Shown piece by piece: positions 1 through 64,000 of a DNA stretch of 64,000 nucleotides; the stretch's first letter is position 1; each line of letters opens with the position of its first letter. The translations under genes and the position numbers were made by a program. Location of the stretch: IMG/VR virus record IMGVR_UViG_3300020220_003261, one strand, 5' to 3'. The notes beneath the pieces are model-generated. The model had not been told where the DNA came from. It ran no database searches and saw only the letters and a list, made by a program, of their open reading frames with translations. The stretch is from a virus.

Positions 1-2
1 AC

Positions 3-815
3 CTTTATAAAGAAAATAGAAAATCAAGATTAAGAACAGACGAAGAGATCGATTCATATAATACTCAAAGAATAAGAGTAAAACAATACTTAGAAGAATT
101 ATATGTTAGACAAGGTGAGTTTCCTTTGTGTGAAACAGATGATTGTATTGCATATTATATTCAACAATCTCCTAATGAAAATATAACAATATATTCTGCT
201 GATGGAGATTTAACTCAATTAGTTTCTGAGAATATTCAGATATATAATCCCTCCCATCAAAAAGTCTACAAAAAAAACGACACAATTTTATACGATCACC
301 AAGAAATTAAAGTTGAAAATATTAAAATAGTTAAAATTCTTTGTGGAGATCCATCTGATAATATTTCTGGAATTAAAAATTTGGGTATTAGAAGATTACT
401 ATCACTTTTTCCCGAATTGAAAGAAAGAAAAGTGACCTTATCAGAGATTAAAGAAAAATCCAATTTGTTGTTTGAAGAAGATAAAAACAATTGGTTAATT
501 AAAAATCTTTTGACTGGTGTAACCAAACACGGTGTATTTGGTGAAGAGTTTTTTTACATAAATGAACGTATTGTTAGTTTGGAAGAACCATTCTTAACTG
601 ATGAGGCAATGAGAACAATTTTAGAATTAATAAATGAAAACTTGGACCCCGAAGGTCGATCATATAAAAACACTATGAAAATGATGATGGAAGACGGTTT
701 GTTTCAAATATTACCGAAATCCGATGATGCTTGGATAAACTTCCTGAATCCATTTCTTAGATTAACAAGGAAAGAAAAAAATAAAAGAATAATTAAAATT
801 AAAAACTATGAGTAA
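3..815 (+). CDS. 5'-3' exonuclease / T4 RNase H-like (PolI N-terminal family), 5'-truncated by window edge
   Basis: The frame is open from position 3 (LYKENRKSR...), upstream of the TTG at 126 used by the ORF track. Motifs: YKxNR, ETDD, SADGDLTQL, GDPSDNISGIKNLG (helix-hairpin). Confidence 0.9.
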   Translation, partial: LYKENRKSRLRTDEEIDSYNTQRIRVKQYLEELYVRQGEFPLCETDDCIAYYIQQSPNENITIYSADGDLTQLVSENIQIYNPSHQKVYKKNDTILYDHQEIKVENIKIVKILCGDPSDNISGIKNLGIRRLLSLFPELKERKVTLSEIKEKSNLLFEEDKNNWLIKNLLTGVTKHGVFGEEFFYINERIVSLEEPFLTDEAMRTILELINENLDPEGRSYKNTMKMMMEDGLFQILPKSDDAWINFLNPFLRLTRKEKNKRIIKIKNYE

Positions 816-1254
816 CCAAGAAAACGTAACCAAATTTGAATTTTTATTAACATTAGATGGTCACATTGTTTGTCAAAGATACTTCAATGTGAAAGAACAT
901 GTTGTTCAGTCAAGAAGATCCATGGATCTTCACGAATATGTAAAAAATATTTGTGAAGAAATTGCTTACGATTTGAAAATAAAAAGTTCCAATTATCTAT
1001 GTGAGAATCAAAATTTTTTCCTAAATTCTGATGTTGTGGAAGAAACAAAAGTTGCCGAAAAAGAAGAATTTTTATTGCAAATTAAGCTAGGCGATGACGT
1101 ATTTATTTCTAGAATATTTCCTGCATATTACTATCATCCTAAAGTTAGGTATACGGTAGATATTCGCCCAAAACTTAAGAGAATTTTGTCAGAATTGACT
1201 GACATTTTATCATCTGAAGAATTGGAAACAACTTATTTACAATACGAATTATAA
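808..1254 (+). CDS. hypothetical protein, 148 aa
   Basis: ATG-started ORF overlapping the upstream stop, with typical codon usage. No motif recognised. Confidence 0.8.
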   Translation: MSNQENVTKFEFLLTLDGHIVCQRYFNVKEHVVQSRRSMDLHEYVKNICEEIAYDLKIKSSNYLCENQNFFLNSDVVEETKVAEKEEFLLQIKLGDDVFISRIFPAYYYHPKVRYTVDIRPKLKRILSELTDILSSEELETTYLQYEL

Positions 1255-1279
1255 AAATAGAACATATATATTAAATTTT

Positions 1280-2659
1280 ATGCAAGAAAGAAATTTTGGA
1301 CAATTAGGATTTTCATTTCAACAATCATTAATTAAGGCAATTATCGAAGATAAAAAGTATGGTGAAACTATTATTGATGTATTAGAAAGTAAGTATTTTG
1401 AAAATAACTCTTTTAAATTTATCATGGAAAACATTAAAGAGTTATTCAAACAATTTAATAAAATCCCCGATTATAATACCGTAGCACAGAAAATTATGTC
1501 GGAGAATGGTAGTAGAGACAACAACTCAAATGTTCACATTGACACCCTTGAAAATATAAAACTGTCAAACAATGATATTGAATTTCCAAAGGTGACGGCA
1601 TTAAATTTTTGTAAACAACAGAATTTAAAACGTGTGTTGAAAAATGTCCAAAGTATAATCGAGAATGGTGAATTCGAATCTTATAACACAATTGAGGAAG
1701 AAATAAAGGGGGCATTACAAGTTGGTGTAACTAACGAAGAAGCTTTTGATGTTTTCCATAATATTGATGAAGCATTAGAAAAAGAAAATAGACATCCGAT
1801 TTCTCTTGGTGTTACAGGTTTGGATAACTTATTAAATGGTGGTTTAGGAAGAGGTGAATTAGGTGTCGTGTTAGCACCAACTGGAACAGGTAAAACAACA
1901 CTTTTAACAAAATTTGCAAACACCGCTTTTAATTTAGGTTTCAATGTCGTTCAAATATTTTTTGAGGACAATTCTGGTAATATTAAAAGAAAACATTACA
2001 CAATTTGGTCAGGTGTTCCATCGGATCAACAACCTTTTTTAAAAGAAGAAGTTAAAGAAAAAGTCGACCAAGCACAAAAAAGATCAAAAGGTTCTATTAA
2101 ACTTCTTAAATTACCTTCAGACAATGTGACAATTTCTGAAATTAAATCAAGACTTAGAAAGATGATTTCAGAAGGTTTTAAGATAGATCTCCTTATCATA
2201 GACTACGTAGATTGTATTAGTCCTGAGAGAGTCGCTTTCGGTGAAGAATGGAAAGGAGAAGGGTCAATTATGAGAAGTTTGGAGGCTATGACGGGTGAAT
2301 TTGATATAGCAATATGGACAGCAACTCAAGGTAATCGTGAATCAATATCCTCTGATGTAGTTACAGGTGACCAAATGGGAGGATCAATCAAAAAGGCACA
2401 AATAGCTCACGTAATTGTTTCTATTGCAAAATCTTTGGAACAAAAAGAGAATAATATCGCAACATTGACACTATTGAAATCACGTATAGGTAAAGATGGT
2501 GTAATATTTACTAATTGTAAATTTAACAATGAATTATTGATAATTGATACAGATATACAAACAACATTACTTGGTCACGAAGAACAAAAAGTTCAAAAAA
2601 ATGTGAATAGAGCCACAGAAGCATTCCATAGAAGACAACAAGTAATTAATAATAAATAA
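1280..2659 (+). CDS. dnaB: DnaB-like (SF4) replicative helicase
   Basis: Walker A APTGTGKTT, Walker B LLIIDYVD, IWTATQGNR, LLKSRIG arginine-finger region. Confidence 0.93.
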   Translation: MQERNFGQLGFSFQQSLIKAIIEDKKYGETIIDVLESKYFENNSFKFIMENIKELFKQFNKIPDYNTVAQKIMSENGSRDNNSNVHIDTLENIKLSNNDIEFPKVTALNFCKQQNLKRVLKNVQSIIENGEFESYNTIEEEIKGALQVGVTNEEAFDVFHNIDEALEKENRHPISLGVTGLDNLLNGGLGRGELGVVLAPTGTGKTTLLTKFANTAFNLGFNVVQIFFEDNSGNIKRKHYTIWSGVPSDQQPFLKEEVKEKVDQAQKRSKGSIKLLKLPSDNVTISEIKSRLRKMISEGFKIDLLIIDYVDCISPERVAFGEEWKGEGSIMRSLEAMTGEFDIAIWTATQGNRESISSDVVTGDQMGGSIKKAQIAHVIVSIAKSLEQKENNIATLTLLKSRIGKDGVIFTNCKFNNELLIIDTDIQTTLLGHEEQKVQKNVNRATEAFHRRQQVINNK

Positions 2660-2678
2660 AATATAAAAAAAAGTAGAA

Positions 2679-4940
2679 ATGCAGAAAGGAAAAAAGTTTC
2701 TAAGTGATTTAAAGTTACACTCGGATTATTTTAAATGGTTAGAAGAAAAGGGTAGGTATGAAACATGGGATGAAGCGTGTGAAAACATAATAGATGGTCA
2801 TAGAAAAAAATATGTTGATTATTCGAAAGAAATTGAACCATACTTACAATCTGCTTTAGAAAGTATAAAAGACCAAGCTGTTTTGGCCTCCCAAAGAAAT
2901 CTACAATATAGACATGAACAAATAATGAAACATAACACGAGAATGTTTAATTGTACATCTGGTCAGATTACTCGTAATAGAGTGTTCCAAGAAATTTTTT
3001 ATTTGTCTCTAAGTGGATGTGGTTTCGGTGGTGGATTATTGATTCCATTTGTAAATAATTTAAGTAAACTACAAAGAAGAACGAAAGGAACAAAAACTTT
3101 TGTTATACAAGATAGTATAGAGGGTTGGGCAGATTCGTTGGGTGTATTAATGTCTTCTTACTTTGTTAATGATCAACCTTTTCCTGAATATGCAGGATAC
3201 GCGGTTAAATTTGATTATTCACAAATTAGAGAAAAGGGTTCATTTATAAGTGGTGGATTTAAAGCTCCCGGTCATGAAGGTTTAAAACAATCTTTAGAAA
3301 AAATTGAAACTTTAATTGAAAAGTGGATTACAAATGAAGGTGAAAAAATTAGACCAATTTTGGCATTTGACATTATTTGTCATTCTTCAGATGCGGTATT
3401 ATCAGGTGGTGTAAGACGTTCGGCACTCAATATGATCGTCGATCCTAATGATGATGAAATGATACATGCTAAAACTGGCAACTGGTTCACTGAAAATCCA
3501 CAAAGAGGTAGAAGTAACAATTCAGTTTTACTTTTAAGAAGTGAAGTAACAAAAGAACAATTTGATTACTTAGTAAAATTGAATGATGGTGCAAATGATA
3601 TTGGATTTGTTTTCGCAAATAGTTGGTTTGATATGTTTAATCCATGTTTTGAAATTTTGAAAATTCCTGTATTAGACAATATAGATTTTTCAAAAATACA
3701 CTATGATGATATCGAATTATATGTAAAAAAGAATAAAAATAAATTTGGAATACAAGGTTGTAATTTGACAGAAATAAATGCCGAAAAATGTTCAACTAAA
3801 GATAAATTTTTGAAAGCGTGTAAAGACGCATCTATTTTAGGAACATTACAAGCGGGATATACAAATTTTCCATATTTAGGTGAAACGTCTAAAAAAATAT
3901 TCGAAAGAGAGGCTTTATTAGGTGTTAGTATTACTGGTTGGATGAATAATCCTAAATTATTTAACGAAGAGTTATTAGAAGAGGGTGCACAAGTAGTTAA
4001 GGAAACCAATAAAGAGGTTGCATTTTTAATTGATATAAATCAAGCAGCAAGAACTACATGTGTTAAACCATCGGGTAACGCGTCGGTTGTTTTAGGTACA
4101 GCATCAGGTATACATCCAGAACATTCTGAGAAGTATTTTCGTATTATGCAGTTAAACAAAGAAAGTAATACTGCTAAATGGTTAACAGATAATATGTCGT
4201 TTTTACTCGAAGAAAGTGTTTGGTCATCAACAAAAAGTGATTATGTTGTTTTCGTACCAGTTGAAAATCCTAAAAATGGATTATTCAAAAAAGATATGAA
4301 GGGTACTAAACATCTTGAGTTAATCAAGTTAGTCCAACAACATTGGGTTAATGCGGGAACAAATCCTGAGTTATGCACATATAGTCCTGTAAATCATAAT
4401 ACTTCTTGTACTGTTATTATTGACGATAAAGATGTAATTGTTGATTACATATGGGATAATATAAACTTTTTTACCGCGGTAAGTTTTATATCTGATTATG
4501 GTGATAAAGATTTCAATCAAGCACCATTTACATCTGTTTTGAATCTTGATGAGATTGTTGCATCATATGGTAAGGGATCAATTTTAGCTTCGGGTCTCGT
4601 TGTGGATGGGTTACATTATTTTAATAACAATTTATGGTCGGCATGTGATCATCTGTTAGATAACACTATTCCAATAACAGGTAATAGAGAACAAGTGTTA
4701 TTGAAAAAATATTGGATAGAAAGAGCTAAAAAGTTTGCGAAAAACTATTTTAAAGGTGATTTGAAAAAAATGGTTTATTGCTTAAAAGATGTTCATTTAT
4801 TCCATAAATGGGAAACAGTAACACGTCAGTTTAAAGAAGTTAATTTTGGTGAAATTTTAGATAAACCACAATATAAAGATGTAAGTGATTTTGCATCTAT
4901 GGCTTGTAGTGGAGGATCTTGTGAAATTACTAAAATATGA
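2679..4940 (+). CDS. nrdJ: Class II (adenosylcobalamin-dependent) ribonucleotide reductase, monomeric RTPR type
   Basis: NPCFEI (thiyl Cys), GCNLTEIN, TTCVKPSGNAS, GGVRRSA, C-terminal CSGGSC shuttle pair. No ATP cone and no nrdB partner nearby. Confidence 0.9.
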   Translation: MQKGKKFLSDLKLHSDYFKWLEEKGRYETWDEACENIIDGHRKKYVDYSKEIEPYLQSALESIKDQAVLASQRNLQYRHEQIMKHNTRMFNCTSGQITRNRVFQEIFYLSLSGCGFGGGLLIPFVNNLSKLQRRTKGTKTFVIQDSIEGWADSLGVLMSSYFVNDQPFPEYAGYAVKFDYSQIREKGSFISGGFKAPGHEGLKQSLEKIETLIEKWITNEGEKIRPILAFDIICHSSDAVLSGGVRRSALNMIVDPNDDEMIHAKTGNWFTENPQRGRSNNSVLLLRSEVTKEQFDYLVKLNDGANDIGFVFANSWFDMFNPCFEILKIPVLDNIDFSKIHYDDIELYVKKNKNKFGIQGCNLTEINAEKCSTKDKFLKACKDASILGTLQAGYTNFPYLGETSKKIFEREALLGVSITGWMNNPKLFNEELLEEGAQVVKETNKEVAFLIDINQAARTTCVKPSGNASVVLGTASGIHPEHSEKYFRIMQLNKESNTAKWLTDNMSFLLEESVWSSTKSDYVVFVPVENPKNGLFKKDMKGTKHLELIKLVQQHWVNAGTNPELCTYSPVNHNTSCTVIIDDKDVIVDYIWDNINFFTAVSFISDYGDKDFNQAPFTSVLNLDEIVASYGKGSILASGLVVDGLHYFNNNLWSACDHLLDNTIPITGNREQVLLKKYWIERAKKFAKNYFKGDLKKMVYCLKDVHLFHKWETVTRQFKEVNFGEILDKPQYKDVSDFASMACSGGSCEITKI

Positions 4941-5152
4941 GTAAATTAATTGTGGGTGAAGATTATACAATAGAGGAGAAGTCGGGATTATTGGTCCTGA
5001 CTTCTTTTTTTTTGACTAAAAGAGGATATTGTTGTGGTAATAAATGTATAAATTGTCCATATAAACCCGAATCAATGAACGGTAATAAAATATTGGGTAA
5101 CCCTGATTTATTTAAGGATAGATTAAATACACCCAAGACTCGACAATATTAA
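4937..5152 (+). CDS. DUF5522-like small Cys-rich protein
   Basis: LVLTSFFLTKRGYCCGNKCINCPY matches the family pattern common in Bacteroidota. ATGA overlap with the RNR stop. Confidence 0.75.
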   Translation: MSKLIVGEDYTIEEKSGLLVLTSFFLTKRGYCCGNKCINCPYKPESMNGNKILGNPDLFKDRLNTPKTRQY

Positions 5153-5197
5153 GGGTGAATATCGAGTCACTATTTATTACAATTTTTTCAATCTTTA

Positions 5198-5204
5198 TAT
5201 TTAT
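5198..5204 (+). promoter_or_regulatory. TATTTAT putative late promoter (gp25-like gene)
   Basis: One of at least 14 copies located just upstream of mostly structural genes. Confidence 0.55.
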
Positions 5205-5209
5205 TTCAT

Positions 5210-5662
5210 ATGGCTACAACATATGGAATAGATTTTCCCTTTAGGGATAGTAAAACAGGACAATATCTTTCTTTAACGAATACTCCCGAAAGAGAGGTTA
5301 GGGCCAATCTCATACATCTACTTTTAACAAAAAAGGGAAGTAGATATTTTTTACCAAATTTTGGAACAAGAATATACGAATACATTTTTGAACAAAATGA
5401 CATAGTTTCTTTTAACTTAATAGAAGATGAAATTAGAGAGGGAGTTAGAAAGTTTATACCGAATTTAGACATAAATTCAATTACCATAAACTCAGCGGAA
5501 TTGGATCCTGAACAAGATAGAACATTTTCTCAAGAGGAAGATGAAAGATTATTTAGAGTTTCAGATTTTTCAAATAAACCATATACCGCAAAAGTTAGAA
5601 TAGATTACACAGTAAATAACGCCGCCTTTTCTTCTTCTGATTTTATAATTATTAATATATAA
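5210..5662 (+). CDS. Baseplate wedge protein, gp25/GPW-like
   Basis: LLLTKKGSRYFLPNFGTRIYEYIFEQ motif of gp25 family. First gene of the structural block. Confidence 0.88.
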   Translation: MATTYGIDFPFRDSKTGQYLSLTNTPEREVRANLIHLLLTKKGSRYFLPNFGTRIYEYIFEQNDIVSFNLIEDEIREGVRKFIPNLDINSITINSAELDPEQDRTFSQEEDERLFRVSDFSNKPYTAKVRIDYTVNNAAFSSSDFIIINI

Positions 5663-5663
5663 A

Positions 5664-7496
5664 ATGGCAAAAAAAATATCATACGCAGTAAGGGACTTCG
5701 CAGGATTAAGACAAGAATTGGTTAATATGACCAAAGAATATTATCCTGATTTAGTAAAAAATACAAATGACGCATCAATTTTTTCAGTATTGTTGGATTT
5801 AAACGCCGCTGTAACTGATAATCTACATTTTCATATTGATAGAGTTTGGCAAGAAACAACACTAGATTTCGCACAACAAAGACAATCATTGTTTCATATT
5901 GCAAAAACATATGGTATGAAAATTCCTGGTAATAGACCATCAGTATCTTTAAGTGATTTTTCAATAAATGTTCCTGTCTCGGGAGATAAGGAAGATGTTA
6001 GATATTTAGGAGTGTTAAAGGCTGGTGCACAAGTATCAGGTGGAGGACAAGTTTTTGAAACAATTGAAGATATTGATTTTTCAAGTCCATTTAATTCAAA
6101 AGGAGAAGTAAACAGATTAAAAATTCCAAATTTTGACGCAAACGATAGATTAATATCATATACTATTACCAAGAGAGAAGCGGTTGTGAATGGGGTTACA
6201 AGAATATTCAGAAGAGTTATTACTGAAATTGATCAAAAACCATTTTTAAAACTTTATTTACCTGAAACGAATATTTTAGGAATAGTCTCAGTCATTCATA
6301 AAGATGGAACTACTTTTGCGGGTAATCCAACTTCCACTGAATTTAATACAAGCTCGAATAAATGGTATGAAGTTAAATCGTTAATAGAAGATAAAGTTTT
6401 TGTTCCAGATTCAACATCAGCATCAGATAGAGATAATTTTAAATCCGGTAATTACGTTAGAGTTACTAATAAATTTATAACAGAATACACACCTGAAAGT
6501 TTTTTTTCATTGACATTTGGATCAGGAAACATTGACCCAATGAGTAATTTAGATGATTTTATGTCAGGAGATTTAAAAGTTAATTTGTCAACTTATTTAA
6601 ATAATATATCATTAGGTAGTTTACCTAAACCTAACACAACAATTTTTGTAAAATATAGAATCGGTGGTGGTAAAAATTCTAATTTAGGTGTTGATGTAAT
6701 AACAAGTATTGATGATATTGAATTCGAAGTAAATGGACCACTATCAAATGTTAATACACAAGTTGTCAATTCTTTAACAGTAAGAAATGTTACACCGGCA
6801 ATTGGAGGTTCTGATCAACCTACAATAGAGGAGATTAGAAATATGATCGCATACAACTTTGCAGCACAAAACAGAGCGGTAACATTAAATGATTATAAAT
6901 CATTAATTGAAACAATGCCGTCAACTTATGGTGCACCAGCTAAAGTAAATGTATTGGAGGAAGATAATAAAATTAAAATTAAATTATTGTCTTATGACGA
7001 TAAAGGTAATTTAACTGATGTAGTATCAAATACTTTGAAAAACAATATTTTAAATTATCTTTCAGAATTTAGAATGATAAATGATTATATTGAAATACAA
7101 AGTGGTGAAGTAATTGATTTAAGTTTAGAAATTGATTTAATTATAGATAAAAATGAATCAAGATCTGATGTAATTAGAGAGACAATAAACAAAACATCAC
7201 AATTTTTTGCAATAGAAAAAAGAAAAATGGGTGATCCTTTGTTTGTTGGTGATCTATCGAGAGAAATTGGTAATGTCGGTGGAGTAACAAATGTTGTAGA
7301 AATAAGAGTTTTTAATAAAATAGGTGGCGAATATTCATCATCACAAGTTACCCAACAATATAAAAATCCTGTGACAAAAGAAATTTTACAATCTGACATG
7401 ACTATTTTTATGAAAGCAAACCAAATTTATCAAATTAGGTTTCCTAATGTAGATATTAAGGTTAGGGTTAGATCCTTAGGTTCAACTACATTTTAA
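5664..7496 (+). CDS. Baseplate wedge protein, T4 gp6 / baseplate J-like
   Basis: RDFAGLRQEL N-terminus, YRIGGG..SN, AIGGSD..TIEEIR, QNRAVTLNDY. Follows the gp25-like gene. Confidence 0.88.
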   Translation: MAKKISYAVRDFAGLRQELVNMTKEYYPDLVKNTNDASIFSVLLDLNAAVTDNLHFHIDRVWQETTLDFAQQRQSLFHIAKTYGMKIPGNRPSVSLSDFSINVPVSGDKEDVRYLGVLKAGAQVSGGGQVFETIEDIDFSSPFNSKGEVNRLKIPNFDANDRLISYTITKREAVVNGVTRIFRRVITEIDQKPFLKLYLPETNILGIVSVIHKDGTTFAGNPTSTEFNTSSNKWYEVKSLIEDKVFVPDSTSASDRDNFKSGNYVRVTNKFITEYTPESFFSLTFGSGNIDPMSNLDDFMSGDLKVNLSTYLNNISLGSLPKPNTTIFVKYRIGGGKNSNLGVDVITSIDDIEFEVNGPLSNVNTQVVNSLTVRNVTPAIGGSDQPTIEEIRNMIAYNFAAQNRAVTLNDYKSLIETMPSTYGAPAKVNVLEEDNKIKIKLLSYDDKGNLTDVVSNTLKNNILNYLSEFRMINDYIEIQSGEVIDLSLEIDLIIDKNESRSDVIRETINKTSQFFAIEKRKMGDPLFVGDLSREIGNVGGVTNVVEIRVFNKIGGEYSSSQVTQQYKNPVTKEILQSDMTIFMKANQIYQIRFPNVDIKVRVRSLGSTTF

Positions 7497-7550
7497 TTAG
7501 ATTTTTATTTATAATAATAGAAATTTCCATGCTTTCTATTTATTATAAGA

Positions 7551-10500
7551 ATGATACAAAAACATAGAATTGCGACAAATATAGGGGTAGACCAAAAAGT
7601 AATTGTAGAATTGAAACAAAACTACGATTTACTAGAAATCTTGTCTTTAAAATTTAGTCAAAAACAAACCTATACTTCACTATGTTCCGATTATGGAGTT
7701 GTTTGTGGTAGAATTTCGGTAAATAATGGATTTGGAATACCGAATGCAAGAGTTTCAATTTTTATTCCTTTGTCAGATATGGATGAAAACGATCCGGTTG
7801 TATCTGCATTATACCCATACAAATCCCCAACAGAAAAAAATGACAATGGTTTAAGATATAATTTATTACCAGAAAGGAAGCAACATGGTGGACATGAACC
7901 TGTTGGTTCTTTTTTTGATCAGAGTGACGTTTTGAATAATGAGTCAAAATTAGAAGTGTTTGAAAAATATTATTCATATACGGTAAAAACAAATGATGCT
8001 GGTGATTTTATGATTTGGGGAGTTCCAATAGGACCACAAATATTACATGTTGATATTGATTTGTCCGATATAAGTTGTTTTTCACTTAGGCCCGATGATT
8101 TTATAAGACAAGGTATTGGAGTAGACCAATTTAAAAACACATATACTTTTAAGTCATCAACAGATTTATCTACATTACCACAAATAGTATCTTTTGACAA
8201 ATCAATTGAAGTTTTCTCTTTTTGGGGAAATGTCGATTTATGTGAAATTGGAATTACTAGAACTGATTTTGATTTATCCGATGAGGGGGTAAAGGTTGAA
8301 CCTAAAGCTTATTTACTTGGTTCAGTATTTTCAGATCAAGGTAACAATTCTGTTAATAAAAACTGCACACCAAAAAACACAATGGGATATAAATGTAATT
8401 TAACATCGGATCCCGCAGTTATTGAGGTATTGAGATTCACAAGTAAAAAAGATATAAATAACAGACCAATACTTGAACTCTATGAAATTAATGAAGATGT
8501 AGATGATAGTGGATCATTTGTATTAACATTACCAATGAATATGGATTATGTTTACACAAATGAATTTGGCGAAAATGAAATAACTAATGATCCTAATAAA
8601 GGTATACCAACATCAGGTTGTTATAGATTTAGAATATCAACAAAAAACGAATCAGTAGGTAGAGTAAGAACAACCGCGTCTTATTTGGTACCTAATATAA
8701 GAGAATTTGAAAATGAAATAGATAAATCATATGCGTGGTCAACAGATTGGAGTGATTATCCAATAGGTGCAACAAATAATTCAATTATTTTTTATAGTGA
8801 AAATGGGAGATATTACCCTAAAGATTATTTTTATCGATTGACTTATAATAAAGTATATTCTGTATCATCTTTCATGGGTTCATATTTTAGCTCAAGTGGT
8901 GGTGGGAGAGATACTTTCTTAGGAATAAAAGAAATTTCACCAAAAAAAGAAGATGATTGTGAAGAAAACGTTGTTACACCACCAATAAATTTTGGTATAG
9001 AAAAATTCACATTTGCAATTCTTATTGCAACCATTTTGAATATATTTGAGAGATTAATATATTATGCTTTTATTGCTGCTGTTCAAATTTTAATAATACC
9101 ATTTCAAGCTTTATATAATTTTAGAATTAGAATAAGAGCATTTCGTGTCACAATAATTGATTGGAGACCATTTGAATTTTTAGATAGAGCGGTAATAGAA
9201 CCATTACAAAGATTTGGAACTGTTAGATTAGGTATAGCAATTTATCCGGATTGTGAAACTTGTGATAATTTAGATTATGTAAATGAACTCCCCAATACAA
9301 ACGAAGACCCCGCATTACTATTTACCGAGATTGCAAGTGGAACTGCAATACCTGACAATTATATGGTAACATATGGATGTGCAGGATATACAGACGATGA
9401 TCCTTCATTGACTAGACTTTATTTTGTAATACCTGGTGGAACATGTTCGCCAGCATCAGATGTTGAACCAACGTTTTTGGCTTCATATAATTTGACTATG
9501 TTAATAAACGAACCATCAAGATTTGTTGTCAAATTCAATAATAGTCAACTTTATGATACCTTAGTGTTGAATCAAGAAATTATTAATGGTATAACTACAC
9601 ACTATTTTGATGATTATGTTAAATGTTCATATACAAATAACAGGTTAAATGAACCAACAGAACCAATAACATATAAAATATATGATAAAAACTCTTTATT
9701 ATTAGGTGGAAGTGGTGGAAGTGGTTTACAAAGTGAACTTCAAGGCGGTTGTCAACAATACGTTTCAGTCTATAGAGAAAATATTGTTAGTCATAGTTAT
9801 TGTGTTGTAGATCCATCGATATCATATAATTCACTTACTACGTCAAATTTAGTTTTAGGATCATCATGTCCACCTGATAAAATTAATGTTGGACAAGTTA
9901 TTAGAAATGTAGATGCAAATCCGTGTGGTACGTGTGGAACCAAAAGTGGGTATTCTGAATTTAGATTTGGTTTGTTCACTATTATTCCAGCAGCGAGTAC
10001 TAGAAATTGGGGTGTAAATTTTGACGCTATAACCGAATATGCAATAAGAAAACTTGTTGCCAAGTTATTTTGTGAGGGATATGTAAACTATTCATTTATT
10101 GACAACTGGTTGACCGGTGCATTATATATATTTCCATTTAAATCAAAAGTTAGATGGGATAATGAGGAAGAACTTGATTTAAATTATAGAAGAACAAAGT
10201 ATTGTGATAATTTAGTTTATTACAAAGTAGGAACAATAAATAATCCTGATAAAAGATTTTATTATAGATCTACAAAATATATTTCGGGTAAATTTAACAG
10301 AAGTATTAAAAATACATTAGGTCATCCGACAACTATAGTTGATTTGGGACCAAGAGATGAATTTATTAAAGAAATTTGTGTAGATGCATCTGTAGATCCT
10401 AATTGTTCTATTGTTAGAAGTATAGGCCCCACATCATATCAAAATTTTAAAGAATTACTAGGACTTTATATAAATTATAAACTTGATTATTTGGGCCCTG

Positions 10501-11384
10501 ATGGTGGTATTAAATCATTTTTTAAAAATAATGGATTTAATACAATATTACCAAACAAATTAGATGGAAGAGTTTTAAACGGTGATATTTTACAATTGAT
10601 ATCTATAAATAATGAAACCGGTATTGAAGAATTTGATTTACAAAATAGAAATTATGCCGTTTATAGTCCACAGATTTTGGATGTAGAAAGTTATCCAACA
10701 TTGTTAGATGGTGGACCCATGCCGATAAATTTTGTTTTAGATGGGACGAGTAATGTAACGGGATCTGTGTTTGATGGTGAAGGTTTTAGAGTTAGAGCAT
10801 GTTTGAATGAGATAGGTAGATTGACTGAAGCATCACAAGACGTTCCTTTCTTTTTATGGGATAAAGGAGGAGATGGATTTGGTTCTGGTACAAATCATCA
10901 TTGGGATTATAATAACATAGAAGTTCAACCGCTACAAGGTATGACTAAGGAATATAAATATACTGGTGATTCTACACATAAGTATATTTTATTTCCGATG
11001 ACTAAATTATATAGTGGAAATACATTTACATACCCAAGTATTCAATTTAATGATATAATAGCGGATGTTGTGAGTACAAGTGCGGTTCATACAAACTATG
11101 ACATGCAAGAAGAGGGATTTAGTGTTTTAGAATGTGATGATGAAGATAACCCGACAACAGGAAATTTATATATTAGAACTGGTGATACAGCAAACTGGGC
11201 AACAATATCTTGGACAAATACAACAGATTTCCTTATAAAACCAACAACAACAAATTATAATGGAAATCAACAAATTTTATCAACACCATTTTTATTTTAT
11301 TTTGGATTGAGACCGGGCAAAACTGCGGTTGATAAATTTATGGAAAGATTCGGGCCGAAAGGTGCTTTTAAATCTGCTGAATAA
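7551..11384 (+). CDS. Large putative virion structural protein, 1277 aa
   Basis: N-terminal beta-sandwich-like segment (VVCGRISVNNGFGIPNARVSIF, TNDAGDFMIWGVP), many Cys, internal hydrophobic segment. Preceded by TATTTAT and lies in the baseplate block. Confidence 0.7.
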   Translation: MIQKHRIATNIGVDQKVIVELKQNYDLLEILSLKFSQKQTYTSLCSDYGVVCGRISVNNGFGIPNARVSIFIPLSDMDENDPVVSALYPYKSPTEKNDNGLRYNLLPERKQHGGHEPVGSFFDQSDVLNNESKLEVFEKYYSYTVKTNDAGDFMIWGVPIGPQILHVDIDLSDISCFSLRPDDFIRQGIGVDQFKNTYTFKSSTDLSTLPQIVSFDKSIEVFSFWGNVDLCEIGITRTDFDLSDEGVKVEPKAYLLGSVFSDQGNNSVNKNCTPKNTMGYKCNLTSDPAVIEVLRFTSKKDINNRPILELYEINEDVDDSGSFVLTLPMNMDYVYTNEFGENEITNDPNKGIPTSGCYRFRISTKNESVGRVRTTASYLVPNIREFENEIDKSYAWSTDWSDYPIGATNNSIIFYSENGRYYPKDYFYRLTYNKVYSVSSFMGSYFSSSGGGRDTFLGIKEISPKKEDDCEENVVTPPINFGIEKFTFAILIATILNIFERLIYYAFIAAVQILIIPFQALYNFRIRIRAFRVTIIDWRPFEFLDRAVIEPLQRFGTVRLGIAIYPDCETCDNLDYVNELPNTNEDPALLFTEIASGTAIPDNYMVTYGCAGYTDDDPSLTRLYFVIPGGTCSPASDVEPTFLASYNLTMLINEPSRFVVKFNNSQLYDTLVLNQEIINGITTHYFDDYVKCSYTNNRLNEPTEPITYKIYDKNSLLLGGSGGSGLQSELQGGCQQYVSVYRENIVSHSYCVVDPSISYNSLTTSNLVLGSSCPPDKINVGQVIRNVDANPCGTCGTKSGYSEFRFGLFTIIPAASTRNWGVNFDAITEYAIRKLVAKLFCEGYVNYSFIDNWLTGALYIFPFKSKVRWDNEEELDLNYRRTKYCDNLVYYKVGTINNPDKRFYYRSTKYISGKFNRSIKNTLGHPTTIVDLGPRDEFIKEICVDASVDPNCSIVRSIGPTSYQNFKELLGLYINYKLDYLGPDGGIKSFFKNNGFNTILPNKLDGRVLNGDILQLISINNETGIEEFDLQNRNYAVYSPQILDVESYPTLLDGGPMPINFVLDGTSNVTGSVFDGEGFRVRACLNEIGRLTEASQDVPFFLWDKGGDGFGSGTNHHWDYNNIEVQPLQGMTKEYKYTGDSTHKYILFPMTKLYSGNTFTYPSIQFNDIIADVVSTSAVHTNYDMQEEGFSVLECDDEDNPTTGNLYIRTGDTANWATISWTNTTDFLIKPTTTNYNGNQQILSTPFLFYFGLRPGKTAVDKFMERFGPKGAFKSAE

Positions 11385-13156
11385 TGGAAAAGAGAGAAAT
11401 ATTATTACCAAGTAAATTATTTAAAAAGGCAAATGATGCGGATTTAAATATAAGAGTTGGATTAGATGAATCTGAAGCGTTATTAAGGAATGGCGATAGA
11501 GACATTGTGCTAGATCTTGCAGAATTATTTAATAAAGAAAGACAAGATAGTAAAAATTATAAGATACATGGAAAAATAAAAATGGTTTTTAGAAACATGT
11601 ATAGTGGATCAACAACGTACCCGTATTTAGAAGAACGATTATATTTAAATGGTGACGGTAGTAATAATAATTTTGATGGATTTTTACCTTATAATGAATT
11701 TGCTTTTTTGAGAAATGATGTTGTAAGGGAAGTAACCTTACCGACATCCGTTAGTGGGTCTACTTTAGGAATATACACCCCAACTAGAATTATAACTGGA
11801 TCAACTGGTCACACAACAATAACAACAGCATCGGCACCATATCATAATTGGAACATTTATCTTTCTTATGCATACACTGGAATAACAAATTATCCCATGG
11901 TATATACATTATCGGGTTCACCAAAAACTGAATTTAGTAATATTGTTCATTTTACAAGTGGTGACGGAATACCATTTAGGTGTCAACAATCTGATAGATA
12001 TTATATTTTTACAAGCCCTGTTAAGCACGGAATGTCTGCTGGAGAGTTTATATCATTTTCAGGAACGTCTATTACCGGAAATGTTTCGGGAAGAACATAC
12101 ACAATTAATAGTGTCGGTAACGAAACATTTGATTCTGAAAATTATGTAATTAATATTTTGAAATCACAATTCAAAACGGGAACAACAATTAGTGGAATTT
12201 ACTTAGGTAAAAGGTGTTTAGATAAAAGAAATATCAGTGGTACCACTTCACAATATTATGTTCATAAATTAAAAACACTTAGAGAAACTAAAGATTATAT
12301 TTTAGATAAGATTGGGTTTGAAAGCCCAATATGGGAGGACGAAAAAAAATTATTGTTTGAAAATAGTGCCGGTACTAATGATGTATTAGTTGTAAGAAAT
12401 AGAATGGAATCTTTGATATATGATTTTAAAGAACCATTTGTTCTTTCTGGAATAACTAATAATTTAGGATTTACTCCTACCGATGTATATGTTTCAATTT
12501 TATTTAGGAATGGAAATGGTTATTTTATTAATCCACCAAAAGTTGGTTTCAAATTTAATCTTCATGATACGTGGATAGATGAACACTTTTCAGGAAATAC
12601 CTCGAATGAGTTATCAATGAGCGGTGTTACTATTTTTAGTGGTGCAACTGCAGGGTTTTCTTTTTCTGGTGGAACATCACTACAAACAGGAACAACACTT
12701 GTCGGGTCGTTTGTTGAATATAACAGAAAAGAATTAAAGGAGAGAATAATATCGGAATCAATACATAAAATTATTAATCCATTATCAATATTTGATTATG
12801 AACAAAATAATTCTTCAGTTTTTTCTGGTTCAACAACGGATAATCCGTTTGGTTTGATATATCAACCACATTATAGAGTCAAATTAAGAGAATTATCTCC
12901 ATATACTGAATTTTCAAATACAAACGAAATTTATAATTTACCTGAAAATACAAAATATGATAGTGAAGATAATGTGTGGAGATGGAGAGATCTTTATGAT
13001 CATGGTAATATTGATCCTGATGGATTTGGAACAGATTTTTCTTTTATTAATAATATTCACTACGTAAAAAGAGATATAAATTTCTATTTAAGAAATGAAG
13101 CATATTATATGAATAAGTTAGATGGCTTAGCCAAATTTAAATCTCCTAAATGTTAA
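11384..13156 (+). CDS. Putative virion structural protein, 590 aa
   Basis: Translationally coupled (TAATG), Ser/Gly/Thr-rich beta-type composition, baseplate operon context. Confidence 0.7.
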   Translation: MEKREILLPSKLFKKANDADLNIRVGLDESEALLRNGDRDIVLDLAELFNKERQDSKNYKIHGKIKMVFRNMYSGSTTYPYLEERLYLNGDGSNNNFDGFLPYNEFAFLRNDVVREVTLPTSVSGSTLGIYTPTRIITGSTGHTTITTASAPYHNWNIYLSYAYTGITNYPMVYTLSGSPKTEFSNIVHFTSGDGIPFRCQQSDRYYIFTSPVKHGMSAGEFISFSGTSITGNVSGRTYTINSVGNETFDSENYVINILKSQFKTGTTISGIYLGKRCLDKRNISGTTSQYYVHKLKTLRETKDYILDKIGFESPIWEDEKKLLFENSAGTNDVLVVRNRMESLIYDFKEPFVLSGITNNLGFTPTDVYVSILFRNGNGYFINPPKVGFKFNLHDTWIDEHFSGNTSNELSMSGVTIFSGATAGFSFSGGTSLQTGTTLVGSFVEYNRKELKERIISESIHKIINPLSIFDYEQNNSSVFSGSTTDNPFGLIYQPHYRVKLRELSPYTEFSNTNEIYNLPENTKYDSEDNVWRWRDLYDHGNIDPDGFGTDFSFINNIHYVKRDINFYLRNEAYYMNKLDGLAKFKSPKC

Positions 13157-15619
13157 ATGAAAATAAGAAGAAGTTCTGAAGATTTAAATTTTATTTTTAA
13201 TGGTGATACTTCATTCAAAGCAGACGCTGGATGGGAAGAAAATTTAAGAGACTTTGAAAAAGAAACTCTTACTTCAATTATTAATCCAGCTGAAAACTAT
13301 GAAACGGTAAGATATATTCATAAGGAATATAATTGTGGTAGTGGTATAACACAAAATGACATTTGGTTTTATTTTTATTTTTTAGATAACACAAATAATT
13401 ACACAAATGGATTAGACTATAGTTTAGTAGATATAACACCTAAAGAAAATGCACAAATGTTGGCGCAATCTACAAATAGTTTCTTTAGGTTAGAATTTTA
13501 TAAAACACCAAACAATACTCCACCTGATAGATCTAATAGAAAACTTGCTTTTGCTAAAAATCTTTCATTACCAAACGGTGAAAAATATTTTTATACAACT
13601 TTAAATGATTACATATTTGTTCCTGTATTCACTGGATCTAATTATAGAAACTCTGAAAACATGTATTTGTATTGGTTTCAGGATGATTCCGTTTTAGGTG
13701 ACACAACATTATCTGGTAACACATTTTGGATGACTGCTAGATTTTTTAATGCTAAAGATGGATCAATATCTAATTTTCATAATAGAGTATTAACACCAAA
13801 CCACGAATTTATTGAAGAAGAAGATTTTTATTATAGAGTAACATTTGATAAAAGTTTACACACTTATGAAATATGTTCATATAGTGGTAATACTTTATTT
13901 GGTCCATGTAATACTAATGATGTTAGAGGTAAAGTTTGTAACTCAGTCAATTTTTATCAAAGTTACACACCATCAACAACTACAATTCCACAAACAACGA
14001 GGACGCCCACACCAACAATTAGTGTAACCGCAACCCAAACAATTACACCAACACCAACTAGAACACCAACAAAAACGGCAACACAGACTCCTACACCAAC
14101 TCCAACAAGAACACCATTTTCTACCTTGACACCAACACCTTCAATTACTGCCTCTCCAACTACAACACCTACACCTACTCAAACATTAACGTCAACACCT
14201 ACGCCAACTCCAACTCCAACACCTACTCAAACATTAACACAAACAGTTACACCAACGCAAACACTTACACAGAGTGTAACGGCAACTTCTACGCCAACAC
14301 CAACACCTACGCAAACTGAAACAGCAACGCTAACTCCAACTCCAACACCAACGCAAACATTAACACAGAGTGTAACGGCAACTTCTACGCCAACTCCAAC
14401 ACCAACGCAAACACTTACACAGAGTGTAACGGCAACTTCTACGCCAACTCCAACACCTACGCAAACTGAAACACCTACACAAACACTTACACAGAGTGTA
14501 ACAGCAACGCCAACGCAAACTCCAACACCTACGCAAACTGAAACAGCAACGCTAACTCCAACTCCAACACCAACGCAAACACTTACACAGAGTGTAACGG
14601 CAACTTCTACGCCAACTCCAACACCTACGCAAACACTTACACAGAGTGTAACGGCAACTCCTACGCCAACTCCAACGCAAACACTTACACAGAGTGTAAC
14701 AGCAACGCCAACACCAACTCCAACACCTACTCAAACATTAACTCAAACAGTTACATCTACACCTACACCTACGCCAACGCAAACACTTACACAGAGTGTA
14801 ACAGCAACTTCTACGCCAACCCCAACGCCAACGCAAACATTAACACAGAGTGTAACGGCAACTTCTACGCCAACTCCAACGCAAACACTTACACAGAGTG
14901 TAACGTCAACTTCTACGCCAACCCCAACACCAACGCAAACATTAACTCAAACAGTTACATCTACACCTACACCTACACCAACGCAAACACTTACACAGAG
15001 TGTAACGGCAACTTCTACGCCAACACCAACACCTACGCAAACTGAAACACCAACGCAAACATTAACACAGAGTGTAACGGCAACTTCTACGCCAACTCCA
15101 ACGCCAACGCAAACATTAACACAGAGTGTAACGGCAACTTCTACGCCAACACCAACACCAACAAGAACTGTTACACCAACAAGAACTAATACGCCTACAC
15201 CAACACCAACAATAACTCCTACACCAACAAGAACTAATACGCCCACACCAACACCAACGCAAACATTAACTCCAACACAACCATGTAATTGTAAGTATCA
15301 TGACATATATGTAAATCAAAATGATATTGATGATTCTGATAATCAGGCAGTATACTTTGAATATTATGATTGTATAACTGGATTGCTTGAAACACAGACA
15401 AGAGGTGCAGCAGGAACGATTGAAGATGCATTCTGTCATAACATAAATGCGGGTAATACATCTGTATATTATATAAAGGACGGCAATAATGTGGCAGCTC
15501 AAAGTACCATAACAAATACATTTGTTGATTGTTGTCCCGGTTATTTTGATTGCGGATACGGATGTCAATATTATGAGGAAAATCCGGGATGTTCACCTTG
15601 TGATCCTTCTAGTCTCTAA
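13157..15619 (+). CDS. Putative virion protein with about 430 aa Pro/Thr mucin-like tandem repeat and Cys-rich C-terminal domain
   Basis: Globular N-terminus, then ([18 protein letters not shown])n, then a C-terminal domain with about 10 Cys. Confidence 0.8.
13970..15278 (+). repeat. In-frame tandem repeat, unit about 48-66 nt ([18 protein letters not shown])
   Basis: Near-identical DNA units such as acgcaaacacttacacagagtgtaacggcaacttctacgccaactccaacacc recur many times. Confidence 0.95.
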
Positions 15620-15630
15620 AAATTAATATA

Positions 15631-16767
15631 ATGAAAAATAAATATGAAATATTAAAAAAAACTATTACAAGTGGTTCACTTATATCTGAAATCAGTCAAA
15701 ATTGGTATGATTCTTTCGGTCAAGTAATTCCTTGGTCTGGTAGTGTTTATATTGGACCTAATCAAAACGATATAATATATAACACAAATGTTACAGGATC
15801 TTTAATTGAAGGATATTATAAATGGACTGGAACAACATGGAATTTAATAACATCGGGTTCAGCATACGATAACTACAACATACCAATATTTTTGACTGCG
15901 ACAAATGATGAAATGGGTGTTATGGTTGGTTTTGATGGAGATATCGAACAAGTAGAACAACTTGTAAATTTTTCATATTCAGGTGTTACAGGAACTTCTA
16001 CCGTTACGATTTATAATACAGTTAACACAGATAGATTAAGAACAATAACAGAGGCGACATATACAATAAATTGGGGGGATAATTCAACAGCTAATTTATC
16101 GATATCACCAACAGGACCTTTATCATCAGAAACAAAAACCTATATTAATTCTGGTGAATATAAAATTTCTGTTACCATGAGCACACCATGGACAACCAAT
16201 AAAGTTGAAAAAATTATTAAGATTCCATTTGACGCAACAGTTACAAATCATTTAGGAACATTTACAGGAACAACTGTACCAGCGTATTCTAATATGACTG
16301 GACAAAGCTTAAATTATTTAAATGACTATGATTACACAAATGTCACAGGAACAACAACAGGGTTCACTTATTTAGCAATAGGTAACAGCAGTTTGTCTCA
16401 AAAATTAAAATATGGTCAAAATCCTAATTTGATAATATCTTACAGTGGAGTTACAACTGGAACAGATACTATAGGAAACTATACAGGATATACGATTGGT
16501 GATTTATATTATAAAGATTATCCCAATAAATATACTATGATTACAGGGACTACTGTGGGAATTACAAAAGAAGAGGTTTTTAACCGTGTCTTAACAAGAA
16601 ATGAACATTTTTTAGGTTTTGTTGATGAACCTGTAATTTTTTCAGATGTTTTTGTGGAAAGAGGAAAACAATCTGTAATGGAAAAGAATCTAAGATTAAT
16701 TGAAATAGATAGTATGGGAGAACTTAGTATATATGGAAATGGATTTTATAATATCAGAAAACAATAA
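15631..16767 (+). CDS. Putative virion structural protein with PKD-like segment
   Basis: YTINWGD...KTYINSGEYKISVT resembles a PKD/Ig motif. Structural operon context. Confidence 0.65.
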   Translation: MKNKYEILKKTITSGSLISEISQNWYDSFGQVIPWSGSVYIGPNQNDIIYNTNVTGSLIEGYYKWTGTTWNLITSGSAYDNYNIPIFLTATNDEMGVMVGFDGDIEQVEQLVNFSYSGVTGTSTVTIYNTVNTDRLRTITEATYTINWGDNSTANLSISPTGPLSSETKTYINSGEYKISVTMSTPWTTNKVEKIIKIPFDATVTNHLGTFTGTTVPAYSNMTGQSLNYLNDYDYTNVTGTTTGFTYLAIGNSSLSQKLKYGQNPNLIISYSGVTTGTDTIGNYTGYTIGDLYYKDYPNKYTMITGTTVGITKEEVFNRVLTRNEHFLGFVDEPVIFSDVFVERGKQSVMEKNLRLIEIDSMGELSIYGNGFYNIRKQ

Positions 16768-16791
16768 AAATTATATTTATTAATAAAAGTT

Positions 16792-17712
16792 ATGGCAGTT
16801 GGAAGTTATGGTATAGTTAGACCGGCGGACGTTTCTCCAAATGACGTTGAGATTCTCTTACATTACGTTTCAGGTAGAACTGCAAATTCTCCTGTTACCT
16901 TAACAAAATTAGACGCAGGAGACATCTTAAGTCCAATTATACACAATGAAGATACCACAGATGACACTACTCAACAAAACATAGAGATCATTGGTGGTCT
17001 ATATAATTTGAAATTAGAATCATCTAATTTTTCGGAGTTGGGTATATATACTGTTCACATCAGACCAAAACAAATTAGAACAACTATAACGGATTGTGGA
17101 ATATTGGCATCTTTACCATCAGTAAGGGGTGTTATAATTGATTTAACAAATGTTCCATCTGAAGATAGGAATAAATTTACACCACAAGGTTTAGTGGGGT
17201 ATAGAATAGAATATATAAATAAAACAACAAAACAAAAAATACCTAATTTCTATAGAATAGTAACATCTAGCTTTTATTGTGTCCCAATCCAATCGAATTT
17301 AACAAATTCAATACAAAGAGCAATTAGATATCAATATTCAGATACCGCAAGTAACTTAATGTTTTTAACCGTAACACCATCATCCGCACCAACAAATAGA
17401 CCAAATACAGTTCCATTTATAGGAGAACCTTCACAAAAAATTATTTTAACTAATACTTTTTTCAACCCAACAACTATTGAAATAGAAATGGTCGAACATG
17501 ATTCTTCAACATTGGCACACGCTCTTTACGGTAATCAAAGTAAGGCAATATCTTCTGGTATCTACACAATTTATGACAATAACAACAATATCTACAAACA
17601 ATACAATCTTTACGAAATCAAAGATGAACTTAACGAAACATTATATGAGATACGTGAAGAAAAAACAGATATTGATGAAACATTAAATTTAGAAGATATT
17701 ACTAACGTATAA
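16792..17712 (+). CDS. Putative virion structural protein, 306 aa
   Basis: Preceded by TATTTAT at 16774 and coupled to the next gene. Confidence 0.7.
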
Positions 17713-20700
17713 TGGCAAAGAGAAAAGTTCCAAGTCAGGCGGCTAGTGGTGAAGAAACATTTAGTGATAGTTTAGTCGGTAGACAAATTACCGATGGATC
17801 AAGCTCTTTGACTAATACTGTCTTTAGTATTGATAGAACATTACCAGAAAAAGATAGTAAAAAATTTCAAACATCGCCATTCTCGGATTTTTTTTCTTTA
17901 AATGATTTGAAAGAAGAAAAAGATACACCATCATTGTTATCCGCTGAAGAAAAGAAAAAAAATATAAAATTCAGAAATGGTAAAGATGATGCCTCTAGAT
18001 CTTTGTATGGGTCATTAAGAAGTAGAATTGGAAATTCAATACAAAAAATTATAAAAAAATTTCCGGCCGGTGTTTTAGTAGACGCGACAACACCTGTAAG
18101 AACAAGTAACAATACAGCAAAAAATATAACTTACAGTCCAATATTGAAATCAACACAACTTGAAATTGATGTTTCAATGTTGTATAACACGTTTGGAATT
18201 GTTTTTAAAAAACCATCATCACCTGAAAAGGTAAATAAAGAAAATCCATTAAGAGATTTTTTTTCTTCTTATACAAAATATGTAATTGAAATAAGTGGAT
18301 CAACATATAATTTGGTTGGATACACAGAACCAAATTCATCAAATACTATTACTTTAAATGTATCTGGACAACCATTTACAGGATCAACATATTCTGAATC
18401 TTTTTTGATAAGACCAAACAATGGTACAATTGAAGAGTTTCATAATGGTCTTGATGATTTAGAAGAATTATTATTAGATAGACAAAGTAATCCAAAATAC
18501 GAAGCAAAGTTTAAAGTCCCAAAAGATAGTTTTGACGGATCCTCAACTGATATTGTAACAGTAGAAATTAACTGGCCAATTTCAAAAGATAATTGGAATC
18601 CACAAATTGTAGGATTAGACTACGAAGAATATCTAACAAAAATAAATTCTTTAGCAGAAGAAATTGACAATTATAAATCTAATTTAATATTAAGATTTTT
18701 AACTTCAGGTCAGTTATTTGAATATGATACTTTAGAAAAAAAAGGTGAAACAATTTTTCAATTGTATGGTCAATCTTTTGATAAAGTAAAAAAATATATT
18801 GATAACATTGCTTTAATGAGAAATGTTACATATGACGGAATAAATAATTTACCAGATATTTTACTAAAAAATCTTGCAAACACTTTAGGTTTAGATACAG
18901 TCAATCTATTTGATGAAAATAATTTAGAACAATCATTATATACAAGACACCAATCTAATTATTCTGGTATTACTACATCTTTTAATGTTGTTGATGCCGA
19001 ATATGAATTTTATAGAAGATTACTTGTTAACCTTGCCTTTATCTATAAATCAAAGGGGACAAGAACAGCAATAGAATTTTTCTTAAAATTTTTAGGGGCA
19101 CCCGAACCATTAATTAAAATTGATGAATATGTTTATAAAGTAAAAACATTACCGAAAAGTAATGATATAGAAGATGACATTTATGATGCAATACAAGGTA
19201 ATAAAATATCTTTTGTTGTTACAGGATTTACAGGAACAACATATTCGTATTTAACAGGAACAACAAGATCTTCTATAACTTATAATAGAGACAACTATCC
19301 AGTAGATGAAGATAGTGGATTACCAAAATCAACAACTAACACATCTGAAGATACATTCTTTCAGAAAGGTGCTGGTTGGTATGATGTGACATTATCTCAC
19401 AGAGCACAAATGGTTTTAGATGAGGAAAATTCAATAACTACTGGTAGATCAAGGACTACTGTAACTAAAATTAAACCTTATACTTACGGAGAAGATTATT
19501 TTGACTTGTATAGAACATTGCCAGGATTAGATACAGGATATGAATTATTAGGAAATATTGATAATTTTAAAGGGTCCGTAGATAATACAGAATCTTTATT
19601 CACACTAAACAGAAAAAATTTAAGTGTATATCTATCTTCAGCACAATCATTAGATTACGATATATACAGAAAATCAAGAGAATTAGAAGTTGTTATTGGT
19701 TTATTACCAATACAAACGGGTTTTACATTTAGTGAATTCTTAGATAGTGTTTATAATCAAGTAATTCATAATTCCAATGTCATTAGATTTAAACCTAATT
19801 ACATTCAATTAGAAGATTTATATTCAAAATATTTGTCATTGACAGGTGTAACTCATTATGATTACTTACTAACAAATGAGTTTATAGAAAAAATGTCACC
19901 GTATTGGGTTCAGATATTGGAACAAATGGTACCGGCAACTACGTTGTGGACTGGTGGTAATTTAATTGAAAATGGAAGAATAAAAAGATCAAAATACAAA
20001 TACACAAAACCGTGTCAAGTATTGGAAATTATTGATGATTTATATCCCGATTTTGTGCAACTTATAGGAGATGAACAAAATGATGGTGAAGTTGGTATAG
20101 GTGATGATGACCCCGATAAAGATGGTGTATTAAGAATATATCCAGCTTTTGAAATTAACGGTGTTTTATATTCAGGTGAGACAAACAATTTAAATCATTT
20201 TGTTCAAATTTTAGGAACATCAACAGTTTCAGGAGTTAGTGCAAGGTTATATAACCCTTCACCACCTTATGTTGTTGATCCCGATTATTCAGAAATTAGA
20301 ACACAATGGTCGGCAAAAACGATAAATGTTATTAATTATATAAATGCTAACTCAACAATTTTTATTGATTTGAGTGGAACAAGTAGTACGTATACAGGTT
20401 ACACAAGTCAATCTGGAATTACTACAGGAACAACAATGGTTCCTTACTTTACTTACGAGTTTTTCACTAACGACGCCAACCAAGAAAAAATTAAATTTAT
20501 TTCATCTAAATATGGATTTAATAAATGCACTGTGGATAAATTCAATTTCAAATATGTAACAATCGAATATAGTTCACCACCGCCAACACCAACACCTACA
20601 AGAACTCCTACGCCTACACCAACACCAACAAGAACTGTTACACCAACAAGAACTCTTACGCCTACACCAACACCAACAAGAACTGTTACACCAACAAGAT

Positions 20701-21602
20701 CTCTGACACCCACACCTACACCAACTAAAACATTAACATCAACTGTACCTTCAACAGCAACACCAACACCTACGCAAACTGAAACAGCAACACTAAATCC
20801 AACTCCAACACCAACACCTACACCAACAACAACTGATCCTGCAACAACCCCTACACCCACAGCTACACCAACTCCAACACCAACACCTACACCACCAACA
20901 GAGTATTGTATTCAGTATACTATAAATTATGATGTTAGCCAACCTGCATCGTCTTGTGGAACTGGATTATATGATAGTGTGGATGAGATTACAGTAACCT
21001 TGTACGATAGTCCTGGAGGTTCTCCAATTAATGCTACAGAAAATATCACCATACAATTTAGTGGAAGTGAAATGATGGATTGTTCAGGATATCCTTTCAC
21101 TGTATACCCTGTATCTGTTGTAATTAATTCGGGATCATCAAGTGGTTTTTCAACATACACACAAAGTGGTTATAGAATATGTGAACAAGATTCACTTTGT
21201 AAGGCTTTCTCTATAAATGATTTAACAATATATAGTATTACACCTTCTTCATATGAGGTTTGTGTAATTCCGACATTAACTCCTACCCCTACGCCAACTC
21301 CAACACCTACACCGAGTTGTGTGTGTCATAGTATGACATATAATGATGGACAATTGCCGGGTGATTTATATGTAAGATACCGTTCTTGTGGTAGTGGAGT
21401 TGTAACGGAATTGATAAGTGAACTTTTAACAGATGATAATGGAGATGGAACATATACCGCACATATTTGTGTTGATGTGACCGGAAGTTATAATAATCCT
21501 ATTTGTGTTCAAGATGGTAATGAAGTATTATGTCCAAACGGTCTTTCATGGTCATCATCTTTACAAAACTGTAGTAGCCCATTTGATTGTAATGTAAGTT
21601 AA
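17712..21602 (+). CDS. Baseplate wedge protein (gp7 / P2 gpI-like core) with C-terminal Pro/Thr repeats and Cys-rich domains
   Basis: [10 protein letters not shown]...[19 protein letters not shown] is the gp7/tail-protein-I signature. PT tracts lie at about 20575-20897 and 21272-21313. Confidence 0.75.
20575..20897 (+). repeat. In-frame Pro/Thr low-complexity repeat
   Basis: [26 protein letters not shown]... The [14 protein letters not shown] unit is also present at about 15150-15240. Confidence 0.93.
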
Positions 21603-21616
21603 AAATTAATTCAAAA

Positions 21617-21624
21617 TATTTATA
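21617..21624 (+). promoter_or_regulatory. TATTTATA putative late promoter
   Basis: Intergenic, 5 nt before ATG 21629. Confidence 0.55.
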
Positions 21625-21628
21625 ACAT

Positions 21629-23752
21629 ATGAGTTTTTTAGACAGTAATATATCAGAACATTTAACGGCTAGATTGACCCAAAAGGGAAGAAACGCAATT
21701 TCAAAAGGAAACTTTAATATAACAAATTTTGTAATTGGTGATTCGGAATTTGATTATAGAGACCCATTTTCTGGTTTAACGACTTCCACAACTCATCAGA
21801 AAGTATTTGCACCATTTGATAAGAACTCACAAGTTAAATATCCCATTAAATTCAGTGGAGTTGATTTGAGTGGAACCACAATATACGGTGTTCCAATTCA
21901 AGCTTCTGAAACTGAAACATTAAGAAATGTGATGGGACCAGCTGGATTTGTTTCAGATTACAAACCTTTTAATTTATCTTCTGAAACTGGAACTACAATT
22001 GGTTGTATTTCAGGAATAGTAGATTTATCCTCAATAAGTGGAACAACATTAATTACTGCAAAAAAACCAAGTAGTGGTGTTACATACACAAATTGTGACA
22101 CCATAACAATATCTTTCAATAATTTATATAGTGGATCAACAGGTGATTATTTTGTTACTGGTGACACACATAGTTTAGTATACAAAGTTATATCTGTAAC
22201 AACAGGTTTGACATCTGATGTGATTACATTAGACAGAAATACTCCTGATTTATCTTCATTATCAGGAAAAGCTGCAATAATTTGTAATAGGTGTGAAATG
22301 GAATTTGAGACTGTTAGTGACGTTGATAATACGTGTATCCCTCAATTACCTGAAACAACCGAACAACAAAATCCATGGAAACTTAATTTAGTTTGGGATC
22401 AGAAACCAATAGGAATGCAGTCAAGTGATAGAGCGTTACAATTTTATAAAGGTAATAGACACACATCAACTAAAGAGTTGTTAGGTTATACAACAAATTC
22501 TGGTCAAACATTTACAAATTATACAGGAGGAACAATTACAGGTACTTCATATGTTAATGCATCGGGAACAGAAGTTTTAGTGAAAGCCAGTGAACAAAGA
22601 TGTGTTGCAATCATACATTTTTCAGAATTGGGTGATATAACAAATTATCCTGAAAGATTTTTTAAGTATGATGACTACATTAGTAGTTTAACAGGAACAA
22701 CTGATACAGTTGCAACGGATATAACAGGCGGAACAATAAGTGATTTAGATTATTTTGAAGTTTATATTCCATTCTTACTTTATCATAGATCGACAGGATC
22801 AACAATAGGTGAAGTATTTCATATGGATTCAGGTAATGTAAAATATATTAAATCATCCGTCAATGGAAAGTATATATTAAAATATAAAGATTTACTTGAT
22901 AGTCTGAATAAAAAAGTTGGTAAAGTATTTGTTGATTTAAAAACAATTGTTTTTGATGATCAAGAAATTGTGGCAGCCTTAGATTATAGATCAAATAGAC
23001 ATCATACATTACCAGCACCAAAAGTCGGGTTAGCCAATTCAGACACATCAGCATCAACATCAATTTTATCAGGTGCCACCAATCAAGTTGTTTGGGTAAC
23101 CTATTCATTAGATTATAGTTCAGATGCGTCAATTAATAGTTTACCATGTAATTATTTTGTATCAGTAACAGGGTCATCTACCCCAAGCAATGTTACGGTC
23201 AAATTCGAGGACACAAATTCATTTTCAAAACTTTCAACATCTTTATCAGACATAAAAGACTCATTTGTTGCTAATAAATTTCACATATATGTTCAAACAG
23301 GGACAACAAGTAATTCGACACCGAGTTCGGATGATTGGATAAAAATGGATTTTACAACTGAGGCCGGGGGATCAGGATTAACAACACTTACGGGAAAAAC
23401 ATTTACAATAAGTTATAATTCATACACTGGAGGAACATTATTTAATTTAGGAACACATTTAGATAACACAACACTAACAGGAACAACAGGATCTTATTTT
23501 GGTGATGACCAATATTTTCCTGGTAGTATAAAATTAGTTAGGGCTTCAGATATTGAAGTTTTGAATTTCTTAGTTAATCTACCAAGTGGTAAATTTACAA
23601 CGTCACAAAATCCAACATGGAAGTTTGGAAATCCAAAAATTACAGAAGTTGCTTTATTAGATTCTAATAAGGAACCGTTAATAGTTGCTAAAACTGCAAA
23701 ACCAATTACAAGAACGGGAACACAAGTTTTTTCTATCAAGTTGGATTTCTAA
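21629..23752 (+). CDS. Baseplate / tail-fibre attachment protein (tail-collar-fibre-like termini)
   Basis: N-terminal LTQKGRNAI...ITNFVIGDSE and C-terminal ITEVALLD...LIVAKTAKP resemble split tail-collar (P2 gpH N-terminal-like) motifs. Confidence 0.6.
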   Translation: MSFLDSNISEHLTARLTQKGRNAISKGNFNITNFVIGDSEFDYRDPFSGLTTSTTHQKVFAPFDKNSQVKYPIKFSGVDLSGTTIYGVPIQASETETLRNVMGPAGFVSDYKPFNLSSETGTTIGCISGIVDLSSISGTTLITAKKPSSGVTYTNCDTITISFNNLYSGSTGDYFVTGDTHSLVYKVISVTTGLTSDVITLDRNTPDLSSLSGKAAIICNRCEMEFETVSDVDNTCIPQLPETTEQQNPWKLNLVWDQKPIGMQSSDRALQFYKGNRHTSTKELLGYTTNSGQTFTNYTGGTITGTSYVNASGTEVLVKASEQRCVAIIHFSELGDITNYPERFFKYDDYISSLTGTTDTVATDITGGTISDLDYFEVYIPFLLYHRSTGSTIGEVFHMDSGNVKYIKSSVNGKYILKYKDLLDSLNKKVGKVFVDLKTIVFDDQEIVAALDYRSNRHHTLPAPKVGLANSDTSASTSILSGATNQVVWVTYSLDYSSDASINSLPCNYFVSVTGSSTPSNVTVKFEDTNSFSKLSTSLSDIKDSFVANKFHIYVQTGTTSNSTPSSDDWIKMDFTTEAGGSGLTTLTGKTFTISYNSYTGGTLFNLGTHLDNTTLTGTTGSYFGDDQYFPGSIKLVRASDIEVLNFLVNLPSGKFTTSQNPTWKFGNPKITEVALLDSNKEPLIVAKTAKPITRTGTQVFSIKLDF

Positions 23753-23790
23753 GCTTTACAATACAACTTATATTATTTATATATTATTAT

Positions 23791-24402
23791 ATGGATCATA
23801 AATTAAAAAATAAGCCTAAAATATTGGGTTTAGATATATCTACAAAAACAATTGGTTGGGCATTATTTGATATAACAGGTTCTAAACTTTTGGAATTGAC
23901 ACACTTTAGTCCAAAGATAAAACCACAACCAGAAGATAAACTAGAGGAACTAATAAAAAAAGCAGATGCTTTTAAAAAACATGTTGATGTTTACAAAGAC
24001 ATGGGAATTGTTAGAGTTATTATTGAGGAACCATTATTAAATTCAAATAATATCTATACTGTTGGAACACTTTTAAGATATAATACAATGGTTTGTAAAT
24101 GTATTTATGATACATTAGGTATTGTTCCAACTTTTATTTCTACATATAATGCTAGAAAATTTGCATTTCCAAGCTTAGTGGGACCAAATGATAAAGGAAG
24201 AAATGTTTTATTTGGTGGTTATCCAAAAGATATCGATAAAAAACAAGTCATATGGGATCATGTTAATTCTGTTTGTCCAGAGGTAAAATGGTTATACGGA
24301 AATAAAGGGGGGTTGAAAAAAGAAAATTTTGATATGGCTGATGCAGCATGTGCCGTTATAGGATACATCAACATGATTAAATTAGAAAAAACCGGCAACT
24401 AA
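23791..24402 (+). CDS. ruvC: RuvC-like Holliday junction resolvase
   Basis: ILGLDISTKTIGWA, VIIEEP, FDMADA give the RNase H-fold acidic tetrad. Confidence 0.85.
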   Translation: MDHKLKNKPKILGLDISTKTIGWALFDITGSKLLELTHFSPKIKPQPEDKLEELIKKADAFKKHVDVYKDMGIVRVIIEEPLLNSNNIYTVGTLLRYNTMVCKCIYDTLGIVPTFISTYNARKFAFPSLVGPNDKGRNVLFGGYPKDIDKKQVIWDHVNSVCPEVKWLYGNKGGLKKENFDMADAACAVIGYINMIKLEKTGN

Positions 24403-24442
24403 TATTTTACATTATTATATTTCGAGTTTATATTTATTTATA

Positions 24443-24511
24443 GGACGGGACGTGTAGAAATATACGTTTGGTTGGTGTTCCCCCGGTTTGGTGTACCGGG
24501 GGATTTTTTTT
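24443..24511 (+). ncRNA. Candidate about 70-nt small RNA or attenuator leader
   Basis: GC-rich island in an AT-rich intergenic gap. It follows TATTTATA (24435-24442) and contains the hairpin ACGUGUA-GAAA-UAUACGU and then a terminator. Confidence 0.45.
24479..24511 (+). terminator. Intrinsic terminator
   Basis: Perfect 9-bp stem TCCCCCGGT/ACCGGGGGA, 7-nt loop, T8 tail. Confidence 0.88.
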
Positions 24512-24538
24512 ATCCTTAATTTTTATTATATTTCACAT

Positions 24539-25477
24539 ATGTCATTTAATGCAGATTACGAACCTATAGTTGAGATATTGGAGGATATATTTGGATTACC
24601 TAAATTACATAACGATAATAAAGGTCAAATATCTTTTGATTGCCCTGTTTGTTCATATGAGATTAAGGGGCTTGACAATGGAGATGGTAAAGGTAATTTA
24701 GAAATAAATTATAAATACAAAGTTTATAAGTGTTGGTCATGTGCGGAATCACATGAAACTCATGGATCCATTTTTAAGCTTGTAAAAAAGTATGGAACAC
24801 CAAAACAGAACAAAAAGTTTTTATTACTACTACCTGAAGAAAATGAGGAAGTCAAAAGAGTGCATAAACAAGTTAGATTACCTAAAGAATATATGTCATT
24901 TGATAATATATCATCAGGTATGAAACTAACTTCATTTTTTAAACAGGCTTGGAATTATATAAAGAAAAGAAACATCACAGATTCAATAATAAAAAAATAT
25001 AAAATTGGATTTTGTTATCAAGGACCGTATGAAAATAGAATTATTATTCCTTCTTATGATAAAAATGGTTATCTTAATTATTTTGTAGCAAGATCTTACT
25101 TAACAAAAACTAAATTTAAATATAAAAACCCCGAGGTTCAAAAAGAAATAATAATATTTAATGAAAATTTAATTAATTGGGATGAAAGAATATATATTGT
25201 TGAGGGTGCTTTCGATAGTATTTTCCTTCATAATTCTATACCTATGTTAGGAAAATATATGTCAGATTTTTTATTTAAAACAATTTATGAAAATGCAAAA
25301 AATGATATTGTGATTATATTAGATCCTGATGCGTGGTCTGATTGTGAAAAATTATATCATAAATTAAATTGTGGAAAATTGATGGGCAAAGTTTTTGTTG
25401 TTAAATTAGAAGGAAATGAAGATATCGCAGATCTTAAAGGTGACATAAGTAATTATAAAATAAAACAATTAGATTAA
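24539..25477 (+). CDS. dnaG: DNA primase (Zn-finger + TOPRIM)
   Basis: CPVC...CWSC zinc site, RIIIPSY, IYIVEGAFD, IILDPDA. The start is moved from the track's TTG at 24488 (inside the terminator) to ATG 24539. Confidence 0.88.
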   Translation: MSFNADYEPIVEILEDIFGLPKLHNDNKGQISFDCPVCSYEIKGLDNGDGKGNLEINYKYKVYKCWSCAESHETHGSIFKLVKKYGTPKQNKKFLLLLPEENEEVKRVHKQVRLPKEYMSFDNISSGMKLTSFFKQAWNYIKKRNITDSIIKKYKIGFCYQGPYENRIIIPSYDKNGYLNYFVARSYLTKTKFKYKNPEVQKEIIIFNENLINWDERIYIVEGAFDSIFLHNSIPMLGKYMSDFLFKTIYENAKNDIVIILDPDAWSDCEKLYHKLNCGKLMGKVFVVKLEGNEDIADLKGDISNYKIKQLD

Positions 25478-26358
25478 TGAATTTAAAAGATATTTCTAAA
25501 GAAATTAATGAACTATTAGAACAAAGAAGAAAAGAACTTGATATATCATTTGTTGAAGAAGAACACATTTATTATATGAGAGATACTGAAGGTGTGTTAA
25601 GAAAAACATTTCCTTCAGTATCTAAACTTGTAAAAAAGTTTCATAAATCATTTGATGCCGAAGGAAAGTCTCTTGAAATGTCTAACGGTGATCCCATTGC
25701 TGCCGCTGAACTTCAGGAACAATGGAAAAAAGCTGGAAGTTATGCTACTAATTTAGGAAGTAGAGTTCACTACAAATTAGAAATAGAGGCACTTGCGAGA
25801 AATGGTAACTATAAAGATGTTAGACAACCAATATTTGAATGTGATCAAACACAGATGGATAAAAGTGAAAAAATGATACTTGCTGGATTAAATTTTTTAA
25901 AATTAATGGAAGAAAGAGGTGCTATCTTGTTAGATACCGAAATAATTCTTGGTGATAATGAATTAGGTTATACCGGTCAACCAGATAAATGTTGGTTAAT
26001 GTTAAACAAAGAAAAAAATGATATCGGTTTAGTTATTACAGATTGGAAAACAAACCAACCAAAAAATTTCGAGGTTCATCATTACACTGGTAAAATGTAT
26101 TCACCATTTCAAGAATATCGTGATACATCTTTAAGTCATTATTATTTACAACTACCTTTTTACGGAAGATTATTGATGAAAATGTTGAAAGGGACTAAAT
26201 ACGAAAACTTGAAATTACTAGGTTGTGTTGTTGTTCTATTGAAAGATGACGGTTCTTTTCAGGAATATAAAGTCCCATCAGATGTAATATACAGAGTAAT
26301 GGAATTAGATTTATCAAAATATATTAATTATGGTAAAAAAACTTATACATATCGCTGA
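25477..26358 (+). CDS. PD-(D/E)xK exonuclease (RecB/Cas4-like family)
   Basis: LGSRVH...TEIIL...GYTGQPD...ITDWKT...YYLQLPFY motifs. Confidence 0.8.
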   Translation: MNLKDISKEINELLEQRRKELDISFVEEEHIYYMRDTEGVLRKTFPSVSKLVKKFHKSFDAEGKSLEMSNGDPIAAAELQEQWKKAGSYATNLGSRVHYKLEIEALARNGNYKDVRQPIFECDQTQMDKSEKMILAGLNFLKLMEERGAILLDTEIILGDNELGYTGQPDKCWLMLNKEKNDIGLVITDWKTNQPKNFEVHHYTGKMYSPFQEYRDTSLSHYYLQLPFYGRLLMKMLKGTKYENLKLLGCVVVLLKDDGSFQEYKVPSDVIYRVMELDLSKYINYGKKTYTYR

Positions 26359-27136
26359 TATTCATATCAGAACATTTCAGTTACATGATTTATATAGAAA
26401 TCAATTTGAAATCCTTATTCAAAATTTAAAAAAAGAAACAAAAGAATACAATTATGAAGAAATAAGAGTTGTAATTGTCGGAGATATTGCGCATCAAAAA
26501 ATTAATATATCCAATGAACAAATGATGTTAACATCTTGGTTCATAACACAAATTATAGTTCACATTGGAAAAGTTGTTATAATACCAGGCAATCATGATT
26601 TTTTGGAAAACAATACTCAAAGAATAGATAGTATTACACCAATCGTTGAATTATTAAATCGTGAAGAAATACAATATTATAAAGATAGTGGTGTATATGA
26701 AGATGAAAATATAAATTGGGTAGTGTATTCTTTATATCAACATAATCAAAGACCAGATTTCAAAAAAGAAGAGGATAAATTATACGTTGGTTTATTTCAC
26801 GGAGTAATTCAGGGGATGTCAACTGATATCGGATTTCAATTTGAAGATGGTTATAATAAATTAAATTTTGTTGATTTAGATTTGCTATTATGTGGGGATA
26901 TTCACAAAAGACAACAATTTGAACTACCAAATGGAGGTAAAGGGGTTATGGTAGGATCATTAATTCAACAAAATTTTGGTGAAACGGTAAAACATCATGG
27001 ATATGGTATTTACAATATTGAAACTGACGAATATAAATTTCATGATTTAGAAAACTTGCAACCTTTTCTACATTTTTCAATTAATGATATTACAGATATA
27101 GAAAATGAAAAAGAAAAACTACTTAATGTTGGATGA
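26330..27136 (+). CDS. Metallophosphoesterase nuclease, SbcD/Mre11/T4 gp47-like
   Basis: HIADIH, GDIAH, PGNHD, LFHG, GDIHKRQ, GSLIQQNFGE. Confidence 0.9.
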   Translation: MVKKLIHIADIHIRTFQLHDLYRNQFEILIQNLKKETKEYNYEEIRVVIVGDIAHQKINISNEQMMLTSWFITQIIVHIGKVVIIPGNHDFLENNTQRIDSITPIVELLNREEIQYYKDSGVYEDENINWVVYSLYQHNQRPDFKKEEDKLYVGLFHGVIQGMSTDIGFQFEDGYNKLNFVDLDLLLCGDIHKRQQFELPNGGKGVMVGSLIQQNFGETVKHHGYGIYNIETDEYKFHDLENLQPFLHFSINDITDIENEKEKLLNVG

Positions 27137-27596
27137 TGAATTTATTTTATATTGTCAATTAAATAAAATTGATGATGTAGAAAAATTGGCAAAAGAAACT
27201 TTTGATAGAGGATTTTCGTTGTTAAAATATCCTGAAACACCTATTGGGGTCAGGAATGAAAAAATAATAGAAAAGGAAATAATAAAAGAAATTCCTATTG
27301 AAAAAATTGTAGAAGTAGAAAAAATAATTTATAAAGATAAAATAGTTGAAATACCAGTAGAAGTTGTAAAAGAAGTTCCTATTGAAGTTAAGGGTAAAAC
27401 AAAAGTAATAACTAAAGAAATTGTAAAAGAAGTTCCTGTTGAAAAAATTATAATTGATACCGAAGAAGTTGATAAGTTAAAAAAGATAAATAAAGAACTT
27501 ACCGAAGAATTAGAAAATATAAAATCATCACTTAATAAATTTAATAAGGGTAAGTTTCTTAAGAACAGTGATCTTGGTAGTTTATATTCAGAATAA
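27126..27596 (+). CDS. hypothetical protein with (I/V)EKIVEV / KEVP repeats and coiled coil
   Basis: KEIPIEKIVEVEKIIY...EVVKEVPIEVK...KEVPVEKII. ATG 27126 is preferred as the start. Confidence 0.7.
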   Translation: MLDDEFILYCQLNKIDDVEKLAKETFDRGFSLLKYPETPIGVRNEKIIEKEIIKEIPIEKIVEVEKIIYKDKIVEIPVEVVKEVPIEVKGKTKVITKEIVKEVPVEKIIIDTEEVDKLKKINKELTEELENIKSSLNKFNKGKFLKNSDLGSLYSE

Positions 27597-27658
27597 GTAT
27601 CGGCAATACTCTTTTTTTTGTCCCATATTTTGTTTATTATTTATTAAAATATTTTAAT

Positions 27659-27970
27659 ATGAACATATTATTTCTGTGGATTTTTATGGCATATGGAATG
27701 ACATCTGTAATTGTTTGGGGTTCCATATTTGAAAAACAAAGAGAATGGGTAAAAAATAACTCTAAATTTTTTGGTGATCTTATTAGTTGCACATTATGTA
27801 CAGCAACATGGGTTGGTTTTTTTATCTCATTAATTTTAGGAGGACTTTCAGAATCTTTATTAGGTGTTAATTGGATTTTATCTATTTTTTTTGATGGAAT
27901 GTTTACCGCTGGTTCAGTTTGGGCTTTAAATGCAATAATCGAGTTCTTTGAAGAGAGTAGATTAAAATAA
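27659..27970 (+). CDS. DUF1360-like membrane protein
   Basis: Three hydrophobic segments and LISCTLCTATWVG (CxxC...W) motif. Confidence 0.7.
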   Translation: MNILFLWIFMAYGMTSVIVWGSIFEKQREWVKNNSKFFGDLISCTLCTATWVGFFISLILGGLSESLLGVNWILSIFFDGMFTAGSVWALNAIIEFFEESRLK

Positions 27971-27974
27971 AATT

Positions 27975-28508
27975 ATGCCATTTTTAAAAAACACAAGTTT
28001 TGATGACACACTTGTTAGAAAAGCCGTTATAAAATTTTTTGAAGAAAATTTTAATACGTTACTAAAAGAAACACCGCAAGAAATGAAATTAATTGACTTG
28101 ACAGGTGTAACTGAAACCAAATTAGGAGTCGAAGTCGAAAGAGGAGGTTGGACAAATTGTTTTTGGAATAACGAAAAATATTCTTTAATATCTAAACTCG
28201 GATTTAAAACCATAAACATTCCAATGAGAAAACAAAAATATTGGCTTGACGAATATTATTATTATGGTAAATTAAAAATAAATCCATCTTCAAAAGACAA
28301 TATATTTGTTAGAACAAATAAAGATTTTACACAAATTATTGTAATTAGACCCGAAACAATCAGAAATGATAAAAAAGTAATTCAAACCGAATTTAAACCA
28401 AACAATAGTGATGAATTTGAAGAGTGGTTATGTTTTAGAAGAGAACATGTCGAAACTTATAATTTAATTGATAATGTTTGGTTTTTAGATGAAAATTATG
28501 AAATATAA
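27975..28508 (+). CDS. hypothetical protein, possibly restriction-endonuclease-like fold
   Basis: Intact ATG ORF. IDLTG...GVEVE has a D...ExE pattern (weak). Confidence 0.6.
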   Translation: MPFLKNTSFDDTLVRKAVIKFFEENFNTLLKETPQEMKLIDLTGVTETKLGVEVERGGWTNCFWNNEKYSLISKLGFKTINIPMRKQKYWLDEYYYYGKLKINPSSKDNIFVRTNKDFTQIIVIRPETIRNDKKVIQTEFKPNNSDEFEEWLCFRREHVETYNLIDNVWFLDENYEI

Positions 28509-30840
28509 TAATCCGTTTATTAAAGTTACTTGGGAAGACAACCCTGAAAATTTTACATCTGAAAAAATTAAAAGAGTAAAGGCGTATTTTCAAGACAAGT
28601 ATAAAACTAAAAATATACAAGTCATTACAAAAAGTCTTGCCAATAATACAGATATTAAATTAGATTCTTTAGAGGCTTCCGATAGTATACTTGATCATCA
28701 TTACCAAAAAAAATTGATGAAAGATTTTATCAACGAAAATGATATTAGAACTAAGTGGGATTTAGTAGACAGGTTGGATAATAAAGTTAATATTCAATTT
28801 GATAAGATTAATCAAAATAAAATTCGTTATAACAAGTGGTATATAAAGAAAGTTGAGTTTTCTAATTTTTTATCTTTCGGAGATAATAATATAATCAATT
28901 TTATAGATTTAGAGGGTATAACAGTAATAGAATCAATCCCTAAAAACTTTGGTGGTAAATCAACATGCTCTGTGGACCTTCTTATGTTTTTATTTTTCAA
29001 TACAACAACTAAAACAAAAACTGCCATAGAAATATTCAATAAGTTTACTGATAAGGATGAAGTTGTTGTTAAAGGTGATATTACAATAGATGGTGACGAT
29101 TATGTTATAGAAAGAAAGTTATCGAGAAAAAAAACAAAATATGGTGAATATAATGTAACAAACAGGTTAGAGTTCTATAGAAAAAATGAAGATGGAACAA
29201 TTCAAAATTTGACTGGTGAACAAAGAAGAGTTACAGAGACTTTTATATCTTCTGCAATTGGATCAGAAGAAGATTTCTTGACAACTATTATGACAACAGG
29301 AAATAATTTAGAACAATTAATAGAATCCAAACCAACAGCAAGAGGACAAATTTTAGTAAAATTTTTGGGTTTAGAAAATTTAAAAACAAAAGAAGAAATT
29401 GCAAAAGAAATTTATAATGATTGGAGTAAAAATTTGGTTTCAAATACACATAATGTTACACAGCTTGAAATTGATAATGTAAAATTTAAAGACAGTATCA
29501 TAAATTCACAGAACGAAATTGAAAGAATAGAAAGAGATTTAACTAACTTTGAAAATGAACTTAAAAAATTAGAAATAAAAAAAGATAATTTATTGTCTTC
29601 AAAAAATAATGATGTAGATCAAGATCTAATAAAAACAAATCCTACTTTATTAAAAAAAGAAATAGATGAGTTAATTAAACAAAGAGACTTATCAAAAACA
29701 AATGCCGAAAATATAGATGTTAAGGAACCGTCATTATATTACAATGAAGATGATCATGGTAAACTTAAAGAAAAATTGGGTGAATTTTATTCAATTGAGG
29801 TTGCAATAAAATATGAAAGGACAGAAAAGGAAAAGAATTTAAAGCAATTAGAAGAAGGGACTATATGTCCAACGTGTAAAAGATCACTTGAAGATGTAGA
29901 CCATACTGACGAAATTGAAAAAATAAAAAAAGAAATAAAGATTATTGAAAAAGACATTTCCAATAACAAAAAAGAATTTGATAAGATAAAAAATAAATCA
30001 GATAAATTAGAATTATTAAAAATAGAGTTGGAAAATTATGAAAAAAATAAATTAAAGAAGGCAAGGTATGAATTAGAAGTCGATCAAAAACAACTTGAAA
30101 TTGACTCGAAACAAATTAAAATAGACAAATACGAAGACAATAAAAAAAAGTTAGTGGAAAATCAAAAAATAGATGGGGAAATTATTGCGGTTAGAACTAA
30201 AATAGAAACGACTAATGCCAACATCAAACAATCAACCAAGGTAATTGAAAATTACAATTCGAGTATTCTTTTGATGAAACAAAAGGTTGAAATTAACAAT
30301 GAACTAATTAAAAAGATTAGATCTGAAGAAGAACTTAGTTCTATATTCAAAGTTTATCTCACAATTTTTGGTAAGAATGGTATATCTAAGATCATAATGA
30401 AAAATATGATACCATTACTTAACCATGAATTATATAGACTTTTAGTGGATAGTTGTCATTTCATTTTAGAACTAAATGTAAATGATAAAAACGAAGTTGA
30501 ATTTGTAATGATTGATACTGAAACAAGAATTATAAAATCGTTAAATTCAGGTTCAGGATACGAAAGAACAATATCTTCATTGGCATTACGTAGTGTATTA
30601 ACCAAAATTTCTTCATTACCAAAACCAAACATAGTAGTTATGGATGAGGTTTTCGGAAAAATAGCAGATGAAAATTTAGACATGGTAGGTGAGTTTTTCA
30701 AAAAAATCAAAGAATATTTTGAACATATTTTAGTAATTTCTCATAATCCACTTATAAGAAATTGGTCAGATAACATTATCATGATTAAAAAAGAGAGTAA
30801 TATTTCTCATATAGATTATATTACCACAAAAATTTCTTAG
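28489..30840 (+). CDS. SbcC/Rad50/T4 gp46-like SMC ATPase with extra N-terminal domain
   Basis: NFLSFG, NFGGKST (Walker A), CPTC zinc hook within coiled coil, SGSGYE signature, VVMDEVFG, VISH. Confidence 0.92.
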   Translation: MKIMKYNNPFIKVTWEDNPENFTSEKIKRVKAYFQDKYKTKNIQVITKSLANNTDIKLDSLEASDSILDHHYQKKLMKDFINENDIRTKWDLVDRLDNKVNIQFDKINQNKIRYNKWYIKKVEFSNFLSFGDNNIINFIDLEGITVIESIPKNFGGKSTCSVDLLMFLFFNTTTKTKTAIEIFNKFTDKDEVVVKGDITIDGDDYVIERKLSRKKTKYGEYNVTNRLEFYRKNEDGTIQNLTGEQRRVTETFISSAIGSEEDFLTTIMTTGNNLEQLIESKPTARGQILVKFLGLENLKTKEEIAKEIYNDWSKNLVSNTHNVTQLEIDNVKFKDSIINSQNEIERIERDLTNFENELKKLEIKKDNLLSSKNNDVDQDLIKTNPTLLKKEIDELIKQRDLSKTNAENIDVKEPSLYYNEDDHGKLKEKLGEFYSIEVAIKYERTEKEKNLKQLEEGTICPTCKRSLEDVDHTDEIEKIKKEIKIIEKDISNNKKEFDKIKNKSDKLELLKIELENYEKNKLKKARYELEVDQKQLEIDSKQIKIDKYEDNKKKLVENQKIDGEIIAVRTKIETTNANIKQSTKVIENYNSSILLMKQKVEINNELIKKIRSEEELSSIFKVYLTIFGKNGISKIIMKNMIPLLNHELYRLLVDSCHFILELNVNDKNEVEFVMIDTETRIIKSLNSGSGYERTISSLALRSVLTKISSLPKPNIVVMDEVFGKIADENLDMVGEFFKKIKEYFEHILVISHNPLIRNWSDNIIMIKKESNISHIDYITTKIS

Positions 30841-30856
30841 ATTTAATTTTTTTATC

Positions 30857-30864
30857 TATATTTG
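30857..30864 (+). promoter_or_regulatory. Bacteroidota-type -7 promoter element TATATTTG
   Basis: Matches TAnnTTTG 20 nt upstream of the clpP ATG. A TTTC lies 20 nt further upstream. Confidence 0.6.
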
Positions 30865-30883
30865 AGATTAAACAATATTAATT

Positions 30884-31558
30884 ATGAATATTAATGAATT
30901 AAAAAGTTTTGGGACATATGCCAAAGATTTCGGTATTAGTTCCATGAATCTACACAACTATAACAAAAGATTAGAAAGTAGTTTGACACCCTATATTTTG
31001 GAGGAGAGACAAATGAATGTTACCGTTATGGATGTCTTTTCACGATTGATGATGGAAAGGATTATTTGGGTTGCGGGAGAAGTGAATGACTACATGTCAA
31101 CCGTTGTTCAGGCTCAACTATTATTTTTAGATAGTTTAGATTATAATGATATAACAATTCATATTGATAGTCCTGGCGGATCTGTTAAATCTGGTTTATC
31201 AATGGTAAATGTCATGGATTACATCAAATCTGACATAAGAACCATTTGCACTGGTATGGCGGCTTCCATGGGATCTGTATTATTAGGTGCGGGAACCAAA
31301 GGAAAAAGAGGAGCTATGGAAGATTCTGAAATTATGTTACATCAGTCATCTGGTGGGGCAATGGGAAACATTCAAGATGCCGAAATCACCATGAAGTGGT
31401 GGAAAAGAAAAAATGATAGGTTATTTGAACTTTTAGGAAAATATTGTGGAAAAACAAAAGAACAAGTAATGTTAGACGCATCTAGGGACTTTTGGTTGGG
31501 ATGTCAAGAAGCTTTAGATTATGGAATAATTGATGAAATAGTTAAAAATAGAAAGTAA
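30884..31558 (+). CDS. clpP: ATP-dependent Clp protease proteolytic subunit
   Basis: IDSPGGSV, GMAASMGS (catalytic Ser), MLHQ (His), RDFWL. The N-terminal LTPYILEERQMNV..MDVFSRLMM is Bacteroidota-type. Confidence 0.95.
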   Translation: MNINELKSFGTYAKDFGISSMNLHNYNKRLESSLTPYILEERQMNVTVMDVFSRLMMERIIWVAGEVNDYMSTVVQAQLLFLDSLDYNDITIHIDSPGGSVKSGLSMVNVMDYIKSDIRTICTGMAASMGSVLLGAGTKGKRGAMEDSEIMLHQSSGGAMGNIQDAEITMKWWKRKNDRLFELLGKYCGKTKEQVMLDASRDFWLGCQEALDYGIIDEIVKNRK

Positions 31559-31609
31559 ATAATAGTGAGACTAAAGTCTTCCCTCTTCATATTTATATAA
31601 AAAGCGAAT

Positions 31610-31951
31610 ATGAAGAATAAACAAAACATTTTACTCGGTATCATTGTCATATTAGCAGCATGGAATATTTTCCAAGGTAGTAAGATTAAAACCGATATCA
31701 AAGGATTCAATGCTAAAATAGAGGCGATCCAAAACGAAATCGACTCTGTCCAAGTCGAAAATCAAAAATTGATCGAAGAAATCAAACTTATTGATAGTGA
31801 AATCGATAATATTGATGGTGACATAAACAATGTTTCAAAAAACATAACAATCATTAAAAAACAAACTAATGAAAAGATTGATTCTGTTAACAACTATAAC
31901 TTTTCTGACCTTGAAAAGTTTTTCACAGACCGTTACGGTAACCAATATTGA
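31610..31951 (+). CDS. Membrane-anchored coiled-coil protein (inner-spanin-like topology)
   Basis: N-terminal TM helix (ILLGIIVILAAWNIF) then a heptad coiled coil. Overlapped by the next gene. TATTTATA at 31590. Confidence 0.65.
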   Translation: MKNKQNILLGIIVILAAWNIFQGSKIKTDIKGFNAKIEAIQNEIDSVQVENQKLIEEIKLIDSEIDNIDGDINNVSKNITIIKKQTNEKIDSVNNYNFSDLEKFFTDRYGNQY

Positions 31952-32285
31952 TACTATTGTACCACTTAAGGTACCATTGGCTAAATTAGTAATAAAGGAT
32001 CTTATTTATGGCGATGCATCCAAAGTGGAAATATTAGATCTTAATAAAGTTATTACATTAAAAGATCAACAGATAACCCTTTTCAAAGAAAAAGATAGTT
32101 TGAAGACGAAACAAATTGGTAATTTGGAATTAATTATTCAGAAACAAAATGATCAATTTGCATTAGAAAGACAAAAATCGATAAGTTTATTAAAAGAACT
32201 AAAAGGACAAAGAAGAAAAACTTTCTTATATAAAGTTGGGACATTTGTTGGTATAGTAGCAACATCTGCATTACTATTAAAATAG
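31869..32285 (+). CDS. Exported coiled-coil protein with C-terminal hydrophobic helix
   Basis: Signal peptide MKRLILLTTITFLTLKSFS/Q (Bacteroidota Q-rule-like), C-terminal VGTFVGIVATSALLLK. Starts 83 nt inside the upstream gene. Confidence 0.65.
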   Translation: MKRLILLTTITFLTLKSFSQTVTVTNIDTIVPLKVPLAKLVIKDLIYGDASKVEILDLNKVITLKDQQITLFKEKDSLKTKQIGNLELIIQKQNDQFALERQKSISLLKELKGQRRKTFLYKVGTFVGIVATSALLLK

Positions 32286-32286
32286 A

Positions 32287-32615
32287 ATGAAAAAATATTT
32301 TGATTATAAAAATATAACAATTTTACTAATTATAATATTAACAATCCTCACATTATTAAACCCAAAGGGTTATATATTGATAAGATCGAAAATAGTGTAT
32401 GTAACAAATATTATCAATATTCGTTACGATTCGGTATCGTATCCCGTTTATGATACTTCAATAGGACAGGTGCAATTACAGCGTCCAGTTGAAACGATTG
32501 TTGGATTGGAAAAAAAATTGAAGTATCAGTTTACCAACCTGTGGATACAATGTTGATACTTGAAGATTACTATTCTGAAAATATTTTAACTAATGTATTA
32601 AATTTATTTAAATAA
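32287..32615 (+). pseudogene. Frameshifted or degenerate membrane-anchored protein
   Basis: The 89-aa ORF has an N-terminal TM helix. At the A8 run (32510-32517) the -1 frame continues IEVSVYQPVDTMLILEDYYSENILTNVLNLFK to a stop at 32615. Confidence 0.4.
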
Positions 32616-32696
32616 AAATGGTTCAATAAGATTAATAGATACAATATCACGAAAAAAATAATTGGTAGATAATTTAAGGAAAAGTTATAATAAAAA

Positions 32697-33146
32697 ATGA
32701 AAACATATCTTCTATTTGTATTCGGGACATTTGATGACCACGAGGATATAGAATTTTTTTGTGCAGAAATATTAGGACAATCAAAGGTGGTTGATACCAT
32801 TAGATATGTTATAGAAGGTGATAAAAATATTATAGTCATTTTCGAATCAGAGATGGGACAAAAAGATTTATCTGAAGAATTATATTCTTTGATAATAAAC
32901 GAAAACGTGAAATTTTATTTTATATTTGAAAGAGATAATTTAGTAACCGCACATTTACCCATCCAAATGAAAGATTTTATTTTCAAGCCATATACAGAAT
33001 TTGAGATTATGAAAGTCAATTTTGAAAAAAAAGAAATTGACAAACCCTCTTTAGATTTAGACACATTATTAGATAAGATTGATAAGATGGGTGTTGAAAG
33101 CTTAACACCAGAAGAAAAAAATTTCTTAGATAATTTTGAAATTTGA
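32697..33146 (+). CDS. hypothetical protein with C-terminal DUF6576-like motif
   Basis: LDTLLDKIDKMGVESLTPEEKNFL at the C-terminus. Confidence 0.7.
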   Translation: MKTYLLFVFGTFDDHEDIEFFCAEILGQSKVVDTIRYVIEGDKNIIVIFESEMGQKDLSEELYSLIINENVKFYFIFERDNLVTAHLPIQMKDFIFKPYTEFEIMKVNFEKKEIDKPSLDLDTLLDKIDKMGVESLTPEEKNFLDNFEI

Positions 33147-33194
33147 TATTTTTTTGTTATCCTATTATATATTACATAATTACACCAACCACTT

Positions 33195-34004
33195 ATGAAA
33201 AAATCAATTATCATCAACACAGAGGAGATACAACAGTATATAAAAGATCTCCGTAAAATTCCAGTTATCACACATCAAAGACAAGATGAGATTTTTATCA
33301 GTCTAACAAATAAAGAGATTACCAAATCTAAAAAACAAAAGTTGTTAGATGAGTTGGTAATAGGAAATTTACGTTTTGTAATCTCTGTCGCCAAGTTATA
33401 TCAAAATCAAGGAATGGATCTTCTTGATTTAATTTCTGAAGGTAACATTGGTTTAATAAAGGCAGCTGAAAGATTTGACCCTACAAGTGGTTTAAAATTT
33501 ATTTCATATGCAGTTTGGTGGGTAAGACAATCTATCATGGCATCTTTGAATGAAAATGCTAGAACTATTAGAATCCCTTCGAATTTAGTTCAAGAAGCAC
33601 AAAAGCAAAGAAAGGAGGAGATTAAAGAAGATGATATGTTACTTAGATTTAGTGATGAGGATGCTATTGGAATGAACTTACCTTATTGTATAGGGTTATA
33701 TAATCAAATAAATGAATCGGGGGACGAGTTAATTGATATCATACCAAACAAAAATGTTGACTCTCCTGATAGCATTTTAAACTCTCCTGAAGAAATTAAG
33801 AAAAAAGTTAATTTAATGTTGAGTGTTTTAGATTATAGGGAAAAGACTATTATTGAAAAATATTATGGTCTTACAGGTATTGAGTGTAATTTAGAAGATT
33901 TGGGTGAAGAGTTTGGTTGCACTAAGGAAAGAATAAGACAATTAAGAGATAAAGCAATAAAAAAGTTAAGAAACGAGAGTTTTGACTTGTTAAACTATTT
34001 ATAA
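33195..34004 (+). CDS. RNA polymerase sigma-70 factor, RpoD/RpoS-like, lacking region 1.1
   Basis: NLRFVISVAKLY, DLISEGNIGLIKAAERFD, KFISYAVWWVRQSI (region 2), LEDLGEEFGCTKERIRQ (region 4.2 HTH). Confidence 0.93.
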   Translation: MKKSIIINTEEIQQYIKDLRKIPVITHQRQDEIFISLTNKEITKSKKQKLLDELVIGNLRFVISVAKLYQNQGMDLLDLISEGNIGLIKAAERFDPTSGLKFISYAVWWVRQSIMASLNENARTIRIPSNLVQEAQKQRKEEIKEDDMLLRFSDEDAIGMNLPYCIGLYNQINESGDELIDIIPNKNVDSPDSILNSPEEIKKKVNLMLSVLDYREKTIIEKYYGLTGIECNLEDLGEEFGCTKERIRQLRDKAIKKLRNESFDLLNYL

Positions 34005-34021
34005 TAATAAAATTTTAAAAT

Positions 34022-34303
34022 ATGAAAGAATTCTTAGAGAAAAATTTTACGATAATTGTATTTGTTTTTGTTTTGTTAACATTCTTTAAAGGTTGTTCTG
34101 ATAGTAGAGAAATAACAAAAATTAAGAATGAAATAAAACAAATAAAAGATTCAACATATACAAAAAAAGAATTATATCTTGTTTTACAAATCGAAGGTCT
34201 TAAATCTGAAAAGAGAATGATACAAGCTACAGATCGTAAGATACTTGATGTTCAACGTCAAACCGAAATTGATAATGAAATACTTCGATTAAAAGGTGAT
34301 TAG
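34022..34303 (+). CDS. Small membrane-anchored protein
   Basis: N-terminal TM FTIIVFVFVLLTFF followed by a charged helical region. Confidence 0.7.
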   Translation: MKEFLEKNFTIIVFVFVLLTFFKGCSDSREITKIKNEIKQIKDSTYTKKELYLVLQIEGLKSEKRMIQATDRKILDVQRQTEIDNEILRLKGD

Positions 34304-35438
34304 TGGTAAGATGAAACATTGGATTAACACACATTATAAGAATTTAATCATTGGGGCCTTTTTGGTTCCTATCATAACTGTCGCAATTGTATCTATTTCC
34401 CACGTAACAAAATGGTATGGTATTTCTAATCCAGTTAGTTGGGCTATTTATCTTTCTATCGGTATAGAAATCGCGGCTTTATCTGCACTTGCAGCTATAT
34501 CAGCTGATATGGGTAAAAAGATATATTTTCCTTTTGCAATTGTAACATTAGTTCAATTTATCGGTAATGTCTTTTTTGCATATTCTTTTATAGATATAAA
34601 TTCAAAACTTTTTATTGATTGGATTGATTTGGTTTCACCATTAGTTTCTTTCATGGGTGTTGAACCAACAGATTTAGTTGGACATAAAAGGTTTTTAGCA
34701 TTTTTTTCAGGTGGAATGTTACCAATAATTTCACTCTCTTTTCTTCATATGTTAGTTAAGTTTACTGAAGAAGGTAGAAAAAAAGAGTTGGAGCAAAAAA
34801 AGGTGATAATCGAAAATAAAGAACCACTACCAACAGTAGAGGCTAAAGATATAATTGGTGAAGTTTCAAGATTAAGGCTTTCTGAAAACGATTTAAAAAA
34901 ACTTGAAGATGCATTATTAAATTCACCTTTACCAAGTGAAAATTTAAAAGAAGATTCGCAAATATATAAAAAAGAGGTTGAGATCAGAAAACCTGTTGAG
35001 GACAATCTGTATTTAGAAAAAGAGGAAATTGTAAATAATAAACCTGTTTCAATAGAAGAGAAAACTCTTAATCTAAAACAAGTGGTATTTGAACCAAAGG
35101 AAGAAAATAAATCGATATTTCCTGAAAACATGGAATACGACGAAGAATATAATAGAACAGTTTACCCGAGTCGAGAAGAATTAAAACAAGAACCAATTAC
35201 TCCTGCGATATCCGATGAAAAAGTTAGAGAAATGTTTATGGATGAATGGGAAAGAAAATTTGAATTAGTTGAAGAAGATGAGAATGAAGAAGAAATTTAC
35301 AATGTAGAACCAACAGAAGAGGAGGAAAACCAAAATTTTTCGACTATAGAACAAAATCCTGAAAATATCTTACAAAATACCGAATCTATTTTGGATACCC
35401 AAACAAATACGTCAAAAGAAGACGAAAAAAAAAATTAG
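34296..35438 (+). CDS. Multi-pass membrane protein with long acidic C-terminal tail, ending at an A10 run
   Basis: About four TM helices in the first 155 aa, then a Glu-rich tail ending EDEKKN*. The start could be ATG 34311. Confidence 0.8.
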   Translation: MISGKMKHWINTHYKNLIIGAFLVPIITVAIVSISHVTKWYGISNPVSWAIYLSIGIEIAALSALAAISADMGKKIYFPFAIVTLVQFIGNVFFAYSFIDINSKLFIDWIDLVSPLVSFMGVEPTDLVGHKRFLAFFSGGMLPIISLSFLHMLVKFTEEGRKKELEQKKVIIENKEPLPTVEAKDIIGEVSRLRLSENDLKKLEDALLNSPLPSENLKEDSQIYKKEVEIRKPVEDNLYLEKEEIVNNKPVSIEEKTLNLKQVVFEPKEENKSIFPENMEYDEEYNRTVYPSREELKQEPITPAISDEKVREMFMDEWERKFELVEEDENEEEIYNVEPTEEEENQNFSTIEQNPENILQNTESILDTQTNTSKEDEKKN

Positions 35439-35662
35439 AAGAGAACCTAACGTCGAACTCAGATTCAACAACCTCATTGGATAATAATTCAATTTCTTTT
35501 TCAAATGTAGGTACACATTTTCCATATTATTACAAATATGGAAAACAAGAAGAACCCATCAATGAAATAGAAACCCGAGATAACCCTGTGGAGGAGCTCC
35601 AACCAAATATTATTGTAAAAAATGTTAACGGTTCAAAGGATAGGAATACTAGAAGAAGATAA
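35435..35662 (+). CDS. -1-frame extension of the 34296 ORF (putative recoded C-terminus)
   Basis: The -1 frame is open from the A10 run (35425-35434): LEENLTSNSDSTTSLDNN...RRR*. It has no ATG of its own (the track uses TTG 35477). Confidence 0.55.
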   Translation, partial: LEENLTSNSDSTTSLDNNSISFSNVGTHFPYYYKYGKQEEPINEIETRDNPVEELQPNIIVKNVNGSKDRNTRRR

Positions 35663-36224
35663 ATTAAACGTAGTTAAAAAGAAAACAAAGAAAACTCAAA
35701 TATTTCTTTATGACACTCAAAGGAGAATAGATGATTATGTCAATAAATTGAAGTATAGAAAAAATGGAAGATATGAAGATATTCCACATTTTATAGTATC
35801 TAAACTTGGTTTAGTATATGAAGTTTTTGATACAAATTTTTATTCAAACACATTTAATAACCCGAATATTGACAAAAAAATTATTAAGATTGCTGTTGAA
35901 AATTTAGGTTGGCTTAATAAAAATACAATTACAGGTATACTTTACAATTGGATTGGTGATCCTTACAGAACAGAACCTCACGTAAGAAATTGGAGAAACT
36001 TTCATTTTTGGGACAAATACACGGACACTCAAATGAAATCCATTTCGGAATTATCCGATTTTTTATGTGAAAAACATAATATTTTCAAACAAGCCGTTCC
36101 CTCACAAGGATACATGGAAAAGATTGATAATTTCAAAGGAATTGTCTGTAAATCGAATTTTTCAAATATTTATACAGATATAAACCCTTCGTTCGATTTT
36201 AGAACTTTATTTAACAATGGCTAA
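35622..36224 (+). CDS. Amidase_2 (N-acetylmuramoyl-L-alanine amidase)-fold protein with substituted Zn ligands
   Basis: KTQIFLYDT, PHFIVSKLGLVYEVF, IKIAVENLG, YTDTQMKSI..L...LC.KH.I and TDINP follow the amidase_2 scaffold. Confidence 0.65.
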   Translation: MLTVQRIGILEEDKLNVVKKKTKKTQIFLYDTQRRIDDYVNKLKYRKNGRYEDIPHFIVSKLGLVYEVFDTNFYSNTFNNPNIDKKIIKIAVENLGWLNKNTITGILYNWIGDPYRTEPHVRNWRNFHFWDKYTDTQMKSISELSDFLCEKHNIFKQAVPSQGYMEKIDNFKGIVCKSNFSNIYTDINPSFDFRTLFNNG

Positions 36225-36732
36225 TAAAAATGTAGGTTACGATGAAACCAAAAAAATGTTGAATACATTGAGAAATTTCAATGTCAATAAATCATCAACT
36301 AAGACTATAAAAGAAGATGTCACACCTCAAGATGTTGATAGTGTATCAGACACAAAAAAAGATGACATAACAGTAATTAATAATGTTGATGTTAAATTGT
36401 TATTTAACGATGACCAAGATAATGTTTTTAAGGATGAACAAAAACAAGCAATATCAGATCTAATAGATAATTTTAGACAACAAGTTTCACAAGTTGTAGA
36501 TTTTGAACCAGGTTTTACAGTATCACCTGATCAAATAAGATTAGATGGAACTTTAACAGATGAAGATATAAGTTTTGTTTTTATAGCAGGAGAAGAAAAC
36601 GGTGTTTATATTAATGCCGAAATGTTAAAATTAGAACAGAATGTCGGAGATAAATTAGAAAGACTTTCAAAGTTTGAAGAGACATTTAAAACATCAATAG
36701 AACCAATATTAACTCAAAGAAACAATAACTAA
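36217..36732 (+). CDS. hypothetical protein, 171 aa, late-expressed candidate
   Basis: Intact ORF. TATTTATA at 36167 inside the upstream gene. Confidence 0.75.
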   Translation: MANKNVGYDETKKMLNTLRNFNVNKSSTKTIKEDVTPQDVDSVSDTKKDDITVINNVDVKLLFNDDQDNVFKDEQKQAISDLIDNFRQQVSQVVDFEPGFTVSPDQIRLDGTLTDEDISFVFIAGEENGVYINAEMLKLEQNVGDKLERLSKFEETFKTSIEPILTQRNNN

Positions 36733-36733
36733 T

Positions 36734-36973
36734 ATGGCACTTACAGATCAGGATAAAAGAGAGATTGAAAAAATAGTAAAAAAAGAAATTAAAGATTTTA
36801 TGGACACCACTCAAGCTCATAAAGTAGTTGTTGATATGGTCAAAAAGGAAATGGGAACAAGAGATATAAATGATAAAGTAGTAGATTTATCCACCAAAGT
36901 TGTTGTTGAATTATTCAAAACATTGTGGCAAAGAAAATCATTTTGGGAAAACTCATTAAAAGGTGTTAGATAA
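36734..36973 (+). CDS. hypothetical protein, 79 aa
   Basis: ATG ORF tightly packed between its neighbours, helical. Confidence 0.75.
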   Translation: MALTDQDKREIEKIVKKEIKDFMDTTQAHKVVVDMVKKEMGTRDINDKVVDLSTKVVVELFKTLWQRKSFWENSLKGVR

Positions 36974-37989
36974 TGAAATTCAAAAAGCCTAACTTCCAAT
37001 ATGAATGGGAAGAAGCCAAGTTAAGAAAGGGTTTATTCAGTTCAAAACAAGAATGGTTAAAAACTGCAGTAACAGGATCTCCTCAAATCATTGATTGTTC
37101 AATGAATCTAGGGAATACTGACATGTGTGATGATGACCGAGATTTAGAGGATCTGAATCCAGATAAAGTCAAAAGAGCAAAAGAGGCGTTAAAAAGAGGA
37201 ATAATTGAATTACCAATAGTTTTACATGTTGAGGACAGATATGAGATTCTAGGGGGTAATACTCGCTTAACAGCGATGAAAAAAGCAAATATTCCAGCAT
37301 ATGCTTGGGTAATCGAATTACCAGATAAAAAAATTGAGGACCTATTTATAGATGGATATGATGAAGAAAATTTTTATGATTATCAAAGTATGGAAGAAAC
37401 AAAAGATATGATTGAAAAATGGTCACAGAAATACAAAAATTCAATTGACTGTAATAATCCTAAAGGATTTAGTCAAAGAGCCCATTGTCAAGGAAAGAAG
37501 AAAAAAATAGAGGCCAAAGAAACCGATGCATCTTCATCAGGTTCATATATAGGTTCTGCATTTGGTAAATTCATGTCAAAAAGAGAAATTTATAAATTAC
37601 ATAATGCAAATCTTAAAGAAGAGGTAGAATTAGACGAAGTAACAGATGCGTCATCATCTGGTTCATACGATGTTCCATTTTTAGGAAAGACACCTAAAGG
37701 AAGAAAAAATCCATTAAAAATTGATGGTCCTGATAGTATCTATAATAACAGAGCTGTTAAAGACAAAAAATTTCCAAGATTCGGTGGTCCAAATGGGATA
37801 TATGTTAAAGTGAAAGAAAAATGTAAAAAGTTTCCTTATTGTAATCAAGGTAATACGGGGGCGTTAGAATTTATACGTGAAAATCAAGATATAAAAAATT
37901 CAATAATGGAAATCTCAAAAAAAATGGGGATTCCGTATAAGGAAATTGAAAAATTGGTATTAAACGAGATTAATAAGATATTTATTTAG
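36973..37989 (+). CDS. Mosaic protein: ParB/Srx-like N-terminal domain plus putative head-internal protein motifs
   Basis: LPIVLH...YEILGGNTRLTAM (ParB/Srx-like), WSQKYKNSIDCNNPKGFSQRAHC, and two E-(T/V)-T?-DASSSGSY copies. Confidence 0.6.
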   Translation: MKFKKPNFQYEWEEAKLRKGLFSSKQEWLKTAVTGSPQIIDCSMNLGNTDMCDDDRDLEDLNPDKVKRAKEALKRGIIELPIVLHVEDRYEILGGNTRLTAMKKANIPAYAWVIELPDKKIEDLFIDGYDEENFYDYQSMEETKDMIEKWSQKYKNSIDCNNPKGFSQRAHCQGKKKKIEAKETDASSSGSYIGSAFGKFMSKREIYKLHNANLKEEVELDEVTDASSSGSYDVPFLGKTPKGRKNPLKIDGPDSIYNNRAVKDKKFPRFGGPNGIYVKVKEKCKKFPYCNQGNTGALEFIRENQDIKNSIMEISKKMGIPYKEIEKLVLNEINKIFI

Positions 37990-37990
37990 T

Positions 37991-39526
37991 ATGAAGTTAT
38001 CTGAATTAAATAATATAATTGAAAATACCTTATCTGAAGAAATCAGAAAAACGATTATTTCAGAAAAAGAGATTGGTAAAAAGACCGTTTATCATGTAAA
38101 ATGTGAAGGAGAACCCGTTGCAACTTTTTCAAATGAAGAAGAGGCTTTAGGTTATATGAAAAAAGTTAAGGATGATGTTTCAGGTAAACCTATGATAATA
38201 GAAAAAGAAGTTTATGAATCATATTCAGATATGATAGAGAAACTTGATAAAATGGGAGAAAAACTACAAGAAAAAGAAAATCAAAATATGAAAAATAAAG
38301 AAACAATGGAAGGTAATCCTTTCGCTTATGCTGCGTTAATGGCAAAAAAAGAAGGAAAAAAAGAATTTAAATTTGGTGGTAAAACACATGATGTAGAAGA
38401 AGTGTATAACCAATTCGACGAATCTTTAGAAGTTAACGAAGATAAGTTGGAAGAGGAGGAAAAATGTAATGAGTGTGGTAAAAAATCAATCGAAGAAGAT
38501 TTTGGTGAAGATCCTCAAACAATGGGTAAAATAAAATCTCTTTACAATAAATTACATTCTAATTCACAAATGGAAGAAGAATTAAGAGGTAATCAACATA
38601 GGTTAGATTTTGATAAAGATGGTGACATAGAAAGTGATGATTTAAAAGATTTAAGAGCAGGCAAAAAGGGAGATACCAACGAAGGATTTACTATGTTTAT
38701 GTCAGCCATTATTTCTGATTATAGAGAAAAATATGGTAGAGACCCAAGTGATGAAGAATTGGGGAAAGAAATGAAAAAGATTTACGGCGAACCAGAAAAA
38801 GACGAAGATAAAAAAGACGATAAAGATAAAAAGAATGTTAAAGAAGGTTACGGTAATTGTAATGAGTGTGGAAAAATGTTAAATGAAGAAGGTACGTGTT
38901 CTGAATGTAATTCTATGATTAAAGAATCAAAAAAGAAAACACTTAGATTGACTGAAATAGAAATGATTAAAATTATTAAAAATATCATCAATGAAACTGT
39001 TCCTGGTTTAGTAATGGCAAAAAAATCAAGTGGAAGATCGGGTAAAGAATCAAAAGAATATTTATCAACAGTTGAAAAGAAAATGAAAGATTTTTTATCA
39101 TTTGATGGTAATGATAATCCTGAATTTCCAAAACAAGTAGGTAAAGGAGATAAAGTTGCAAGACAAAATTCTGAAAAAGAAGACGAAGAAGTTGCAAAAA
39201 ACTTTTCAGGTTTACAGAATTTAGATTATGATATTGAACCATCTGAAAATTTTAAGAAAAGATTAAAAATGGCTATTGAAGGTGATAAAATGATGGGTAA
39301 CGGATCAAAAGATGTTGCCAACGTGGTAGCATCTAAAGTTGCAATGGACAAGATGGAGAAACAAATAAAGAATAGAAAAAAAGATAAGGAAGAGAGAGTA
39401 ATATATAAGAAAGAAGTGTTACCTGTCAAAAATGTTAATGAATCAAAAATTAATTTATCAGGTCTTCTTGATGAAGAAATTAACAAAATGAAAAAGATTT
39501 CTTCATACAATAAGAAAACACAGTAA
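37991..39526 (+). CDS. Highly charged putative head-internal / prohead-core protein with CNECG motifs and an EF-hand-like loop
   Basis: Many L/I/V-x-E motifs, CNECG twice plus CSECN, and DFDKDGDIESDD. Confidence 0.65.
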   Translation: MKLSELNNIIENTLSEEIRKTIISEKEIGKKTVYHVKCEGEPVATFSNEEEALGYMKKVKDDVSGKPMIIEKEVYESYSDMIEKLDKMGEKLQEKENQNMKNKETMEGNPFAYAALMAKKEGKKEFKFGGKTHDVEEVYNQFDESLEVNEDKLEEEEKCNECGKKSIEEDFGEDPQTMGKIKSLYNKLHSNSQMEEELRGNQHRLDFDKDGDIESDDLKDLRAGKKGDTNEGFTMFMSAIISDYREKYGRDPSDEELGKEMKKIYGEPEKDEDKKDDKDKKNVKEGYGNCNECGKMLNEEGTCSECNSMIKESKKKTLRLTEIEMIKIIKNIINETVPGLVMAKKSSGRSGKESKEYLSTVEKKMKDFLSFDGNDNPEFPKQVGKGDKVARQNSEKEDEEVAKNFSGLQNLDYDIEPSENFKKRLKMAIEGDKMMGNGSKDVANVVASKVAMDKMEKQIKNRKKDKEERVIYKKEVLPVKNVNESKINLSGLLDEEINKMKKISSYNKKTQ

Positions 39527-39554
39527 CAACCTTTTTTTTATTTTCTTTTCTCCT

Positions 39555-39562
39555 TATATTTG
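39555..39562 (+). promoter_or_regulatory. Bacteroidota-type -7 promoter element TATATTTG
   Basis: TAnnTTTG 12 nt upstream of ATG 39574. Confidence 0.55.
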
Positions 39563-39573
39563 ATTGTAGGGTT

Positions 39574-40032
39574 ATGGAAAATAATAAAGAAGGTTACTTG
39601 GAGTTCATATCCTCCGAAAGTTACAAACACCAAATAGACGTTTGGTATCGTGCATACAATATAAGTCGTGAAAAAACTGAGTTATTTTACGATTTCATAA
39701 GTTCAATATTTTTTTTAATTGAAGAAACATATTTGGGTGAAGATGTAATGGATTTAGAATTAAATCAAAAAAATCATTTTACATGGTGTTGGGATAAAAC
39801 AATAGAAAATTATAATAAAGAAAGGATTTTCTTTAAGGATAGAGGTGTTCATTATGAATACTTTTGGAATTTTTTTTTAGAAGCGTATTATGTTAACAAA
39901 CAAGATAATGGTATAATTAGAATAAAAGAATACTTTTATAAACTTTTTGATTTCCAACATAAAAAAACAAGGTCTGAATTGGACATGTTGACAGAAATAT
40001 ATAAATTATTAGATCAAAACTTGAAAAAGTGA
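39574..40032 (+). CDS. hypothetical protein, 152 aa
   Basis: Intact ATG ORF with its own putative host-type promoter. Confidence 0.75.
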   Translation: MENNKEGYLEFISSESYKHQIDVWYRAYNISREKTELFYDFISSIFFLIEETYLGEDVMDLELNQKNHFTWCWDKTIENYNKERIFFKDRGVHYEYFWNFFLEAYYVNKQDNGIIRIKEYFYKLFDFQHKKTRSELDMLTEIYKLLDQNLKK

Positions 40033-40072
40033 ATTTTTTTCCATATATTGATAGTAAAAACTGAAATAAAAT

Positions 40073-40261
40073 ATGGAAACTCTTAAGAAAATCAAGGATT
40101 TGATTGAAAAAATGTCAATGGACACAATCAAAGTTTATGATAAGGGAAATAGAAGTGCGTCAATTAGAGCTAGAAAGTATGCTCAAGAAATAAAATTTTT
40201 GATTGCGGTTTACCGTAAAGAAATTTTAGAAGAAATGAAAAAACAGGATGGAACAAATTAA
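40073..40261 (+). CDS. Histone H1-like Hc1 family nucleoid protein
   Basis: KGNRSASIRARKYAQEIK matches the GNK(A/S)AGxRARK core of short Bacteroidota Hc1 proteins. Confidence 0.75.
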   Translation: METLKKIKDLIEKMSMDTIKVYDKGNRSASIRARKYAQEIKFLIAVYRKEILEEMKKQDGTN

Positions 40262-40427
40262 ATTATTTTTATTTGTATTAAGTGTAATTTACACTTTAAG
40301 ATTTATAATTGAATTTGCATTAAAACTAATATTGCAAAACAATCCTGATCCTATGAAAATATCAAATGTAAATCAAATTTTTTTATATTTCTCAATTTCA
40401 TATATTATAACATTTATATTAATTTAG
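40248..40427 (+). CDS. Small two-TM membrane protein, 59 aa (not in ORF track)
   Basis: Manual translation: MEQIKLFLFVLSVIYTLRFIIEFALKLILQNNPDPMKISNVNQIFLYFSISYIITFILI*. It fills the gap exactly. Confidence 0.7.
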   Translation: MEQIKLFLFVLSVIYTLRFIIEFALKLILQNNPDPMKISNVNQIFLYFSISYIITFILI

Positions 40428-40433
40428 TCAAAA

Positions 40434-40889
40434 GTGTTTGAAAATATAAAATATTTAAGACCATACTTTCATTCATTAAGAGAGATAGAAAATAATGTTA
40501 GTTTAGACATAAAGTTACCTTTGACTTGGATTATAGATGATATTTTGAAACCATATAGGTCTTTACAAACTAAGATTCAGCATAAAAATGAAAAATTAAT
40601 ATTAATATCTTTGATTGCAAACGCGACACAAGAAGGGTATGATTTGGTTTTTGTTGCGGCTTCAAATATTATTAAAGTTAATGGAGAATTAGAAGAAAAA
40701 GAAAAGTTATTTCAAGAAAAAGTAAAAGAATTAGAAATATTATTTAAAAAAGAATCTATAGATAAATTAAAAGATATTAATCTTCTCGAAAACTATGAAC
40801 AAGAAAATGAAACAAGCATCGGATTGGTTGATCGCAGAGATGGAAAAGGACAAGACGGAGATATCAATTCACAAGAAGCAGATGATTGA
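40434..40889 (+). CDS. hypothetical protein, 151 aa
   Basis: GTG-started ORF with a coiled-coil C-terminal half. Confidence 0.7.
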   Translation: MFENIKYLRPYFHSLREIENNVSLDIKLPLTWIIDDILKPYRSLQTKIQHKNEKLILISLIANATQEGYDLVFVAASNIIKVNGELEEKEKLFQEKVKELEILFKKESIDKLKDINLLENYEQENETSIGLVDRRDGKGQDGDINSQEADD

Positions 40890-40998
40890 TGAAATCAAAA
40901 AGATTGATAAAGAAAAAATATTTCAACCAAAACCAAAAAAGAAAGTATCTATATTAGACAAAATATTAGTGATATTGGGTTATGGAAAAAAAAGGTGA
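40795..40998 (+). CDS. hypothetical protein, 67 aa
   Basis: Basic helical ORF overlapping both neighbours. Confidence 0.55.
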   Translation: MNKKMKQASDWLIAEMEKDKTEISIHKKQMIDEIKKIDKEKIFQPKPKKKVSILDKILVILGYGKKR

Positions 40999-41215
40999 AT
41001 TTTTAAATCAACTTGCTGTCATATCAGATTTGATTGAAAGTTTAAGTGTTGATACTAAATCACAAACATTAATTTTTGAATTGTCTAAGGTAGAATTTGA
41101 ACGAGCATTTGATTTAATACAAAAGAAATATGGTAGAAAAATGGATCAACCTTTAGATAGTTTTACAATTTCTATAGGTATGGTTGATATTGTATTTAAT
41201 ACGAGTAATGTCTGA
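40982..41215 (+). CDS. hypothetical protein, 77 aa
   Basis: ATG ORF that converges on the minus-strand gene. Confidence 0.7.
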   Translation: MEKKGEFLNQLAVISDLIESLSVDTKSQTLIFELSKVEFERAFDLIQKKYGRKMDQPLDSFTISIGMVDIVFNTSNV

Positions 41216-41834
41216 AAAGTTCCGTTTTTTTAAATCCTTTGGATTCTAATAGTTTGTATAGTAATTTTCTTTGATGAGTTGTAACGTCCTTTACAAAAAT
41301 GAAATTTGTTTTCTTTTTATTTAACAAATCATCCCTAACGATTTCAAATAATCTTTCACTATCTTTTATATTTTTATTACCAAATAATTTAACATCATCC
41401 TCAATTTGAACAAATAATTTATTATTCAATGTAAAAATTTGTGCGATTTCATTTATTGGGTAAATTTTTTCCATCATCTCATAAAACCTTACTCTTTTTT
41501 TTATTTGAAAATCGTACACTAACTCTTCTTTCCAATAAGGGATTATTTCTTTTATTCTATACTTACCATCTTCAATCTTTGCTTCTAAATTTCTACCTAA
41601 ACTATCTTTTACCCAAGGATTAGTTGACCATCTTGTATTAGGATAAATCAGTGCAAGTTCAAATATTTGTTCATGACTTCTTTTACCACCTTGTATTTTA
41701 ATAAATGGTGGTTTTTTTTGTGTTTTATATTCATTCCATGGTTCGGTAATCGTTGTTCTTTTCATGCAACGATATAATATTTTAACTCTTTTTTTATTAC
41801 AAAAAAGAACAATAAAATATTTTCCATTTTTCAT
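41196..41834 (-). CDS. hypothetical basic protein, 212 aa
   Basis: Longest ORF in the region. Strand composition switches here. Confidence 0.8.
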   Translation of the reverse strand: MKNGKYFIVLFCNKKRVKILYRCMKRTTITEPWNEYKTQKKPPFIKIQGGKRSHEQIFELALIYPNTRWSTNPWVKDSLGRNLEAKIEDGKYRIKEIIPYWKEELVYDFQIKKRVRFYEMMEKIYPINEIAQIFTLNNKLFVQIEDDVKLFGNKNIKDSERLFEIVRDDLLNKKKTNFIFVKDVTTHQRKLLYKLLESKGFKKTELFRHYSY

Positions 41835-41992
41835 ATTATTTTATTTATAAGTGAATATAACCCATATAAACCCAACAATCCCCATATTACAATAACCCAA
41901 ATAACAATTTTATTGACAACGGAATATTGTTTAAACACATCATTTGGATTGGGTTTTCTTCCACTTTTATCTTTACATGTTTTACAACTCAT
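41831..41992 (-). CDS. Small CxxC + C-terminal TM protein, 53 aa (not in ORF track)
   Basis: Manual translation: MSCKTCKDKSGRKPNPNDVFKQYSVVNKIVIWVIVIWGLLGLYGLYSLINKII*. Its TGA overlaps the ATG of the 41834 gene (ATGA). Confidence 0.7.
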   Translation of the reverse strand: MSCKTCKDKSGRKPNPNDVFKQYSVVNKIVIWVIVIWGLLGLYGLYSLINKII

Positions 41993-42096
41993 GTTTTAAT
42001 ATACACATTTTTTACTATAAATCAATGTGTAAATAATCCATCTTTTTTTTTTGAATTTTTTTGGTTATATTTTTTTATATAAAATAGATTAATATT

Positions 42097-42933
42097 ATGA
42101 TATCATATATTGGGGGTAAAGCAAGAATTGGTAAATGGATACAAAATTATATTCCGAGTAGTATAGAAACATATGTTGAAGGGTTTTCAGGAATGTTTTG
42201 GGTTTTTTTTAATATGGACTTAAAGAAATACCCAAATTTAAAAACTGTTGTATATAATGATTTTAATAGATTGAACACTAACCTATTAAAATGGGTAAAA
42301 CAGTATGATACACTATGGGATGCATTAAGATTATATCCTTGTCAACAATTAAATGTTGTCGATACTCCACCTGAGTATGAACAAATGTTTAATGAATATC
42401 AAAAAGAAGTATTTAATCCTGAATTAGTTATGACAGAAGAAAATGGATTGGAAATTGCCTGTAAGTATATTTATGTTCTATGTCAGGTATTTTCGGGTTC
42501 TAAACCTGAAACTGCATCATATATGGATTATAAAGGGAAATATAGATGTAAAGTTCTTGTGTTCATGGACAAACTTAAAAACCCAAAGTATAGGGAACAT
42601 TTTGATAGAATAACCTTTGTTGAAAATTCTGATTTTCAGGATATCGTGATAAAATATGATTCCCCAACTACATATTTTTATATGGATCCACCATATTGGA
42701 AAACAGAAAATTATTATTCAAATCATGATTTTGATAGTAAAGATCACGAAAGACTCGCGAATTGTATAAAAGGAATAAATGGTAAATTTAGCTTATCCTA
42801 TTATGATTTTCCTTTGTTATCGGAATGGTTTCCCAAAGATTCGTATAGGTGGGAACAAAAAGATTTTAGAAAGGCGGCTTCAACAAAAAAAGAAAAGAAC
42901 ATTGGAACCGAACTTTTAATTATGAATTATTAA
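42097..42933 (+). CDS. Orphan N6-adenine DNA methyltransferase (Dam/D12 class)
   Basis: YIGGK, YVEGFSG (motif I variant), YNDFN, YMDPPY, ELLIMNY. Confidence 0.88.
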   Translation: MISYIGGKARIGKWIQNYIPSSIETYVEGFSGMFWVFFNMDLKKYPNLKTVVYNDFNRLNTNLLKWVKQYDTLWDALRLYPCQQLNVVDTPPEYEQMFNEYQKEVFNPELVMTEENGLEIACKYIYVLCQVFSGSKPETASYMDYKGKYRCKVLVFMDKLKNPKYREHFDRITFVENSDFQDIVIKYDSPTTYFYMDPPYWKTENYYSNHDFDSKDHERLANCIKGINGKFSLSYYDFPLLSEWFPKDSYRWEQKDFRKAASTKKEKNIGTELLIMNY

Positions 42934-42955
42934 TAAATATTTATAAAAAAAAGAT

Positions 42956-43492
42956 ATGAATACATTTTGGTATGTGGTTAAGGTTACGCCTGGCAAAGAG
43001 AGATCTTTAAATGAAGAATTTAACAAATTAATTTCTTTAGGTAAAATCGAATTTATCAATAGATTTATTTGTCCAACTGAAAAAGAATTTATTATTATTA
43101 AGAAAAAAAAGGTATTAAGGGAAAAGGTGATATATGGTGGTTATCTCTATTTTGAATCAAAAAATAGATTAAATGAAGATGAGTTAAAAAATGTATCCAT
43201 GATGCCAAACATTATGGGGTTAATGGGTGATAAAAAACCTTTACTAATGTCACCGACTGATATATCACGAATATTGAAAGACGAATCTTTAACAGAGCAC
43301 ATTGAATCAAAAAAAGTAAAATATATTGTGGGAGAAAACGTCATGGTTTCTGATGGACCCTTCAAAGATTTTTATGGTATTATTGAAGAAGTGAAAAATG
43401 AAAAAGTTTACGTAAAAATAAAAATATTTGGAAGAGATAATAAAGTAGAATTAACTTTGTCACAAGTTGAAAAAGCACAAAATGTCATCTGA
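42956..43492 (+). CDS. nusG: NusG-family transcription elongation / antitermination factor
   Basis: NGN domain (WYVVKVTPGKE...YGGYLYFE) plus KOW (VGENVMVSDGPFKDFYGIIEEV...KIFGR..VELTLSQVEK). Confidence 0.9.
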   Translation: MNTFWYVVKVTPGKERSLNEEFNKLISLGKIEFINRFICPTEKEFIIIKKKKVLREKVIYGGYLYFESKNRLNEDELKNVSMMPNIMGLMGDKKPLLMSPTDISRILKDESLTEHIESKKVKYIVGENVMVSDGPFKDFYGIIEEVKNEKVYVKIKIFGRDNKVELTLSQVEKAQNVI

Positions 43493-43769
43493 GGTTTTAA
43501 TTTATTTACAGACGGTCAAAAATTACTTTACAAGTAATGATGAAGCAAGAATTTATTTTATTGGATCTTCAGATGAAGAATTGTTTTACGAACATTTAGC
43601 AGAGATATCACAAAAAAATTTCGAAAAAGAAGGTGAGGTTTACTTATCAAAAGAACAGTTTGAACTTCTTAGAAAAACTATGATAGCGGTCGGCATTGCA
43701 AAAGGTAATGTTGAAAATTCAGGTTTATTTTTTTATGTTTCAGGTTATGGACACTTTTCATTGAACTAA
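43482..43769 (+). CDS. hypothetical protein
   Basis: ORF overlapping the nusG end. ATG 43482 is preferred over 43467. Confidence 0.7.
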   Translation: MSSEVLIYLQTVKNYFTSNDEARIYFIGSSDEELFYEHLAEISQKNFEKEGEVYLSKEQFELLRKTMIAVGIAKGNVENSGLFFYVSGYGHFSLN

Positions 43770-43770
43770 C

Positions 43771-43801
43771 TTTGTTATTAGTTAATTTTATTTTATATTT
43801 C
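43771..43801 (+). promoter_or_regulatory. Bacteroidota-type promoter (TTTG - 19 nt - TATATTTC)
   Basis: TTTG at 43771 and TAnnTTT(C) at 43794, with spacing that fits the -33/-7 consensus. Confidence 0.55.
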
Positions 43802-43805
43802 ATAT

Positions 43806-44879
43806 ATGAATAGAAATATACCAAACAATTTTTTATTGTATGATACTTCTTACGGAAATGAAATTCCAGCTGAACAATTATTCATAATATTTTTTGATGA
43901 AATGCCATCTAAACAAGTTGATTCAAACATTTATTATGATGTCTCTATTGTAGATGAATTTAAAAAAATGGATTTTGTGGAGGAGTCAAGAGTTTATTGT
44001 AATAACAGAAGATTAGAATTACAGTCGCAAATTTTGTTTACTAACAAAAAAACAAAACAAATGGTAAGAATAAACGGAACCACAGATAAAAACAAAGATA
44101 ATTTATTACAATTAGAGTTTATTTTTTCTATCAAAAATGGAACACTTGAAGAACAATATGATTTAGATAGATTAAAAAAATTCCAAAGACAAAAGAAAAA
44201 GTCAAACATAAAATTAGTAAAAAGTGATATGGGTCACTTAGATACTGAAGATTATGACTTGTTAATACCTCAAATAAATTTGGAATTAAATTATGGTAAA
44301 GAATTTATAAAAATTCATGATACTATTGTTGAGAAACTAAATAAGACTGAAGGTAAAGGAATTATTTTATTACATGGTGATCCTGGAACTGGTAAAACAT
44401 CCTATATAAAATATCTAACATCTCTTGTTAAAGAAAAGGATATATTATTTATACCACCATCTATGGCGGAAATGTTATCAGACCCATCAATTATACCATT
44501 TCTAATGGAACATAAAAATTCTATTTTAGTTATTGAAGATGCTGAAAGAGTGATATCGGACAGAGAAAATAATGGTTCGCCTGAGGGAGTATCTAATATT
44601 TTAAATTTGACTGACGGTATACTTGGGGATTGTTTAAGTATACAAATAGTTGCGACATTTAATATGAAGAGGGAAAAAATAGATCCGGCATTACTAAGAA
44701 AAGGAAGACTGATAGCGGAACACAAATTTGAAAAACTTTCTATATATGATACTGAAAAATTGTTAAGACATTTGAAAAAAGAGAGAACAATATATGAGGG
44801 TATGTATTTGGCTGATATTTACAATATCGACGTTGAGGAATTCAAAAGTAATAAAACAATAAAAATTGGATTTACATAA
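43806..44879 (+). CDS. AAA+ ATPase
   Basis: Walker A GDPGTGKT, Walker B LVIEDAE, ATFN sensor, DPALLRKGRL second region of homology. Confidence 0.9.
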   Translation: MNRNIPNNFLLYDTSYGNEIPAEQLFIIFFDEMPSKQVDSNIYYDVSIVDEFKKMDFVEESRVYCNNRRLELQSQILFTNKKTKQMVRINGTTDKNKDNLLQLEFIFSIKNGTLEEQYDLDRLKKFQRQKKKSNIKLVKSDMGHLDTEDYDLLIPQINLELNYGKEFIKIHDTIVEKLNKTEGKGIILLHGDPGTGKTSYIKYLTSLVKEKDILFIPPSMAEMLSDPSIIPFLMEHKNSILVIEDAERVISDRENNGSPEGVSNILNLTDGILGDCLSIQIVATFNMKREKIDPALLRKGRLIAEHKFEKLSIYDTEKLLRHLKKERTIYEGMYLADIYNIDVEEFKSNKTIKIGFT

Positions 44880-45184
44880 TGGAAAATTTGAACTCAGAAC
44901 AAGTAAAAAAATTAAAGAATCAAGGTAAAAAATTATTAGTGGATTACTATGCGAAATGGTGTGGTCCATGTAAATCATTGATACCAAGACTTGAATTAAT
45001 TGAAAAAGAATACGATTACGTCACATTTGTAAAAGTTGACGTAGACGAAAATAAAGATTCATTAATAGAATTGAGTATAAACAGTGTACCTACAGTAATG
45101 ATATATGACGGAAATACTTTAGTTGAAAGATTAATAGGTGCAAACCCCGACTACATGTATAAAGATATTTTGAATAAATTATAA
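44879..45184 (+). CDS. trxA: Thioredoxin
   Basis: YAKWCGPCK, FVKVDVD, SVPT. Confidence 0.93.
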   Translation: MENLNSEQVKKLKNQGKKLLVDYYAKWCGPCKSLIPRLELIEKEYDYVTFVKVDVDENKDSLIELSINSVPTVMIYDGNTLVERLIGANPDYMYKDILNKL

Positions 45185-45466
45185 ATGTCAAATACTATTA
45201 TTTTATTTACATTAAATGGATGTAGTCATTGCACAAGTTTGAAAAAAAGATTAAACTTATCTAATATAGAATATCAAGATATTGAGATATCTCAGAATCA
45301 AAAAATTTGGGATCAAGTTGTAAAACAAACAGGACACAATGTTTTACCGACAATATTTGTAAAAAACTCAACGACGGATCTTGGGCCGGTTTATGTTCCT
45401 GGTCGTGATTATCAAAACGAAGATGAGATTTTTGAGATAATTGAATCTTACCTTAGAGAAGATTGA
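45185..45466 (+). CDS. Glutaredoxin / NrdH-like redoxin
   Basis: FTLNGCSHCTSLK, VLPTIF. Confidence 0.85.
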   Translation: MSNTIILFTLNGCSHCTSLKKRLNLSNIEYQDIEISQNQKIWDQVVKQTGHNVLPTIFVKNSTTDLGPVYVPGRDYQNEDEIFEIIESYLRED

Positions 45467-45768
45467 AGAGTATCAAGTAATTTTTTGTAAAAAATATCTT
45501 GGTTAACACCGATAGATCTATTTACTAACTGATTTCCATTAAAAACCATTGTTGTTGGAGTAACACCAATACCGAGTTCTTCTGCGTTTTTTTTATGTTC
45601 TGCTATATTAATTTTTACAAAAGTAACATCGGTATATTCATTTTCGAATATTTCTAATCGAGGAATTAGTGTTATTGACGGTCCACACCAAGGTGCGTAA
45701 TAATCAACAAATAGTTTTTTCCCTTCCAATTTTAGTTGATCTAATTCTTGTGGTGTTACACTTCTCAT
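45448..45768 (-). CDS. Monothiol (CxxS) thioredoxin paralog
   Basis: KKLFVDYYAPWCGPS...LIPRLE...VTFVKINI is colinear with the 44879 Trx. Confidence 0.85.
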   Translation of the reverse strand: MRSVTPQELDQLKLEGKKLFVDYYAPWCGPSITLIPRLEIFENEYTDVTFVKINIAEHKKNAEELGIGVTPTTMVFNGNQLVNRSIGVNQDIFYKKLLDTLQSSLR

Positions 45769-45893
45769 TATTTTTAATTTATTTTTAAAATTTTTATGAG
45801 TTATCTCTCTAATATGTAAATATCTGATAAAAAATTAAGTTTTTATTGTTGATAACACAAATAAAAAGTATTTATGTAAAAGATCTTTTTTAG

Positions 45894-46661
45894 ATGCCAT
45901 TACAACGAATTAATTGGTTACAAATTGACACTGCTAATGTCCCTTCTGGTTATACAATAGATTTAGGTGCGGTATCAGGACCATTGAATACAGGATATTT
46001 TGAAAATTTATATATCTCTGGTTTAGAATTTATTGACTACATTGGAGAGGTAGGTGGGGTCGACACTTTAAATACATATACATCTTCACTAAATCAAGCA
46101 ATTGAACTAACTGGATCTAATCTTACAGTCAAAGGAAATCTACTTGTAAAAGGAACAACGACGACAATTAATTCTAATGTAATAGATTTAGGTGATAATA
46201 TAATATCATTAAATGGTTCAGCGGGAAATTTTGGAGGTATATACGTAAATGATCCAACGAATCCAAAAAAAATCTCTGGTTCTTTATTATGGGATTCAAT
46301 AAATGATTATTGGATTGCTGGCCCAAGTGGTAGTGAAAGTAAAGTTATTTTATCAACTGATAACAATGCAGGTATTTGGAGGGAGACAGGTTCGTTCTTC
46401 GCGGCAACTAAAGATTTACAAGTTACGGGGTCGATGTTAATTAAGGGTGACTTAAAGGTTGAAGGTACAACCACATTAGTTCAAAAATTAGATTCAAATG
46501 TAGAATCTTTAATTGTTTCAGGTGCTATGAGTATTGTAAGGAACGAATTGACGCCTCAAATAGTTTCCGCATCTATGACAATACAAAATTTAGGCACGCT
46601 AGCAGACAGAAGCAAAATGTCCGTATTTAATGAGATTGATTGTGGAGACGGTTTTTTTTAA
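45894..46661 (+). CDS. Tail fibre-associated structural protein (proximal segment)
   Basis: beta-repeat NLTVKGNLLVKGTTTTINS, C-terminal EIDCGDGFF. TATTTAT at 45869. Confidence 0.65.
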   Translation: MPLQRINWLQIDTANVPSGYTIDLGAVSGPLNTGYFENLYISGLEFIDYIGEVGGVDTLNTYTSSLNQAIELTGSNLTVKGNLLVKGTTTTINSNVIDLGDNIISLNGSAGNFGGIYVNDPTNPKKISGSLLWDSINDYWIAGPSGSESKVILSTDNNAGIWRETGSFFAATKDLQVTGSMLIKGDLKVEGTTTLVQKLDSNVESLIVSGAMSIVRNELTPQIVSASMTIQNLGTLADRSKMSVFNEIDCGDGFF

Positions 46662-46673
46662 TTGAAAATAAAG

Positions 46674-46681
46674 TATTTATA
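46674..46681 (+). promoter_or_regulatory. TATTTATA putative late promoter
   Basis: Intergenic, upstream of fibre gene 46711. Confidence 0.6.
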
Positions 46682-46710
46682 GATAATAAAATAAGACTAT
46701 AATTTAGAAA

Positions 46711-48828
46711 ATGGCACAAATAATTAAACACAGAAGGGGTTCAATTAATTCACTATCCGCTGCGACTGCGAAAAAGGGCGAATTAGTAATGGCCACAGGT
46801 TCTGTAGGAAACATGCAAGGTCCATGGATTTTCGTTGGTGAAACAGAGGGAACAGCCGGCGCATTCAGAAGTTTATCTAAAATTTACCAAGGTACGGATG
46901 TACCAAATTTAACAGGTGGAGAATTCGGATCAACACTTAATGGAACACCTTATTACGGTACAGCAAATCAATCTTTATATATTTTAAGTAATGCGGGTAA
47001 TACCTTAATGGATTTGACAGGTAACATCGAGGGAAATCTTATTAGTGGAGTTACAATAAATAATCTAACAGGTACCACAGTAACGGTCACAGGATTAACA
47101 AATAATAGATTAGTTGTGGTCGGTGCCAATGGATTGCTACAAGACAGTGCAGATTTAACTTTTGACGGAAGCAAGTTTAAAATTGGACAAGGTCAATTCG
47201 AAATTGATAACACTACGGGTAACATTAGAACTTCAGGTTCTATTACTATGAAAGGTAACATCATAATTGGCGATAGTCAAACTGATATTATTGATTTTAA
47301 TGGTGAGGTTAGTTCATCTATTATTCCATCTGGTTCAAATTTATTTGATTTAGGTTCCACAACTAATGCGTGGAAAGATTTGTACGTAAGTGGAACCGCA
47401 TATGTTGAAAACATTAATATTGGCCAAGTTTCATTAACAAATTTAGCATTACCCGGTAATTTAACAGTAAGCGGCACAACAACACTAAGTGGTTCTGTTT
47501 TTATTGAAGATTTAACAGACAATAGAATTGTAATTGCGGGTTCAGGTGGCCAATTAGAAGACGACGTAAACTTCACTTTTAATGGAACTCAATTAAACAT
47601 TGGACAAGGTAAATTTACAATACAACAAGGTAGTGGAAATATCAATACCTTAGGTACTTTAAACGTAAGCGGTGCAACGATTTTACAAAACACATTAACA
47701 GTAGACGGTGCATCAGAATTAAAAGGTGCCGTTGGAATGAATTCAACACTTGATGTTACAGGTTCAGCAAATTTAAAAAATAATCTCTCAGTATCAGGAA
47801 CAACAAATGTTGTTGGAGCAACAACTTTACAAAACACATTAACAGTAAATTCAACATCGGAACTTAAAGGTGCTGTTGGAATAAATTCAACACTTGATGT
47901 TACGGGTTCAGCACAATTCAAGAGTACAATTAATGTTGATGGTGAAGCGACACTAGCATCAGCAACGGTTGAGGATTTGACACAAGACAGAATTGTAACT
48001 GTGGGCGCCGGTGGTTCATTAATAGACAGTTCAGGATTTACATATAATGGTTCACTTTTCAAAATTGGTGATGGAAAATTTGAAGTAGACACAAATGATG
48101 GTGACATAAGAACATCGGGTTCATTAACTATTCAAAACGGAATAACAATTAATGGTAATCAAACAATTAATGGTGCTCTTACTGTTACTGGAAACACAAT
48201 AATTAATAGTAATCTTTATGTTTCTGGTAATGTTGAGTTTTTAGCAACATCATCCTATGTTCACATTTCTTCTTCAATAGTTGAATTAGATGACAACATT
48301 ATAAGATTAAATGCATATTCACCATTTGAAAGATATGCCGGTTTTGAGGTTATGGATTCAGGATCAAGTGGAGTTTCAGGTTCAATTCTTTGGGATTCAC
48401 TTAATGATTATTGGATGTTTGTTTCAGGTTCAGGTCAATCAAGTAAAATAATTGGAACAACAACCGGAGCTTATGGATCGGAGGTAAGTTTAACAAGTAA
48501 CACAATTCCAAAAGCAACTGGTACAAATACAATTGGCGATAGTTTATTAACAGATAATGCAACAACTTTAGCTTATAACACCAATAAATTTACAGTGACA
48601 TCAAGTAATGGTGCAACATTAATTGCTGGCAATGTAACATTATCGGCAAGTGGTGGTTCAGACGGTGGTGCCAATAGTTCAGCAATAGTATTCAGAAATT
48701 CATCAAATGTACTTGGTTATGTTCCAACAGCAGTATCAACAGTTGAAACAAACGGATTGCTTGGATATAGACCATCAAGTGGTCAATTAATATTTTCTGA
48801 TCTTATTGATGGCGGAACATACGATTAA
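46711..48828 (+). CDS. Tail fibre protein with internal repeats
   Basis: N-terminal MAQIIKHRRG...KKGELVM (Mtd-N/hyaluronidase-N-like), three copies of a LTxxRIVxxGxxGxLxD...IGxGxF module, C-terminal LIDGGTYD. Confidence 0.75.
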   Translation: MAQIIKHRRGSINSLSAATAKKGELVMATGSVGNMQGPWIFVGETEGTAGAFRSLSKIYQGTDVPNLTGGEFGSTLNGTPYYGTANQSLYILSNAGNTLMDLTGNIEGNLISGVTINNLTGTTVTVTGLTNNRLVVVGANGLLQDSADLTFDGSKFKIGQGQFEIDNTTGNIRTSGSITMKGNIIIGDSQTDIIDFNGEVSSSIIPSGSNLFDLGSTTNAWKDLYVSGTAYVENINIGQVSLTNLALPGNLTVSGTTTLSGSVFIEDLTDNRIVIAGSGGQLEDDVNFTFNGTQLNIGQGKFTIQQGSGNINTLGTLNVSGATILQNTLTVDGASELKGAVGMNSTLDVTGSANLKNNLSVSGTTNVVGATTLQNTLTVNSTSELKGAVGINSTLDVTGSAQFKSTINVDGEATLASATVEDLTQDRIVTVGAGGSLIDSSGFTYNGSLFKIGDGKFEVDTNDGDIRTSGSLTIQNGITINGNQTINGALTVTGNTIINSNLYVSGNVEFLATSSYVHISSSIVELDDNIIRLNAYSPFERYAGFEVMDSGSSGVSGSILWDSLNDYWMFVSGSGQSSKIIGTTTGAYGSEVSLTSNTIPKATGTNTIGDSLLTDNATTLAYNTNKFTVTSSNGATLIAGNVTLSASGGSDGGANSSAIVFRNSSNVLGYVPTAVSTVETNGLLGYRPSSGQLIFSDLIDGGTYD
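47682..47913 (+). repeat. Direct in-frame repeat, 144-nt period (LQNTLTV..SELKGAVG.NSTLDVTGSA x2)
   Basis: Copies start at 47682 and 47826 with strong DNA similarity. Confidence 0.85.
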
Positions 48829-48849
48829 AACAAATTATACATTTATTTA

Positions 48850-48875
48850 AAAGGGAGAAATTTATTTCTCCCTTT
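48850..48875 (+). terminator. Intrinsic terminator-like hairpin
   Basis: Perfect 11-bp stem AAAGGGAGAAA/TTTCTCCCTTT with TTTA loop after the 46711 gene. Confidence 0.8.
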
Positions 48876-48902
48876 CTCATTTATTTAATCCAAAATTTTA
48901 TG

Positions 48903-48960
48903 TATTTATAGAGAGACTTAAATAAGTCTGATTAACCGTGGTATATACCACAATCGATTG
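48903..48960 (+). promoter_or_regulatory. TATTTATA late-promoter motif followed by three inverted repeats
   Basis: TATTTATA at 48903; AGACTTA-aa-TAAGTCT 48914-48929; GTGGTATATACCAC 48938-48951; CAATCGATTG 48951-48960. Confidence 0.6.
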
Positions 48961-48974
48961 AGGGAACCATAAAT

Positions 48975-51194
48975 ATGGCACAAATAGTAAAGTTACGTAG
49001 GAGTGCTGTTTCAGGTCAAAAACCAACAAACAGTAATCTACAACTTGGAGAATTAGCATTAAATACTACGGATGGTAAGGCGTTTATGGCCAAATCGGGA
49101 TCATCAGGTCCCTCTGTTGAAGAGTTAATCATAACGAACACGGTTAATACAGGATCAATCCATCTTACTAATAATGTAACCGCATCATTTTTTACAGGTT
49201 CATTCATAGGAAATGGTTCAGGTCTTTATAATGTTCCAGCAAGTGGTGTTACGGGTTTAAATTTATCACAAATTGCAAATGGTTCAGCAACTGCATCAAT
49301 TGATATTAGTGGATTAAATGTAAATGTGGCATTATCTGTCACTGGCTCTGTTAATGCAACTCAATTTACTGGTAGTGGTTTAGGTTTAACAAACGTACCC
49401 TTTCATATTAGTGGCTCTGATATTGATGGTGTAAATTATAATAAACAATTTACCAAATTACAATTTGACGATAGCACAGGTTTAAATGTTAGTGAATCTT
49501 TTAGTGGAACGGCATTCGTATCAATTGGTTCACATTTTAGAGATATTTTTGTTCAAGGACAGAATTTAGTAAGGGCAACTGGCTCTGATTCTGTTGAATT
49601 TATTACACAAGGTGGTTTACAAATTACAACATCACTTTCCGATACTAATTCAAATGGATACGCGAAAGAAATTATTTTCAACGTTTCACCTCTTTCGGCT
49701 TCATTGGTTAATTATGTTGATACACAATATCCTGTTTCAGGTATAACAAGAACTTTAACTGTATCATCACAACAAACAACGTGGTCATTAAATCATAATT
49801 TAGGTTACAAATATCCCGCAATTAATGTTTTTGATAATACGGATAGAGTAATTGTTCCGACTGAAATAAAATTAATTGATAATAATAATTTAGATGTATA
49901 TTTTAATGTTCCTACTGCGGGAACGGTAATAGCAACAATTGGTGGTAGTGGATCCAGTGGAACATCTGGAACAAGTGGATCATCTGGCACATCTGGTACT
50001 TCTGGTTCCTCAGGTACTAGCGGTACAAGTGGAAGTAGTGGAACCTCAGGTACATCGGGTACATCTGGCACATCAGGTTCGAGTGGTTCATCGGGTTCCA
50101 CAACAGTTGGTGCCTATGAATCAATGACTGTATCAACACCTTCAAGTGTGTGGTATTTCAATCATAATTTAGGTGCGAGATATCCAGTTTTTCAAGTTTT
50201 TGATCAGAATGGGTATCAAGTTATACCACAAGAAATATTAGCAGTTGATTTATACAACGCAACAATAACATTCTTATTTCCCGTTTCGGGTGTTATTGTT
50301 GCAACACTCGGTGAAGGCGGTGGTGGATCTTCAGGCACATCGGGTTCCTCAGGAACCGCTGGTACATCAGGAAGTAGTGGAACAAGTGGTACTTCAGGTA
50401 GTGCTGGTACAAGTGGAACATCTGGCACAAGTGGTTCAAATGGTAGTTCTGGTACTTCGGGTTCAAGTGGAACATCTGGCACAAGTGGTTCTAGTGGATC
50501 TTCGGGGACCAGTGGAACGTCTGGAACTTCAGGAAGTAGTGGAACAAGTGGGACAGCTGGAACAAGTGGTAGTTCAGGAACTTCTGGCACATCGGGTTCA
50601 TCTGGCACAAGTGGTTCTTCAGGCACAAGTGGTACAAGCGGTAGTAGTGGTACATCGGGCACATCTGGTAGTTCAGGAACATCTGGTACTTCAGGTTCTA
50701 GTGGCACTGCAGGAACATCTGGTACATCTGTTTCTATAAATGGTGCAACTAACACCGTTCTCAAATTTGAATCATCAACAGGAGTTACTAATTCATCAAT
50801 TGTTGATACAGGAACATTAGTTAAAATTGATAATAATACAACAATAACAGGTTCATTAATTGTTACAAATAATTTTGATATTAAAAATGCACAATTAAAA
50901 AATTTATCATCAAATGTTATCTCAGGTTCAAACACATTAGTATCAACATTGACAGGTTCGTATAATTCTGCATTTTTTAATTATTCAATTTTTGATAATT
51001 CAAATGCGAGAGCGGGTATTATTGTTGCTGCTTGGAATGGTAATAATATAAATTTTAATGAGACAACAACCGCAGATATCGGAAATACAAGTGACGTATT
51101 TTTTAATGTAAATCTTTCTAATGAAGGACATGTTCAGTTTAAAGTTAATACGAATTCAAGTTGGACATTTAAAACAATAACAACATTTTTATAA
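48975..51194 (+). CDS. Tail fibre protein with Gly-Ser/Thr-Ser/Thr tracts
   Basis: N-terminal MAQIVKLRRS...LQLGELALNTTDGK, two HNLG..YP..V(F)D modules, G-S/T-S/T tracts at about 49941-50099 and 50317-50729. Confidence 0.8.
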   Translation: MAQIVKLRRSAVSGQKPTNSNLQLGELALNTTDGKAFMAKSGSSGPSVEELIITNTVNTGSIHLTNNVTASFFTGSFIGNGSGLYNVPASGVTGLNLSQIANGSATASIDISGLNVNVALSVTGSVNATQFTGSGLGLTNVPFHISGSDIDGVNYNKQFTKLQFDDSTGLNVSESFSGTAFVSIGSHFRDIFVQGQNLVRATGSDSVEFITQGGLQITTSLSDTNSNGYAKEIIFNVSPLSASLVNYVDTQYPVSGITRTLTVSSQQTTWSLNHNLGYKYPAINVFDNTDRVIVPTEIKLIDNNNLDVYFNVPTAGTVIATIGGSGSSGTSGTSGSSGTSGTSGSSGTSGTSGSSGTSGTSGTSGTSGSSGSSGSTTVGAYESMTVSTPSSVWYFNHNLGARYPVFQVFDQNGYQVIPQEILAVDLYNATITFLFPVSGVIVATLGEGGGGSSGTSGSSGTAGTSGSSGTSGTSGSAGTSGTSGTSGSNGSSGTSGSSGTSGTSGSSGSSGTSGTSGTSGSSGTSGTAGTSGSSGTSGTSGSSGTSGSSGTSGTSGSSGTSGTSGSSGTSGTSGSSGTAGTSGTSVSINGATNTVLKFESSTGVTNSSIVDTGTLVKIDNNTTITGSLIVTNNFDIKNAQLKNLSSNVISGSNTLVSTLTGSYNSAFFNYSIFDNSNARAGIIVAAWNGNNINFNETTTADIGNTSDVFFNVNLSNEGHVQFKVNTNSSWTFKTITTFL

Positions 51195-51239
51195 TAAAAA
51201 GTTTTTTATGGATTATGATTAACATCTGTAATTATGAAA

Positions 51240-51260
51240 TATTTATAAAAGACTTAGTCT
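51240..51260 (+). promoter_or_regulatory. TATTTATA putative late promoter followed by AGACT-T-AGTCT inverted repeat
   Basis: Intergenic, upstream of fibre gene 51282. Confidence 0.6.
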
Positions 51261-51281
51261 AATAAAACCAAATAAGAAGAA

Positions 51282-54200
51282 ATGGCAAATCAATTTATAG
51301 TAAAAAATGGTCTAATTGTTGACCAAGGTGGATTAAATGTAACGGGATCCTCACAAATATCTGGATCGTTGGGTATAACTGGATCATTAAACGTTTCAGG
51401 TAGTCAAAATATTATAGGTAATTTGGTTGTTGGTGGTAACTTATCCGCTAATCAATTTATTGTTTCTTCTTCTGTTAGTCATATTACTACGTCATTTTCT
51501 TCTGGTTCTACAAAATTTGGTGATAGTTTAGACGACACTCACCAATTTACTGGTTCTTTTTCTGTTACAGGTTCTTTATCAATAAATGGTACAGAATATT
51601 TAGCCGCGACATCAGGTACCTCTGGTACAAGCGGTAGTAGTGGTACAAGTGGTTCTAGTGGTTCTTCAGGAACGGCTGGTACATCGGGAACTTCTGGTAC
51701 ATCAGGAAGTTCTGGTTCTTCAGGAACAAGTGGTAGTAGTGGAACTAGTGGTACCTCAGGTACATCTGGTTCTAGTGGTACTTCAGGAAGTTCAGGAACA
51801 AGTGGTACATCAGGAAGTAGTGGTTCAAGTGGTTCAAGTGGTTCGAGTGGTTCTAGTGGAACGTCAGGTTCATCTGGTTCTTCAGGTACATCGGGTACCT
51901 CAGGTTCAAGTGGAACATCAGGTTCTTCAGGAACTAGTGGTACAAGTGGTTCATCTGGAACAAGTGGTACATCAGGAACATCAGGTAGTAGTGGAACATC
52001 AGGTAGTAGTGGAACATCAGGTAGTAGTGGATCATCAGGTTCTTCAGGTTCTAGTGGTACTTCAGGTTCTTCGGGAACCTCAGGCACTAGTGGAACATCA
52101 GGTAGTAGTGGAACTTCAGGTAGTAGTGGAACTTCAGGTACATCTGGTAGTTCGGGTAGTTCGGGTTCTAGTGGAACAAGCGGTAGTAACGGTTCTTCTG
52201 GTACATCAGGAACTTCAGGAACAAGTGGTTCATCAGGATCTTCAGGAAGTTCTGGTACATCTGGTACATCAGGAAGTAGTGGTACATCAGGTAGTTCAGG
52301 TTCATCAGGAAGCTCTGGAACATCAGGTACTTCAGGAACATCTGGTTCTTCAGGATCAAGTGGTAGTAGTGGAACATCAGGAACCTCAGGTTCATCGGGT
52401 TCAAGTGGTAGTAGTGGAACAGCTGGTACATCAGGTACATCTGGTGTGGATGGTGCTTCAGGTACATCCGGTACAAGTGGTTCATCTGGCACTTCAGGAA
52501 CATCAGGAACTAGTGGTAGTTCAGGTTCTAATGGTTCTTCAGGAACAAGTGGTACATCAGGGACTGCTGGTACATCAGGAAGTTCTGGTTCAAGTGGTAG
52601 TAGTGGTACAAGTGGAACAGCTGGTACATCCGGTACAAGTGGTTCTTCTGGTACTTCGGAGGTTTATAAGACCACCTCAGCAACTTCACATACATTAGGT
52701 CAAGGAGGTTCATTAACAGTTCCAAGTGGGTTAAGTTACTCAGTTGGACAATCAATTATAATTGCATATGATGTAAATCATTACCAAGAATCAGATGTGG
52801 TATCATATAGCGGTACAACATTGACATTCACAGCACCAGATGCAAATGGTACTGTTGGTAGTGGAACATATTCATCATGGACTATCAACTTAGATGGCGC
52901 TACAGGTGCTGATGGTACATCAGGTACATCAGGTTCTTCTGGAACGTCAGGAACATCAGGTAGTTCAGGTTCAAGTGGTTCTTCAGGAACTGCAGGTACA
53001 AGTGGAACATCAGGAAGTTCAGGTAGTTCAGGATCATCAGGAACTAGTGGAACGTCTGGAACATCAGGAACAAGTGGAAGTTCAGGATCATCAGGAAGTA
53101 GTGGAACGTCCGGTACATCAGGTACTTCAGGAACTTCTGGCTCTTCGGGTTCTTCTGGTAGTAGTGGAACCGCGGGAACGTCTGGTTCTTCAGGAACATC
53201 AGGAAGCAGTGGAACGAGTGGAACGTCGGGTTCTTCTGGAACGTCAGGAACATCAGGAACAAGTGGAAGTTCAGGTTCATCTGGTTCTTCAGGAACAAGT
53301 GGCACATCAGGTTCTTCAGGAAGCTCAGGTTCTTCAGGAACTTCGGGTACTTCAGGAACTTCAGGAAGTAGTGGTACTTCAGGTTCTTCAGGTAGTACAA
53401 CTGTAGGTGCATATAACTCATTAACGGTTAATTCACCATCAACAACATGGGCATTCCAACACGATTTAGGTGCGAGATATCCTGTTGTTCAAGTTTACGA
53501 TACTGAAGGTTTTGCGATAATACCACAATCAATCAAAGCAATTGATTTATACAATATTGAAATAGGATTCTCATCACCACAAGCAGGTTTAGTGGCAGTT
53601 ACACTTGGTGAAGGTGGTGGTGGTTCATCAGGTACTTCAGGAACATCAGGTTCAAGTGGAAGTTCTGGTACTTCAGGAACATCAGGTTCTTCTGGTACAA
53701 GTGGTTCCAGTGGATCAAGTGGAACATCAGGTTCTTCTGGTTCAAGTGGTACTTCAGGAACAAGCGGAACATCTGGTTCTTCAGGAACCGCAGGTACTTC
53801 AGGAACTTCAGGTTCATCTGGTACATCAGGCAGTTCAGGAACATCGGGTTCAAGTGGTACAAGTGGTTCATCAGGATCTTCAGGAAGTTCAGGAACAAGT
53901 GGTTCTTCAGGTAGTTCTGGTTCTTCTGGTACTTCAGGAACATCTGGTACTTCAGGAAGTTCAGGAACAAGTGGTTCTTCAGGTAGTTCTGGTTCTTCTG
54001 GAACATCTGGTACAAGTGGTTCATCAGGAACTTCAGGAAGTTCTGGCACATCAGGAAGTTCAGGAAGTAGTGGAACATCTGGAACATCAGGTTCAAGTGG
54101 TACAAGTGGAACATCTGGATCTTCTGGAACGTCTGGAACAAGCGGTAGTAGCGGAACATCTGGTACCTCGGGTACGTCAGGTTCGTCAGGATCATCTGGA

Positions 54201-54686
54201 AGTAGTGGAACATCTGGTTCATCTGGTACGTCAGGAACGGCCGGTACTTCAGGATTATTAACACTAACAGGTTCAACTAATAATGGTGTTATAACATATG
54301 ACGGAAGTGGAACAAATGCTACTGTTGAGTCTAACATAACCTTTAGTGGTTCAACACTATCATTGACAGGTGACTTGTTATTAAATGGTAAGGTAGATGT
54401 TCGTACAAGTAATCAATCTGTAAGTACTAGTACAACAATGTTCACATTATCAGAATATAACGGTGTGGTTCTTGATTACTTAGTAAAGAGTGGTTCTAAT
54501 ATGAGAGCGGGTAGTATAGTTGGTATATGGAATGGTTCAACATCTAATTTGACTGAAACCACAACAACTGACTTAGGTAATACAACAGCGATTTCATTCA
54601 CTATATCTAATAGTGGCACGGTTACTGTAACATCATCTTCAGGAACTTGGAGTGTAGTTATGTTCGCAAGAGCACTATCTATATAA
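51282..54686 (+). CDS. Tail fibre protein with about 700 aa of Gly-Ser/Thr-Ser/Thr tracts
   Basis: N-terminal MANQFIVKNGL, three tracts separated by small globular modules, C-terminal domain paralogous to that of 48975. Confidence 0.8.
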   Translation: MANQFIVKNGLIVDQGGLNVTGSSQISGSLGITGSLNVSGSQNIIGNLVVGGNLSANQFIVSSSVSHITTSFSSGSTKFGDSLDDTHQFTGSFSVTGSLSINGTEYLAATSGTSGTSGSSGTSGSSGSSGTAGTSGTSGTSGSSGSSGTSGSSGTSGTSGTSGSSGTSGSSGTSGTSGSSGSSGSSGSSGSSGTSGSSGSSGTSGTSGSSGTSGSSGTSGTSGSSGTSGTSGTSGSSGTSGSSGTSGSSGSSGSSGSSGTSGSSGTSGTSGTSGSSGTSGSSGTSGTSGSSGSSGSSGTSGSNGSSGTSGTSGTSGSSGSSGSSGTSGTSGSSGTSGSSGSSGSSGTSGTSGTSGSSGSSGSSGTSGTSGSSGSSGSSGTAGTSGTSGVDGASGTSGTSGSSGTSGTSGTSGSSGSNGSSGTSGTSGTAGTSGSSGSSGSSGTSGTAGTSGTSGSSGTSEVYKTTSATSHTLGQGGSLTVPSGLSYSVGQSIIIAYDVNHYQESDVVSYSGTTLTFTAPDANGTVGSGTYSSWTINLDGATGADGTSGTSGSSGTSGTSGSSGSSGSSGTAGTSGTSGSSGSSGSSGTSGTSGTSGTSGSSGSSGSSGTSGTSGTSGTSGSSGSSGSSGTAGTSGSSGTSGSSGTSGTSGSSGTSGTSGTSGSSGSSGSSGTSGTSGSSGSSGSSGTSGTSGTSGSSGTSGSSGSTTVGAYNSLTVNSPSTTWAFQHDLGARYPVVQVYDTEGFAIIPQSIKAIDLYNIEIGFSSPQAGLVAVTLGEGGGGSSGTSGTSGSSGSSGTSGTSGSSGTSGSSGSSGTSGSSGSSGTSGTSGTSGSSGTAGTSGTSGSSGTSGSSGTSGSSGTSGSSGSSGSSGTSGSSGSSGSSGTSGTSGTSGSSGTSGSSGSSGSSGTSGTSGSSGTSGSSGTSGSSGSSGTSGTSGSSGTSGTSGSSGTSGTSGSSGTSGTSGTSGSSGSSGSSGTSGSSGTSGTAGTSGLLTLTGSTNNGVITYDGSGTNATVESNITFSGSTLSLTGDLLLNGKVDVRTSNQSVSTSTTMFTLSEYNGVVLDYLVKSGSNMRAGSIVGIWNGSTSNLTETTTTDLGNTTAISFTISNSGTVTVTSSSGTWSVVMFARALSI
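51610..54252 (+). repeat. In-frame (G-S/T-S/T)n tracts at about 51610-52657, 52910-53397 and 53610-54252
   Basis: Gly at every third residue with X/Y almost only Ser or Thr. Synonymous codons are diversified. Confidence 0.95.
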
Positions 54687-54705
54687 TATAAAAAAAAATT
54701 AAATG

Positions 54706-54732
54706 AAAGGGGGATTTATTCCCCCTTTTTTA
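54706..54732 (+). terminator. Intrinsic terminator
   Basis: AAAGGGGGA/TCCCCCTTT stem with TTTAT loop, followed by a T run. Confidence 0.85.
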
Positions 54733-54752
54733 TTTTATGACCAATGATTAAA

Positions 54753-54760
54753 TATTTATA
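54753..54760 (+). promoter_or_regulatory. TATTTATA putative late promoter
   Basis: Between the terminator at 54706 and fibre gene 54807. Confidence 0.6.
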
Positions 54761-54806
54761 GTAAACATTTGAACACCATTAGTGGATAATGAAACTAATT
54801 TGATAA

Positions 54807-56975
54807 ATGGCAAACGAATTTAAAGTCAAAAATGGCCTGATTGTATCAGGCTCGGCGGATATAATAGGAGATTTAAATATTAAAGGTAATATTGTTGCTC
54901 AACAATATATTATATCCTCTTCAGTAATTTACCAAACCGCGTCTTTTGTTAGTGGTTCTAACAAATTCGGTAATTCAAGTGATGATACTCATGACTTTAC
55001 AGGTTCATTAAAAGTTAGTGGTAGTTTAGTTTTAAATGATGTAATATTTGTTGCATCTTCATCTGGTACATCTGGTACTTCAGGATCAAGTGGTAGTTCG
55101 GGTTCTAGTGGTACATCAGGAACATCTGGTTCTAGTGGTACTTCAGGTAGTAGTGGAACATCAGGTTCAAGTGGATCATCAGGTTCTTCAGGTTCTAGTG
55201 GTACTTCAGGTTCTTCGGGAACAAGTGGAACATCTGGTTCATCAGGAACATCAGGTAGTTCGGGAAGTAGTGGTACATCAGGAAGTAGTGGTTCTAGTGG
55301 TTCTTCAGGTACTTCAGGTACATCAGGCAGTTCAGGAACATCTGGTTCATCAGGATTAAGTGGGTCATCGGGAACATCTGGCACAAGTGGTTCTTCAGGA
55401 AGTTCGGGTTCATCAGGTAGTTCAGGTAGTTCAGGTTCATCGGGGACATCGGGGTTAAGTGGTACTTCAGGTACATCCGGTTCAAGTGGAACAAGCGGTA
55501 GTTCTGGTTCAAGTGGTTCTTCTGGTTCATCTGGTACAAGTGGTAGCTCAGGTATCTCGGGTTCATCGGGAACATCTGGTAATAGTGGTAGCTCGGGTAC
55601 CAGTGGTACTTCAGGTTCGTCAGGAAGTTCGGGTTCTTCGGGTAATTCAGGAAGTAGTGGAACAAGCGGTAGTAGTGGAACATCTGGTACTAGCGGTTCT
55701 TCAGGAAGTTCAGGTAGCTCTGGTTCAAGTGGAAGTAGTGGTTCTAGTGGTTCTTCTGGTTCATCTGGTACAAGTGGAGCTAATGGTTCATCAGGAACAT
55801 CAGGGTCCAGTGGAAGTAGTGGTTCAAGTGGAAGTAGTGGAACAAGTGGAAGTAGTGGTAGTTCTGGTTCATCAGGAACCTCAGGAAGTAGTGGTACATC
55901 GGGAACTTCAGGAAGTAGTGGAACGAGTGGAACATCTGGCTCTTCAGGAACTAGTGGTAGTAGTGGTAGTAGTGGAAGTAGTGGAAGTAGTGGTTCATCG
56001 GGAACATCAGGTTCTAGTGGTTCTTCAGGTTCATCGGGAACATCAGGTTCTAGTGGTTCTTCAGGTTCTTCAGGTTCATCAGGTTCTAGTGGTTCATCTG
56101 GTACTTCGGGAACATCAGGTAGTTCAGGTTCATCTGGCTCAAGTGGAACATCAGGATCTTCGGGGTCGAGCGGAAGTTCTGGATCATCAGGTTCAAGCGG
56201 GTCAAGTGGTAGTTCGGGAAGTAGTGGTACTGTAACACTTAGTGGTACCTTAGATAATGGTATATTAACCCTTAATGGTTCATCACCAAACGTAACTGTT
56301 GAATCAAATGCAAGATTCACAGGAACATTAATGTCGGTTACGGGTTCCGTTGAAATATATAAATCAGGGTCAATTGTATTGGACGTTCAGGGTTCATTAG
56401 GTCAATTGTTTTCCGTAACAGACAGTTTAACAGGAGATATATTTTCAGTATCTGATCAATCGGGTATTCCTATATTAAATGTAAACGCTAGTGGTAGTGT
56501 TCAAATAGACGGTCAATTAACTGTAAGTGGGACAACAACATATTTGACAGGTGCCCTTGGTGTCGGAACAAATACACCAACAACTGTTGGTTTAATTAGA
56601 GCAACAAACGATGTAATTGCCTTTTATGGGTCAGACGAACGATTGAAAACAAATGTTGAACCAATAAGGGGTTCTTTAGATAAACTATCTCAAATAAATG
56701 GTTACGAATTTGATTGGATAGAAATGAAAGGTATTCACGAAAATGAGGGTCATGATATTGGTGTGATAGCACAAGAAATTGAAAAGGTTTTACCTGAAAT
56801 TGTAACAACTAGAGATAATGGGTATAAGGCTGTTAAATATGAAAAACTTGTTGCACTTTTAATAGAAACAAACAAAGAATTACTAAAACAGATTGAAAAT
56901 ATTAATAATAATAATCATAAATTATTAAAACGTATTGAAACGTTAGAACAAAAAATTAAGTATGGGGATTTTTAG
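54807..56975 (+). CDS. Distal tail fibre protein with G-S/T-S/T tract and C-terminal intramolecular chaperone (peptidase S74)
   Basis: MANEFKVKNGL N-terminus; SDERLKTNV...GYEFDW...IGVIAQEIEKVLPEIV...VKYEKLVALLIE S74 domain. Confidence 0.88.
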   Translation: MANEFKVKNGLIVSGSADIIGDLNIKGNIVAQQYIISSSVIYQTASFVSGSNKFGNSSDDTHDFTGSLKVSGSLVLNDVIFVASSSGTSGTSGSSGSSGSSGTSGTSGSSGTSGSSGTSGSSGSSGSSGSSGTSGSSGTSGTSGSSGTSGSSGSSGTSGSSGSSGSSGTSGTSGSSGTSGSSGLSGSSGTSGTSGSSGSSGSSGSSGSSGSSGTSGLSGTSGTSGSSGTSGSSGSSGSSGSSGTSGSSGISGSSGTSGNSGSSGTSGTSGSSGSSGSSGNSGSSGTSGSSGTSGTSGSSGSSGSSGSSGSSGSSGSSGSSGTSGANGSSGTSGSSGSSGSSGSSGTSGSSGSSGSSGTSGSSGTSGTSGSSGTSGTSGSSGTSGSSGSSGSSGSSGSSGTSGSSGSSGSSGTSGSSGSSGSSGSSGSSGSSGTSGTSGSSGSSGSSGTSGSSGSSGSSGSSGSSGSSGSSGSSGTVTLSGTLDNGILTLNGSSPNVTVESNARFTGTLMSVTGSVEIYKSGSIVLDVQGSLGQLFSVTDSLTGDIFSVSDQSGIPILNVNASGSVQIDGQLTVSGTTTYLTGALGVGTNTPTTVGLIRATNDVIAFYGSDERLKTNVEPIRGSLDKLSQINGYEFDWIEMKGIHENEGHDIGVIAQEIEKVLPEIVTTRDNGYKAVKYEKLVALLIETNKELLKQIENINNNNHKLLKRIETLEQKIKYGDF
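55056..56230 (+). repeat. In-frame (G-S/T-S/T)n tract, about 390 aa
   Basis: Continuous SGTSGSSG... with rare L, I, N or A substitutions at non-Gly positions. Confidence 0.95.
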
Positions 56976-57606
56976 AGGACCCAATATTGTTAAAGATGGT
57001 TTAGTTATGATTGTGGATGCGGGTTCATATAGATCATATCCCGGTTCGGGATCAACGTGGTTTGATTTATCTAAAAACGGACACAATATTTCATTGGGTA
57101 GTTCAGTTACTTTCTCAAGTGATTTTGGTGGTGTTTTGAGATTTGCCGAAAACGGAAACGGATATGGTAGAAATACTTCTATGAATATGTCAAGTACAAA
57201 CTATACTGTGATTTCATATGTAAGAAAAATGAGTAATGGAAATGATGGTAGAACGATAACCGCGTATAATAATAATTGGTTATTAGCACATCATGATAAT
57301 ACATATGGTGATTATTATGCAGAAGGATGGGTAAATGATATTACATCCCCAACGTCTGATACTACTTGGAGAATGTTTACCGGAACAGGAAATATTTCAG
57401 GAGATGTATATCAATTATATATTAATGATTCACTAAGCGTGTCAAATAGTAATGGATCACAGGGTCCTAATGGTTGGAATTTAAATAATCAATACGGACA
57501 ATATTCTGATTGTCAAATAGCAAATTTAATTGTTTATAATAGAGTTTTATCTTCATCAGAAATATCTCAAATATATAATGCAACAAAAAAAAGATTTGGA
57601 ATATGA
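56962..57606 (+). CDS. LamG/concanavalin A-like lectin-fold protein (candidate fibre-tip adhesin)
   Basis: GPNIVKDGLVMIVDAG..SYPGSGSTWFDLS...IANLIVYNRVLSSSEISQIYNA. Confidence 0.8.
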   Translation: MGIFRGPNIVKDGLVMIVDAGSYRSYPGSGSTWFDLSKNGHNISLGSSVTFSSDFGGVLRFAENGNGYGRNTSMNMSSTNYTVISYVRKMSNGNDGRTITAYNNNWLLAHHDNTYGDYYAEGWVNDITSPTSDTTWRMFTGTGNISGDVYQLYINDSLSVSNSNGSQGPNGWNLNNQYGQYSDCQIANLIVYNRVLSSSEISQIYNATKKRFGI

Positions 57607-57815
57607 AAACTGAAGAATATTATATTGGAGAAATTAAAGTAATTAAGATTATTAATGATGAGGAAGACCTATCGACAGAAGAAGATAGAAATTATTGGCT
57701 ATCTATATGTGAATCTTGTAAAAAATATAATGAAGGAAGGTGTGGTGAATGTGGTTGTATTGTATTAAGTATGATGTCACTCAAGGAATCTAAATGTCCA
57801 ATAAATAAATGGTAG
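57603..57815 (+). CDS. Small Cys-rich protein (DUF6171-like)
   Basis: CESC...CGECGC...KCPINKW. Confidence 0.7.
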   Translation: MKTEEYYIGEIKVIKIINDEEDLSTEEDRNYWLSICESCKKYNEGRCGECGCIVLSMMSLKESKCPINKW

Positions 57816-57816
57816 T

Positions 57817-58383
57817 ATGGGAGTATATACTGTAAACTCTACAATAATAAAAGAAAACGACATTTACGGAATTACGTTATATAATTGCACAATTATAAAT
57901 TCCGAAACCGGTAATTATGGTCCGTATGGTGGATATCAAATTAAAGTTTCACATGATACTTCTGGATGTGGAAACCCAGGTAGTAACTTCTATGTAGAAA
58001 TAAAGAGTAGTGTGGTTGGTAAATATTTAAGTTGTGAGTTTGAAATGACAGGAGTTGCTTCTTGTTGGGGATTTAATGACGGTGGATACTCTGGAACAGA
58101 TGGTAATTTACTTTCATATAATGAATCAAGTGGTGATATTATACCAAATTACAGATCTTTAAATTCTTGGGAAAAAACACAATTTCAAACTCACAGTAAA
58201 ATAAGTGCATGCGACAACGACTCAAATAATTTTTTTCATAGTGGTTATCACACCGGCAACCCCAAAATATTTTTAATGAGAAGAAGAAGAAATAATTTAA
58301 ATTCAAATTTCGGTCCAGCACATGGAAGATCGTGTAATAACACTGGTGTACATACAATAATAAGAAATATAAGAGTTTGGTAA
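57817..58383 (+). CDS. hypothetical Cys-containing protein in fibre-tip cassette
   Basis: Intact ORF with SGCG, SCWGF, ACDN and GRSC motifs. Confidence 0.75.
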   Translation: MGVYTVNSTIIKENDIYGITLYNCTIINSETGNYGPYGGYQIKVSHDTSGCGNPGSNFYVEIKSSVVGKYLSCEFEMTGVASCWGFNDGGYSGTDGNLLSYNESSGDIIPNYRSLNSWEKTQFQTHSKISACDNDSNNFFHSGYHTGNPKIFLMRRRRNNLNSNFGPAHGRSCNNTGVHTIIRNIRVW

Positions 58384-59910
58384 ATGAAAATTGGACCTAA
58401 TATATCACAGAATGGAATAGTATTCGGCATCAATGTCGGTAATAGTAGATATTATCCAGGTGAACCCACAACCAATTTATTAGATAATGCATCCACAAAT
58501 GCTATACCTCTTTTAGGTAATGCTTGGGGAACATATAACACGAATCAATATGGAAGTGGAACATATTTTTCAATTGGTTCTGTTAGTAGTGTGTCAAATA
58601 ATATAGTAACAATGACATCGTCACACGGACTTAGAACCTATGATGTGATGCAACCACAAACAACAGGAGGAGGTGTTACGGCTGGTACTAACTATTTTAT
58701 AAAAAAAGTAAGTAATACTCAATTTTCTTTACATTCTTATAATAGTAGTCAGGATGGTTCACAAGGATATATAAATCCATCCACAGGAACACACAAGGTT
58801 CATGATAGTATTGCAACGGATAGTAAAATATCTATTAGTTCAGAAAATTTTCCAACAATGTGGTGGGGTTACCCACATTTACCAAATTCAGGTTTAGTTA
58901 AAGAATGGATTCCAAATGGATTTACAAATCCATCTGATGGATTTATATCTGATTGTATAAGACAACACATAACGAGAGCTGATGGACCTGATCATATGGC
59001 TTATGGTGCAAATGCGTCATTCACATCAAATTCTCCCGTTTATTGTTCATTTTATGCTAGATCGGTTGATTCTAATGCAGTCGGTAAATCTTGTACATTT
59101 TATCATTACACTTATGGTGTTCAGTCTGCAACTGCATATTCTATGGGATTTACATTAGGTGCAGTGGGTGTTTGGGAAAGATTTGGATATACTTGGACAT
59201 CACCTAATAATACAGCAATTTCTTATTGGTTTAATCCGGGTGGACCATACAAATATGATATTGCAAATATTCAAATTGAACAAAAAAATCACCCAACAAG
59301 ATTCACAACAGGAACTAGATCGACAACACAAAGTCTTATTGATGTTGCAAGAGGTGGTTCTATTGATGTTGCCAATGTGTCATTTGATTCAAATGGTCAA
59401 ATCACATTTGATGGGACGAACGATTATATTGATTTTTTTGCTCCATCATTAGGTGGTACCGCAACAATTGAAATGGTTGCAAAAATTGGTTCAGGATATA
59501 GTGGAAAAATGTTTTTTGGTTGGAATACTTATGATGTGTGGTGTGGTGGTGGTCATTTAGGATATAACACTGGCAATGGTGATGTTTATGGAATTTCATC
59601 TTCATCAGTTTCAAGTTTAGGATTAGTTAGTAATTGGAAACATTATGTTTTTGAAATGAGAACTGATGTTTCCTATACAAATAATAAAATATATATTAAT
59701 GGTGTGCAACAATCATTATCGCAACAACAAAGTAGTGAGGGTTCAAAAAGCTTTAATAGTGGTAATGGAAGAATAGCGGTTTGGAAACATGATTTAAATT
59801 ATTGTATGCCTATGGATTGTCATGTATTTAGAGTTTATAATAGAGCTCTTTCACAAGAAGAAATAACCCAAAATTATGTTTCTTACAAAGGAAGATTTGG
59901 AATTTCATAA
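58384..59910 (+). CDS. LamG-fold protein with inserted carbohydrate-binding-like domains
   Basis: N-terminal GPNISQNGIVF and C-terminal FDGTNDYI...NWKHYV...FRVYNRALSQEEITQNY flank a large insertion. Confidence 0.78.
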   Translation: MKIGPNISQNGIVFGINVGNSRYYPGEPTTNLLDNASTNAIPLLGNAWGTYNTNQYGSGTYFSIGSVSSVSNNIVTMTSSHGLRTYDVMQPQTTGGGVTAGTNYFIKKVSNTQFSLHSYNSSQDGSQGYINPSTGTHKVHDSIATDSKISISSENFPTMWWGYPHLPNSGLVKEWIPNGFTNPSDGFISDCIRQHITRADGPDHMAYGANASFTSNSPVYCSFYARSVDSNAVGKSCTFYHYTYGVQSATAYSMGFTLGAVGVWERFGYTWTSPNNTAISYWFNPGGPYKYDIANIQIEQKNHPTRFTTGTRSTTQSLIDVARGGSIDVANVSFDSNGQITFDGTNDYIDFFAPSLGGTATIEMVAKIGSGYSGKMFFGWNTYDVWCGGGHLGYNTGNGDVYGISSSSVSSLGLVSNWKHYVFEMRTDVSYTNNKIYINGVQQSLSQQQSSEGSKSFNSGNGRIAVWKHDLNYCMPMDCHVFRVYNRALSQEEITQNYVSYKGRFGIS

Positions 59911-59922
59911 AAATTTAAAATT

Positions 59923-60041
59923 ATGTTTGAAAATAGAAGGTGATTAAGTATGATAAAATAGTAGCATTATTAATTGAAACAAATAAAGAATTATTAAAGA
60001 GAATTGAAGATTTAGAAAAAGTAATAAAAAAACACAAATGA
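59923..60041 (+). pseudogene. Deletion scar: 6-codon gene start fused out of frame to an S74 chaperone C-terminal remnant
   Basis: ATG 59923 gives MFENRR*. Frame 59940-60041 gives VIKYDKIVALLIETNKELLKRIEDLEK, paralogous to the end of the 54807 protein. Confidence 0.7.
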
Positions 60042-60691
60042 GTTATTTGATTGCTAATATACCACCAATAGAAGTTTATGTAGATAAAAGGTTTCTTTAC
60101 GATTTTCAAACCGATAAAGATGGTAAATTATTGGGCGATAAGGAATGGGAAAAGGGTCATTGGGTAAGTGTTAAATCAATTATAAATCGAGCACTCCTTT
60201 TTGAAACCTATATTGACAAGTTTGGTGCTGTATATGATAAGCTACCGATTCATGCATTTCGTTGGAGACATAAAAAATCAAATGATAAGGAGTTTCCTTT
60301 AGATTTTTTACAACTTTGGGATTGTCTATCATATAACATATCAGTTATAGAAAAAAGGGTTCTAACGGGTGTCAAAACCTTTACAACAATGAAGGATCAT
60401 AGTGTTGTTGAGGGTGAATATCTTTTTACAATTGATACCGCACATTCAGAACCAAATGAAGTGGATTGTGGATGGAGTGAAACACCAAATGAGCATAAAT
60501 GTTATAACATATCTAAATTGGAAAACGGTCAATTTTGTGCACAACCAAATAATAGAACTCGTTGGTATCAACCTTCTCGAACCGAATCAATAAATGAAAT
60601 TCCGTATTTTAGATACTCTACTAAAATATGGAGATGTGAAGATAATAGTAAATGGAGACCTTCTGATTCTAAATGGGATTATACATTTTGA
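60038..60691 (+). CDS. Conserved phage hypothetical protein, 217 aa
   Basis: MSYLIANIPP...YLFTID...EHKC....LENGQFCAQPNNR is a pattern I recognise from aquatic phages. Function unknown. Confidence 0.75.
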   Translation: MSYLIANIPPIEVYVDKRFLYDFQTDKDGKLLGDKEWEKGHWVSVKSIINRALLFETYIDKFGAVYDKLPIHAFRWRHKKSNDKEFPLDFLQLWDCLSYNISVIEKRVLTGVKTFTTMKDHSVVEGEYLFTIDTAHSEPNEVDCGWSETPNEHKCYNISKLENGQFCAQPNNRTRWYQPSRTESINEIPYFRYSTKIWRCEDNSKWRPSDSKWDYTF

Positions 60692-60797
60692 ATGCACATA
60701 TTCAATGATTTTATCTTTACTCGAAACACCAATATGGAAAAAATAAACAAACTTTTACAAAATGTAAAAATTGTTTATATTTTATTAATTAATTAAA

Positions 60798-61538
60798 ATG
60801 AATAATATTGCTTTTGGTATCTTTTGTTTTGGAGACCATTATTATTTTGAAGGATCTATACACAAAATAAAAAGATTATTAGAAGATGGATATTCTTGCT
60901 ATGTTCTAACAGATAATATAGAATATTTTAACAAATATTATTCTACAAATTATTTAAAACTAATTCCATATAAAAAAGAAATTAAATCATATCATGACAA
61001 AATGTTATTACCAAAATATATTTTGGATAATCATGATATCTGTATTTTAATCGATGCAGATTTAGAAGTATTCGATTATTCTTTTTTAAAAAAAATTAAA
61101 ACATTCGATTTTAAACACGGAATATCCTTTGTTGAAACACTATCAAAACACCCGAGCAAGTTGGAAACCATTTCAAATATTGATATGACAACAAATGAGT
61201 GGAAATTTTATAAAGATTATATCAAAAATTTAAATGTAGATATATCAAATGAAAATACAATGTGGGAATATTTTTTAGTTATTAATAAAAAAGGTTTTAA
61301 CCAAAAAGATTTTTACAAACACTATGAAAAATTACAAATAGTTAAAGATTTTTGTAACATAGATGGTAAAAAAGAAATATCTGGTATGGGTGAAGGTGTT
61401 TCTATTCTAATATCATCTTTATTATCAAACACAAAATTGACTTTGGATGAAAATTTGTTTAAATTAATCCAAAATAAGGTGGTTAGTATTAGTAGAAAAT
61501 TTACTAATCCTGATTTTTTACCTGATTGGATGAAATGA
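60798..61538 (+). CDS. Putative GT-A fold glycosyltransferase
   Basis: CYVLTDN, YHDK, ILIDADL (DxD), GMGEG late motif. Confidence 0.6.
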   Translation: MNNIAFGIFCFGDHYYFEGSIHKIKRLLEDGYSCYVLTDNIEYFNKYYSTNYLKLIPYKKEIKSYHDKMLLPKYILDNHDICILIDADLEVFDYSFLKKIKTFDFKHGISFVETLSKHPSKLETISNIDMTTNEWKFYKDYIKNLNVDISNENTMWEYFLVINKKGFNQKDFYKHYEKLQIVKDFCNIDGKKEISGMGEGVSILISSLLSNTKLTLDENLFKLIQNKVVSISRKFTNPDFLPDWMK

Positions 61539-62263
61539 TCTTAAACGAAGAATATTTAAAAAAATTTATTACAAATAATAATGATAAACCTGTTCCTTAT
61601 AGGTGGACACACGGTGCAACCGATTTACATTTAGGAGATGGATTAATAGTTTACTCATTAATACAGATGATGAGGTTTAAAACTTGTGTTTGTATAGGAT
61701 CTGGTGGTGGATTCATACCTCGCCTGATGACACAAGCTAGATTAGATTTACATAAACAAGAAATATTCGAAGGAAATTCAGATTATAATTGGGGTGATAT
61801 TGGCGTCACATATGTTGTCGATGCGTGTAATGGTATTGGTGGACCAACAGATATAGAAGATGAAAATTCATTTTTTAGAAGAACTTTTTGGCCAAGGTTT
61901 ATAAAATCAACATCTGTTGATGCGTATCATGATTTTTTTGTTAGGCAAGATATTAAAATTGATTTACTTTTTTTAGATGGTGACCATACGTATGAGGGTA
62001 TTAAAAATGATTTTAATTTATATTCATCATTATTAACAAATAATGGAATTATTGTTATACACGATACTGATAAAAATTATGAAAAAACTTTGATTGTATC
62101 TGAAGATGCAAAAAAAGATTATCACAAATTCGATGGGCCTTCAAAATTTGTTGAAGAATTACAACAAAGTAAAGAGTGGAACTTGATTAATCTTTTTAAT
62201 TTTTGTATATTATCAACAAAACCAACCTCATCAGGAATTACAATTATTAATAGAAAAAAATGA
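61535..62263 (+). CDS. Class I SAM-dependent methyltransferase (Methyltransf_24-like)
   Basis: VCIGSGGGF, DLLFLDGDHTYEGIKNDF, GIIVIHD. ATG 61535 is preferred as the start. Confidence 0.8.
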   Translation: MILNEEYLKKFITNNNDKPVPYRWTHGATDLHLGDGLIVYSLIQMMRFKTCVCIGSGGGFIPRLMTQARLDLHKQEIFEGNSDYNWGDIGVTYVVDACNGIGGPTDIEDENSFFRRTFWPRFIKSTSVDAYHDFFVRQDIKIDLLFLDGDHTYEGIKNDFNLYSSLLTNNGIIVIHDTDKNYEKTLIVSEDAKKDYHKFDGPSKFVEELQQSKEWNLINLFNFCILSTKPTSSGITIINRKK

Positions 62264-63111
62264 TTAGATTAATATCTGTTATTGGTCACGGAATTGATTT
62301 AATACCACATTTCGTAAAACATTATTCAAAATATGTTGAGGAGATCCAATTTGTTGTATATCAATCATCAATTCATCCAAATTTGATTCAAAATGTAAAA
62401 GATAAAGTCAAACAATATAAAAACGTAAAGATTGTAAAAACTATTGAGGACAGAGTATTTGATTGGGAAAAAGTTACACAATTATACAATTTCATTAAAT
62501 CAAAAAATCCACATGATTGGTGGGTGGTTGCTGATATTGATGAATTTCATTTATATCCAAATAATAATTTAAAGCAATGTATATCAGATTGTGAGGATAA
62601 CGGATGGGAAATAATAAGAGGTGGTTTTATAGATAGGATTGGACCGAATGGAGAATTTTCAGTTTTAAATATGAATGAAGAAATATTTTCACAATATCCA
62701 AATGCGGGTTTTTTTAGATATCGTTTAAGTAAAGCCAATCCAAATAAGGTTTGTGTTATGAAGGGGTCTATTGAAATTACATCTGGACAACATTATGCAA
62801 AAATAGATAATCAAACAACTTGGAAATGGCAAGGATGGAATCACCCATTAATTAATCCTAAAGACCACGTACAAGTTCACCATTTCAAATGGGATTCCAC
62901 ATCGATAGAAAGAATTAAAACAGTTGCAGATAATAATCAAGATTATTCCTATTCGAATGAGTACGGAATTATGTACAATTCATTAAGAAAAAATAAGTTT
63001 TGTATTAACATAGAAGACCCCTTGTTTTTATTCAAAAAAAATTGTATATTAGGTAATTATGGGGAGTACTCCAAATGGAATAATTTAATTAATAAAATAA
63101 AATCAATATGA
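62260..63111 (+). CDS. Glycosyltransferase family 2/92-like
   Basis: LIPHFVKHY, WWVVADIDEF (DxDE), KVCV, HFKW. Confidence 0.75.
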   Translation: MIRLISVIGHGIDLIPHFVKHYSKYVEEIQFVVYQSSIHPNLIQNVKDKVKQYKNVKIVKTIEDRVFDWEKVTQLYNFIKSKNPHDWWVVADIDEFHLYPNNNLKQCISDCEDNGWEIIRGGFIDRIGPNGEFSVLNMNEEIFSQYPNAGFFRYRLSKANPNKVCVMKGSIEITSGQHYAKIDNQTTWKWQGWNHPLINPKDHVQVHHFKWDSTSIERIKTVADNNQDYSYSNEYGIMYNSLRKNKFCINIEDPLFLFKKNCILGNYGEYSKWNNLINKIKSI

Positions 63112-63356
63112 CACAAATTAAAAAAACTAATGGTAAAGATGACGAATTATTGATTCTTGAACAAAGAAAAGTTAAAGCACTGGAAAAAATTTCAAATTCT
63201 TTAGACGCACTTACTGTGTGGGTTGAAGAAATTGATAAAGAGGAGTGGGGTAACAGAATACAATTCTATTTAGCAGAGTTTCATAACAAAATCGTAAAAG
63301 AAATTGTATTCAAAGATGGTCAAGAGGTAAAAATATCCAATAAGAAAATAAAATAA
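63108..63356 (+). CDS. hypothetical protein, 82 aa
   Basis: Coupled ORF (ATGA and TAATG overlaps) inside the GT cluster. Confidence 0.7.
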   Translation: MTQIKKTNGKDDELLILEQRKVKALEKISNSLDALTVWVEEIDKEEWGNRIQFYLAEFHNKIVKEIVFKDGQEVKISNKKIK

Positions 63357-64000
63357 TGAGTCATAAACTTGGTATAATCGTACCATATAGAGACCGTTAT
63401 AAACAACTTGTTCGATTTAAAGTATCATTAAAAAATTGGTTATCGAAATTTGATATTGACTATGAAATAATTGTAGTTGAACAAGATGACGGGCTAGCGT
63501 TCAATAGAGGAAAACTATTGAACGTTGGTTTTTTATATTCCAAAAAGTTAAAATGTGACTACGTTATTTTTCACGATGTTGACATGTTACCTTATGATGT
63601 TGATTATTCATATTGTGATATACCATTACACATGGCAACTGATTTCATAACGACAGGTGGATTCAAAAGAATAGTATTTGATGAATATTTTGGGGGAGTT
63701 ACACTTTTTCCAGTGGACATGTTCGAACTTGTAAATGGTTACTCAAACAAATATTGGGGATGGGGTTATGAAGACACCGAACTTTTACATAGATGCAAAT
63801 TGTCTAAAATTCCATTAGACACAAAAGAAATCAGTCTAAAAGGTGGTAATGTGGCATCTCTAAGATTTAATGGTGTAGACGCATATATTGAGGGAAACAA
63901 CATATTCGATTTCAAATATAAAAATACAATTTTTATTAGTTTCAATCCCGATGAATTAACATTAAATCATGAAAAAGATGATGATGTGTTTGCGTCTTTT
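63356..64000 (+). CDS. GT7 (beta-1,4-galactosyltransferase-like) glycosyltransferase fused to a probable LamG domain, 3'-truncated (not in ORF track)
   Basis: Manual translation: IIVPYRDR, VVEQDD..AFNRGKLLNVGF, FHDVDMLP, YFGGV, VNGYSNKYWGWGYEDTEL, then SLRFNGVDAYIE. Confidence 0.88.
   Translation, partial: MSHKLGIIVPYRDRYKQLVRFKVSLKNWLSKFDIDYEIIVVEQDDGLAFNRGKLLNVGFLYSKKLKCDYVIFHDVDMLPYDVDYSYCDIPLHMATDFITTGGFKRIVFDEYFGGVTLFPVDMFELVNGYSNKYWGWGYEDTELLHRCKLSKIPLDTKEISLKGGNVASLRFNGVDAYIEGNNIFDFKYKNTIFISFNPDELTLNHEKDDDVFASF

Follow-up and report, generated by a model that had tools for sequence, protein, structure and literature searches.

The fibrils and collagen-like proteins of Mimivirus, like chlorovirus PBCV-1, are glycosylated in the cytoplasm by virus-encoded, host-independent systems that place rare methylated sugars on surface fibres; both are eukaryotic viruses, and their enzymes are unrelated to those of the lake phage considered here. 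BclA from the exosporium of the Bacillus cereus group has a collagen-like, heavily O-glycosylated Gly-X-Thr stalk and glycan genes nearby, though its repeats, unlike those of the phage fibres, are proline-rich (GPT) and other enzymes are used. Virion glycosylation by virus enzymes has been established in a few mycobacteriophages and some giant viruses and is essentially unexplored in the abundant large lake phages, where glycosylated fibres would offer a new view of how these phages recognise their hosts, how their fibres behave mechanically and how they are shielded from proteases or immunity.

In E. coli, the bacterial autotransporter heptosyltransferases (BAHT) of the TibC-TibA and Aah-AIDA-I pairs are soluble cytoplasmic enzymes whose substrate, a repetitive adhesin, is the product of the neighbouring gene and becomes hyper-glycosylated at many serines (PMC4358343). 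In mycobacteriophages, phage glycosyltransferase (GT) and methyltransferase genes near structural genes have been proposed or shown to glycosylate virion proteins, and the account given in PMC12619734 (citing Freeman et al. 2023) describes glycans on capsid and tail-tube C-termini and 1-4 GTs. The locus analysed here shares this proximity of GT, methyltransferase and structural genes. It differs in that the candidate acceptors are fibres, the island spans tens of kb and includes its own sugar-nucleotide pathway, and its GT7 module does not co-vary with the proposed acceptors.

The stretch of DNA analysed, here called the window, is 64 kb long. It comes from an uncultured freshwater myovirus of 200-335 kb, of which it represents the tail-fibre and glycan region; the GT cluster is cut by the window end. 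All genes described in it are on the plus strand. The long Ser/Thr/Gly and Pro/Thr tracts and the GT cluster pointed out in a preliminary description of this DNA were borne out by the measured tract sizes and by Pfam matches.

Collagen-like fibres and Pro/Thr linkers

The fibre cassette is headed by two fibre-associated structural proteins of 255 and 705 aa (45894..48828; PHROG structural-protein matches), with a terminator-like hairpin nearby at 48850. Behind them are three collagen-like fibre proteins rich in Gly-(S/T)-S: one of 739 aa including 192 aa of such triplets (48975..51194; Pfam Collagen E 1.7e-24), one of 1134 aa including 732 aa (51282..54686; E 1.1e-97, 8 stretches) and one of 722 aa including 390 aa and a C-terminal Peptidase_S74 domain (54807..56975; Collagen E 2.8e-56, Peptidase_S74 E 1.1e-18). 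The uninterrupted Gly-X-Y tracts total 1,314 aa, in agreement with the roughly 1,300 aa first estimated for the three fibres. In the largest protein, three tracts are separated by globular domains, and the underlying DNA repeats are only 62-85% identical, so that the periodicity is held at the protein level; a terminator-like hairpin is found past this gene, at 54705. Peptidase_S74 is an intramolecular chaperone and a hallmark of trimeric fibres. It is present on one of the three collagen-like fibres, and this chaperone part is conserved directly 5' of the GT module in all relatives, collagen-free ones included.

In descending order, the three proteins score 320, 188 and 86 bits against Pfam Collagen (PF01391, cut-off 27.2), far more than chance would give. 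Their composition is about 63% Ser+Thr, X and Y being Ser/Thr, with 0% Pro and almost no charged residues. Stalks of this kind are without the usual triple-helix stabilisers, and neither Pro/Hyp nor the charged pairs of bacterial collagens are found in them. The label serglycin-like, used in the preliminary description, was rejected: the tracts have a period of 3, not 2, which is the periodicity of collagen and not of Ser-Gly dipeptides, and they contain no acidic residues. Unlike in the B4GALT7 system, there are no Ser-Gly sites flanked by acidic residues, and no protein xylosyltransferase partner was seen in the window or in the scanned stretches of two relatives, L001 and G020 (part of the ORFs there).

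Two further proteins, putatively of the baseplate block (a label given solely from synteny with gp25-like and gp6-like genes), contain Pro/Thr tracts totalling 580 aa. The protein encoded at 13157..15619 (820 aa, with a 448 aa tract in its translation) consists of a conserved N-domain of ~270 aa, a Thr/Pro stalk of ~435 aa (about 13967-15271) and a Cys-rich tip of 115 aa. The N-domain was also detected in 21 related loci, where it usually forms a separate protein of ~280 aa, and the stalk and tip have no match in relatives; DNA repeats of 204-222 bp with 88-94% identity within the gene point to recent expansion. The second protein (17712..21602, 1296 aa, 132 aa Pro/Thr tract) has a conserved body of ~950 aa. 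A Pro/Thr linker of 130 aa (about 20583-20966) connects this body to a middle module that contains Cys, and a second, short Pro/Thr linker leads on to a Cys-rich tip. In relatives, the N-part is matched at 51-58% identity and the C-terminal modules have no match. The Pro/Thr tracts are linkers bearing add-on Cys-rich tip domains. Their sizes are close to the about 430 and 120 aa reported earlier; no transferase could be tied to them as acceptors, and no initiating enzyme for them was found.

The GT7 module

The GT cluster was initially placed directly after the fibres, but about 3.8 kb with four non-GT genes intervene. Three of these encode small virion-type proteins of 214, 188 and 508 aa (56962..59910; PHROG virion structural protein matches), the first being weakly LamG/ConA-like (Laminin_G_3 E 9e-4, below cut-off). 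The fourth (60038..60691) encodes a 217-aa protein of PHROG 3704, labelled 'ferredoxin' (E 1.5e-72); it has no homologue in 80 related GT7 loci and no Pfam, NCBIfam or PDB match, and its gene lies outside the conserved GT7 module. The module genes themselves overlap, are on one strand and are always directly 3' of the S74-chaperone fibre gene.

The operon previously described as two GT-A-type GTs, a Methyltransf_24-like enzyme and a GT7 enzyme is real, as judged by Pfam and, for its first gene, by a fold match. This gene (60798..61538) encodes a candidate GT-A-fold glycosyltransferase of 246 aa, GT6/GT8/UGGT-like, that has no Pfam match. Its AlphaFold model (pLDDT 87, pTM 0.87) retrieved GT6 blood-group transferases, BoGT6a and UGGT in Foldseek at E ~1e-6, with TM of only 0.4-0.5; the D-A-D motif is invariant and the gene is present in 25 of 80 related loci. 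The adjoining 61526..62263 encodes a SAM-dependent Methyltransf_24 methyltransferase (245 aa, E 3.4e-11) that resembles sugar O-methyltransferases, has a weak RMNT_CmcI match and occurs in 66/80 related loci. It is followed by a GT2_4-type GT-A glycosyltransferase of 283 aa (62260..63111), whose Pfam Glyco_tranf_2_4 score of 27.7 bits barely exceeds the cut-off of 27.5; a D-x-D, invariant in an alignment of 22 homologues, and an HHFKW motif are present, and the gene is found in 68/80 loci. An 82-aa ORF (63108..63356) overlaps both neighbours with its start and stop, and an ORF of 80-84 aa occupies the same place in L001 and L005.

The last gene (63356..64000) encodes the first 215 of 473 aa of a GT7 (beta-1,4-galactosyltransferase-like) enzyme, with GT7 N and C domains at E 8e-21 and 1.5e-16; identity to a full-length relative is 94%. 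The acceptors of GT7 enzymes are sugars and not peptides. The best structural and sequence matches are B4GALT7 and B4GALT1 (CAZy GT7): identity to them is 34-36% over the first ~155 aa, and Foldseek gave E 1e-13 to B4GALT7. Common to both is the DVD metal motif, here within HDVD (H73, D74 and D76 invariant), and WGWG-ED. The 7N and 7C domains, the D-x-D and the GT-A fold expected of a CAZy GT7 enzyme are all present. Unlike in B4GALT7 and B4GALT1, the catalytic domain is not contiguous and the N-terminal membrane anchor is missing: in the model (pLDDT 88) residues ~155-410 form a pentraxin/ConA-like, lectin-like insert of ~250 aa, an unusual enzyme architecture, and there is no hydrophobic segment. 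Membrane segments were not detected in any of the GTs. In a tblastn search of 50,697 phage records for cultured relatives, the first 215 aa of the GT7 gave no match at E <= 1e-5.

In relatives, the cluster extends beyond the position of the window end and there comprises a second GT7, sugar-nucleotide enzymes and two radical SAM enzymes of the twitch type; RmlC-like, SDR, ThDP-dependent and carbamoyltransferase enzymes are also encoded, and a DegT-type aminotransferase occurs together with the radical SAM enzymes and GTs in this island. The tandem GT7 pair is present in 7/7 near-complete relatives, whereas any collagen match occurs in just 2/7, and in two complete genomes (G001 and G024) Gly-X-Y is absent (0 aa) and Pro/Thr tract amounts to 0-45 aa. 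Conversely, GT7 is found in none of five near-complete phage genomes of other lineages bearing (GTS/GSS)n tracts. The co-variation of tracts with the GT7/GT2/methyltransferase cluster, put forward earlier as a test, thus fails. The methyltransferase-GT2-GT7-GT7-radical SAM module belongs to the core of this jumbo-phage lineage; it predates the tracts and does not depend on them, and since it is kept in complete tract-free genomes its conserved target is not these tracts.

A TibC-like/GT4 fusion beside collagen-like genes

A fusion of about 700-1000 aa, joining a TibC-type protein O-heptosyltransferase to a GT4 domain, is encoded within 50-1,300 bp of an S/T collagen-like fibre gene in nine phage genomes (G043, G044, G055, G061, G002, G004, G016, G020 and G025). 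Catalytic Asp110 and four iron-finger Cys are features of TibC (PMC4358343), and all five residues are conserved in the phage homologues, with LGD, CxxC and C...C aligned and matches of E 2.9e-57 (G061) and 2.8e-52 (G020). As in BAHT systems, the enzyme is encoded next to a Ser-rich repeat gene; unlike in these, it is fused to GT4, its presumed substrate is a Gly-X-Y fibre and not a beta-helix autotransporter, and its gene lies outside the window, where tblastn gave no match in the 64 kb. Its presence in the genome of this phage is predicted from synteny in relatives.

Within the lineage, the TibC-like/GT4 gene is present in 5/6 collagen-positive versus 0/12 collagen-negative records (Fisher p about 7e-4, kinship ignored), and on the GT7 tree the fusion and the collagen tracts were gained together once and lost together once (G030); the co-variation inside the lineage amounts to about two evolutionary events. 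Among viral TibC-like loci in general, a S/T collagen-like ORF is found within 500 bp in 10/80 and within 10 kb in 31/80. The enzyme that tracks the collagen-like tracts is the TibC-like/GT4 fusion, not the GT7 cluster named earlier, and because of this fibre glycosylation is plausible mainly by the former. Of the phage-encoded O-glycosylation first suggested, the part concerning Ser/Thr-rich fibres is independently supported, through a different enzyme, and the part assigned to the GT7/GT2/methyltransferase cluster is not borne out by co-variation.

Proposed pathway and alternatives

From the anatomy, homologies, synteny and co-variation observed, we infer each enzymatic step, acceptor and sugar of the leading reading, cytoplasmic, TibC-type-primed O-glycosylation of the collagen-like fibres, with a GT7 module of separate origin, to which we give a probability of roughly 0.5. 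The fibres would receive O-glycans on Ser/Thr while in the cytoplasm, either ahead of assembly or in the course of it, and the likeliest initiator would be the TibC-type heptosyltransferase-GT4 fusion, encoded outside the window beside a fourth collagen-like fibre gene. The two baseplate-block proteins have acquired Pro/Thr linkers by which small Cys-rich tips are held out. A soluble, cytoplasmic glycan-building island starts 3' of the fibres with the GT-A, O-methyltransferase and GT2-like enzymes, two lectin-insert GT7 and radical SAM enzymes, followed by sugar-nucleotide enzymes. The most likely task of the GT7 module is to build or lengthen a glycan on a conserved acceptor in the cytoplasm, the leading candidates being fibre or other virion proteins; in phages that bear tracts, it may elongate the fibre glycans as well. 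A fuller version, in which this widespread lake jumbo-phage lineage runs a private cytoplasmic factory of 30-45 kb, is tentative and doubtful as a whole. In it, Gly-Ser/Thr-Ser fibres would become bottle-brush glycoproteins, the TibC-type enzyme priming hundreds of serines, the lectin-bearing GT7 pair, GT2 and GT-A enzymes extending, methyl and carbamoyl groups capping, and sugars replacing hydroxyproline in helix stabilisation; if true, this would be a naturally occurring collagen that lacks proline and is stabilised by sugars.

Phage GTs that alter the host serotype are well known. Such enzymes are also among those cited in PMC12619734, and the GT7/GT2/methyltransferase/radical SAM island might likewise remodel a host envelope glycan (lipopolysaccharide, capsule or surface glycoprotein), for instance against superinfection or re-adsorption of progeny to debris, the tracts being unrelated and the adjacency to fibres mere gene order. 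This is unlikely, though to be taken seriously: the module belongs to the lineage core independently of the tracts, bacterial GT7-like homologues are present in Azospirillum and further Proteobacteria, a homologue bears the name 'glycosyltransferase involved in capsule biosynthesis' in one source, and lipid-linked host glycans could be decorated through the host's own export machinery. However, Und-P priming transferases and Wzx flippases were not found in five near-complete genomes, which fits a cytoplasmic acceptor, and all the GTs are soluble; in addition, fibre genes bracket the island at both ends in tract-bearing genomes, and no terminator-like hairpin occurs in the intergenic gaps between the last fibre gene and the window end.

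It is rather improbable that the tracts are purely structural and unglycosylated, with Gly-X-Y forming triple helices or flexible spacers, Pro/Thr serving as extended linkers of the sort known from many phage fibres and cellulases, and the nearby transferases acting elsewhere. Such a role agrees with the frequent occurrence of collagen-like segments in prophage tail fibres (PMC3368898) and with the Pro/Thr tracts being recent, length-variable insertions that tether tip domains; moreover, no match to the GT families searched (GT7 N-domain, GT2, GT2_4 and GT1) was obtained in G063, a 98%-complete phage whose tract is short, and 61% of viral TibC-like loci are without a collagen-like neighbour. 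The coupled gain and loss of fusion and tracts, its position beside collagen-like genes in nine genomes and the proline- and charge-free stalks nevertheless favour glycosylated fibres. Very improbable is hypermodification of phage DNA, or synthesis of a small-molecule glycoside, by the island. Radical SAM, aminotransferase, methyltransferase and GT steps would then serve as in thymidine/hydroxymethyl-pyrimidine hypermodification, in line with their co-occurrence and with the diversity of DNA-glycosylating viral GTs (Pyle et al. 2024, as cited in PMC12619734). Yet the thymidylate-synthase/hydroxymethylase family was not found in G020 and G024, complete genomes in which the module is kept, the island sits among late structural genes, and its RmlC, SDR and carbamoyltransferase genes indicate nucleotide-sugar chemistry.

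Collagen-like and Pro/Thr tracts of the virion proteins

The tract lengths given in the preliminary description were correct. Thr/Pro regions of 448 and 132 aa lie in the two baseplate-block proteins encoded at 13157-15619 and 17712-21602, respectively, and the three fibres (48975-56975) contain uninterrupted Gly-X-Y tracts of 192, 732 and 390 aa (1,314 aa in all), which are ~63% Ser+Thr and devoid of Pro. The serglycin-like reading of these triplets did not hold, as Gly at every third residue is the periodicity of collagen and not that of Ser-Gly dipeptides; as, moreover, no xylosyltransferase was found in the window or in the scanned stretches of the relatives L001 and G020, a glycosaminoglycan reading was rejected. 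All three fibres matched the Pfam Collagen family (E 1.7e-24, 1.1e-97 and 2.8e-56 in gene order), which excludes chance. At its C-terminus the last one carries an intramolecular chaperone, Peptidase_S74, of the kind typical of fibres that form trimers. The Gly-X-Y regions are just 62-85% repetitive at the DNA level, so the periodicity is kept at the protein level, while repeats of 204-222 bp with 88-94% identity in the Pro/Thr region indicate recent expansion.

Most relatives encode only the N-domain (~270 aa) of the first tract protein (13157-15619), and neither the stalk nor the Cys-rich tip has a counterpart there. As baseplate-block Pro/Thr tracts are also sporadic and variable in length among relatives, they behave as linkers carrying accessory tip domains. 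Beyond the Pro/Thr linkers, at 15272-15619 and 20967-21602, are Cys-rich modules of ~65-130 aa, the first and last of which start with CxC...Y.Y..C..G. Without counterparts in any related baseplate locus, they look like tip or adhesin domains acquired recently.

Glycosyltransferase operon and tandem GT7 enzymes

The operon noticed earlier downstream of the fibres is real. From 60798 to 64000, neighbouring genes overlap or directly adjoin one another. The products are a GT-A-fold protein, a Methyltransf_24 enzyme, a Glyco_tranf_2_4 protein scoring barely over the cut-off and a GT7 enzyme interrupted by the end of the window; all glycosyltransferases are soluble. Sequence and profile searches of the PDB returned nothing for the products of 60038, 60798 and 62260, and the 60798 product was recognised by fold search only. 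The gene at 60038-60691 encodes a 217 aa protein matching PHROG 3704 ('ferredoxin', E 1.5e-72). As this protein has no match in Pfam, NCBIfam or the PDB and is missing from all 80 related GT7 loci, the gene resembles an inserted moron.

The remainder of the module was read from a locus of a relative, L001, whose GT7 protein shares 94% identity with the 215 aa present in the window. This protein is 473 aa long, including a Laminin_G_3 domain, and its gene is followed by those for a second GT7 (475 aa), two twitch-domain radical SAM proteins (NF033640, E 1e-93 and 1e-85) and a piece of a DegT-type aminotransferase. The island further on in the related genome G020 includes genes for SDR epimerase/dehydratases, an RmlC-like epimerase, a two-subunit ThDP enzyme and a carbamoyltransferase.

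In the AlphaFold model of GT7 (pLDDT 88), the first ~155 residues match B4GALT7 and B4GALT1 with 34-36% identity, and a ConA/pentraxin-like sandwich is inserted at residues ~155-410, ahead of the C-terminal elements. Both sequence and fold place the enzyme in family GT7, from which it differs by the inserted lectin domain and the absence of a membrane anchor. Both tandem GT7 proteins (63356-64000 and beyond; L001:6829-9674) carry such a ConA/LamG/pentraxin-like insert of ~250 aa inside the catalytic domain, adjoining the place of the loop that covers acceptor and donor in B4GALT enzymes. BLASTP detected no similarity of this insert to the window's LamG-like virion proteins. The architecture is common to >2,000 metagenomic proteins and was found in none of 50,697 deposited phage records. 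Full-length homologues (L432-L435) were present on contigs, one of 248 kb, in Pelagibacterales and Flavobacteriaceae/Flavobacteriales MAGs; these are probably jumbo-phage sequences mis-binned with bacteria, and the host hints conflict.

Boxes of the form (A)TATTTAT(A), which recall T4 late promoters, precede many structural genes by 20-70 nt (5197, 16773, 21616, 24430, 31589, 46674, 48903, 51239 and 54752), and none precedes the glycosyltransferase operon. TATTTAT-like motifs showed no statistical enrichment in DNA this rich in AT and were therefore left out of the evidence.

GT7 module, tracts and a TibC-like enzyme among relatives

The large ORFs of the window are all on the + strand, and the GC content is 26-31% outside the repeats. 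PHROG matches include a DnaB-like helicase, ribonucleotide reductase, gp25-like and gp6-like baseplate wedge proteins, primase, SbcCD, a head protease and a sigma factor. The closest deposited phages are Flavobacterium phage immuto, Microcystis phage Mel-JY01 and an uncultured phage of 484 kb, with just 27-29% identity in the gp6-like protein. IMG/VR holds hundreds of near relatives (75-80% identity, contigs of up to 336 kb), chiefly from lake metagenomes, and the window was therefore assigned to an abundant uncultured lineage of myoviruses of 200-335 kb. Identity with the 'moraphages', jumbo phages from aquatic habitats with four core glycosyltransferase groups and characteristic heat-shock genes (PMC12619734), was not established, HSP70 being missing from five near-complete genomes.

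Among 80 GT7 loci, both GT7 genes were present in all, the methyltransferase gene in 66, the GT2_4 gene in 68 and the radical SAM genes in 63 and 62, and the module was always downstream of a fibre gene with the S74 chaperone. The tandem GT7 pair was also found in all seven near-complete relatives, of which only G002 and G020 gave a collagen match (none in G001, G010, G021, G024 and G030). Whole-genome scans found neither tract type in G001, which is complete with terminal repeats; G024 has 45 aa of Pro/Thr tract and G030 1,656 aa, both with no Gly-X-Y, and G020 has 2,067 aa of Gly-X-Y and 1,456 aa of Pro/Thr. In a tree of both GT7 proteins the tract-bearing genomes form a single late subclade, so the module, kept in tract-free genomes, is older than the tracts and independent of them. 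The preliminary description had asked whether tracts and cluster co-vary and had listed either one without the other as evidence against its proposal; half of this was observed, in relatives that keep the module without the tracts.

When viral contigs were scanned with a degenerate nucleotide pattern for (GTS/GSS)n, at least 120 of widely varying size matched, and GT7 was present in none of the five near-complete genomes among them. Four of these five carry a single ORF of ~700 aa with Glycos_transf_1 and Glyco_transf_9 domains adjoining the collagen-like gene(s): 616 bp away in G044 (66 kb), 1.3 kb in G061 (249 kb), 39 bp downstream of three collagen-like ORFs in G055 (170 kb) and 86 bp from a collagen-like ORF of 5,316 aa in G043 (299 kb). 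The C-terminal half is a close homologue (E 2.9e-57) of TibC, the autotransporter O-heptosyltransferase of E. coli, for which a catalytic Asp110 and four iron-finger cysteines have been described (PMC4358343); the G020 copy (E 2.8e-52) keeps Asp110 and all four cysteines.

In the lineage of the window, the TibC-like half occurred in five of six collagen-positive records (G002, G004, G016, G020 and G025) and in none of 12 collagen-negative ones (Fisher p ~7e-4, a value that ignores phylogenetic kinship). In all five records it lies just upstream of a fibre gene that is collagen-like and bears S74. The gene is absent from the 64-kb window; in G004 and G002 it is ~45-47 kb downstream of GT7. On the GT7 tree, tracts and TibC-like enzyme show one gain and one joint loss, the latter in G030, which is the window's closest whole-genome relative. 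As G030 lacks both collagen-like tracts and the TibC-like gene, yet has its 1,656 aa of Pro/Thr, the two tract types evolve independently; its region at 188-202 kb (L190-L191) encodes a 2,708 aa protein with 873 aa of Pro/Thr tract.

The G020 enzyme is within a 12-kb block (L214:3010-14105; G020 283-294 kb) missing from collagen-free genomes, together with a 2OG-Fe(II) oxygenase, a radical SAM protein, a second TibC-like gene, a GT4-FkbM methyltransferase fusion and a Methyltransf_24 gene. The oxygenase is of the prolyl-4-hydroxylase type, though proline and lysine are both missing from the collagen-like tracts. TibC-like and collagen-like genes are not always neighbours: among the best 80 viral TibC-like loci, a Ser/Thr collagen-like ORF was within 10 kb in 31 (39%, a raw, uncontrolled share) and within 500 bp in 10.

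Candidate acceptors and related systems

A composite mechanism, to which we assign a probability of about 0.5, would combine these elements; it builds on the observed gene anatomy, homologies, synteny and co-variation. The TibC-like/GT4 enzyme would prime a cytoplasmic O-glycosylation of the collagen-like fibres at Ser/Thr; that these fibres are glycosylated at all seems slightly favoured. The core GT7 module would assemble or lengthen a methylated glycan carried by a conserved acceptor in the cytoplasm, with fibre or other virion proteins as the most plausible candidates, and may extend the fibre glycans too; that the in-window module acts on virion proteins, as proposed in the preliminary description, is rated somewhat less likely than not. 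The Pro/Thr tracts, for which no transferase was identified, would serve as linkers.

A role of the island in DNA modification via hydroxymethyl-pyrimidines is unlikely, as two complete genomes with the module lack the thymidylate-synthase family. A self-contained surface-polysaccharide pathway also appears unlikely, as neither an Und-P priming transferase nor a Wzx flippase occurs in five near-complete genomes and all glycosyltransferases are soluble; the phage could still act on lipid-linked intermediates of the host, so a surface glycan is a less probable alternative to a protein acceptor.

The closest working analogues are TibC-TibA and Aah-AIDA-I, virion glycosylation in mycobacteriophages, fibril glycosylation in giant viruses and BclA, and the in-window system fits into none of these families. 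Bacterial GT7-like homologues without the lectin insert were found in Azospirillum. In A. brasilense (L446:5581-10777) the gene is directly after one for a TPR-GT41 protein, similar to protein O-GlcNAc transferases, and near a GT10 fucosyltransferase gene; this set could make a Lewis-x-like glycan on a protein. The arrangement hints that enzymes of this kind can elongate sugars attached to proteins.
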